From NCBI GenBank assembly GCA_012295275.1, contig CM022674.1, positions 14,570,001 through 14,634,000 on the forward strand: a DNA stretch of 64,000 bases. Reading direction: 5' to 3'. Positions 1-64,000 of this stretch are shown here, piece by piece. Below the pieces are notes generated by a model. The model was given only the letters and a program-made list of their open reading frames with translations. It did not search any database and was not told the origin of the DNA. A program made the position numbers and the translations under genes. Source of the DNA: Chrysomallon squamiferum (Eukaryota > Animalia > Mollusca). Positions within the stretch are counted from its first letter, which is position 1. Each line of letters starts with the position of its first letter.

Positions 1-3000
1 CAGCCCTACTCACAATAAATACAGCAATAATAACTTACTTAGTTTATAAAAATGTATTAGGTTTGTTTAATAACATAAGAAAAAAAGAATGATTATGGGA
101 TGTAGATAAGGGGCATTTCTTTTTGTGTGTGTGTTATCATTATTATTTTATTTTAATTTAAATATCTTTGTTTAATCATTATCAGGTTTTGGTGTTTTTG
201 TTAATCACTAATCATAGTTACTATTTATTTTGTTTAGTTTTCAAACGTTACTTTAATTAGTGTAACACGATTATCAGTCACTATGAGTTACTCCCCTTTA
301 TTCATACCAGCCTCAGTGTACAGGAGCAGATCTAGGTGATGTCTGTTAAAACTCAGTGAATAAAGTGATTTGAAGTATAACATCTTTATAAAACCAAATG
401 ACATTTACAACTTTTAAAATAATTAATCTTTCTATTCCTCTACAAACACGCAAAGATTTGTCCCTGAATATATATCACTGTACAAGTTTTTGGATGTTTT
501 TTTAATATTTGCATATTGTTTTTATAATTAGCATTTATTTTAATGTATTTTTTCATTTTAAAAAAAAATATAGTTATGGACATTTTGTTTTCTTCTTCAC
601 AAATCTGTTTCATTTTTATTTTATTTTTGACATCCTTTATATTTAAATATATACTTTCTTTTATTTAAAAAAAAAAAAAAAAATGTTTTTAAAAACAGTA
701 TCTATTTTCTTTCTCACACCAAAAAATAATAAAATTTTAATAATTTGTTACATAACCAGACACACATGGACGCACCCACACAAAATACAAACGTGGGTGG
801 GGGACACATGACAAACACACCCAACTCTATTCTCTTTGTGACTAATGGTATTTTCCCTGATTGAAGCATTACCACCACAGTAGTAGCTGCCACTCAACAG
901 AAACCTAGTCCTGTCCACCAACACATCTAAATTATTTATATTTTTTGACTGAAAGCATCAGTAAACATTAGTTTCTTACTCTAAACAAACTTTCATGGTG
1001 TATCCATTACTGAACTGTTGTTTACAAGTTTGAAATTAAGTTTAACACTGTTCTCATAAATACCATTTTATTCAATTATGTCACTAATTTGCTTTAAAAC
1101 CTTTCCAGAGATATTTAAAAGATAAAGTTTTTATAATTTTCAGGTTGTCTGCTATCTCTTTGTCTGAATGTTTCTGTGTGTTACAGATTTCTGTAACATC
1201 ACAAGCAGTGTATAAATGTTGAAGTAAATGTTACATGAGGTGTAAAAGATCTTTCATTCATCACGTGAAATATATAAAGATATTGCATTAAGCCACATGA
1301 ATGTCAATTAGTTTTCAGCCACATGAAATGTAAAAAGACATGAAGTCACATGGAATATAAAAAGATTTCACTAAGTCACATGGAATGTCAAATATTTCAG
1401 TAAGTTACATGAAATGTAAAAATATGTTTTGGTAAGTCCTATGAAATGTAAAAAGATGTTTTGGTAAGTCATGTGAAATGTAAAGTGTTTGAGTAAATGT
1501 ACTTCACATATCATTAAATTGGTCATAAAGTAATTTGTTTTCTTTTCTTTTAACACTGATTATTTCTTATAAGAAATAAAGCGAAATATTTTCTTAGTTC
1601 AAGGTTTCCAGAAGATATGATGAGAATGGAAACACACAGTCAATAATTCACTGACTTTGTCATTTAGCAGCGATATATTTTTACATGCACCGCCTCACAG
1701 ACAAGAGATAAAATTATGTAACCAATCTGTTTTTGTCATAAAAAAGATGGAACACTGATGCAGAGCTTCAGAAACAAAACAGATTCCGACTCATTTAAGA
1801 GATCTAGTCAAAGATACAACAAGGTTTCCTTTAAAAATAACTTCATATTTTTTGAAAGAAAAAATAAACTATCTTTGTAAAATGATTTTCTACTGAGAAA
1901 GAAAAACTATAAAGTTTTGTAAAAATGTTTTATTCAGGTGTGCTAAGATATTTACAAATATAAAATGTACACATCTTTTTGTCTATAAAATATCTGATTT
2001 TGCACAAGGCACAGTAATCTATTTTTAGCCACAATACTTCATCATTGTATTAACCTATTACACTGTCATCAGTTAACACACACATCTTTTCACAGAGGTC
2101 ATACAAGTGTTGTAACACTGAATAAATAGACCAGTATCAGAATTTTATTCTTTTCACATTATAAAATGTATACGGAATTAAGACACACTATACAAATAAT
2201 TTTTATTATGCATAGTTTTCTGTTGTTTAAATGAAATCGCTGTTTGTTTGTGTTTCCAATGCATCATGGCCATTTTGCTTTTCTTGATCATGAAAGTTAA
2301 AATGGCAAACAGCTGTTTGTTAAAGTTCATGAAATCACTTTCATCACAGACAGGGAACACACTGATAATTAACTAATTAGTAAACTAATAAGGCTTGTTA
2401 TATGCAACTTCAAAACTAAATTTGTCTAATGCAATGTTTACTGTACTGGAAACATTTAATGAAAACAAACATTTTGAAAAATAAATTAATGTGCAAGCTA
2501 AGACATAATTGTGACAACTATTTAATAAAATAAATTAATTAATTAATTAAAAAATATAATAAATAATAACTATTATGCAGTTGTGTACCAAAAAATAATT
2601 TACTTTGAAATAAAATAGCTTCAGATGATTTTTTTGTTAAAACATGTCAATGACATTATTTTGGCAGTGTAGTGTTGTGGAAACAATAAGTCACGTTGTA
2701 GTAATTGGTGTCAGGTGTGAAAAAAATTTAAAAATAATGAAATAAATAAAAAATAATAATGAAATATATATTATTAATAAAAAAATAAAAAATTAATAAA
2801 TCATTAAAGTGTGTCTGGATGCGTAGTATACCACTACAGCTACATTATAAATAATAAAAAAAAAAAATAAAAATTAAGAAATCATGAAGTCATAAATGTA
2901 AATTAATTGTTTTTCATCCAAGGTGCGACTGTTGTATCTTTCACATGCTTTAACTTGCTTTCAACAGGAGAAAGAGGTTTCAACACCCTACAAACTCCTC

Positions 3001-3135
3001 AACACTGCTGTTTAAAAGACAGAAACACACTGTTTAATGTCTTTACTTTTTTCAAATTTTCTTCAGCTTTTAAAAATAAATCTTAGAAGGAATGTAAAGT
3101 TTGCTGTTGATTCCATAATTTAAAAAGATGTAATT

Positions 3136-4869
3136 TTAAAATCCACTCCTAAACCTGAGGACTCCGATGAGGGTGACGAGTTCTGTGACAGACGGAAGAG
3201 CGCTGCAGACGGCAAAGATGTACCAGTACCAGTCACAGGGCCACGCGTCAAACAGGAAGTACGCCAGGGAAACTGCGGCCCCACAGTGAACAGACGTTGC
3301 TGAATGTTGTTAAAGAAAAGTAACAACACAGCTGATGTTGTTGATATTATTTGTGTTTCAATTAAACACACACATACACAGATATAGACACAGAAAAAGA
3401 CATACACACAAACACACACACACAGACATACACATGTACAAATAAATACACACACACCATACAGACATACAGACACTAATATACAGTTGCAAATACACAG
3501 AAAAGACCACACATACATCCCCCTTAAACAAATATATGATCATACTTTATAGGTGTAAAAAAAAGTATTTAGAACAATTTTGGATATAAAGTACATCTAA
3601 TAAAAAGCTTAAAAACTAATTTTACTTTTACAGTCTACTGATATGCTAGATAATCAGAAGTTCTATGTTAACAATAATAATAACAACAACAACAATTATA
3701 ACAATAACTATAACAATAATAATAATAATAATAATAATAATGGTAATAATAATAATAATAACATAGATGACAGTAATATTGGTGATGATGATGATAATGA
3801 TATTGTTTTAAGAAAGATTAAGTTCTCAGTTATGGTAAGTTTTGTAATAAAAGGATACACAAAGACTTTGAAAAGGCATAAACATGGAAATTCCTGCAAC
3901 AAATCCAATAAATTCAAACACAAACAGACCCAGTGAGACTCCGAGACCTATTACAAGTCTGAAATAACAAAACAGTGAAACTATTTACATAGCTACTGAT
4001 ATTGTAACTCTAAAATGACACAGTCATAATACAGAAATAACATCATAAATCAAAATAATATTAAACTGCTAAAAACAGCACATAGCAATCATTATTCATT
4101 TGGAATATTATTACTTTTTTTTTATATGTGAGTTTTTGTGTGTTTTTTTAGTTTTATGTGCATACATGCACACACATACATAAATAAACGTAGAAAAAAA
4201 TGCTAAATGAATTGTAAATAACAATTTTAAAATTTGTTATTTTTGTATTATTTTTCATATCGATAATTAATACAGTTAAAAATTTTATTAATTTCTGAAG
4301 CATCCCACAGTTAGTGTGTGCAATTCTCATACTTTTAAAGAATTTGTGTGATCATTTATAAGCAATAAAAACCTCTATGACTTTCATCACTGAGTAAATT
4401 AGTAAAATTATGTTTTCATTTTGGCCTCTCTCTTTTTACTTAATTCAAACCAACAGTAGCATCATGTGGGCTGACACTAGTCGAGTTAAGAACTTTGAAA
4501 TTAATTTTATTTTCAACTCACTCTTTGTCTTTTGCAGAATACTGCTCTGATGTGTAGTTTTCTGGTAGACTCATCTTAATGTTTTCATCCTGAAGAACAA
4601 TTTTAATAAAAATAAACATACATACAAAAATGTTAAATGGATATTTTTAATGTTCATATAAACTATAGCAAGCAGCATGAGTAATAACAACATTCTTGGA
4701 AAAAGAACTATTTGAGTTAAAAAGGATGATTTTGATTTCCGATTCCCAAACAGTCTATAATTCAAGTTTTGATTTAGGGTTAAAGGAAGAGTTAAGATTC
4801 TGTAAAAATATTTGGAAGTATAATTAAAAACCAAGAGCAAGCATACAAAATATAACTATAATTATTTAT

Positions 4870-4937
<68 letters not shown>

Positions 4938-5082
4938 GACAGTAATAGTAATAATAAAAAACAAAATAAAAATAAATTAAGTTTGACAAACTTACCCTAG
5001 ACCAAAATATAACAATAACGATAATCAAATGTGCAATAATCGTCAGAAATCTTGCAGGGATCAGACCAGAAAAACCTTTCAT
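3136..5082 (-). CDS. TMEM107: Transmembrane protein 107 (ciliary transition zone), 4 coding exons
   Basis: Exons 5082-4996 (MKGFSGLIPARFLTIIAHLIIVIVIFWSR), 4589-4522 (DENIKMSLPENYTSEQYSAKDK), 3958-3859 (LVIGLGVSLGLFVFEFIGFVAGISMFMPFQSL) and 3299-3136 (TSVHCGAAVSLAYFLFDAWPCDWYWYIFAVCSALPSVTELVTLIGVLRFRSGF*). Colinear with human TMEM107 as recalled; ~139 aa. There is a 1-nt phase mismatch at the exon 3/4 junction as assembled. Confidence 0.93.
3300..3858 (-). other. U12-type (minor spliceosome) GT-AG intron, TMEM107 intron 3
   Basis: 5' splice site GTATCCTTTT at 3858-3849. Branch-point TTCTTTAAC at 3317-3309, immediately followed by AACATTCAG (acceptor), with no polypyrimidine tract between them. 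Confidence 0.9.
4870..4936. repeat. (TAA)n microsatellite in TMEM107 intron 1
   Basis: Pure TAA run seen directly. Confidence 0.95.
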
Positions 5083-5518
5083 TATGAAGTGATAAAAAAA
5101 ACGTATTTCAGTAACAGGGCTTCCTTAACAACACGTCTGAATTATTTATTTTTAACAAAATTACAAGCTTTGATTAAATACAGTTTCCATCATACCATTT
5201 ATGTATAGTTAATACAGTTGGGCTTTTTCGACACCTATTTTATTGATGTCTTAAATGATAAGAAAACAAAATAAATAAATATTTTTTAGATATGTCACAA
5301 CTTGCTAACAACTCGGGCGGCCATATTTATTTTTCGAATATTTTCGTTCATGATCGGAACCTTTCGGAATGTTTCTGCAAAATATGAGAAATGGTGAGAC
5401 ATCCGGGAGTACATGCGCAAAGCGTTAGCCACGTATCGTGAAACAACGTTTGATGTTTATTTCACCTTATTCTGACATATTATTTCCTGATTTTGTGCAG
5501 TAACAAAGGATTTAAAAT
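5083..5518. promoter_or_regulatory. Bidirectional promoter region TMEM107/COPB2
   Basis: Divergent start codons ~437 bp apart with local CpG enrichment. YY1-like GCGGCCATATTT at ~5316-5327. Degenerate RFX X-box-like GCTTCCTTAACAAC at 5119-5132, near the ciliary gene. Confidence 0.6.
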
Positions 5519-8500
5519 ATGGTAACTTAAACAACGTTTAATTAATTTATAACGGTTTATAAATATTTATAATATGCTTGATTTATTTTGAGATTTATAA
5601 ATGTTACCGGCTTAGGACCTTCGAAAGTTAAGGACGATTTTACATTAAAAAAGTGATTAAAATGTATTAAAAATGCCGATATTTTATAATAAAGCTTTAT
5701 AATTATGTTATTGTGATATCATGGATATGTTTTAAGGTTAGCAATACTCAAGTTAATGTTTTTAACCCCAAAATCATATGAGCAACATAAACTGAAATAA
5801 AAACTAAAATATTTTAAGTTTAAATAGTAAAAACTAATATCTGAGACTCGATGACAGTGACACGGTCTTAGGTGATAATGTTTAGATAATACACAGGTAT
5901 TACAGTCTCAGCGTGTAGATTAATTGAAAAAAAATCATTTCAAAGCTATTTTAGTGAAGCAACAATTAAATCAGTTTAACAGGTGATATTACCAAAACAG
6001 TTTGGTTTGCTTTACATACATGTATTATTCAGTTCATTGTCAGATCAGTAGCTATAGCAGTTGAAGTTCAATCTGAGTAACTGTAAGAAGTGTTTCTCAG
6101 TGTAATTAATTTATTTATCAATACCATTTATTTACAAATATCTAATAGATATCATCTGTGTTTTACCCAGCTTCCTCTTTAAAAGACACTTTTGAATTAC
6201 CTAGTTTAGTAGTTACAAAATTATTTTGAAATTTTATTTTTTTATTTTTTTATTTCAAGCCTCTTCGACTTGACATAAAGAGGAAACTCTCGGCCAGATC
6301 GGATCGGGTGAAATGTGTTGACCTTCACCCTTCAGAGACATGGATGTTGGCAAGTTTGTACAACGGCAATGTTCACATTTGGAATTATGAATCACAGGTG
6401 TGTTACGTTAAAAATCTTGAAACATTTTCATGTAGTTATAACAGAATATCTAGTCTGTCTAAATACTTATATTCTTAGAAACTTTAATTACTTACAAAAA
6501 GTATGTACTGTTTTGAATCTTAAATCCCAGATTAATTAAGTTTTGCTTAATAATGAACATATTTTAAGTTAGCTGTGAATTAGTGTTACAAAGAATGTAA
6601 TTTGTTTACATTTGTTTTTGTGTTTGTAGCAACTGATCAAATCATTTGAAGTCTGTGATCTGCCAGTTCGAGCTGCTCGCTTTGTGGCAAGAAAAAACTG
6701 GGTGATAACTGGATCAGTAAGTTTTTCATTTTAAACACAGCTCTGTCTCCACAGTTCTTTTCTAAAAACAACTTATTTATTATATAGTCTAAATGGTTTA
6801 CTGTTTTCACTCTTGTTTTAATTATGTGAATCTGATATTTTAATGTGTCAAATTCAGTGAGTGCATTTTGCAGATTACAATATAGTATTAAAATATCTGT
6901 CCTTAGGTCTGTGTGTGTGTGTGTGTGTGTGTGCATAGATATATGTTTAAATTAATTTAAATATAAACAGTTATCTATTTAAGTAATTGTGTTTGTTGAT
7001 GAATGCCATTTTTTTTTTGATTTTTCAGCCAGTATAAATTTTTTTTTTTTTTTTAATTCAGTTTAAATAGATGAATTAACAAATATAACAACAAATATTT
7101 TAAGTTTGATAAAAACAGATTTTAACCAGATTTGCTGAAATTGGACATGATACACTGAAGACTGTTTTAACTTGGTGTACTATCACTCCAACATAGTTAG
7201 AGGAGACTGCAGTTAGTAATTATTATAGGCACTGAAAAGGTTTTGTACAAGAGAGTACATATATACATGTAATAAATTAATTTTCGTTTGTTCCAGGATG
7301 ACATGCACATCCGAGTTTTCAACTACAACACACTGGAGAGAGCTCATCAGTTTGAGGCTCACTCCGACTACCTGAGAGCCATCGCTGTCCATCCAACACA
7401 GCCGTACATACTCACTAGTAGTGGTAAATACACATTTAATTTATACAACACAGCCATACATACTCACCAGTAGTGGTAAATGCACATTTAATTTATACAA
7501 CACAGCCATACATACTCACCAGTAGTGGTAAATGCACATTTAATTTATACAACACAGCCATACATACTCACCAGTAGTGGTAAATACACATTTAATTTAT
7601 ACAACACAGCCTTACATACTCACCAGTAGTGGTAAATGCACATTTAATTTATACAACACAGCCATACATACTCACCAGTAGTGGTAAATACACATTTAAT
7701 TTATACAACACAGCCATACATACTCACTAGTAGTGGTAAATGCACATTTAATTTATACAACACAGCCATACATACTCACCAGTAGTGGTAAATACACATT
7801 TAATTTATACAACACAGCCATACATACTCACTAGTAGTGGTAAATGCACATTTAATTTATACAACACAGCCTTACATACTCACCAGTGGTGGTAAATACA
7901 CATTTCATTTATACAACACAGCAGTATATACTCACCAGTAGTGGTAAATACACAAGTATAAATATTATAAAATGTAAAATAAATATTTTTAAATGAAATG
8001 CTATAAATAGTGTATGTTTGTTTATATGTATGTGTGTGTGTTATAAAATGTGAAGTATGCATCAGATGACATTCTGATACGCACTACAAATAGTGTGTTG
8101 TATGGATATGTTTATAGACGTGTATTGTGCTCGCATATGACATGGTGATAAACATATAAATAGAATAGATGTTTCTGAGTATGTGTGTGTGTGTACACAT
8201 ATATATATATGTATGTATTTATGTATGCATTGTGTTTTCAAAAGACATCTATATAAAAAGTGTATATATGTGTGTGTAATGTGTTTTCTGATCACATGCT
8301 GATATATATTATGTATATTATATGTGTGTATGTGTATATATTATATATATTACAGGTGTATGTGTGTTTTGTGTTTTCAGATGACATGCTGATATATATA
8401 ATATATGTATGTGTATGTGTATGTATTATATATATTATAGGTGTGTGTGTGTTTTGTGTTTTCAGATGACAGGCTGATATATATAATATGTGTGTATGTG

Positions 8501-11500
8501 TATGTATTATATATGTTACAGGTGTGTGTGTGTTATATGTGTGTATGTGTATGTATTATATATGTTACAGGTGTGTGTGTGTTATATGCGTGTATGAGTA
8601 TGTGTTATATATATTACAGGTGTGTGTGTGTTATATGTGTGTATGTGTTATATATATTACAGGTGTGTGTGTTTTGTGTTTTCAGATGACAGGCTGATAT
8701 ATATAATATGTGTGTATGTGTATGTATTATATATATTACAGGTGTGTGTGTGTTATATGTGTGTATGTGTTATATATGTTACAGGTGTGTGTATGTGTAT
8801 GTGTTATATATATTACAGGTGTGTGTGTGTTTTGTGTTTTCAGATGACATGCTCATCAAGCTGTGGGACTGGGACAAGAAGTGGACGTGTACTATGGTGT
8901 TTGAGGGACACACCCACTACGTCATGCAGATTGTCATCAACCCTAAAGACAACAACCAGTTTGCCAGTGCCTCACTAGACAGAACTGTCAAGGTATTTTT
9001 ACTTTTAACAAAGTTCCACAGAGAAAAGTAATTATTATTAAGATGAGTAACACAAAGAATAAGAAAACTACAAATGGCTAGAGGCGTTTCAGTTATGCTT
9101 TGCTGAATTTGTGGAACTCACTTCCAAATAACATCAGTGAGGCTGAAACAACAACTACATTCAAAACACTACTAAAGACCCATTTCTTTCATATCCAGTT
9201 TGCTAGTATACAGTTATGTTTAAATCTTAAAATGTTCAGTCTAGAGTATTTATTATTTTAAACTCATATACTTTTACCACCCTTTTAACATGTTTTCATT
9301 TAATATTTTTAAGTCATTTTATATTTTAGTTTATTAGTTTACACTTTAAAGGACCCTTTAACTTTCTTACAAAGGAAAAATTGCTATTTAAATATGGGGT
9401 ATAATAATAACATTTTTTTTTTTTTTCACTTCTTCAGATTGAAATGAAAAATGTCAGATTATTTTTATTAATTTGGACAAAAAATACATACAGTAATTAA
9501 TAAATGAGATATTTAAGATGTGTTTATAATTGTTTGAAATTTAACTTGATTAATTTTTGTTTTTCAGGTTTGGCAGCTTGGCTCACAGACTGCAAACTTT
9601 ACACTGGAAGGTCATGAGAAGGGAGTTAACTGTTTAGATTATTACTCAGGGGGAGATAAGCCATACTTAATATCAGGTGCTGACGACAGACTAGTGAAAA
9701 TCTGGGATTATCAGGTAAATATAATTTTTATCATATAACTAGTGAAATATATTGTTTGTAAATAAAATTTAATATTTTTGAAATATTACTCAACAAAAAA
9801 ACCTATAGTTTATGCCTTCTTTTCCTGTTTTTATAAGTTGTCTTTTTTTTAAAGTTATATATACTGTAATCTATTTTAAGAAAGAAGTCTGTTACTGTTT
9901 AGTGATAGACAGACAGTTAGAAAAATGGATAGATAAACATGCATTCCCACAAAGACAGAACAGATAAAAAATATAAACTAAATGTTTAATTAATTTATTA
10001 AGGTTTATGTGTTTTAACTGTTTTGTATCAAATTCAGGGTGTGACAACAGATTAAACTCCTGTGTTGTGAAATCCTGTTACTGTAGTGCTTATCATCTGA
10101 TGTCTTATTTGAAATTTTCAGAACAAAACTTGTGTTCAGACATTAGAAGGACATGCTCAGAATGTTTCTGCTGTTTCATTTCATCCTGAGCTGCCCATAA
10201 TTCTGACTGGTTCAGAGGATGGTGAGTTTTATATATAGAGAGAGAGGAGAGAGATATATTTCACATAATAATTTATTTTTACTACTAAAGGATTAAACTG
10301 CAAATATTCTATTCTAGGATCTGTACAGCTCAGACATAGTAGCATGTAAAGAGAAATGTACTGAATTTTAGTGGGAAAAAGATAAATAGTAAAGAGTTGG
10401 AAGAGTTAAAGTGTATACAGACTGGAGAGTAAACATAATTATAAATATTAGTATTTTAAAAGATGTATTTTGCTACAGGGACTGTTAGAATCTGGCATGC
10501 TAACACATACAGACTGGAGAGTACACTAAACTATGGGTTGGAGCGGGTGTGGACTGTGTCATGTAGGAAAGGTTCCAACAACGTTGCTCTCGGATATGAT
10601 GAAGGAAGCATCATCATAAAGGTAAATAAATAAGTCTTATCATAAACATAAGTAAGTAAGTCATGACAAAGATAAGTAAATAAAAAAAGTAAATAAGTCT
10701 TATTATAAAGATATTTAAATAAATCATATTATAAAGATAAGTAATTATCTGTTGTTAAAATGAAAAATGGGCATAAAAGTAAGTAAAGAAATATTTGGAT
10801 AAGTAAATATCTGCTGTGTGATGTGGAGGTTTTTGTGTTTTATTTCAGCTGGGCAGAGAGGAGCCAGCCATGTCGATGGACTCGAGTGGAAAGATAATCT
10901 GGGCGAAGCACGCAGAGATTCAGCAGGCAAACATCAAAGCCATGGGTGACCAGGAGATCAAAGATGGAGAGCGGTTGCCTCTTGCTGTCAAAGACATGGG
11001 CAGCTGTGAAATTTACCCACAAACCATTGCACACAATCCTAATGGAAGGTACTTGATTCTACTTGAGTTTCTTTGTGTTTGTTAATTATTTTGTTAGTGG
11101 AATCTGTTTCCTGTTTAATATTTATAACATACCAGTGATTTACTGCATATTGAATTATGATGTTATTAAACAGACTGTGTTTGTGCTTGCTTTGTTAAAT
11201 TTTTAAACAGTTAAATTGCACTGGTCCTGTGAGGATTGTTATGCAAGCTTATCAGCTGCAGAATGTTTGATTTTACTTGAACATTTTATATACTTTGACA
11301 GTGAAATGTTTTTTCTTGGATTGTTATCTACAGTATGTATATTGATTTCTTGATTTGCTACATGGGGTGCATCAATTTACATTGGTTACTATGAATGGAG
11401 TACATGTTGTTTCTAGTTTCATTCTTGTGTTGAGTATATTACACAAATTGTTTTGTAGGTTGATTGAATACATTACATGTGTTTTTTAGGTAGTTGTGTT

Positions 11501-13840
11501 GAGTGCATTACATGTTAAGTAAATTACGTGTGTTGTTTTCCAGATCTGTGTTGTTTTAATAAATCTGTGTTGTGTTTGTTTTTTAGGTTGTTTTTGTTGT
11601 GTTTAGTAAATTTATGTGTTGTTTTCTAGGTTTTGTTGTGTTTAGTAAATTATGTGTTTTGTTTTGTTTAGTAAATTTTTGTTGTTTTCTAGGTTTTTGT
11701 TGTGTTTAATAAAACTTGTGTTGTTTTCTAGGTTTGTTGTGTTTAGTAAATTACATGTGTTGTTTTCTAGGTTTTTATTGTGTTTAGTAAATTATATGTG
11801 TTGTTTTCTAGGTTTGTTGTGTTTAGTAAATTACATGTGTTGTTTTCTAGGTTTTTGTTGTGTTTTAAATTTGTTTTCTAGGTTTGTTTGTTTTCTAGGT
11901 TTTTAGTTTGTTTTTTTGTGTTGTTTTCTAGGTGTTTTTGTTGTGTTTAGTAAATTTACTAGGTTTTGTTGTGTTTCTTACATGTGTTGTTTTCTAGGTT
12001 TTTGTTGTGTTTAGTAAATTACGTGTGTTGTTTTCTAGGTTTTGTTGTGTTTAGTAAATTACGTGTGTTGTTTTCTAGGTTTTGTTGTGTTTAGTAAATT
12101 ACGTGTGTTGTTTTCTAGGTTTGTTGTTGTGTTTAGTAAATTACGTGTGTTGTTTTCTAGTTTTTTTTGTGTTTAGTAAATTATGTGTGTTGTTTTCTAG
12201 GTTTTTGTTGTGTTTAGTAAATTACGTGTGTTGTTTTCTAGGTTTTTGTTGTGTTTAGTAAATTACGTGTATTGTTTTCTAGTTTTTTTTTTGTTTTCTA
12301 GGTTTTTTTCTTTTTTGTTGTGTTTAGTTAAATTAGTTTTTTGTGTTTTGTTTTCTAGGTTTTTTGTTGTTGTTTTGTTGTGTTTAGTAAATTACGTGTG
12401 TTGTTTTCTAGGTTTGTTTAGTTAGTGTGTTGTTTTTCTAGGTTTTGTTGTGTTTAGTAAATTATGTGTGTTGTTTTTCTAGGTTTTTTTGTGTTTAGTA
12501 AAGGCTTTGTTGTTGTGTTTAGTTTGTTGTGTTTAGTAAATTACGTGTGTTGTTTTCTAGGTTTTTGTTGTGTTTAGTAAATTACGTGTGTTTTTTCTAG
12601 GTTTGTTGTGTTTAGTAAATTACGTGTGTTGTTTTCTAGGTTTGTTGTTGTGTTTAGTAAATTACGTGTGTTGTTTTCTAGGTTTGTTGTTGTGTGTGGT
12701 GATGGAGAGTACATCATCTACACAGCTATGGCTCTGAGAAATAAAAGTTTTGGTTCAGCTCAGGAGTTTGTGTGGAGTACAGACTCCTCGGTGTACGCAG
12801 TCAGGGAGGGATCAACCAGTGTGAAAATATTCAAAAACTTCAAAGAGCAGAAATCTTTCAAACCAGACTTTGGTGCAGAAGGTAAATCAATTTCAGTTTT
12901 ATCTTTTGTTTTGAAATAATTTCTTCACTTACTAGTTAAAAATATAAAAAAACACAAAACATTATTATGTTATTGTTATATTACTGTTGTTATTTAATTA
13001 TAATTATTATTATTATTATAGGTATTTGTGGAGGGTTTATGCTTGGTGTTAGATCTGTCAGTGGTTTGGCATTTTATGACTGGGACACGACAGAACTTGT
13101 GAGGAGAATAGAAATCAGCCCCAAGCAGGTCAGTGAAACAAGTTAGACACAAGTCTCAACATTAGTGTAATGTTATAATTACACTATGAAACAAGTTAGA
13201 CACAAGTCTCAACATTAGTAGTGTAATGTTATAATTACACTATGAAACATGTTAGACACAAGTCTCAACATTAGTAGTGTAATGTTATAATTACACTATA
13301 AAACAAGTTAGACACAAGTCTCAACATTAGTAGTGTAGTGTTATAATTACATTATCAAACAAGTTAGACACAAGTCTCAACATTAGTAGTGTAGTGTTAT
13401 AATTACACTATGAAACAAGTTAGACACAAGTCTCAACATTAGTAGTGTAGTGTTATAATTACACTATGAAACAAGTTAGACACAAGTCTCAACATTAGTA
13501 GTGTAATGTTATAATTACATTATGCAAGTTATCTTTCACTGCTTTGTCAGAGATAGTGTTACAGTACGTTACTGTTGTGTTATTAAAACTTGTTGTTACA
13601 GATCTACTGGAGTGAGACAGGTGAGTTGGTGTGTATTGCCACAGAGGAGTCATTTTTCATCTTGAAGTACAGCACAGAGGCAGTGGAGCGTGCACGCGAG
13701 ACCAAGGAGGGAGTCACAGAGGATGGGATTGAAGATGCCTTTGAGGTAAATCTTAATTATCATCTCATAACATTTTTAAACACATTCACATATTCACTGT
13801 GAAATATATCCCTTATTTTACTCTTCCTTATAACTGAGTA

Positions 13841-13912
<72 letters not shown>

Positions 13913-16900
13913 ATATGTGTGGGTATGTCTGCTGTCAGTTAATTCACTGGATGGTTATTACAGTAGGAGTTTTAGATATATTTTTTAAAATGTAATAAAA
14001 GAAAAAAGGTTGTTTTGCTATAATCATTCACTTGGAGTTTAACATTGTGTTTATTTTCAGGTTATAGGAGAAGTGGAGGAGGTGGTGAAGACAGGACTGT
14101 GGGTTGGTGACTGCTTCATCTACACCAACAGCGTCAACAGACTGAACTACTACGTTGGTGGAGAAATAGTCACTGTAGCTCATTTAGACAGGTCAGAGTT
14201 CAAACACTACTTTAAAAAAAACAATTTTAACATCAGCAGCAGAAGAAAGCTATTTAAACATCACTTCTGCCTTTTTTCTTTTAAATGATAAAGCACGTAA
14301 TATGCTTATTTAATTGATTACTTAACACTAAGTGATTTCTTTTTACCCAGTCTAACCGTTATGTAATTTTAACAGTTTTATATTTACTAATTATTTAATA
14401 CAAACTGTGTTAGCTTCTTTTCTCCCAATCTAACTGTGTTTTTTTTCACAGAGTAATGTATTTACTTGGCTACATTCCTAAAGACAACCGTCTGTACCTG
14501 GGAGATAAAGAGTTAAACGTGGTGAGTTACTCACTGCTCGTGTCGGTACTCGAGTACCAAACAGCCGTCATGAGGCGAGACTTCGAGACTGCAGACAAAG
14601 TTTTACCCACAATTCCTAAAGACCAGAGAACAAGAGTGGCTCACTTCCTGGAAAAACAGGTCTGTTTGAATATTTTTAAATGTTTACAAAGATTTTAAAA
14701 TTTTGTGTCATTTGTTTTAACTGTATTGTTGTGACAGTTGTATTTTTATTACGAGTAAAAAAGAAAGAAAAATCTATTTTGTTAGTCTCTTGTTCATAAC
14801 TGATCTTTTGTTTATATATGGGTTTTTTATTTATTTCTAACTTTATTTATATATTTATTATTTCTTTCTTTTTTTTTAAATTTTATTTTATTATTTTTCT
14901 TTTTTTTTTAAATTATTTTTCCACTGAAATCTTGATGACAAATATTTCCTTTGATTTTCAAAAGAAGCTAATTTTTAAATCTGTTTTTGTTTTCAGGGTT
15001 TCAAGTCTCAGGCTATGGCTGTCACCTGTGACTCAGAACACAAGTTTGAACTGGCAGTGAACCTTGGAGATCTGAAAATAGCTTACCAACTTGCTAAAGA
15101 AATAGAGGTACTGTTTTAGAGAGAGAGAGAGATATAGAAAAGTATTGAAAATAGAAAATGGTTATTATTAGAGGTAGTATTTAAATGTGAGTTTGTTGTG
15201 TGTTTATTTCTTGATGTTGTATTATTTTTAGGATATTTGTGTATTTGTTTGTCGATAAGATAAATGTTGTAAATATTTAATGTAAACAAATGATATAAAT
15301 ATTTAGGTTTTAAATGAATAAATGTTGTAAATGTTTAGTTTTAAAATTTTTAATGATTTGTTTGCAGTCAGAACAGAAGTGGAAGCAGCTGGCGGAACTG
15401 GCGATAAAGAAGTGTGAGTTTGGTTTGGCTCAGGAATGTTTGCAGCAGGCACAGGACTTTGGAGGTTTGCTGCTGCTGGCTGGCTCTGCAGGCAACGCGG
15501 TCATGGTTCACCACCTCGCAGAAACAGCGGAGAAAGCCGGACAGAACAACGTCGCCTTTCTGTCTTACTTCACACTGGGCAGGCATGTGATCACTTCTAT
15601 AGACTGTTTTCAATTGTTTGTTTATTTATTTCTTTTTTTAACTTATATTTTACTGTCTTATTTCGTATTTGGTGTATACATTGTATTTCATCATTTTTTT
15701 GTTTTTATTTAAATTTGTAGTTTTACATTGTAGTGTTTCATAATTTTTTAAAATTTGATTTAATTTGATTTAATTTGATTTTAAATATGTTTTAGTGTCA
15801 TGATTTTTTATTGACTAAAATTTAAATATGTCATTTAGTGTTTTCAGTGCTCAGAGTTTCAGTAATTTGTTTCATGTAATTTGATTTAAATATTTCATTT
15901 AGTGTCATGATTCAGTGCTCTGTCGTTTCAGTAATTTGATTTAAATATGTCATTTAGTGTCATGATTCAGTGCTCTGTCGTTTCAGTAATTTGATTTAAA
16001 TATGTCATTTAGTGTCATGATTCAGTGCTCAGTCGTTTCAGTAATTTGATTTAAATATGTCATGATTCAGTCCTCTGTTAAAACTCAGATAATTATATTT
16101 TACAGTCTCTTGTTTTTTAAAATCTAACTCAGTTTTTGATTTGAAATTTAAACTGATTCTCATATTAAAACAGTAGTAATTTGAATAGTATAAATGCATG
16201 TTTTGTTTTTACATGAGATTTTTTATGTAAACAGGTTGGAGGAGTGTCTGGAGGTGTTGATAAACACAGGTAGATTACCTGAGGCAGCTTTCTTTGCTAG
16301 AACTTACTTACCTAGTCACATCTCCAGGTAACTAGTCTTTGAAGTACTCACAGGTGACATTATGTTGTCAGAATAGTTAATGTTACTCTTACTAGTCTTA
16401 TTATTAGTAATATTATTTTTATTTTTATTTTTATTATTGTTGTTGTTGTTGCTGCAGTTGTTATCATTATTATCATCCTTCTTCATCATCTTCAGCATTT
16501 TATTCATATGACATTGTTAATGAAAGTTGAAAAAACAAAATGACATGAATTACTTTCCAGATCTAAAACATTAATTCTGTGAGCACTGCATGCCATTTAT
16601 CAGATAACACATTGCCAATGAATGACATTATTAAGCAACAAAAATATTCTGACAGAATGTAAAGATAATTTTAGTAATGTATTCAATAGAGAATGTCACA
16701 GAAAGTTTTAATTTTCATAAATGATCACAGAAAAGTCCTGAGAGCTGCCCATAATGACTATAGGACATGTTTAGTATAAATTGTTAGGTAATTTCTCACA
16801 TAGAAATGTTTATATTAACTTAGTACAGATACTGAAAACTAACTACAAGAATAATTTTCTCACAGAGTTGTTGCCCTTTGGCGACAGAATCTCGCCACTA

Positions 16901-19900
16901 TCAACAAGAAAGCTGCTGAGTCACTGGCTGACCCGACTGAGTACGAAAATCTCTTCCCAGGTCTGCGAGACGCGTTTAAAACTGAGCAGTTCTTACAGCC
17001 TCAGAGAAAACTACTTCCACCAGCTAACCTCTTCACTAAAATACCTGTAAGTTAAACTACTTCCTCCAGCTAACCTCTTCACTAAAATACCTGTAAGTTA
17101 AACTACTTCCTCCAGCTAACCTCTTCACTAAAATACCTGTGAGTTAAACTACTTCCACCAGCCAACCTCTTCACTAAAATACCTGTAAGTTAAACTACTT
17201 CCACCAGCCAACCTCTTCACTAAAATACCTGTGAGTTAAACTACTTCCTCCAGCTAACCTCTTCACTAAAATACCTGTGAGTCACACTTTTAAATCAGTG
17301 ATCTCTTCACTAAAATACCTGTGAGTTACACTTTTAAATCAGTGATCTCTTCACTAAAATACCTGTGAGTCACACTTTTAAATCAGTGATCTCTTCACTA
17401 GAATACCTGTGAGTTACACTTTTAAATCAGTGATCTCTTTTCTAAAATACCTGTGAGTTACACTTTTAAATCAGTGATCTCTTTACTAAAATACCTGTGA
17501 GTTACACTTTTAAATCAGTGATCTCTTCACTAAAATACCTGTGAGTTACACTTTTAAATCAGTGATCTCTTCACTAAAATACCTGTGAGTTACACTTTTA
17601 AATTGGTGATTATCTGTTTAACAAATAGCTGGATTTGTATAGCATATTGCAAGTATCAGTTTAAAGTATTCTGAACAAATAATTTATGTATGTTCATAAA
17701 GAATATTATTTTCCTCTGGCTCTTTTTTGGATTATGAATTATATGTAATATTGATATAAAAAACAAGAGAAACATTAAAAAATAATTTTTTTTATTATGG
17801 CAGGCTAACACTGAGAGGAATCCTGTTGAGGAGATGAAAAGTGCAGAGGAAGCTGGCAATTTTATCTATGCTGCACCAGTGAAGTCCGACAATGATGATG
17901 TTGATGATGAGGAGGAGTTTGATGATGCTGCAGAAAAGCCAGAGGTAACGACAGAAGAAGAACAAAGAAAAGAAGTGAGATGTAAAAACAGCTGTAGTGT
18001 TAGTTTATAGAAAAGTTTAAACTGATTCAGGTTTATAGAACAGACAGGATTATAGCAAAAAGAAATAAAAGACTTAAAGTGATTTGTAAAATTTTAAAAA
18101 AATATAGAAAAGGCAAAGTTGATTGTACTGTAGTTTGTTTGAAGTAATAGTCAAATTATTTTCTGTTGTATCCTTTTCCCAAACTGCCCACAGGTGAACC
18201 ACTGCAGCAAGTTTTTTTCCCTCTTTGATTTTAGTTTTATATTTCTACAAAACTTGTGTTCATTTAGAATAAATAGTAATAGGTATTTGTGAAAACGGTG
18301 AGTTGAGGTGTTAATTAAGACTTTACAGGAAAAAGGTTTAATTGTATGTGTCACAAAGTTATAAATGAAAGAGTGTTTCTGTGAAAGAGCAGATGTGCAT
18401 GGTTAATAATAATATTCAAGCACATAAAAACTGAATTACTATTAACATTTGATTGTAATATACAGTTTGAATGAATTTCTGATAATCTTATTTTTTAAAG
18501 TTAACAATGTTAAAAGCTTGTTAAATGTTAATAATTGAAATGTTTTATTTTTGATTACGTTAAACCAGTTCTTATCCAGCAATGTTTGTTCTACAACCTT
18601 GTTTTGTTTTGTTTTCTTTGTCTGTGAAGGAATCGTCATTACCAAAAGCCAGTTCTTTGCCCCCTCCGGCTCCCCCCACAGTAAAACCTGACACTAAGCC
18701 CGACCCTCCCTTCACAGCAGCCACGAGTGAAGCCACTGAGGCTGCGGCAGAGTCAGATCCAGCCACAAACAGCCGCACGATGGACGAGATAGAAAAAGAG
18801 CTGGAACTTGATTTAGAAAACATTAAAATAGACGATAACATTGACACAAGTGTAAGTATTATTAAACTAGCTAACACTGATACAAGTGTAAGTATTAAAC
18901 TAGATAACACTGACACAAGTGTAAGTATTAAACTAGATAACACTGACACAAGTGTAAGTATTAAACTAGATAACACTGACACAAGTGTAAGTATTAAACT
19001 AGATAACACTGATACAAGTGTAAGTATTATTAAACTAGATAACACTGACACAAGTGTAAGTATTAAACTAGATAACACTGATACAAGTGTAAGTATTAAA
19101 CTAGATAACACTGACACAAGTGTAAGTATTAAACTAGATAACACTGATACAAGTGTAAGTATTAAACTAGATAACACTGAAACAAGTGTAAGTATTAAAC
19201 TAGATAACACTGAAACAAGTAAGTATTGAACTAGATAACACTGAAACAAGTGTGAGTGTTGAACTAGATAACACTGACAAGTATAAGTATTAAACTAGAT
19301 AACACTGATACAAGTGTAAGTATTAAACTAGATAACACTGATACAAGTGTAAGTATTAAACTAGCTAACACTGATACAAGTAAGTATTGAACTAGCTAAC
19401 ACTGATACAAGTAAGTATTGAACTAGATAACACTGAAACAAGTGTGAGTGTTGAACTAGATAACACTGATACAAGTGTAAGTATTAAACTAGATAACACT
19501 GATACAAGTGTAAGTATTAAACTAGATAACACTGACACAGGTGTGAGTATTAAACTAGATAACACTGACACAAGTAAGTATTAAGCTAGATAACACTGAC
19601 ACAAGTGTAAGTATTAAACTAGATAACACTGATACAAGTAAGTATTGAACTAGCTAACACTGATACAAGTAAGTATTAAACTAGATAACACTAGTGTTGA
19701 ACTAGATAACACTGATACAAGTGTAAGTATTAAACTAGATAACACTGATACAAGTGTAAGTATTAAACTAGATAACACTGACACAGGTGTGAGTATTAAA
19801 CTAGATAACACTGACACAAGTAAAACTAGATAACACTGACACAAGTGTAAGTATTAAACTAGATAACACTGACAAGTGTAAGTATTAAACTAGATAACAC

Positions 19901-20485
19901 TGAAACAAGTGTAAGTATTAAACTAGATAACACTGATACAAGTGTAAGTATTAAACTAGATAACACTGATACAAGTGTGAGTATTAAACTAGATAACACT
20001 GATACAAGTGTGAGTATTAAACTAGATAACACTGATACAAGTGTGAGTATTAAACTAGATAACACTGATTTATTTTGCTGTGATCTACACATTGGTTCAG
20101 GAATCACTGGTTGATAAGTAAATCATTTAGTGTGTACACTGGCTTTAGGGAATGGCTGACATTTGCTTATGTTCTTTATTAGAAAACTTCTTTTTTTTAA
20201 TTATGTTTTGAATTGTTTGTTTTAATTACATTTCAGTTGCATTCTTTGAATTGTGTAATTTTAAAATTTTAAGTTTTGAAATTCTATTTTAATAGCCTTT
20301 TGAAATTACCTTTTAGTATTTGTGTTAACTGTTTGTTCAGTGTTTCACTTCTTGAAAATAACATTTCAACATTTGAAAATGGTTAAACATTTTTGTAAGT
20401 TATAACTTTATTATTGTTTGTTATCAATGTTAATAAATTTTTGTTTTAGGATATAAATCTGGATGAAGGTCTGTTGGAAGATTAG
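5519..20485 (+). CDS. COPB2: Coatomer subunit beta' (COPI), 21 coding exons, ~960 aa
   Basis: Exons: 5519-5521 (ATG only), 6260-6397, 6630-6716, 7297-7423, 8844-8992, 9568-9714, 10122-10221, 10479-10621, 10849-11048, 12682-12881, 13022-13128, 13602-13745, 14061-14191, 14452-14659, 14997-15107, 15368-15582, 16235-16327, 16866-17046, 17804-17944, 18630-18851, 20450-20485. Phases are consistent and total 2883 nt. N-terminus [21 protein letters not shown]40 repeats, C-terminus [11 protein letters not shown]. Confidence 0.97.
7394..7954 (+). repeat. 52-bp tandem array (~11 copies) containing the COPB2 exon-4 3' end and donor site
   Basis: Unit CAACACAGCCATACATACTCACCAGTAGTG|GTAAATRCACATTTAATTTATA; the first copy is the real exon end. 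Confidence 0.95.
8271..8853 (+). repeat. Acceptor-containing repeat (TTTTCAG|ATGACAKGCT) embedded in TA/TG microsatellite before COPB2 exon 5
   Basis: Copies at ~8290 (degenerate), 8380, 8465 and 8685; the real acceptor is at 8843. Confidence 0.85.
9080..9189 (+). mobile_element. 3' fragment of a CR1/L2-like LINE ORF2
   Basis: Translates as ...[27 protein letters not shown], preceded by an AFSYA-like segment. This is the typical C-terminal signature of CR1/L2-group reverse transcriptases. Confidence 0.65.
11400..12693 (+). repeat. ~40-bp tandem array (~30 copies) containing the COPB2 exon-10 acceptor
   Basis: Unit GTGTTTAGTAAATTACGTGTGTTGTTTTCTAG|GTTTGTTGTT. The last copy is the real acceptor (12681); copies degenerate away from the exon. 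Confidence 0.93.
13135..13525 (+). repeat. ~56-bp tandem array (~7 copies) abutting the COPB2 exon-11 donor
   Basis: Unit TGAAACAAGTTAGACACAAGTCTCAACATTAGTAGTGTAATGTTATAATTACACTA, starting ~6 nt after the donor. Confidence 0.9.
13843..13908. repeat. (CT)n microsatellite
   Basis: Seen directly. Confidence 0.95.
15583..16234 (+). other. GC-AG intron in COPB2
   Basis: The exon ends ...CTG GGC AG|GCATGT and the next exon begins G TTG GAG GAG (phase 2). The nearby GT at 15587 gives the wrong phase. Confidence 0.8.
15870..16075 (+). repeat. ~50-bp intronic tandem repeat (~4 copies)
   Basis: Unit TCAGTAATTTGATTTAAATATGTCATTTAGTGTCATGATTCAGTGCTCTGTCGTT. Confidence 0.8.
17008..17610 (+). repeat. 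Two nested donor-containing arrays (46 bp x ~6, then 44 bp x ~8) at the COPB2 exon-18 3' end
   Basis: Both units share CTCTTCACTAAAATACCT|GTRAGT. Confidence 0.93.
18834..20069 (+). repeat. 33-bp donor-containing array (~38 copies) at the COPB2 exon-20 3' end
   Basis: Unit AAACTAGATAACACTGACACAAGT|GTAAGTATT; reads [11 protein letters not shown] in the COPB2 frame until the stop at 19229. Confidence 0.95.
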
Positions 20486-20845
20486 TTGTTGTTTTAAAGT
20501 AAAAACAAACTTGTTAATATAAACTTTGTCAAGACAATAACAGCTGAAATAAAAGGATTTTTCTGAATGCTTAGAATTTCAGAAGGAGAAAGAAGAAAAA
20601 TGTGGATGATAAATCAGAATATTTTCATCATGTTTTACATACATAGTTGTTTTAATGTCAGCACACTTTGTAAATAGAAATTATTAAAGATTTGTAAATT
20701 CGTGGGTTTGTGTCATGAGTATTTGGCACTTGCAAGTTAACTAAGAATTTATTACTGAATAAATATTAACTGATAGTTACGTTTTTTGTTAAATATTGTA
20801 GGATTAACACGTCAAAAACAGTACACAACCGATACCAGAAATTAA

Positions 20846-20973
20846 CCCTTTTAGTGTCTTTACACAGAAAATAGTGTAAACTGCTGTATGGACACTGTTA
20901 CACAGTAAGGGAAATTTTGAAATTAAAAATTTATTGCTGACAAAACTGGGACCAAAACCTGTGATTAAAAGGG
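20846..20973. mobile_element. piggyBac-like MITE (128 bp)
   Basis: TTAA|CCCTTTTAGT ... ATTAAAAGGG|TTAA: TTAA target duplications and 9/10-bp terminal inverted repeats with CCC/GGG ends. Confidence 0.6.
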
Positions 20974-21213
20974 TTAAAGTCAACATTTGTTTTGTTTTCT
21001 ATTCTAAAATGGGTTGCTTTGTCTTATTCAGTAACAGACATTTCTTTTGTGAATATCTGCAACTGATTAAGAAATAAGATTTATTAATATAAAAATTTTA
21101 AATTTGTTTAAATTATTTCAGTATTTTTTTTTTTTTTTTTTTGTTCCTGCTAACTGTTTATTAATGAATCGGAGAGTAAAACAAAATTAGTCAAAATGTA
21201 ACTAATTAATTTA

Positions 21214-21702
21214 CAGTGGTACCTGTCTTGTAGAGACACCTGTGTGGCCAAGCAAAAACTACCTAGACTACAGGTGTTCTCTCAAAACTATAGACAAAGT
21301 ACCCAGAACAAATGGCAAGGAATCACAGCTTTCTCCTAAAACACAGCTGCAAACATTTCATTGATGGATGTAAATAAAACATGTTGCTTGTCACAAAACT
21401 CACACTAAGCGTAAGATATGTTTGTTTTACAATCCAAATAGAGCTCTGATTTGTACCATCTTTTCAACTCAAAAGTCTGCTAAATAGGTGTGTTTATAAA
21501 ACAAAAATATGCATGGACAAAATTGTGAATGATTGTCAAAATTATGTGCCAAATGGTTTGAACTCACATGGGTAATGTCATCTTTAAAAATATAAAGCTA
21601 TTTATTTTTGGAGAAAACAAGTCGGTTTTACTGTCTGGAATAATTTTTACAAATGCTGTTCACATACATTATCGTGAGGGCCACTAAAGACAGGTAGTAC
21701 TG
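21214..21702. mobile_element. Tc1/mariner-superfamily-like non-autonomous element (~490 bp)
   Basis: Left end TA|CAGTGGTACCTGTCTT; right end AAGACAGGTAGTACTG (14/16 inverted match). No transposase ORF. Confidence 0.55.
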
Positions 21703-22210
21703 TGTATGTGACTGATAGTTTATTCTGTGAAGATTTGCCAGTGACAGTCTGGTAATTAGTTACTGTTTGTCCAAAATGTTATTCTATAAACTACAGTTGT
21801 GATAATTGTTTAACCTGATTCGTTGAAGGATTAATACAGTGAATTAATTCTTTGTTCACAGTGATCTGAAAGCTGATGACACTGATTTAATGTTGCAGGG
21901 AACAAAAGCAGATAAAGGATGAGAATGGTTATCAGAGAAATTTAAATCCAGTTTAAAGAAGGATTTAGTAAAGCTTACGACTGGCAAATCTCAGAGCTGT
22001 AACAAGCAGCATGAATTTTTACATATGCCAAGAATTATAGTCTAAAAAATTAAGTTACAAAATGAAAATTGGCATTTGTTGTTTGTATTGTATTTGCACT
22101 GGTTAACAAAACAATAGAATGCATTTCAAAAATGCTTGAAAATAATTTTGACAGCAAGAACAAAGAATGAGATATGTTGAAATAATCGACTATAGCATTT
22201 ATTATGATAA

Positions 22211-22241
<31 letters not shown>

Positions 22242-24353
22242 TTTTCTGGCTGAGGTGACTGTTGGAAATCCAGCAATTATCATCTGTAAATAAAAACAAA
22301 CAAAAATAAGACATTGAAAATGTGATGTAGAAATTTTTATTTTTCCTGTTGTACACTTAACATCTGAGTTACTAAGTCTGTGTGTACAAACGTCACACGG
22401 TCAGTTCTGGTTCACATCAGATGTCTGTAAAATGCCCACAACAAATTTACATTTTCTGTTAATGATAGATTTCATTTAACTTCATTGCTAATATACATTT
22501 TGGACTAGACTATGAAATATCACTAGCTACTGAAAAACTGGAATGTTTTTAAAAAAATCTGAATTGGTTGTTTTCATGGTTGCAAAACAAAATGAGCTGA
22601 AAGGTTTCAACAAAAATAAACATGAATTTAGTTACCATGAAGTTTGGCCAGACATTATTTAATGTCTGAAACCACTTGTTTGTACTTCAGTGACAGTCAA
22701 ATTACTAGTGTTATTTAAGGACTAAATATACTTCACAGATATTTTATTTATTTATTTATTTATTTTGTTCATTAACGATTAAATTTATTTATAAATCACT
22801 AGTACATACTCCTCTGTGTGTTTAATGTAGTAAAATGTAACAGATTAATTTTTTCTCTTTGAGATATACATTTAATCGGTTTTTTAAAATTATCACAGAA
22901 AACTGAAAAGCTTGGTAGTTAAAGAAAATAGGTGAAAAAAGAAACATATTCAAACAGGAGGTGATGGTATTGCTGTTGTTACTACTGTTAATATTAATTG
23001 CTGCTGCTGCTGCTGATACTACAACTACTACCATCACCATCACTAGTACTACAACAGCTGCTAATCAAAAAAACAAAATGAACTGGATAAGTAATTTCCA
23101 GTGTTAAGGATGGAAGCCCATTTAGAATAGAAAAATATTTACAAAATTACATCTTCATAGAAAAGACTAGCTCATCTTTGTTTTATTTTGTTCAAAATAT
23201 AATTTGCTGTCTCTGTGAAATACGGTAATCATTCAAAAATACAAAGGCACTACTTTCAGATATTTAAATAAACACTGAACATGAAAAGTGAAATGTAATT
23301 TACAATCAAAGTAGATAAATTCTAATTAGACATAAAGAAATCAAATGTGGTTAGAGTTGTACATGAAGAACTAGATGGAAGAGAAAAAGAAAATTTGTTT
23401 TTGTCTGACAATACAACCTCAGTTTGATCAACTATTTACAAAAATAAACAAACATTTACAGTTTTTGTTTCAATAAATTAACAGTGCTATGTACAGTGAT
23501 GTTTTGTAAAGCTCAGCGTTGCCATTCATATTGTTCTGACAGTGAACTCTAAACAAAATTTTGTGCTTTTAAATTTTTTAAAATTAGAACATCATTATTT
23601 AAATTTATTTCTGATTATATTCAGTATAGTATCCTGTATAGTTTCACATTAATTAATTTTAAAGTTAGTTTTTAACCCAGAATTAACTTCAAACAATATT
23701 TTTATTATCTAAAGTTTTTAACTGTCATAAGAGAAGATATTAATTTATTTCAGAACAAATTGAGGGATTTAATCTCTTAACAACTTTAAGTGAAAGCTCA
23801 AATTAATTTCAAATGTTTTTAATTTGAACTTTTCACATTTGTTAAGTGAACATCACAGTTAATTCATGCAAATGTTTAAATTTTAAGGGTTTATCGTTTG
23901 TAAGTAATTTATGAAATTTTTAATTTTTAACACATGAACCAGAATAAATTTATCAAAATATTTGCAAGTTTTACAAAAATATTTTCAAAATGTAAATAAA
24001 TGTAAATAAACTGAAAAAGATTTTAAAAAATAAAAGAAAAATGATGCCTGCTCTATTTAACTATTCACAAACAGTTCATGTATTTGAATACAAATCCAGT
24101 CTTCTTCCTATCACAGTTGTAAAGTAATAAACTTATCACAATGACTTGTAAAAAAAATCAATGCTTAACATAATAATTTTTTTAAGAAAAATAAATGTTA
24201 ATAACTTCTCAGTATAGTTCAAATAAAGATTTCAAAAATAAGTCTCAAAATTCAAAAAAAAATGTTAGTTATCACTGCAGTTGATAAACTTGTAAATGAG
24301 AAAATTTCTACACATAAAATGACTAAATCTGTTTAATGTCTTCAACTGTTCAG

Positions 24354-27300
24354 TTATCTTCGTCCATATTTAGGTTGACCTCCTTTGTTCTTACCAGCTG
24401 GAGCATTTGCCTTACCTGAAATAAATACAGGACGACTTTATTTTTGTTCTTTATTGTTATTATTATTTTTTTTGTTATTGTTACTATTATTATTACTGTT
24501 GTTGTTGTTGTTGTTATTGCTATTACTTTTGTAACTGTTATTGTAACTTTTATTATTATTACTATGTATGTATAAGAAGAAAAACAGAATGAAAGGGATA
24601 AATAATAAAAAAGAATAAGTCCTACTTACATCAAAATCAGATAATTATATATGTGTGCGAGTAAAGTTTAAATGACAGTCAAGAAAAAACAAGATAAATA
24701 CTTGAATGGGAGTGTTTAAATAATAAAAATAATAAGTCAGTGTTTAAAGTGATAATCTAAAATGAGTGTTTAAAGATAATTATATAGTAAGTGTGTCAGT
24801 GTTTAAAGTGATAAAAGTTTGTCAGTGAAAGATAATCACTGAGAGTGTAAGTGTTTAAAGTGATAATCTACTTGATGTATGTAAGTGTGTCAGTGTTTAA
24901 AGTGATAATCTACTTGATGTATGTAAGTGTGTCAGTGTTTAAAGTGATAATCTACTTGATGTATGTAAGTGTGTCAGTGTTTAAAGTGATAATCTACTTG
25001 ATGTATGTAAGTGTGTCAGTGTTTAAAGTGATAATCTACTTGATGTAAGTGTTTAAAGTGATAATCTACTTGATGTATGTAAGTGTGTCAGTGTTTAAAG
25101 TGATAATCTATTTGATGTATGTAAGTGTGTGAGTGTTTAAAGTGATAATCTACTTGATGTATGTGTGTCAGTGTTTAAAGTGATAATCTACTTGATGTAT
25201 GGAAGTGTGTCAGTGTTTAAAGTGATAATCTACTTGATGTAAGTAAGTGTGTCTGTTTTAAAGTGATAATCTACTTGATGTATGTAAGTGTGTCAGTGTT
25301 TAAAGTGATAATCTACTTGATGTATGTAAGTGTGTCAGTGTTTAAAGTGATAATCTACTTGATGTATGTAAGTGTGTCAGTGTTTAAAGTGATAATCTAC
25401 TTGATGTATGTAAGTGTGTCAGTGTTTAAGGAGATAATCTACTTGATGTATGTAAGTGTGTCAGTGTTTAAAGTGATAATCTACTTGATGTATGTAAGTG
25501 TTTAAGGAGATAATCTACTTGAAGGTTTGTTAAGAGCCAGCAGGCGTCTGGGATTGTTCCTGCAGCCCTTCGCTCCCATGAGATGAACCTTCCAACTGTC
25601 CTCCCCACTGGGAATGTTGTCGTGACAAAGTGGACAGTGGTTCTCAGAACTTGAAGCAGCTGTAAACAGTTTACAATTCAGATCAGCAACATTTTATATT
25701 AACTATTGACATTTTATATTAACTATTGACAACATTTTATATCAACTATTGACATAGTTTTATATTAACTATTAACAACATTTTATATCAACTATTGACA
25801 TAGTTTTATATTAACTATTAACAACATTTTATATTAACTATTGACAACATCTTATATTAACTATTGACAAGTGGACAGAGGTTCTCAGAACTTGAAGCAG
25901 CTGTAAACAGTTTTCAATTCAGATCAGCAACATTTTATATTAACTATTGACATTTTATATTAACTATTGACAACATTTTATATTAACTATTAACAACATT
26001 TTATATCAACTATTGACATAGTTTTATATTAACTATTGACAACATCTTATATTAACTATTGACACATTTTATACATTGACATAGTTTTATAGAACTTGAA
26101 GCAGCTGTAAACAGTTTACAATTCAGATCAGCAACATTTTATATTAACTATTGACATTTTATATTAACTATTGACAACATTTTATATCAACTATTGACAT
26201 AGTTTTATATTAACTATTAACAACATTTTATATCAACTATTGACATAGTTTTATATTAACTATTAACAACATTTTATATTAACTATTGACAACATCTTAT
26301 ATTAACTATTGAAATAGGTTTCAGATATTAACTATTGTAAACAGTTTTAAATTAAGATTGACAACATTTTATATTAACTATTGACATATTTTATATTAAC
26401 TATTGAAATATTTTATATTAACTATTAACAACATTTTTTAAATTAACTATTGACAATAGTTTTATATTAACTATTGACAACATTTTATATTAACTATTGA
26501 CAAGTGGACATAGTTTCTCATTAACTATTGACTGTAAACAGTTTTTTCAGCAACATTTTATATTAACTATTGACAGTTTTATCTATTTATAATTTAACAG
26601 TTTGTAATTTAGTTTATATATTACATATTAACTATTGACATAGTTTTAGCTATGAGGTAACATTATGTTTAATCCTCCAAACTGAGCAGTTTCTATTTTT
26701 GCCATCACATGTTGTTTATATGTTGTTTTTTATTAATAACATCAAGTTCATTAGACTATCAGCTGGTACAGACTGAAAAATGGGCATTGGAAGTTTCAGC
26801 CAGTTTGTCTGGTGTGCTCAGAGTATAAGTGTACATGTTTGTTTGTGTGGAAATTCAAGTTTATAATACAACTCTTTATAAATAACTTTACTATGAAATA
26901 ATGAGTTTTACTTTTATAAATGAACAATTAACAGTATAAAGCAGATAACCTTCTTCCCCAAGTCAGAATCTGTCTGGTCACGTTTATGTAACACACCAGG
27001 TTAACATCATTAATATTTATTTTCAAATCTTATTTATATGTGCCTGTAAAGCTGACACTTGACAGTGAAGGGGTTAAAGTCACTTACGGTTACAAAGTTT
27101 TTCTGCTATATGCTGGTCATACTCAGTCTTCAAGATGGCCTCTGTACATCGTGGACATCTTGTAAAGTTATTTTTAGCTTCACACTCTTTCAGCAGATGG
27201 TCTGTAAGACTGGCTATTTCCACAACCTGAAACAGTTAAATACATCTGAAAAAAATCTCCATTAATTAAAATAATACAGCTAAGATAAATTAAGTAAACA

Positions 27301-30300
27301 GACAGATACCAATAAGCAGATAAAAAGAGACATACATGGATGGTTAGATAGATAGATAGATAGACATACAAAAAGATAGATGAACAAAGACAGAGAAAAG
27401 CTTGACAAAATGACAGCTGAAAAGACACATAGATAAAAAACTAGACAAAGAGAAATGTACAGACAGACAGACAGACAAAAAGATACATAAAGAGACAAAT
27501 GAACAGACAGACATATAGAAAGATAGATAGATACACAGATAGAGATAAAAAGCTAGACAAAGAGACAAATTAACAAACATACAGACAGTCAGATAAATAC
27601 ACAGAGATAAAAAGCTAGACAAAGCAACAAATTAACAAATGTACAGACAGTCAGATAGATACACAGATAGCGATAAAAAGCTAGACAAAGACAAATTATC
27701 AAATGTACAGACAGTCAGATAGATACACAGATAGAGATAAAAAGCTAGACATAAAGACAAATTATCAAATGTACAGACAGTCAGATAGAGATAAAAAGGT
27801 AGACAAAGAGACAAATTAACAAATGTACAGACAGATAGATACACAGATAGAGATAAAAAGCTAGACAAAGACAAATTATCAAATGTACAGACAGTCAGAT
27901 AGATACACAGATAGAGATAAAAAGCTAGACAAAGAGACAAATTAACAAATGTACAGACAGTCAGATAGATACACAGATAGAGATAAAAAGCTAGACAAAG
28001 AGACAAATTAACAAATGTACAGACAGTCAGATAGATACACAGAGATAAAAAGCTAGACAAAGACAAATTATCAAATGTACAGACAGTCAGATAGAGACAA
28101 AAAGCTAACAAAGACAAATTATCAAATGCACAGACAGTCAGATAAATACACAGATAGAGACAAAAAGCTAGACAAAGAGACAGTTACACTGAGACATCTG
28201 ACAGAGAAAACTTTTGTGTGTGCTCAAAACATGAAACAACTAAAAGTGTGTTAGAAACAGAGATAAAGAGTATGAGGAAAGAGAATGAGAGAAAGAAAGA
28301 ATGAGAGAAAGAAAGATAGAGTGAGAGAAAGAATAACAGAGTGAGGATGCTGACATTCACAGCTAACAGTAATACTTAGTAACAAGTTTTACCTCTTTAC
28401 AGTTAGAACATCTCTTTAAGACAGGACAACTCTTCCAGAAGTGTAGATCTAAACCTTCGTCATCAAACGCATTGTTCCTCTCTCCACAGAAAATACAGAT
28501 CCTGAAACACAGAAAAACAGAAAATACACATCCTGAAACACAGAAAAACAGAAAATACACATCCTGAAACACAGAAAAACAGAAAATACACATCCTGAAA
28601 CAGAAAAACAGAAAATACAGATCCTGAAACACAGAAAAAAAACAGAAAATACAGATCCTGAAACACAGAAAAACAGAAAATACAGATCCTGAAACACAGA
28701 AAAACAGAAAATACAGATCCTGAAACACAGAAAAACAGAAAATACAGATCCTGAAACACAGAAAAACAGAAAATACACATCCTGAAACACAGAAAAACAG
28801 AAAATACAGATCCTGAAACACTGAAAATACAGATCCTGAAACACAGAAAAACAGAAAATACAGATCCTGAAACACTGAAAATACAGATCCTGAAACACAG
28901 AAAAACAGAAAATACAGATCCTGAAACACTGAAAATACAGATCCTGAAACATGAAAAATACAAATTCTGTAGCACAGAAACACATAAAATAGAGATCCTG
29001 AAACAAAGAATAAACAGTCATCCTCTCCATATTGATTTAATCACTTGAGTTAGGCCAAAGCTCTTAATGTGTTTTTGAAAGAAATCTCTTCAAATGAAAG
29101 AGTCAGCCAGTCAGTTGTTAAATAAACAATTACATCTCTGATCTATGAAGAATTAGACAGATTTTTGTGTTGTTTTTTCTTTCTCTGGTGAAGATACTTT
29201 GTAATAAACACATTATCAATATAAAGTTGTGCATGTGAACATAATTCATCTCTACTTAAGATGCTGTTTACAGTTCAAGTATTCCAGTCTCATGCAGGAG
29301 TGTTAAACATTTACTTACTTGTCCATCAGTGACATATCATCATCATAAACATGTACTTATATCATAAACATTTACTTACTTGTCCATCAGTGACACATCA
29401 TCATCAATAAACATGTACTTACATGATAAACATTTACTTACTTGTCCATCAGTGACACATCATCATCATAAACATGTACTTACATGATAAACATTTACTT
29501 ACACAATAAACATTTACTTACTTGTCCATCAGTGACACATCATCATCATAAACATTTACTTACACAATAAACATTTACTTACTTGTCCATCAGTGACACA
29601 TCATCATCATAAACATGTACTTACATGATAAACATTTACTTACACAATAAACATTTACTTACTTGTCCATCAGTGACACATCATCATCATAAACATTTAC
29701 TTACACAATAAACATTTACTTACTTGTCCATCAGTGACACATCATCATCATAAACACATCATCATCATAAACATTTACTTACACAATAAACATTTACTTA
29801 CTTGTCCATCAGTGACACATCATCATCATAAACATTTACTTACACAATAAACATTTACTTACTTGTCCATCAGTGACACATCATCATCATAAACATTTAC
29901 TTACTTGTCCATCAGTGACACATCATCATCAATAAACATTTACTTACACGATAAACATTTACTTACACAATAAACATTTACTTACTTGTCCATCAGTGAC
30001 ACATCATCATCATAAACATTTACTTACACAATAAACATTTACTTACTTGTCCATCAGTGACACATCATCATCATAAACATTTACTTACACAATAAACATT
30101 TACTTACACGATAAACATTTACTTACTTGTCCATCAGTGACACATCATCATCATAAACATTTACTTACACAATAAACATTTACTTACTTGTCCATCAGTG
30201 ACACATCATCATCATAAACATTTACTTACACAATAAACATTTACTTACACGATAAACATTTACTTACTTGTCCATCAGTGACACATCATCATCATAAACA

Positions 30301-33300
30301 TGTACTTACATGATAAACATTTACTTACACAATAAACATTTACTTACTTGTCCATCAGTGACACATCATCATCATAAACATTTACTTACACAATAAACAT
30401 TTACTTACACGATAAACATTTACTTACTTGTCCATCAGTGACACATCATCATCATAAACATTTACTTACTTGTCCATCAGTGATACATTATCATCAATAA
30501 ACATTTACTTACACAATAAACATTTACTTACACAATAAACATTTACTTACTTGTCCATCAGTGACACATCATCATCATAAACATTTACTTACACAATAAA
30601 ATTTACACTTGTCCATGTGACACATCATCATCATAAACACATAAACATGTACTTACACAATAAACATTTACTTACTTGTCCATCAGTGACACATCATCAT
30701 CATAAACATTTACTTACACAATAAACATTTACTTACACAATAAACATTTACTTACATGATAAACATTTACTTACTTGTCCATCAGTGACACATCATCATC
30801 ATAAACATTTACTTACACAATAAACATTTACTTACACGATAAACATTTACTTACTTGTCCATCAGTGACACATCATCATCATAAACATTTACTTACACAA
30901 TAAACATTTACTTACTTGTCCATCAGTGACACATCATCATCATAAACATTTACTTACTTGTAAACATTTACTTACATGATAAACATTTACTTACACAATA
31001 AACATTTACTTACATGATAAACATTTACTTACACAATAAACATTTACTTACACAATAAACATTTACTTACTTGTCCATCAGTGACACATCATCATCTTCT
31101 TTTGGAGATTTCTTTGTCTCTGGCTTTGATTTCTGAAACAAAATCAAGAAAAGATGATTACAAACATCACAATCCAGCTTTTAAATCTGTTTTAAAATTA
31201 GTGTAACTGGTGATAAATCTTAAAATTTGGTTCCATGCACAAAAGCCAGTGATAAAATGGGTGTCATACATTAGAGTCTTGTCAGCAGCACCTGACGGGT
31301 TTGTGGGTTGTGATTGGACTTTGTCCTCTTGAACCAGTGTGTCCCAGAAAATTGTCTGTGTCTAATCAGACGTACATAAAACAGAGAATATTCAAAATCC
31401 TAAACTACATACATACATACATACATACATATACACATACACATACACATACACACACATACATATGTGTGTGTGTCATTGTATATGAGTGTGTGCGTAT
31501 GCATCTTACTACATGATATTATTTTGTTACCTTGGTCACTGCTCCACTCTTTTTCGCTAAATTTTCATCAAGAGGCTGAAATAATAAAAATATAAAACTG
31601 TAAAAAGTTACTTACATAAAAAATGAATTTGTCAAACAATACACAAAATTATAGACAAAATTATTTAGACAAAATTATTTCAGGGTTTCTGCTGGAAACT
31701 ATTCAAGTTTCTACCAAGAGGTAAATAATAAAACAACAAAGATTAAAACTGATATCTGACAAAATTAAAAATATATTAAAATTGATATTAATGTAGGTAT
31801 TTATTTTAAGCAGCAAATAATTCTGAGATATTATTATTTCACCTGAAACTTTTAAAAATATTTCTTTTAAAAGTTAAAAAAATCATTAACACCACAAAAC
31901 AAAACAAAACAAAACAAAACAAACAAAAAATAGAAAAAGCCCCAGATAATAGCAAACATTTGAAAACAGAAAAAGAAAACAACTGAAAATAAAACAAAGG
32001 CAAATAATGTATGTTAAATATTTAAATAAATAAAATAATATTTATATATTATAGTATTATGCTGTTAAGTAGATATTATTTATTATTCACAGAACTTGAG
32101 AAAATGTCTCACACTGAATTAATGAAATCTTAACATCATCTAAAATTAATCTAACACACACACACACACATATATATACATATATATAACATACACACAT
32201 ATTTATATACAAACATATATACACATATTGTGTGTGTTATTATTGTATTTATTTTTTGTGAAATGCAATGAGGGACAGAGAGGTTGCTGAAATACTGGGT
32301 TACTCTTATCCACAAACAGACACTACATACCAGTGCCTTTAATTAGTATATCATGTAGTATTTGTTGCTAGGGAAACAGTCCAATACACAGAACAAATCT
32401 GTTATTTTAAATAAAGTTAACTCTATACAATATCCAGTAGCAATATAAATAATATTTTTATTTGTTCAACAAATCTATTTTGATATAGCCAGTTTCATAA
32501 CCTAAAAAATAAAAAAAATAATAATAATAATAATAATAAAATAAATAATTGGAAACAAGTACTTGTGTGAAACTAATTTTACTGTGAAAGTGACTTTCTA
32601 CATGAAGAGTTGAACTACTGTGTGAAATGTGATAAGTTATCTAAGCATAGCAAGTCTTAATACATACTTTATATTATTATTATTATTAATTATTATTATT
32701 ATATTATTATAGTAGTTTTTATTGTGTGAAATAAACAATTAATTATAAATATATAATCTTCATACATTTATTATGTTATTATTATTACTGTTGTTGTTGT
32801 TGTTGTTGCTTTGTGAAACAAACTGAGTGTGTGTTAATGATAAATACATAATCTTGGTAATAATATAAAAATATTATCAAGATGTTTTTCATGAACATCA
32901 TTACCATCATCATCTGACCAGCATAGTCATATTTTATTTATTGCTATTAACAGTATCTGTTTTTAAATAATAAAAATAATAATAATAATAATAATATTAA
33001 CAACAACAACAACTAAAATAATAATGACAATAATAACAGTAACACAACTAGTAATAATAATTCATTATTTCAGTAAAAGCAACACCTTTCATCTTCGTCA
33101 TCTTCTTTTTTAATATTGTAAAGATAATTTTGAAGAGAGTGAAGGAAGGAGTGTACAAGAGAAAGAAGGATGAGAGTTAAAGTGTTTTCTTTGTACACTC
33201 AAGTTACTGCAGATAAACTGTACACTCCACAAATACTCAAACTGTAAACACCTTCTCTGGACATCCAAGTGACTGTCTTAGTTTGGAATAAACATTTCTG

Positions 33301-33979
33301 TTTGATAAACCAGATTTTTCATCATCTGCTCAGCTGTGTCGCACACACAGTGATGTACAAGAGGAATTATGAGAAAGGAAACTTGACAATGACATAAATT
33401 ACTCTTTTTTTAAAACTATCAGTACGTGATTTTTTTTATATAACCCATAGAAAATGATACACACAGGGAGAATTTTCCTCTTCTGACTTCTAGTCTAAAA
33501 TTATTTTTTATTTATTTATTTATTATTTTTCTTTCCATTTACTGTCATTCATTTATGAACAAAGAATGATTTAAATCTGTACCAGCTTGTAACCAGAAAC
33601 AAAGCAATCACTTGGAGGTAGGTGCTCTGCAAGTCTCACTAGAACAGTTTAAATATTTAACTGGGTTCAGTTTTTACCACAAACACGGACCTTACCTTGG
33701 CAACAGCAAGCTTGAAACAAAAAGATAAAATACATTTTCACAACTCTTAATTATACACAATTAATATTTATTATAAATATCTGTCTGCTTCACAGCACTA
33801 GATGTTTGTGATTATAAACAATCACACACACACACACACATGTATGCATGCACACACTCACACACATACACAAACACACGCACAGGCTCAATAACTTGCA
33901 AACACAAACACAATAACACAAATCCTCACAGACAAACAGATTATCACTGTGAGTTGTAATCTATATGCATCTTTCATTT

Positions 33980-34042
<63 letters not shown>

Positions 34043-34234
34043 AACACACTCACACTCACTCCCTCATTTAACTAATAGTATATCCATTTCAATGACAAAT
34101 GTAGGATACATTAAATGATAAATATTTTCATATATTACACAGTTATATGTATTTTGGTTATATATCTTTGTACGTGCATGTTTTTGTTCATTGATTTGTG
34201 TGTGTGTGTGTCTGTCTGTGTGTGTGTGTGTGTG

Positions 34235-34285
<51 letters not shown>

Positions 34286-37200
34286 GTGTGTGTGTGTGTG
34301 TTTAATATCATATTTCTATGTTAAGAAAAGTTAAGGAAGAAGAAAAAAATGTGACATAATTAATCAGGGAATATAAAGTAACAATACTGAAAACTAAAAC
34401 AATTTCTTAAAAGTCTTGACAAAAACTGTTGCATTTAACAAAAAATAATAATAAAAATAACAAGTAAGTATTATTGTAAAGGAATGTAAAAAAAATAACA
34501 AATGTAGTGAAAGAATTAAAGACACTTAAAAATATATGAATGATGTTGGTTTCATACAGGGAAGTTTTTATTAAAGATGATATGTGATATGCTGCTTCTC
34601 AAATTTCGACAAATCAGAGGAGTTCTGTCTGGAACAGGAAATAATGAAGTCTGTAGTGTAGAGATGTTTTATACACAAAAGTTTCACTCTGTATTAAACT
34701 GATGATAAACTTTATTTACATAGTACATGGCTGACACATTTTCTTACATCACTTTGTCACATGTACAAAATATGGCATCAAACTGAGAATTTCAAAATTA
34801 ACATTTTCTACAGAATTTATTTCATCAAGAAACAAGTGTATGAAAATGTTTCAAGAAGTTTTTTGGATTCATTAATTAACCATGGCTGCTTGATACTTTC
34901 ATTTTTTCCAAGTCATATGATTTCAGGTCAAAGTTCATTATAGTTCTAAGCCAGTCATGGAATAAATAGAACACGAGCTCTGATTGGTTAAAAAAACATG
35001 TGAAGGAGAAGAGAAGTGCAAATACAACTATCTACACAAGACATTAAAATAATTTAAATGTGGACAGAAGCCAGCAGCATAGAATTAAAATATAAATAAA
35101 TATTTAAACATTTAAATGATAAATAAAAAATTTAAATTTTAAAAATCATATATATATATATTGAAATGCCCAAATTAAAAACAAATAAAAGTGACTCTTC
35201 TTTTGATTTTCTGCTTCTAAGCTATCATTTAACTCTTTTACAGTATTTTATAACTATATCAAAATACCGGTATTAATGAATAAACTGAAATAATAGATCT
35301 CTATAATATCAGTTATAGCTGACTGAAATGTCTCATGTAATTTTGAATTTCAGGTTTACTGAAACATTTACTGAAATATCCTTATAGTTAGTTAGCAGTT
35401 TATATTTTATTACTGTTTTGAAATATTTTAATGTAAATTTGATAAAGTTATGTGTATGTGTGTGTGAACAATTACTGAAAAGTCTGTTAGTAATTAATAA
35501 ATTAATTAATGTTTATTTTTCATAATATTTTTATTGTTTGAAATATTCTTATGTAAATCTGAATAATCATAATATTATATGAGAACATATTTTGATTTTT
35601 GTTTTGTTTTTTGTTCTAATATCATGATCACCATTGTTTTAAAAAATATTTTTGAAATTTAATTATGAACAACATTATGTTTTATACTGAAATATTTGTA
35701 ACAGCCCATGTATTTTATAATATCCCTTCTTTTGTTTGACTTTGTTTCTGGGTGTTTGTTTTATTTTTATTAATTTAGTTTTGTTAAATATATTTTATCT
35801 TTTGTAAATGAGGAATACTGTAACACAGTAACTGTAGTTATTATTCATGTGTCTGAAGATTTAGTGAAATCTTTTTAATTAGTTATTTGTCTTGTTTTTA
35901 TAACACCCTGTAAATTGTAATTTCATATAATGTGAACTTTGTGACGTTTACAAATATGTACATTGTCTGTAATTAATTAATTATGTTACACTTTCCTGTC
36001 AAAACAGTTTTTGAAGTGTTTTGTAAAGTTTATGAACACAAAAGCATGTGTAAGTAATTGTTTATGTTACAAATTCCTGTCAAAATGAATTCCTCCTCCA
36101 TCTTCGCCCATCAAGTCTAGCTACCAGGGGTTCTGTGAATAAAAAATATTTATTAAACAAATAAAGATATTTTAAAATACAACAACCAACTTCATTCAAA
36201 CACAAAACCAAATCTATCATTTTCTGTTTGTCTTTCAAGTGCCCATGAAATGCCATCTTTAAAAAAACAAATTGATTTTTTCACGTAACCCGATCATTTA
36301 GTTTAAACAAAACTTGAAGACAATTAAACTATCAATTTATATTCATAAAACGAAAAAACATGTATTTGAAAAAAACAAAAATAATAATCAAAAATAAAAT
36401 CACATTTGAAAATATATTTTAAAAATCATATTTATAAAAAAAATAGAAATGAAACTGAAGACAGTCGGATTACTGTAAAACAATTAATTTTTTCAAAGAT
36501 GGACTGGTTGTGGTCTCACTCACCAGTTTTCCTTGCTGCATTTCCTTCAGTTCCTGTAACTGTCTCTGCAGAGCCTCGATTTCAGCCTGCTTCTTAGCCT
36601 CCTGGTTCATCTTCTTTTTCTGTGAGGTAAAGTGCTGTCAGTTTACTGAGTGACAGGACAGTGAACTTATAAAACTGTAGACTAATCTAACTGTCAGTGA
36701 GTTTATTGAGTGACAGGACAGTGAACTTATAAAACTGTAGACTAATCTAACTGTCAGTGAGTTTATTGAGTGACAGGACAGTGAACTTATAAAACTGTAG
36801 ACTAATCTAACTGTCAGTGAGTTTATTGAGTGACAGGACAGTGAACTTATAAAACTGTAGACTAATAATCAGTGAGTTTAACTGTGTATTTCTGAACTTA
36901 TAAAACTGTCACTAATGTCTTTTATTACTCCTGACAGTGAACTTATAAAAACTGTGTCCTAATCTAACTGTGTATTTCTGCAATAAAATCTAACTGTGTA
37001 TTTCTGCTAATACTGTCACTAACCACTAACAACTCCTCCCTATCACTAATTTTAATGCTATTACATTACTACTACTAATACTGCAACTACTATTACCTCC
37101 TATCACTAATTTTAATACTATTACATTACTACTACTAATACTGCAACTGCTCTAATACTATCACTACTACTATTACATTACTACTACTAATACTGCAACT

Positions 37201-40200
37201 GCTCTAATACTATCACTACTATTATTACTATTACTACTACTAATACTACTACTAACTAATACTGCAACTGCAACTGCTACTACTACTAATACTATCTAAT
37301 ACTACTACTACTATTATTGCTACTACTAATACTGCAACTGCTCTAATACTATCACTACTACTATTACATTACTACTACTAATACTGCAACTGCTCTAATA
37401 CTATCACTACTACTATTATTATTGCTACTAGTAATATCACTATTAAGGCTAATACTATTACAACTACTGTAACTACTTCAATTACCACATCTGACCACCA
37501 CCACTACTACTACCACCATTATTACCACTACTACTACTACCATTATTACCACTACTACTACTACCACTACTACTCTATTGTTACTACATTTACTACTACT
37601 ACTACTACTACTACTACTAATAATAAAAACAGTAACAAAAAACCCAATAAAAATAAGAAAAGTAACAATACAAACCTTTAAATCTTCCTTCGAAGGTTTG
37701 CCATCCACTTTGTCAAAGTATTCAAACAGCTGTCTCCATAGAGTTATCTTTCTTGTCTTCTCATCATCGTGTGGAAGATAATCTTTGACAGGGGCCCCGA
37801 CTTCGAGATAAAGTTGTTTGATAATCCGCTCGGCTACCTCGCGAACCTCATTCGTGGAAGATAATCTTTGACAGGGGCCCCGACTTCGAGATAAAGTTGT
37901 TTGATAATCCGCTCGGCTACCTCGCGAACCTCACCTGCGTTGTGTTTCAGCGCTGACATGCAGAACGTCATCATGTTGTCTAGAGTCAGTCCACTACAAA
38001 CACAGAGTTAATATCAATACACTGCTTTGTGTTCTGTGTTTATATTCAGAGAAAATAACAGAAAGAAAGAAAGAAAGAAAGAAAGAAGGAAAGATAGAAG
38101 AGAAAAAAGAAGTAAAGAAAAGGAAAGAAAACAATGAAAAATCATAACCTCTTGTACCTTTAATGACACTTTAACTTTCTCTTTTATCTGAAGTGACTAC
38201 TTTCATAGTCACAGTGCTTTGTGTTGTAACACAATCTCTGGAGTAGTCTGTATTCTCTTCAGTCCAGTTTGCAGTTTATACTTCAGTTTTATACTAGAGT
38301 TAGACATGGAGTTTTTAACCTACTTGAACAAAGTCAAGTGACATTGTAGAATTCATTGGTATTGTAACATTAGGAATACAGCAGCTGTATTCATGTGACA
38401 GAAATCTCACAGTCAAAATGAGATGTTGTATGACACTGGGCCAAGCAATACAGACAATTTAGACATCACGTTTTCAGTTTCATTCTGGAGTTGGACAGAG
38501 AGTTTTTAACTTACCTTAACCGAACAAAGAAATAATAACTGATATCAACATTTTTGTTTATGTTGGTCAAACGTTTTGTTGTATTAAGAATTAAATAATA
38601 ATAAAACAACACATTAGAAAGACAGTGATTTCATTAGAAAAGTAGAAAAAAATTAAATTAAAAAAATTAAACTTACTTGTTTGACAGTCCGTGATCTTTG
38701 TAAAGTTGTTCTACAATCTCACAGTGACTTTGAGCAAGTCTAGGAGCCATCGACACTTTGATAGGTTTTATGCACTCATGCAGAACAGCATTGGTTGGCT
38801 GAAAATAGAAACTTTATTCAATAAATTTTAAATTTTAACTTTATATTTTACGTTATTTTAGTTACAACAAATAATCAACAGTTCTGTCACAGTTAAAAGA
38901 TATGTTTATTAATTTACAATAATAATAATAATAATATAATAATAATAACAATAATAATAATGATGATAATATAATAATAATAACAATAACAACAACAATA
39001 AAAAATAATAAAATAACGACAATTCATAATGATGATGATGATAATAATAATAATCAAATATAAATAAATAAAGAAATAAACTCACTTTGACTTCTGGAAG
39101 TTTTGCAATATCTAAAATAGCATTTCTGGCATCATCTCTGTTTCTCAAAGCCTGCAAAATAAATCAATGTTAACTTTCACAGGTTAAAATAAATCAATGT
39201 TAACTTTCACAGGTTAAAATAAATCAATGTTTACTTTCACAGGTTAAAATAAATCAATGTTAACTTTCACAGGTTAAAATAAATCAATGTTAACTTTCAC
39301 AGGTTAAAATAAATCAATGTTAACTTTCACAGGTTAAAATAAATCAATGTTAACTTTCACAGGTTAAAATAAATCAATGTTAACTTTCACAGGTTAACTC
39401 TAGAACACATCTAAATTGATATTTTTTTTTTTTATGATTTTTTTAAAATTAATAACCATATGAAAAAAATAGAAGCTTAACAAATGCAAGGAAATAAAAT
39501 CAAAACAAAATCTCATGCAATTTGAATATTTGTAAAACATTTTTCTGTCATTCAAACAAAATGAAATAAAAGAGGGTAAAACGCTATATTCTGTAAGAAG
39601 TGCAGATAAAACAACACACAGAGATGTAGATAAAACAACAACACTAAAAACAGATCTCACCGTGTCTCCTCCTTTGTGTAAAAGGTTAGGAACTGTTTTT
39701 TCTACAGCATAGGCAGCCTCCTGCCTGGACAGTCTGAAAATAACACAGTTCTTGTTATTAGTAACAGTGAAAATAACACAGTACTTGTTATTAGTAACAG
39801 TGAAAATAACACAGTACTTGTTATCAGTAACAGTGAAAATAACACAGTACTTGTTATTAGTAACAGTGTAATGTGTGTCAGATTCCCTCAGACATAATGA
39901 GCTACATTCTAACTAAGATTGGTTTACTAATAATAACAGTAGCAGTAGTAACAAGAAGACGAAGGATAAGAAAAACAACAACAACAATTGCTTTTCAGTG
40001 TAAACACTGGTTTATCAATAATCTTTCGGTCAATGGGAAGGTACATATAAAATATTTTTTTTGCTACTAATCAGTAAAAACAGATTGTAGTATGTCAGTA
40101 CACTTCCTTTCTTAAACTGACCTAGTATTAATGGAAGATAACAAGACTGATTTTTCAAAGATAAACTCACTGGACACCCTTGTTCCAATGACTGTATCCT

Positions 40201-43200
40201 AGAACATCAAAAGCTACATGTATGTAGTGCCACTTTCATGAGAAACTAAAAGACTCTTCGATATAAAATACCACAGGTAACATAAATTTTGTGTCTGACC
40301 AAGTAAAGTCACTGACAAAAATCTTTTCAGTGTTCTAATAATGTCATCAAACTCTAAAAACTATTTCAGTGTTCATTTTCAAAAAAGAAACAATTCTTTA
40401 CTTGTGTTTTGTAATGAAATCTCTCAACATCATCTTTTCAAGTTGAAGAGCTGCCTTGAAAACCTGAAAATTAGAAAAATGTAAAGTTACAAAATGAAGA
40501 TATCATGTTTTATATCTTATCACATACACTTTGATATCTTTCTTCTAGTTTGTATGCTGTAAGAAATGTTTTATATCTTATCACATACACTTTGATATCT
40601 TTCTACTAGTTTGTATGCTGTAAGAAATGTTTTATATCTTATCGCATACACTTTGATATCTTTCTACTAGTTTGTATGCTGTAAGAAATGTTTTATGTCT
40701 TATTACATACACTTTGATATCTTTTTACTATTTTGTGCGTTGTAAGAAATGTTTTATATCTTATTGCACACACTTTGATATCTTTTTTTAGTTTGATGTA
40801 AGAAATGTTTTATATCTTATCGCATACACTTTGATATCTTTCTACTAGTTTGTATGCTGTAAGAAATGTTTTATATCTTATCGCATACACTTTGATATCT
40901 TTCTACTAGTTTGTATGCTGTAAGAAATGTTTTATATCTTATCACATACACTTTGATATCTTTCTACTAGTTTGTATGCTGTAAGAAATGTTTTGTGTCT
41001 TATTACATACACTTTGAAACTATTTTGTGTGTTGTAAGAAATGTTTTATATCTTAAGAAACTTTGATATCTTTTTAGTTTGATGTAAGAAATGTTTTGTG
41101 TCTTATTACAGAAACTTTGATATCTTTCTACTATTTTTGTGTTAAGAAATGTTTTTATGATGTTTTTTGAAATGTTTTGTATGCTGTAAGAAATGTTTTA
41201 TATGCTGTAAGAACTTTGATATCTTTCTACTAGTTTGTGTGCTGTAAGAAATGTTTGTGTATTGTAAGAAATGTTTGTAGTCTGTATTTAAATTTTGTGC
41301 GTTGTAAGAAATGTTTTGTGTGTTGTAAGAAATGTTTTGTGTGATGTAAGAAATGTTTGTGTGTTGTAAGAAATGTTTTGTGTGATGTAAGAAATGTTTG
41401 TGTGTTGTAAGAAATGTTTTGTGTGATGTAAGAAATGTTTTGTGTGTTGTAAGAAATGTTTTGTGTGTTGTAAGAAATGTTTTGTGTGTTGTAAGAAATG
41501 TTTGTGTCTTACCGCGTACACTTTGTCGTCTATAGCTCTCTTTATGAGGAACACTGCAGCTCTGAACATCGCCTTTGCATCATCTTTTCCCACTGACATC
41601 GGCAGCACATCGAGTTGTTTGTAGACAGCAAGCAGCGAATCTTCTCTGTACGACCACGTCTTCGAGTACGCTTTAGACACCTACAAGTTTGATTTGTTTT
41701 ATTTAATTAAATTATGAGTACGCTTTAGACACCTACAAGTTTGATTTATTTAATTAAATTATGAGTACACTTTTGACACCTACAAGTTTGTTTTGTTTTA
41801 TTTAATTAAATTATGAGTACGCTTTAGACACCTACAAGTTTGTTTTGTTTTATTTAATTAAATTATGAGTACGCTTTAGACACCTACAAGTTTGTTTTGT
41901 TTTATTTAATTAAATTATGAGTACACTTTTGACACCTACAAGTTTGATTTGTTTTATTTAATTAAATTATGAGTACACTTTAGACACCTACAAGTTTGAT
42001 TTATTTAATTAAATTATGAGTACGCTTTAGACACCTACCAGTTTGTTTTATTTAATTAAATTATGAGTACACTTTTGACACCTACAAGTTTGATTTGTTT
42101 TATTTAATTAAATTATGAGTACACTTTAGACACCTACAAGTTTGATTTGTTTTATTTAATTAAATTATGAGTACACTTTAGACACCTACAAGTTTGATTT
42201 GTTTTATTTAATTAAATTATGAGTACGCTTCAGACACCTACAAGTTTGATTTGTTTTATTTAATTAAATTATGAGTACACTTTAGACACCTACAAGTTTG
42301 ATTTATTTAATTATATTATGAGTACGCTTTAGACACCTACAAGTTTGATTTATTTAATTAAGTTTGATTTGTTTTATTTAATTTAAATTATGAGTATGCT
42401 TTAGACACCTACAAGTTTGATTTGTTTTATTTAATTAAATTATGAGTACGCTTCAGACACCTACAAGTTTGATTTGTTTTATTTAATTAAATTATGAGTA
42501 CACTTTAGACACCTACAAGTTTGATTTGTTTTATTTAATTAAATTATGAGTACGCTTTAGACACCTACAACTTTGTTTTATTTAATTAAATTATGAGTAC
42601 GCTTTAGACATCTACAAGTTTGATTTGTTTTATTTAATTAAATTATGAGTAAGACACCTACAAGTTTGTTTTGTTTTATTTAATTAAATTATGAGTACAC
42701 TTTAGACACCTACAATTTTTCTTTTTTCTGATTACTTTAGTTATTATTTTAGATTTGATTTTTGGTTATTATCGTGAACACATTTAAACTGTTTAACATA
42801 TCCTCTTCTTTTTCAGTTATTTATATAATTGAAAATATATTTCAAATTTTTGTTGTTTTTGTTTTTTTAATTATATAATATGTTACCAATTTCTACAAAC
42901 TAAGTTATGTGACATTTTTGAAACTAAAAGCAATTGTAACCAACAAAAACAGTAATTATAATAATAACAATACTACACTACTATTACAGATAATAATAAT
43001 AACAATAAAGATAATAGTAATAATAATAATAACAGTAATAATAACAATAATAATAACAGTATTAATACAAATGACAATAATATTTACCAATGGCTGACCA
43101 AAAATATCAATGGCAGAAGACGCATCCCTCAAATCTTTCTCAGTCATAGGTTCAACTTCATCTGAAATTCAACACACATCTATGTAAAATATTTATATTC

Positions 43201-43716
43201 ATATTAATTCTTCAAACAAATCAAAATTACTGTTAACAATTTTTATTTTGTAGAAAAATAAATTATTAATGTATCACAGGAAAGGATTTTTGGTTATAAA
43301 ATAAATTACACTTTGATCTTACCAACATTTTCTGAAGATTCAGTTTCAGGGACATCTGACTCTTCAAAAGTTGGTGGTGGCCTAAAAATAATTAAAATAA
43401 CTGGATATGATTTTCACTCATAATAAATAATAAATACAGAAACACACACAAACAACAATGTGGTCATTAATTATTTTATTACTGAAAATTATGAAATGCA
43501 AATATTGTTTGAAAACTTATGTTGTTCTGCTTTATTCATATAGTGTTTTGTTGACAATATGGATAAAAAAAAATAATAAAAAAAATATATATATATATAT
43601 ATAAATTTATAAAATATCATCTCCAAAACAAGATGGAAGTATTTAATTTATTTAATTAAAACTGATATTAAACTACTGGACAGAGCATAGCTGTGAAATA
43701 TATTTTCTTCTCTTCC

Positions 43717-43766
<50 letters not shown>

Positions 43767-45278
43767 GAGAATTTGTGATAACTGACTATAATGTAAAACT
43801 CAATAATTTTACCCTCTAAAAATCTCTTTGATGCTAGTAGAAACACAAAAAGTTAAAATAAAGTTCAAGAAATCTACTTTGTATTAGTTTCTGAAGCTTC
43901 TCAATGTTAGTTGCATCATTCATCAACAATGTAAAACTAACAACACAGCAGCTGCACTGATTGCTACAGATATAAATAACACAGATACTACTAAATAGAT
44001 ACTGACTACAACAGATATAAATAACACAGATACTACTAAACAGATACTGACTACAACAGATATAAATAACCCAGATACTACTAAATGGATACTGACTACA
44101 ACAGATATAAATAACCCAGATACTACTAAATAGATACTGACTACAACAGATATAAATAACCCAGATACTACTAAATAGATACTGACTACAACAGATATAA
44201 ATAACCCAGATACTACTAGATACTGACTGCTAGATATAAATAACCCAGATACTACTAAACAGATACTGACTACAACAGATATAAATAACCCAGATACTAC
44301 TAAATAGATACTGACTACTACAGATATAAATAACCCAGATACTACTAAACAGATACTGACTACAACAGATATAAATAACCCAGATACTACTAAATAGATA
44401 CTGACTACAACAGATATAAATAACCCAGATGCTACTAAATAGATACTGACTACAACAGATATAAATAACCCAGATGCTACTAAATAGATACTGACTACAA
44501 CAGATATAAATAACCCAGATACTACTAAATAGATACTGACTACAACAGATATAAATAACCCAGATACTACTAAATAGATACTGACTACAACAGATATAAA
44601 TAACCCAGATACTACTAAATAGATACTGACTACAACAGATATAAATAACCCAGATACTACTAAACAGATACTGACTACAACAGATATAAATAACCCAGAT
44701 ACTACTAAACAGATACTGACTACAACAGATATAAATAACCCAGATACTACTAAATAGATACTGACTACTACAAAGATATAAATAACCCAGATACTACTAG
44801 ATACTGACTACTACAGATATAAATAACCCAGATACTACTAAATAGATACTGACTACAACAGATATAAATAACCCAGATACTACTAAACAGATACTGACTA
44901 CTACAGATATAAATAACCCAGATGCTATGCAGTCTCATTGTCAAAATGAGATGGGTTGTTCTTCTTTAACACTCTAAGTACTTTCAATCTGGCACAAGTA
45001 ATGAACAGATTTTACACTGTGTATCTTCAGTATTATTCTTAGACAAAGGTTTTTAACTTACCTTAAACAGAACAAATCAAACGCCAGCGAGACAAGACAA
45101 GTTATTTAGTAAATAAAGATTTCTGATATTTAAAGATTATGAAGAATATAAGAAATCACTGAGGTAGTTTGGGGTGACCTTTCTACTATGTGTGTGAGGT
45201 TTAAAAAAAAAATCAACTGAAAAACCTTTCTAGTATTTTCAACCTATTACAATTGTCAAATATTGTTAAAATAATAAT

Positions 45279-45333
<55 letters not shown>

Positions 45334-48300
45334 GTTATAATAATAAATTAGTTGACCTGAATTCTTAAGGTTCTCTTTTAACACTAATCTGAACTGTACA
45401 GGTAATTAATCCAAGCAGGGCCTGAAATCAAAACTTCACTGCAAAAACTAAAAAAATCAAGAACCAGTTATTTTAGAGTACATAGTGAGTAGAAACCTGA
45501 ATCAACACAAAGATGTGAGTACACTGACATGTCTGCAGCCTGTAGTGAGCAACTCACACCTGTTTACTCACCTGTGTATTGGCAGCTGTCTCTCTTCGTA
45601 CAGAGTTTTCTGATGAACGAAATCATCAGTTGATGAAGCTGGTTCTGCTACTGGACTAGGTCTTTGAAAAGTAACAAGCAAGTAGCAGAAGTAATATTTA
45701 AAAAAGAGAAAAGAAAAAACCAGTATAAAAATAAATATTAGTAATCTATAACCATTAGCAGAAATAAAAGATTTTGAATATGTTATCTACTTGGACTAAA
45801 ATAAAAAATGGATATTAACTATATTATCTACATGGATTAAAAACTAAATAAGATGTATGAATAAACTATATACTTGGATAAAAAAACTAAATATTATATT
45901 AATTATACTATATACATGAATTAACAACTAACTGCAATAATAAATATATTATCTAACTGTGTTAAAAACTAAATCAGATAATAAACATATTATCTAATTA
46001 GATAAAAAGATACCCAGTATTTCTGAAATTAAAAACTAACTGCAATATCAAATATACTAGTAAATAGCAAAGAAAAAATGTACAAAATAAAAAAATTTTA
46101 ATTAAAAGATAAAGAAAAAACTAAGAACAATGTAAGAGGTTATGACATGTAAACTAGAAGATTATCTAATTAATAAGAGAAAAATTCAGCTGAACTGCAG
46201 AAATTTTATTTCTCTATGTTTACTAAAAAAAATATTTTATCAGTGGTGTAATTTAAAGAGTTTAAACCAAAATGGAGGTTCTACCTTCTGGCTGTGGGGA
46301 GTGGCCGCTCGTCATAGCGTGGGGGGCTCTGTGGGGGTGTTTGAATGTCTTCCACCATTCGTGGAGAGGTTTTTGTCTTTAAAGCTGGAAGAAAAAATAA
46401 AAAAATAGAAAATTACAATAAAATAAATTCTTTATAAACTATATATAAGAAAAAAGCCAATAATTTTTCATTTATTTATTTATTTATTTAGTTTTGCCTC
46501 TTCTGTTGCTTTTAACATTGCCTCAGATTTTTTCATAAATATTTAATATTCAAATTGTTACACATTATTATAAATAAATTTAAAAATATTTTGTTGATTT
46601 ATGCCTACATAATGATGTGTTTGTCTTTGTTTGTGTAAGTATACATGTGTGTGTGTATATGTGTGTTTGTGTGTGTATACATGTGTGTGTATATGTGTGT
46701 TTGTGTGTGTGTATACATGTGTGTGTATACATGTGTGTATGTGAATATATGTGCTATGTATATATGTGTGTATATGTGTTTTTGTATGTGAATATATGTG
46801 TTTGTGTGTAATGAATGTATGCATTATGTATGTAAAGTTAACTTATACAATTCTGTATAACTCACTGTAATCAGATGATAAGTCAAAGGCCTAAAAATAA
46901 AAATATATAAAAAAATTCAGATGAATAAAACTGACATCTTTGTGAAACATTCACATTAATAAAACATAATGAATGAATGAATGATTAGCAGTCACAAGCA
47001 CTTATAAAAGAACAAATACAGAATAATTTACTGATTAAAAGCATGCACAGCAAGGTTTAAATTTTTCACAAATGATTTCTAAATGTGGTTGCTGTATGGA
47101 TCAAGGTAATCCGAGTAGATTAACTCACTGGATTAAGGCCAAGAAGTTCTGAAATGCGAAGGTCTGCATACGCCTGGTTTCTGTATTCGTCCATCTGCGT
47201 CTTCTTCAACTTGGCTTTGTCGTAATCTTCACTTTCCACCGCCTGCCTCTTCTCCACCTCCATCTTACCCAGCCTCTCTCCCACCTAGCAGCAAAAACAT
47301 CTATTTTTAAACCCATTACCTAATAAACATTAGCCAACAAAATAAGTACACATATTTAAATCACTATTTTTTTTCTTAATTAAGTAAATAATATACACAT
47401 TAATGAGTGAAATAAAATAAAATTATTAAAAGGTAAGTCTTTCACTGAGCCAGATAACTAAGCAAGACAAAACAACATGATTTCTGATGACTTCATCATG
47501 GCTTCTTGTCTAGCTAGATTAGGCTGGAAATGGAAAGTAAGGACTCAGGTCTTGTTAGGGCAGTTCCAGAAATTAGCATGGGTGGGGCTATAACTTTATA
47601 TATAATGATAAATATAGCATTTTTATTTTTAATTATAAATGGTGGAAATAAAGATTAAAAACAATTAAAATGATTATGTATATAAATTTATTTATTTATT
47701 TATTTATTTACTTATTAACCTCCTACAGACTTAAATCCTATGTGGTTATTTCTGGAACAACCAAAACAGAAAGAAAGAGTATTTATTGTTTTAACTGTTG
47801 TGAGTTACTAGTTTTCTAATGTACACTTTGCAACCACAAAATTATATTAAAAAAATATTAAATTTTTTTTTAAAACAATAATAATAATAATAATGATAAT
47901 AATAATAATAATTAATAAAATAAAATTATTTTTGCATTACTGTTATTATTATTTTTTTTTTTTTAGACACTTCTGTTGGTAACAGAAATTATAAAACAGT
48001 TCAAAATTGACTGTAATATTATTATTCTTTTTATTATTATTATTTTTTTTTTTTTTTAATTAATGTTAAACATCTGATCAATGTTTCATAGAAAATGTAC
48101 ATTAAAAAACCTAAAGCATATTTTGTTAATTAGGAAAGCTTAAAAAAGGGTTTAATGTTTAAATTAGATTTTCTAAAACATTTTTTTACAATAAAGCCAA
48201 ATCATGTTGTTTCGAGTCTTGCAAAATTAAATTATGCAAAAATTAATAAAATAATTTAAATATAAAAATTAACATTTTCGAAAAACAACTGAGTTAAAGA

Positions 48301-50162
48301 AATAAATAATAAAATTAATTTAAATATAAAAATATAGAAATTAGTTTCACACAACTAAACAATGCTTCATTGTTAATTAATAATTAAAAGCTTTACTTTA
48401 CAAGCACCTCTAACTAAATTAATCATTAATCTCTCTACATGTTAGACATCATGACAGAGAAAGTAACTTTTTTTTCTTCACAATTCCTTATTTATTATTT
48501 GTCATTAATTTGTTATTTTTTATTTTATTTATATATTTTTACGGATAAAATATTTATGATTTTTGAATATATCATTTTAAAAAAACATTTTATAAAGGAA
48601 TTTAATTAAGTTTTAAGTGAAAATCTTTAAAAAAGGCTTTTAGTTTGTCATAAAAATTCTTAAAAATAAACAGTTATTATTTCTTTTTTTTCCTTCAATG
48701 GATTTATTAGTGTACACATTAACTGTCTTAACTGATAATCACTTCAAATATTTCACAATTGTTTTTAATATTCTGTGAAGGAAAGATAACAATTAATACT
48801 TCATTTGCCTTTCAATGGATTTATTCACTGTAAACATAGTAAATTAAATAACTATTTTGAGTAAGACAAGGATTAGACATTATTTCTGGAACTGGCTAGA
48901 AGAGAAGAAAGCAGAGACAAGAAGCCGTGAAGAGAGATCACCCTGTAAGAAGAGTATTCCAGTTTTATACGCAGGGAGTCTGTGTCATTCAGTGAGACGT
49001 CTATAGGTTCCAGTTTCTTCTTGTATCGCTGCAGACGGTGAGAAAATGTTGGGTTTGCTACACTCGTTTCGGGTTCGGGTAAAACGGAATAGTTTCGTTT
49101 GTGGATGCTTTGATCATCAGGGACTTTTACAAGTTGGTCGTAACGTTTAAAGTGAGGTGAATCGACTGGTAACCAGTAGGGATCGTCTTCCGAGTCTAAA
49201 CTCGTTTCAAAGTCAGCAAGTGATGTGAACGTCTGCCCTCCGTGTTTGAATCTGACATTTTTCTTCCTCACCGGTAGAGGGTTAAACTGGTTGTCGGAGG
49301 GCAGGAGGTAGGGGTCATCGAGTACACTGTGTGACACACTTTTGACAGGGACCCAGTAGGGGTCTGAGTTTGTGTCTGTACTCGCCACTGGCTCAGTGAG
49401 GTAAACAGGTGGGGGAACATCTTCTAACGACAGCTGTAAACAAACATTCCTAACAACATCATCTCTCTAAACTCTTGTACAGTTCAACACTTTTAATTTT
49501 AATATATTATGTAGTGACATTAATAAGAGAAAACAGTTTGAGTTAACAAATTTCAAGTTTATAATTTTGGTATCTCTATATTTAAAGTAAAAACTGACTA
49601 CATCTCAGTTATCTGTCACATGACATGGTTACCTGTATAACATTCAAATTGATTCATAATTAATTAAATAAGTGATATAAAACTGAAAACTGAAAAAAAA
49701 CAAAAAAAAAATATGTTTTTCAACTCTCCTGTACAAATAATAAATTAAATAGCGACAAAAACGTTGTAAAGTTTCATTATCAAAATAATTAGAGAATGTA
49801 ATAAACACAAAACACACAGGTGTGTTTGATTAGTTGTAATGAAACACCTGACATTTGACTTGTTAGTGATTATACCTAAAACCTACCTTTTGTAATTCAG
49901 AAATTGCCTGCTTCAGTTTCTTGGCAATGTCGTATTTTTCCTCTGAAATACAAAAATAAACAATTATAATAAATGCTGGATGATCATGTAATTACTTGAA
50001 TTAACAACATATATTTCAAAACCGTATCATACATTTTAATTAGTCTTCAAATGGTTTACTTTTATTTTGTACTAAATTGTTAATCAGGTATAATTATATA
50101 GCTTTGATTACAAACATATTTTTAAAGAACATTTTGAAAAGTTAATAATGAAAAAAAAAAAA

Positions 50163-50193
<31 letters not shown>

Positions 50194-50226
50194 TTGATGA
50201 GGATAATATTAATGAGGATGAAGAAG

Positions 50227-50268
<42 letters not shown>

Positions 50269-53200
50269 TAATAATAATAATAATAACAATAATAAAAAAA
50301 ATGATGAGGATAATATTAATGAGGATGATGAAGAAGATAAAAATAATAATAATAATAATAATGATGATGATAACAATAATAATAATAAATATAAAACCAC
50401 ATTAAATCTATTACACATGCTTTGAACTGAAATCATATTTGTAACAAGGTAAAAGAAAACTTACGTATGACAGCTTCTTGTTTTTTCTTCTCCAGTTTAC
50501 GGATGAGTTGTGCAATCTCTGGGTCCTGGTACATGTCAAAGGCCAGGTCGTCCAGTGGAGAGATGTAGTCTGGTCTGTAATAGTTTACATAATACATAGT
50601 CTGGTCTGTGATAGTTTACATAATACATAGTCTGGTCTGTGATAGTTTACATAATACATAGTCTGGTCTGTAATAGTTTACATAATACATAGTCTGGTCT
50701 GTAATAGTTTACATAATACATAGTCTGGTCTGTAATAGTTTACATAACACATAGTCTGGTCTGTAATAGTTTACATAATACATAGTCTGGTCTGTAATAG
50801 TTTACATAACACATAGTCTGGTCTGTAATAGTTTACATAACATATAGTCTGGTCTGTAATAGTTTACATAATGCATAGTCTGGTCTGTCATAGTTTACAT
50901 AACACAAAGTCTGGTCTGTAATAGTTTACATAATGCATAGTCTGGTCTGTGATAGTTTACATAACACAGTCTGGTCTGTGATAGTTTACATAACACATAG
51001 TCTGGTCTGTGATAGTTTACATAACACAGTCTGGTCTGTGATAGTTTACATAACACATAGTCTGGTCTGTAATAGTTTACATAACACATAGTCTGGTCTG
51101 TGATAGTTTACATAGCACATAGTCTGGTCTGTAATAGTTTACATAAGACATAGTCTGGTCTGTAATAGTTTACATAGCACATAGTCTGGTCTGTGATAGT
51201 TTACATAATACAGTCTGGTCTGTAATAGTTTACATAGCACAGTCTGGTCTGTGATAGTTTACATAACACATAGTCTGGTCTGTGATAGTTTACATAACAC
51301 ATAGTCTGGTCTGTAATAGTTTACATAACACATAGTCTGGTCTGTGATAGTTTACATAACACATAGTCTGGTCTGTGACATAACACACACAACTTACACA
51401 TCTGACAGTGTATTTCTATACAACATGAAAACACAAAACTGTATCTAACAACACATTTTAAAAAGTTATGTATTTGATACCAGTGTGTGTTTATATTTTT
51501 CTATAACCACAAATCAGAGTGTATGTTCAGTTTTCAGTAATACACTGTTAGTAAATATTCCTTCAGTCAAAAATACATTTGATTCACTACTAACAAATAC
51601 TACAATGAGACCACATAATTAACTTTTTAATTAGCAGGAAGTAGTGTTCTATATGTACCTTCCAACAGACAGGAAGAGTAGCTAACTACTGACAGTTGCC
51701 ATTTTGCAGATTTTGTACACATTTGTGTGTGTGTGTGTGTGTGTGTTTTCTTTCTGTGTGGTTTTTTGTTTGTTTTTTTAAAGTTAAATATAATCATAAA
51801 TATGATATAAAAAAAATCTTACAAAAATTTCTATATTGTTGCAGACAAATCTAACCAACCTGTTTAAGTAGCCATCAATGACAGGATCTTTGTCTAAATT
51901 TCTTGAATCTGATACTTCCACAAAGGGCTCCTGAAAATAAAGTTAACCAAAAATTACATAACAATTTATTTTCTCTAAAAAACAGCTGAAGCAAAATTTA
52001 CTACTTTACATCACAATTTATTTTCTCTAAAAAACAGCTGAACATATGGTGAACATATGATTTATTTTATAATGTTTAACTGCTTTTCAACCAAAACACA
52101 ATATAAAAACCAGTTGAAATGACAGGTATCATGTAGAGATAATCAGTGGTGTATATTTAGTTTCATTACAGTCTTACTTTTTTATTTTATGATTCCCTCA
52201 GTTAAAAACAAGAGTTATACATATTGCTGTTAAACAGAACAGAACAAACATAAGAAATAAATAAATACACACATACATACCTACATGCATATATACATAC
52301 ATACATACATACATATACACATACACACACATACATATATGCATACATAAATAAATAAATAAATAAATAAAATTATACTAATAATAAAAGAAAATAACAT
52401 TAGAAATAAAATTACAAATACATAATTAATAAAATCACTTACAAAACAAAACAAACAAACAAAAACTGATAGTGTGTTACTTACATTATCTGACATTCCT
52501 GTACCATATGGCAACTTGCTACCAATAACATTGATAGCTACAATCCCCACCTGAAAAAAACAAAACAATGAATATTACATGTATATTAATTAAAACCCTA
52601 AGAGATTTATGAAATATTTTACAAATAACTGAATTTTACCAGATAAAAATATAACAGTGTTTTCACAGTGAGTGCAAATGGAAGAGGCCATGTTTTAAAC
52701 TGCTGTATGTATGACACACACCAGTCTCAGACACTGGACAACTCTGAACATTCCAGAGTTAAATTTGAGAGGTCAAACAATGATTCTATGTTAAAACTAT
52801 ATGTACAATGAAAAAATGCACTTACTGAATAAATGCCATCTTTTATATGCCTATTTTGGCTCTGGTGTTTTAGTTAAAGCATTCAGTTATATTATTTTTA
52901 TGCTAAATTATGCATATTTTCTGTTTAAGTTTATTGAAATAGATATTGTTTAGGATCAGGGAACTGATTAATTCATTTCCATTCTTTTTTTTTCAAACAG
53001 CTGAGAGTTCAAATGGATTTTTGAAAAAAATTAATTTCAAAATAATCTTAAATGTTAAAATAAACATTAATTAATTAATTATATTCATATGTTTATAAAA
53101 TAATAACATACAACACACTCATTCAGTATTTTAACATTTTTATAATTAGCTGGTTGTACAGTAATTATTTTAATAGTTACCTGGTTATACAGATTGAACC

Positions 53201-53374
53201 GGTTGACATGGTTTTTGTGGATGTTCAGTTTTAAAAACAGCCCAACAGCATCAACATGCACTGACTTGAGTTCCCTCGCCTTGTACCCCGTTTTCTCATT
53301 GTCTGACAGAGACACATAGCTGAAAAATACTTACTTCTCTCAGCTTGTTTATTTTTAATATGGTAGTAGTAGTA

Positions 53375-53410
<36 letters not shown>

Positions 53411-55632
53411 TAAGAATAAGAATAATAATAAAATAAGAATAATAAAAATATACAAAAATTAGAATAAATCTATAATATTAAAATAATAATAACTACAATA
53501 AATAATAATAATAATAATATAACAAAATGATGATAATAGTAATAATAAAAATAAAAATAATAATAATAATAATAACATGGACATCAATAACAATAAATAG
53601 AAAAAACAGAAAAAGAAAATGAAGAAGAATTAAAATGGAAGAGTACTGATGTCTGCGTAGTTGTTACTCACCCCAGTCGTGTGTATCTGACGTTGTCAAG
53701 ACTCAGTGGAATGCCATCAGGAACATCTCCAACAAAAAACTCAATCTTTGTTGCTGGAAAACAACAAATCAATAACTGCACTACCATTATCTATATTTAA
53801 ACACAAAGATCACAAATAGATTTTCTTTTTAAATTATTAACATTTCAGACTGAAATGCACACCACATCAACAACAACAACAACAACACTGACTTCACATA
53901 ACATGTCTCATCAACTGAAGGTTATGTTATGACAAGATATTTGGAGACAGAACATTAAAGTGTTGCTAAGCTTTATTTATAAACAAAATATTCAATAACA
54001 CATATGAAGAAATTTGTGAATATACTGTGTATATAATTTCACTATTTAGTAATAATGGTAACATACACAAACAAAACTATGTGTGTAATTATACAAATAA
54101 TGTTTTACACTTGCACATTTGCAATAAACAAAGAATAATACATTTCTACACCTGTGTTTATTTCACTAATTTATTTACACAGAGTACACAACATTTCATG
54201 AAAACAAACTATTGGTTACCATCAGTTTTAAAAATGCAAGAAATAAAGGATATTATATTTATTACAATAAACAGCTTATGAAAAAAATATATATAATTTA
54301 AAATATTATTAACATTTTGGGGAATTTTATTTTATTTATTTTACAATATAAAACATTAGTTCTTCTTCTCTGTCGAATGCTCAGACAGGCACCCCAGATT
54401 CTTCACTTGCATAATCAAAAATATACCTGTGAGAAACTGACCCCAGAGGGGTCTTCAGCCTTTTTTCTGGGGGTTGCGAGATTGTTTTGAGTGAGGCTAT
54501 GTTTTCGCTTTTTTCAACTTGATTTGGAAGGAGGAATAAATAAAAATGTATAGTTAGGTTTTGGACCCGTCATAGTGAATATAGATTCCTTTTGAACTGT
54601 CTTTGGTTGATGAAAATATGGTAACCCTAGACATCATTGAATCAAAATTTTAAAGGGGTTCATCGGTCATACTGAGTTGCTCATAAGAGGCTGCAGCATG
54701 AAAAAGGTTGAAAAACCACTGTTTCAGAATATATAATATTATAATTAAAAATACACCTATGAGATACTGATGAGATAAAAGTTGTATTTTGTAGATTTCT
54801 GTTGTTTTAGAATATATAATATTATAATTAAAAATATACCTATGAGATATTGATGGCACAAAAGTTGTATTTTGTAGATTTCTGTTGTTTTAGAATATAT
54901 AATACTATAATTAAAAATATACCTATGAGATATTGATGACACAAAAGTTGCATTTTGTATATTTCTGTTGTTTTAGAATATATAATATTATAATTAAAAA
55001 TATACCTATGAGATACTGATGAGATAAAAGTTGTATTTTGCGTATTCTTGTTCTTTGGTCAAGCTGGATAACAATGTCCTGTGGATACAGACAGTATCTG
55101 AAAACAAAAAAAGATATAATTGAATACAACTGACCTTTCCATTTTCAAACAAACAATAAAATAATACTGAAAACTTGTTGCTTTCATTAAAAAAAAAAAA
55201 AACAGCAACATATATAAAAAAATAATAATACTAATAATAATAATAATTTAAAATATTGTTCAAACTATTAACTTAAAAAATTGATTTAAAAGTGAATCAA
55301 AAGAAGACTGATAAAAATAAATAAGGAGAATTTTATGCCACTTTTTTCTTCTTTTTTTTTTTTACATAATTGAAATTTTAGGTGTCATTATCTCTGTTTT
55401 AAAAATTGTTTTAAGTATAAATGTATGTATTTTAAATATAATTACCTAAATTTTAACTATAATAATATATATTTTAAGTATAGTTATAAGTATAATTTAA
55501 GATATTATTTATTAAATACCTTGCAGAAACCCATCCTTTAGTGAGTGGGCTGTGATTGTTCAGTTCTGCTGCTCTGTAACTGTCATCCTGCCCTGATGCA
55601 TGCACAACTCTGAATGGAATCTTTACTGGCAT
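24354..55632 (-). CDS. CEP104: Centrosomal protein 104 (jelly-roll, TOG, Zn-finger), ~28 coding exons, ~875 aa
   Basis: Exons: 55632-55520, 55097-55006, 53753-53672, 53319-53181, 52550-52485, 51930-51860, 50574-50465, 49942-49887, 47284-47129, 46890-46866, 46384-46285, 45661-45572, 43381-43323, 43161-43088, 41680-41513, 40463-40402, 39733-39661, 39151-39086, 38798-38677, 37993-37676 (with an internal 83-bp duplication), 36619-36524, (33710-33696, optional), 31575-31531, 31132-31071, 28501-28393, 27226-27088, 25659-25519, 24415-24354. Diagnostic motifs: LSDNEKTGYKARELKSVHVDAVG, SPLDDLAFDMYQDPEIA, YDERPLP, CIFCGE...GLDLHFWKSCP, HCPLCH. Confidence 0.94.
24710..25522 (-). repeat. 42-bp array (~18 copies) containing the CEP104 penultimate-exon donor
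   Basis: Minus-strand unit TCAA|GTAGATTATCACTTTAAACACTGACACACTTACATACA; degenerates away from the exon. Confidence 0.9.
25624..26645 (-). repeat. ~240-bp higher-order repeat carrying the acceptor plus exon start, with nested ~21-23-bp units
   Basis: AGAACTTGAAGCAGCTGTAAACAG recurs at ~25646, ~25887 and ~26091; the inner unit is AACATTTTATATTAACTATTGAC. Confidence 0.85.
27500..28185. repeat. ~62-64-bp mid-intron minisatellite derived from GATA/GACA-type simple repeats
   Basis: Unit AGACAAATTAACAAATGTACAGACAGTCAGATAGATACACAGATAGAGATAAAAAGCTAGACAA. Confidence 0.85.
28487..29005 (-). repeat. 31-bp array (~16 copies) containing the CEP104 Zn-finger exon acceptor
   Basis: Minus-strand unit TTTTTCTGTGTTTCAG|GATCTGTATTTTCTG; the real acceptor precedes 28501. 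Confidence 0.93.
29305..31096 (-). repeat. ~1.8-kb composite donor array (42-bp and 19-bp units)
   Basis: Minus-strand units ATGATGATGATGTGTCACTGATGGACAA|GTAAGTAAATGTTT and ATTGT|GTAAGTAAATGTTT are interleaved; the real donor follows 31071. Confidence 0.95.
36635..36990. repeat. 60-bp tandem repeat just upstream of a CEP104 acceptor
   Basis: The 60-nt lines starting at 36661, 36721 and 36781 are identical. Confidence 0.9.
37771..37933 (-). repeat. Exact 80-bp exonic tandem duplication (period 83) inside a CEP104 exon
   Basis: 37771-37850 is identical to 37854-37933, separated by TTC. Confidence 0.95.
39156..39398. repeat. 30-bp array (~8 copies) abutting a CEP104 acceptor
   Basis: Unit AAAATAAATCAATGTTAACTTTCACAGGTT. 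Confidence 0.9.
39735..39868. repeat. 33-bp array (~4 copies) abutting a CEP104 acceptor
   Basis: Unit TGAAAATAACACAGTACTTGTTATTAGTAACAG. Confidence 0.88.
40500..41507. repeat. Related ~21-bp and ~60-bp arrays filling most of a CEP104 intron
   Basis: Shared core TGTAAGAAATGTTTT; 21-bp units lie next to the donor at 41512 and ~60-bp units lie toward the next acceptor. Confidence 0.85.
41664..42715 (-). repeat. ~52-bp array (~21 copies) containing a CEP104 acceptor plus the first 17 exon nt
   Basis: Minus-strand unit ATAATTTAATTAAATAAAACAAATCAAACTTGTAG|GTGTCTAAAGCGTACTC. Confidence 0.94.
43964..44927. repeat. 45-bp minisatellite (~21 copies), CEP104 intron
   Basis: Unit CTACAACAGATATAAATAACCCAGATACTACTAAATAGATACTGA. 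Confidence 0.92.
47558..47762. mobile_element. Putative MITE (~205 bp)
   Basis: Imperfect terminal inverted repeats GGGCAGTTCCAGAAATTAGC / GGTTATTTCTGGAACAACC with an AT-rich interior. Confidence 0.4.
48873..49433 (-). CDS. Candidate alternative (cassette or terminal) CEP104 exon
   Basis: Acceptor TTTACAG at 49434-49440 is in phase 0 with the upstream exon. 186 open, GC-richer codons inside an AT-rich intron. Possible phase-0 donor AGG|GTGATC after 48942. Confidence 0.6.
   Translation of the reverse strand: MSLEDVPPPVYLTEPVASTDTNSDPYWVPVKSVSHSVLDDPYLLPSDNQFNPLPVRKKNVRFKHGGQTFTSLADFETSLDSEDDPYWLPVDSPHFKRYDQLVKVPDDQSIHKRNYSVLPEPETSVANPTFSHRLQRYKKKLEPIDVSLNDTDSLRIKLEYSSYRVISLHGFLSLLSSLLASSRNNV
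50566..51380 (-). repeat. 31-bp array (~26 copies) containing a CEP104 acceptor
   Basis: Minus-strand unit TGTRTTATGTAAACTATYACAG|ACCAGACTA; the real acceptor precedes 50574. Confidence 0.94.
54430..54721. mobile_element. Possible hAT/Charlie-type transposon remnant
   Basis: The right end reads CAGTGGTTTTTCAACCT on the minus strand, a typical Charlie-family terminus. The left end was not identified. Confidence 0.35.
54722..55040 (-). repeat. 83-bp array (~4 copies) containing the CEP104 exon-2 3' end and donor
   Basis: AAAATACAACTTTTATCTCATCAGTATCTCATAG|GTATAT recurs, with donors at ~55005, 54922, 54839 and 54756. Confidence 0.9.
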
Positions 55633-55878
55633 CTTGAATCAGCTGCAAAACATTTAACATATAAACTCAAATTTTAAATAAGTCTAGTTTTGTTTTTGAT
55701 AAACATAACATAACACTAATTTGTTTCAAATTAATCACATACAATATATTCCTATCAGTATTTTAATATTATTGTAATTATCTGGTTGTTAGTGTTGTTG
55801 TTCAGTTGATTTTGTTATTGTTATTTTTTTTAATGAAACATATCTGGGAAATACTCCATCTACTGTAATTATCATGAT

Positions 55879-55913
<35 letters not shown>

Positions 55914-56241
55914 TGTAATTTCACTATGTGTCTCTGTATGATAATAATAAATCATCTCATTCGCGATATATGTGTGCATTCTGTCACCGCGTGCATGCGA
56001 GTATATTATATGTACACATTAAGTTGATTAACATATAAAACAAGAATTTCTGACACACGTATATTGTATACAGGAAAAGAAATCGACATTCCTCAGTAAC
56101 TGAGTAAGTCAGTCCCTGCTTAATCATGAACTTTTAAACTATTTTTGGATGCTATAATTACAAGTGAATTTTATTTTGATTACTAGAAAATTGATATTCT
56201 GTGAAAAAGATATTAAATATATCAAATACATCAATAAATAC

Positions 56242-57693
56242 CTGTGAAGCGGCTGACCACAAATCACTCATCTGCTTTGTTTTTCGTTTTTATCGTCATC
56301 GATTTTTCCGGTAAATGGCTATTCACGATAAATGGTTCAATTGACATATATAACAACAGGTGCCTGTAACGTTGTTACCTCTAGAGTTGTTAATCCAGTC
56401 AGTTTATATTTTTCTAAATGAAGTGTATCCAAAATAACTGTTAAAAATATCAACAGAGTAAAAAGTTCTAATTTAACATCAACATATCAAGTAAAAACAT
56501 AATTAACCTAGATCTTCTTGACAACGACCAAAACCGCCTGAATGTGTACATTAGAGAATGTGGTCTCGCTGACTCGATGTTTATTAAAATTATTTTAATT
56601 AATTTTGTTTTCAACTTTCTAGATGTTATTTAGTTAAAGTTAAAAAAGGAATGTTATTTTGAACCTTATTTATTATTATAAACGACTTTTACAAAAAAAA
56701 AAAATTATTATTATTATTTTTTTTTTTTTTTAATACAAAAAGCAGAGTGCGTTCGATTCGTCAGAAACGCTGATATCGCAATGGTTCTGTGTGCAGATAT
56801 TTCAACTTTTTTCTGTAATTGTTTATATAGTTTGTTAAGCATCATTCCGTCTTTTATCATTTAATATTATTATAAGACATAAACTATATTTTCTGTACAC
56901 AAGTAATTTAATATTATTTTTAATTTTCTGGGGGGGGTTCTACAGTAAGAAAATCACTCTCAAGATATCACAATTTAAGAAATATGACTGGTATTTATTT
57001 TACTATGTCCATGGTGATATAGAACATCATTCAAAATTAAAGACATCAAAATAATACGATACGTTTTAAAATTAGCTATTCGCGATGGTTTATCGAATAA
57101 AATATTACTTGAAAATAAATAAAGTTCGTTGCTGAGAAAAAGAGGGCAAGGGTAAAATCGAAGAAGTCATTTGGTCGTGAATGTCAATGATGGATGGTTC
57201 GTTCTGCTCCATTTTTGAAATTTATAAGAAAATTTGCTGTAGGACCTAACTGAAATTATATAACTTTCAAACATTATTGATATTGTAAAGAATTTTCAAA
57301 ATTCACGTTATTCAGTTTTATTAACATATTATAAAAAACCATTATGATATATAATTAATATGTTCTGATTTACAGATATGTATTCACCAATCAAGACATC
57401 TAACATAGATCTTTAATATATTATTTAATTCCCATAGTAACAAACATTTTGATGTTTTTTATTATTATTATCTAAACAAATAAATAATATGTTGCTTAAA
57501 AATCTAACATGTTATAGGATATATTCTCAATTTAAATCAAAGGCTGTCTAAATTACGGTCTAGTAATCTACAGCTTGATATTAAGTATTTGTCACGTGAT
57601 CAAAATATGGCGGCAATCTGAAAAGGTGTTTCATGAACCGTGAAGTCTATGTATGACTATGTTTAGTAGATTTTGGCTCTCTTTAATGGTGGA
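56242..57693. promoter_or_regulatory. Divergent promoter region CEP104/DFFB, including a probable CEP104 non-coding first exon (donor at 56241)
   Basis: The CEP104 ATG exon has an acceptor just upstream (55643-55645), which implies a 5' UTR exon. CpG clusters are present. E-box GTCACGTGAT (57591-57600) lies next to YY1-like AATATGGCGGC (57604-57614). Confidence 0.6.
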
Positions 57694-60600
57694 ATGAGAG
57701 CGTACAAAATACAAGACGTTAAACGTAAAACGAGAATCGGAGTCACAGCGAAATCATTACACGAACTTATTGAAAAAGGATGCGAAAAACTAAAGGTTTG
57801 TTATTTAAAATGCTGATTAAACATTTCATGCTGTGAGATCAATCTTTCAGTATAATACTAATAGTATTTCAACTATTTGTAATAAAATTTATATATGGAT
57901 TTACGATAGTCTGAGGATACGAAAACTAATTTTCATTTGTTTGTCAGTGTTTGAAAACTCAGAACAATTAACTATTGAACACCTTTTCAGGCTTTTGACA
58001 ACATCGATAAAGTTACTCGGTAAATAAATAATAAATATTGGTGTCTGTCAACAAAATATTATTTTCATTTTCCTCAAGATAAGTTTTTGAAGTTTCTTCG
58101 TGTGTGTTTGTGTGAATAAATATTAATTTATAAATAATAAATTAATATAATATTTTAAAACTAAAATGAAGAGCAGTGAATAATAAAACTTATTAAAGTA
58201 TTATTTATTTAATATTATTTTAATTTTAATTTTTTTAATTTTTATTTAGATTTAAGAATTTTAATTTTTTCAGCTTGCTCCAGATGACGTAAGAGTGGTG
58301 ATAGAGGATGATGGAACGTTGGTTGAAAGTGAAACTTTCTTTAAAAAACTTCCAGCACAGACTGTTTTTGTCTTTTTGACAGAAGGAGAGGTCTGGAGGG
58401 GAGGTAACTCATACCTAACACACCTCATTTAGTGTTTTTCTTTACAGACAGATCTGTTTCAAAGTTATGCAGACTTAACCAATAACTGTCTTCTTTGTTC
58501 AAAAACATTGTCTTTGAATATTATATTTTCTAATTTCTTTATTCATAAATTATTATTTATTAATCATTAATGTTTTAACATAAAAGATTATGAAATGTTT
58601 TATGCATTTAAATATTTTTTTAATCTATATCATTATTGTTTGTTTAATCCTGTGGAAATCAAAGAAAGGAAACAGAGGAAACATAACTTGTAATGACACA
58701 CAATAGGCTTCTTATTTTCTTTACTAGCAGAATGTCATTGTAAATCAATCCTTCCATGAATATAAAAGATCATACTTTGACATTTGATATATGACTGATA
58801 ATGTGGATATATTGATTTCATGTTTGATTAATCATGTGACCTTTCTTTCATGACTTTGCTGGTTTCAAAAAAAACAAATTGTAAAACTAATTAATTCAGA
58901 GGGTTATTTTCAATTTGTTTCTATCTGAAAATTCAAAAAATATATAATATAAAAAAAAGCAGTCAAAAATGACAAATAATGATAAAATATATTTGACATA
59001 TGTGTTTGTATGTGCATGTTTTGTGTTTTACTGAATCAGATGTTTTGAATTTTTTATCTGCTGTGTTGCTAGCTGGTGTCATGATACACGAAGCTCTGAG
59101 TAAACTCTACAACGTTACTCGGCGTACAGAAATTGCAAATCAGATTAGAGATTTGATGGAGGATGAAAACGCTCCAGAGAAAATTCATATCATGTCTCAG
59201 TATCTGGACATGTTGGAAACTGACCCCTCCACTGAGCAGAGGTACGAACACGAAGACTGGTTTGAAGGTAACACAGAGTTTTCCTTTTTTATTTCTGTGT
59301 GAGTGTTTGTGTGAACATACATGTTTGTGTTTTGGGGAGTGTTTGTGTGAACATACATGTTTGTGTTTTGGGGAGTCTGTGTGAGTATTTTGTGAACATA
59401 CATGTTTGTGTTTTGGGGAGTGTGAGTGTGTGAACATACATGTTTGTGTTTTGGGGGTGTGTGAGTTTTTGTGTGAACATACATGTTTGTGTTTTGGGGA
59501 GTGTGTCTGTGTGAGTGTTTGTGTGAACATACATGTTTGTGTTTTGGGGAGTCTGTGTGAGTGTTTTGTGAACATACATTCCTAATTGGTGAGGGTGTAA
59601 AGCTTTGATATGAAAAATGTATAGACTGTCAACATGATTATTTGGGATGCAGAGAAGACTTTTCAATTTAACATATAGTGATATAACTGTCTTTCATATA
59701 AAAACCAATCTTGAAAGTTTTGATGTTCCAGATACTTTTTTATGATGTGTTGTTATTATCATATTAAAATGTACATTTCTTCATCTCATTCTCTCAGGCC
59801 TCAATAAAAAATACAAAACAAAAAGTGAAGTGATGAGAAACTCTGCTCAGACAAGAATTAGAAGTTATTACATTAGTGTGAGCAAAAATATATATATAAT
59901 TATTAGTTTAGTGTGAATTGTTATTCATTCTTACTTTCTTTAAATAAATAATTTTTTTTTTTTTTTTTTAAAATTAGTTAGGATTGAATTTTTAAAAAAT
60001 TTTTTTTTTTTAAGTTAAATAATTATTAAAGGAGATAAATTAAACAATAGTTAACAAAAATAAAAAATTATTAAAGGAGTTTTCAATTTAAAAAAAAAAT
60101 AATTATTACAGAAAAATTAAACAATTATGAAGAAAAATTAAACATTTATTAAGAAAAAATTATTAAAAATATTAAAGCAAAATTAAACAATTATTAAAGA
60201 TTAATATTTAAATTTTGTGATTTTTTTTTTTTTTTTCAGGCTAAAGATCAGATAGAAAAGGAGAGTGACTCAAAATCCAAAATGCTTCTTCTCGATCTTT
60301 TGGAGGAGATGTATGAAGAATTGAAAAGTAAAGATTTTCACTCAAGTTACTTCGACAGGACAGCGAGACAGACAGACAGACTGTGTGACAAGAAGGGATG
60401 GTTTAAATGTGAGGGAGCATTTGACAGGAAGCACTGTGAGAAACTGCACACAATTAACCCTTACTCTTCCCGCGGGTATCGTCAGCTGTTTGGATTGTGG
60501 AATCTAGACCATATGTAAGTTTTGTCAGTAACATCATAATAAATATAGAAACAAATAAACTAATAACCATTTGTTAATCAAAACAGATATAGAAATAAAT

Positions 60601-61485
60601 AAACTAATATCCAAATGTTAATCAAAACAAATATAAAAATAAATTAAACTAATATCCAAATGTTAATCAAAACAGATATAGAAATAAATAATCTAACATC
60701 CAAATGTTAATCAAAATAGCTATAAAAATAAATAAAATAATATCCAAATATTAATTAAAACAGAAATAAAAACAAGATTTTTTGTTACAAGCTGTGACAT
60801 TAACATTGTAATAAATATAAAATAAATAAATTAATAACAAAAGCTAATCAAACCAGAAATAAAAACCAGATGTTTTTTTACAAGGTGCAACATTAACATC
60901 ATAATAAATTTAAAAATAAATAAAGTAATAATCAAATAGTAATCAAACCAGAAATAAAAACGAGATTAAATATTATTTAGATATTGACTTCTGGATGGAT
61001 GGATGGAAATGCAAATGTGAATGTAAAGGAAGTGCTTGTGTATAGATCTATATTATTCCTCAGATATTTGCTTTAGAGTAGCTGTATCCTAGAGATACAT
61101 CTGCAGTACATGTACCAGATTTAAAAATAAACTGGAGAGTATCTTTTCTCAAGTACAGAAGTGTCAGAGATAATTTATCACAACAATGGTGTTGATCTTG
61201 GTAAGCAGATGTAACTGATTAGACAGTCACAAAGATTCTTAATAACAGATGATTAAAACAGAAAACATTTTATTTTATTTCAGAATTGAGAAATCTCGTG
61301 AGGTGATTCCTACACTGATAGAAGCTGCCAAGAAGAAACCCAGAAATATGGAGTTAAATTGGTTACATGTTTACAAACTTTTGTTTACTCGAAAAAATTT
61401 AAAACTTGTTCAAGTTGGATGTCACAAAAAAGCAGCGAGATCTTCTTCTAATTGTAAAATTAGTGATTTTTACACAGAATCCTGA
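57694..61485 (+). CDS. DFFB: DNA fragmentation factor subunit beta (CAD/DFF40 nuclease), 6 exons, ~327 aa
   Basis: Exons 57694-57795, 58274-58403, 59073-59267, 59798-59877, 60240-60514, 61284-61485; phases consistent, 984 nt. CIDE-N domain (RKTRIGVTAKSLHELIEKG...EDDGTLVE), WFEG, CEGAFD...C...HTINPY, WNLDHIIEK, LLFTRKNLKLV..CHKK. Confidence 0.94.
59295..59578 (+). repeat. ~30-45-bp tandem repeat near the DFFB exon-3 donor
   Basis: Core GTGAACATACATGTTTGTGTTTTGGGGAGT, ~7 copies. Confidence 0.85.
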
Positions 61486-63351
61486 TACACTTTCTACAAC
61501 ATAGCCATTTTTTTAATATAGAATTTTGATATATTCTTTACATATAGTAAATTTTTATACACATTCCTAATACATTCTTTACAATACAGCAGACTTTTAT
61601 ATCTTTGACAATTTGTGTTTATATAATATATCATGTTAACATTGGAGAGAATAATAATTTCCTTGAAAATAATTGTTTTAATTTTTATGAAATTATATAT
61701 TTCAATTTGTTCTTTGTTGAATAAAATTATTGCATTTCTGTGTTTTTTTAGAAGAGAACATGTGATGAGTACATAAATTAATCATTTTAAAAATATATAC
61801 ACTGTTTAATACAAAATTTTTTTTTTTTTTTTTTTTTTTTTTATTTTTTTTGACAAATGGAAATTTTATTTTAAAAAATCATGTTTTTATATGACTTGTT
61901 GACCATTGCTAGCAACAAATGGTGGTGCTATTTACAAAATTTGCTAATTTATGTGATATAATTATGCTGAGGTGTAATAAATTAATATTTGATATATGAA
62001 TTTGAAAAGTTATTTGAGCATAATGGAGGATGAAGTATTATATTATGATTATATTTGTATTTTTTACATTTAAGAAAAAGTAATTGTTTTCAAACACATT
62101 GAAAAATTATAACCATGATTACATTTCAGTTAACTTTACAGTCATTTTCTATTTGGTACATGTTTTAACTTCATCATTCATCACAGGTTAGCTAATTGAG
62201 AGAATAACTTCAATAACTCAACATGGGTCTGTTTTTAAAATGGTTAATTTTAGGGTTAATAACCCGAATATACATAAAAAGGTTTTTGATCAGTTTATAA
62301 AAAAATAATAAAACAAAAACATCAAAGTTGTATTTTGACAACCATACCATTTTCATCTTTATGTGACTATATTAAAATTATGTACCCTTTACTATTTGGT
62401 TTTTGAAAATAAACATTTAAGAATAAATTTAGTTTGCATAATACATGCTTGTCTTTGTTGTTTCTTTTAGTTTTTGTATTTATATTTTGTTTTATTCTTA
62501 TTATACATGCATTATATTTAAAATGTACATGTGAAAACAACACAAAAATACACACTTTGAGGTACAGATATCAGTACATAGCCCGAAATATTTAATCACA
62601 CACAAATAGAAACAAATTTATTATATTACACTCAGATAAATAAATATTAGCTATTAATTATGGAAATGGTAATTAAAAATTATTATTATTATTATTATTA
62701 TTATAGCTACTAGCAATATCAATATATTTCCAGCACGACACATGACCTCTGCTTGTAATTATTTGCTTTGTGTCAGTCTTTATTCTTCATTAGCTCTTTG
62801 TGCTGGAAATTGAGCTTTCCAAATGATGGAGGAATTTACCATTAACAAAATAATAATGTCTGCGTCCATGAATCGTAGATAAACTTTGCGTGATTTGTGA
62901 TAAATCTATATCATTGATATGGCTGAAATTAAAGTAACACCTCTTGGTATGTACATCACAGTAATGACAATTCGTATGCCGTCAAAATCGTCGATCATGA
63001 TTTGTTATTTAATGGTTAAATTTTAATTTTATATTTGAATGAAATTAATCGTTTAATCAATTAATGATTTATCAATTTTAACATTATTTTGATTTTTTGT
63101 TTTTTTTTACTACTGTTAATTTATATTTTCTCGCTAAAAGTAAAAGTAGTATTGTCATGATATTCTTATTTTCCCATAAATAGTATATAACTGATTTAAC
63201 ATTTACATGATTTAGAAACTTACTTAGCAAACGTAATTATAGTGTACTCACAGTACTGTAATGTTTAACTTAATTCTAAATTAAAAAGTTAGATTTTGTT
63301 TGCCAAATTTTTAAAACAGAATTTAAAAAAAAAAATGATATAAATCAAAGC

Positions 63352-63387
<36 letters not shown>

Positions 63388-64000
63388 TTTGACTTGTTTG
63401 TTGGCAACAAGATAAAAAAAAAAAAAAAAAAAAAAAAACATTTCTGATCATTTAATTGTATTATGTAATAAGATTGAATCATAAAAGAAAGGTGTACAAG
63501 TTAATAAAGATTATAATAAAAGATGATTGTTTTAGTATTATCTAATTTATAATTTCATCTCTTTCCTAGGAGCTGGACAAGGTAACAACTTTTTACATTC
63601 ACTTGTGTGTATGTGGGTGGGTGGCTGTGTCTGTGCATGTGTATTTGTGTGTATGTATACCTGTGTATATACATGTGTGTGTGTATTTGTGTGTTCTCAG
63701 AATGGTTTTTGTGTTTTTTTAATTAAACTCTGTGATAATATTTTATCATATTTCTTAATTTAGATTTGTTAGTAGTGTTATTTATTGATGTGTTTGTTGT
63801 ATTTATATGTTAATTAATTTCAGATACACTTTTTAATTTGATACCAAATAAGTTATGAAATAATATTACAGTATTTGTGTTTGTCATAATGATAATGTTG
63901 TGTACATTTTTTCCTCTATCAGTTCGAGAAACTATTTTATTTTAAAATGTTAATCATCTTTGTTAATTTATTTCCAAGGTAAAATATTTTATTTGGACAC

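Follow-up and report, generated by a model that had tools for sequence, protein, structure and literature searches.

Tandem arrays spanning exon-intron junctions in COPB2 and CEP104 of the scaly-foot snail Chrysomallon squamiferum

Host genes and the array catalogue

The window, that is, the whole stretch of 64,000 nucleotides analysed here (assembly GCA_012295275.1, contig CM022674.1, positions 14,570,001 to 14,634,000), is eukaryotic DNA with a GC content of 24-33%. Exon models were built from tblastn matches and GT/AG edges for the following three genes, which combined comprise 53 introns, 106 splice sites and 42.9 kb of intron.

5519..20485, + strand: COPB2 (coatomer beta'), 21 coding exons, placed by tblastn against named homologues; intact frame, three joints in RNA
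24354..55642, - strand: CEP104, 29 coding exons, placed by tblastn against named homologues
57694..61487, + strand: DFFB, 6 coding exons with an unbroken translation; hosts two near-donor arrays

The COPB2 frame of 970 aa is intact with the donor at 17974, as shown by RNA. Gigantopelta aegis provided the closest named match for DFFB (80%) and CEP104 (84%), followed by abalone, which points to a snail, likely close to the neomphalines; COPB2 is too conserved for such a placement, springtail and centipede outranking snail among its matches. One candidate sequence, P0001, matched an exon at 100% and was divergent beyond it, and was rejected as belonging to another species.

Several features of the gene models deserve mention in their own right. 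CEP104 and DFFB are arranged head to head across 55642-57694, and their locus tags are adjacent in some other molluscs; in several of these, hits to both genes also carry one and the same longest-contig size. Intron 16 of COPB2 (15583-16234, + strand) is of the GC-AG type in the frame-preserving model, and the CEP104 model contains a micro-exon of 15 nt (33696-33710, - strand). A further CEP104 exon, 492 nt long and in frame (48942-49433, - strand), is found in the Gigantopelta protein and missing from the compared abalone isoform; from this comparison it is likely an alternative exon. Upstream of COPB2, a small multi-exon membrane-protein gene (about 2900-5083, - strand), which is taken here for TMEM107 from its motifs, has four introns without any minisatellite above threshold, and a degenerate 29-32/86-bp array at 1261-1484 lies outside the modelled genes, falls below the threshold and was left uncounted.

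One CEP104 coding exon holds an exact 83-bp tandem duplication (37771-37933, - strand) with a 3-nt filler at its joint, by which the frame is shifted, and CEP104 is in frame only when one copy is omitted. The best acceptors for a splice that would restore the frame score -1.5 to 1.2, against a median of 12.1 for real acceptors, and the exact pattern of the exon with the duplication had 0 matches in metagenome contigs. The duplication may be an assembly error, a broken allele or an unusual new intron.

The initial annotation of the window had named twelve arrays as containing their own real splice junction. When copies of the junction were searched in the adjoining intron at each of the 106 sites, at least one match was obtained at 18, namely at all twelve of these arrays, whose units and starts agree with those first given, at one older array (from the donor at 41512), at one decayed repeat (10622) and at four sites with a single match, which were treated as chance. 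The twelve junction-spanning arrays are divided into six donors and six acceptors on both strands, each unit combining 4-39 exon nt with intron nt, and 108 donor and 94 acceptor copies with an intact dinucleotide were listed in them.

7394..7954, + strand: COPB2 donor array, 52-bp unit (30 exon + 22 intron nt); 10 decoy donors; first copy real, intron from 7424
8250..8853, + strand: COPB2 acceptor array, ~85-bp unit with a nested 49-bp unit; 3 intact decoys; last copy real, intron end 8843
11400..12695, + strand: COPB2 acceptor array, ~41-bp unit; 24-28 decoys; decays away from the exon; intron end 12681
17008..17610, + strand: COPB2 donor array, two different units over one donor, 46 bp beside the exon and 44 bp farther off; 12 decoys; intron edge 17047, RNA joint 17046-17804
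18834..20069, + strand: COPB2 donor array, 33-bp unit; 30 decoys, of which the first 10 keep the frame and contain no stop; intron edge 18852, RNA joint 18851-20450
24710..25522, - strand: CEP104 donor array, 42-bp unit with 4 exon nt; 15 decoys; intron start 25518
25628..26600, - strand: CEP104 acceptor array, ~200-240-bp unit that includes 32 exon nt and contains a smaller 23-bp repeat; 2 decoys; intron end 25660
28486..29017, - strand: CEP104 acceptor array, 31/23-bp units; 16-17 decoys; intron end 28502
29304..31096, - strand: CEP104 donor array, 42-bp junction unit plus 19-bp sub-unit; 24 full decoys; intron start 31070
41664..42719, - strand: CEP104 acceptor array, 52-bp unit with 17 exon nt; 20 decoys; intron end 41681
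50566..51376, - strand: CEP104 acceptor array, 31-bp unit with 9 exon nt; 25 decoys; intron end 50575
54720..55040, - strand: CEP104 donor array, 83-bp unit with 35 exon nt; 3 decoys; intron start 55005

At each of these twelve, the array extends from the exon edge into the intron, as had been proposed. Other arrays begin or end close to a junction, or derive from one, as follows.

40505..41155, - strand: older 61-bp array from the 41512 donor junction, with AT in place of GT in 8/8 matched copies
41143..41507, - strand: 21-bp array beginning 5 nt past the 41512 donor and separating the exon from the older 40505 array
13134..13524, + strand: 56-bp array beginning 5 nt past a donor, its unit without exon sequence
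36640..36866, - strand: 60-bp array ending 20 nt short of an acceptor
39156..39397, - strand: 30-bp array ending 4 nt short of an acceptor
39735..39868, - strand: 33-bp array ending 1 nt short of an acceptor
59301..59579, + strand: ~45-bp array beginning 33 nt past a DFFB donor
60543..60772, + strand: 44-bp array beginning 28 nt past a DFFB donor, absent from the initial annotation
10611..10780, + strand: short, decayed repeats derived from the donor junction at 10622, too weak for the array threshold and uncounted

About six near-junction arrays had been claimed; all six were found, with gaps of 1-33 nt, and the array at 60543 (28 nt) makes a seventh. The estimate of about four mid-intron arrays is corrected to three (15869, 27525 and 43966), the array at 40505 being an older copy of the 41512 donor junction.

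Concentration at exon edges and array anatomy

For counting, an array was defined by Tandem Repeats Finder (TRF) as a period of at least 18, at least 3 copies and a score of at least 150, thresholds that are the analyst's own choice. This yielded 23 intronic intervals, merged into 22 arrays covering 33% of intron DNA, which are distributed as 7 per 20 introns in COPB2, 13 per 28 in CEP104 and 2 per 5 in DFFB. As the null, each array was collapsed to one unit, and the seeds were placed at random either in their own intron or in any intron. Under raw TRF coordinates, 9/22 arrays overlap a junction, compared with an expected 4.8 (own intron, p=0.024) or 3.4 (any intron, p=0.003), a modest excess under the own-intron null. 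With three boundaries corrected by the junction-copy search, the overlap rises to 12/22 against 5.3 (p=0.001) or 3.9 (p=7e-5). Fourteen of the 22 lie within 5 nt of a junction (p=4e-5 or less), and 19 within 35 nt, where 8.2 (own) or 6.0 (any) would be expected and which was reached in 0/200,000 simulations under either null.

The same contrast is visible in the rates, into which the four array-free introns of the fourth gene were also taken: 2.0 arrays per kb were found at edges and 0.12 per kb in intron interiors, a difference of about 17-fold (binomial p=1e-8). Edge sequence makes up 9.3 of the 34.2 kb of collapsed intron, and the interiors hold 3 of the 22 arrays instead of the ~16 expected. 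The enrichment over random intronic positions, which the initial annotation had proposed to examine genome-wide with TRF and shuffled intronic positions, is thus borne out within the window; since the window was chosen for its pattern, these figures describe the window and not the genome. In this stretch 12 of the 106 splice sites, about one junction in nine, are spanned by arrays. When metagenome contigs were scanned for COPB2, 79 loci totalling 583 kb were obtained, with 9 TRF rows above threshold; these loci look like transcripts or intron-poor genes, because their matched spans are near coding length, and they provide no animal control.

The claim that the arrays expand introns was well founded, as they account for the greater length of their hosts: the median length is 1134 nt for array-bearing introns, 500 nt for the same introns once their arrays are collapsed, and 453 nt for the 33 array-free introns.

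The units are local. Among the 23 array stretches of the window, 15-mers are shared only between the adjoining arrays at 40505 and 41143, which argues against a mobile unit, and no common unit or termini indicative of a mobile element or dispersed satellite family were found across the loci of the window. Apart from the 40505 array, no clear likeness to their own exon edges was detected in the three mid-intron and the tested near-junction arrays. The 40505 array is identical to the 41512 donor junction in 38/46 columns. In addition, donor 17047 is covered by two different units, the 46-bp one adjoining the exon and the 44-bp one lying beyond it. The two units at 17047, together with the old GT-less and the younger array at 41512, suggest that junctions were seeded more than once.

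Decay with distance from the exon, another element of the initial annotation, was recovered in one form and less clearly in another. Identity to the real junction drops with distance in 9/10 arrays, five of them at p<0.05, and such a drop toward the far copies is expected for any end copy. The reference-free test of homogeneity is borderline (p=0.06), with the exon side higher in 13/19 arrays, the far side in 5 and one tie. The growth direction read on the + strand was unbiased (13 vs 6, p=0.17). As regards polarity, the frame-preserving model takes the exon-side copy at all 12 junction arrays, as had been asserted, but that copy is not unique in preserving the frame, as in-frame, stop-free decoys occur at 18852 (the first 10), 12681 (2) and 28502 (3).

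Arrays in reads and the choice of splice site

Eleven sequencing runs were listed (9 with part of COPB2, 3 studies), and four of them were compared as contigs on 16850-20600. In the DNA runs X2 and X4, which represent two samples from two studies, contigs run from unique flanks into both tested donor arrays (17008 and 18834). The depth of one collapsed unit is 1791 and that of the flanks 103-165, in keeping with the roughly 10 occurrences of the unit's words in the window. Both arrays are real, so that the possibility of an assembly artefact, which the initial annotation had named as one refutation, is answered for these two by the contigs that enter them. A loose end at 18861 marks a difference between X4 and the window in the first unit of the 33-bp array. 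Contigs collapse the arrays, and within this limit the depth of X4 suggests a copy number like that of the window or slightly above it. For the same reason, uncovered bins in the 33-bp array were not taken as absence. Individuals differ in their introns: a mostly intronic X4 contig of 1157 nt carries 10 other letters and 7 gaps relative to the window.

Most of the decoys are as strong as the sites they resemble. When scored with a matrix built from other sites, 95/108 donor and 56/94 acceptor copies equal or exceed the real site. In the RNA runs X8 and X9, two samples of one study, the only joints are 17046-17804, 17974-18630 and 18851-20450, and no array-derived spliced joint was seen in their contigs over 16850-20600. 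The exon-proximal donor is therefore used in 2/2 tested donor arrays and 2/2 RNA runs, and use of the exon-side copy at the other ten arrays, acceptors included, is read from the reading frame. The claim that splicing ignores the decoys is consequently upheld with the scope of two donor arrays. Nonsense-mediated decay is not what hides the decoys at 18852, because ten of them are in frame and stop-free; no such decoy is present in the other five donor arrays. Minor use of decoys may nevertheless occur, as contigs drop rare variants and a low-depth X8 contig (17020-17095) runs through the first donor (17047) into the array.

Two further observations were made in the same RNA contigs. At COPB2 exon 19 (17945-17974, + strand), the donor at 17944 (score 7.8) is passed over for that at 17974 (6.8) in both RNA runs, which adds 10 residues; the two are possibly alternative donors. 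Because the stronger upstream donor is skipped, strict first-come scanning is not the whole rule. Both X8 and X9 also show a loose end at 20209 (+ strand) in COPB2 intron 20, past the array, where the contigs pass into sequence outside the window, perhaps a dispersed repeat.

Possible origins and known counterparts

The reading favoured here, on balance and without great assurance, is that these are mirage-type minisatellites, skipped by splicing at both tested donor arrays, which arise from preferential small tandem duplication at exon edges. The process would begin with a duplication of 30-80 bp at or beside an exon edge, most probably where recombination or break repair, begun in the conserved exon, misaligns in the more polymorphic intron. 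Survivors would be those that keep one intact exon, which may be the cause of the outcome seen here, arrays that point intronward with the exon-side copy real. From general minisatellite biology, unequal exchange and slippage would then amplify the unit and the junction would be reseeded, older copies being displaced outward and decaying. Finally, the spliceosome picks the position beside the defined exon and not the strength of the site, as observed at two donor arrays and as presumed for the acceptors, and the decoys would be tolerated by-products that lengthen introns. Birth by recombination or break repair is favoured because it is in keeping with donors and acceptors being hit alike, with a comparable array frequency across the three genes, with the repeated seeding and with the intron differences between individuals. 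A wider version can be offered tentatively, as a possibility short of an expectation: in this snail, and probably in many marine invertebrates, small tandem duplications would be concentrated in germline hotspots at exon edges, seeded repeatedly, with old arrays pushed inward and decaying, so that much intron DNA would be edge-made and hundreds of perfect decoys would be kept silent by position-based exon definition.

The initial annotation had left the cause between a mutational process focused on exon edges and a selection filter that spares the exon. A filter explains the polarity but cannot empty the interiors, so a bias of birth or of retention at exon edges is likely needed.

If the bias lay in retention, arrays would be born uniformly and interior ones deleted, exon-anchored arrays being either not removable whole or kept as an aid to weak sites. 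Array-bearing sites do score slightly lower (leave-one-out medians of 6.3 vs 7.7 for donors and 6.8 vs 11.0 for acceptors), and three long CEP104 introns (2813, 2120 and 1657 nt) are without an array, both of which suit this account. The weakness is, however, not significant (p=0.33 for donors, 0.15 for acceptors) and may itself result from an array replacing the pyrimidine tract; moreover, an anchored array can contract to one unit, and one-sided anchoring should not yield an excess of ~17-fold. Biased retention is therefore regarded as unlikely.

A bias of birth might also stem from germline damage linked to transcription or splicing, such as polymerase pausing, R-loops and nicks, followed by fill-in or end joining and not by recombination. 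Polymerase pausing, R-loops and breaks are linked. Spliceosome recruitment is described as lowering R-loops (PMC7931591). Seven arrays that begin or end 1-33 nt from a junction without including it would suit a lesion zone, as would the filler at the joint of the exonic 83-bp duplication suit end joining or fill-in. Nevertheless, the array frequency is similar in COPB2, CEP104 and DFFB, which are probably expressed at different levels, donors are hit as often as acceptors, and a literature search for such a hotspot gave nothing relevant, which leaves this route a rather poor prospect.

That duplication is uniform, acted on by the selection filter only, with the excess a local fluctuation in a hand-picked window, is improbable: the polarity would be fully explained and a quarter of the collapsed intron already counts as edge, but a filter against exon damage cannot deplete the interiors to three arrays. 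A functional reading of the splice-site multiplication named in the initial annotation would make the decoys a ladder of alternative sites or a path to new introns and exons, and the ten in-frame, stop-free donors at 18852 could be so read, as could human 6-16 and CBS, which use the nearest one or two pseudo-sites according to PMC1557585, and the proposal in PMC3087553 of intron gain from mirages. However, neither a used decoy nor a new intron or exon was observed; the first donor stands alone in both RNA runs, five of the six donor arrays offer no in-frame stop-free decoy, and all gene models close without array-derived exons, so that functional decoys are given very little weight. An assembly artefact deserves almost no credence, for even though no listed contig spans a whole array, several bins of the 33-bp array are uncovered and the reads cover 2/12 junction arrays, contigs of two DNA runs join unique flanks to the units at both arrays with raised unit depth, and the copies carry ordered variants and nested units.

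Arrays of this kind have precedents. In amphioxus, tandem repeats over exon-intron boundaries were described as 'mirages' in Adh3 and globin genes, on both sides of introns and with splicing undisturbed (PMC3087553), an account in which the origin of the repeats is called unclear; troponin C and PGBD5 are further loci (PMC3902484). The snail arrays agree with those of amphioxus (Adh3, globins BflGb6 and BflGb9, troponin C, PGBD5) in having boundary-spanning units of tens to ~200 bp on the donor or acceptor side, many copies with GT/AG, normal splicing (here at the two donor arrays tested) and several affected genes per genome. Their units are locus-specific, occur at 5' and 3' boundaries and keep GT/AG, which is lost in the older 40505 array. 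The differences are that a gastropod and not a cephalochordate is the host, and that density was counted here and compared with a null; for amphioxus, the repeats are reported to be unstable in length, both from allele to allele and in somatic tissue.

In the human F7 gene, a 37-bp VNTR of intron 7 places its first unit over the donor, with identical pseudo-sites next to it, and the most upstream donor is used even where some pseudo-sites are stop-free; the identical downstream donors are functional yet unused, and similar arrays are described in CBS, 6-16, LMNB2 and PDGF (PMC1557585). These human arrays are few and scattered, and donor-side in the text of PMC1557585, whereas those of the snail are frequent and half of them acceptor-side. 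The Rogers model of intron gain by tandem duplication of AG/GT proto-splice sites, as outlined in PMC3087553, shares the tandem duplication of splice signals. In contrast, the arrays here fill existing introns, no new intron was seen, and the one purely exonic duplication, of 83 bp, is without a credible acceptor.

A genome-wide mirage count or a report from gastropods, the scaly-foot snail included, was not found in the literature covered, which excludes most subscription papers, so that this absence carries little weight. A genome with arrays over roughly one junction in nine would allow a direct test of whether duplications are born at exon edges, and of how splicing finds the real acceptor when 20-28 copies of equal strength lie upstream of it; such arrays can also mislead gene prediction. 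The lineage-level mechanism suggested initially is not supported as a novelty, since the structure has already been published for amphioxus and several human genes. The arrays are members of this described kind, unusually dense; what is new here is the density, the quantified edge excess, the aged GT-less array and the RNA evidence, from two donor arrays, of skipped in-frame decoys.
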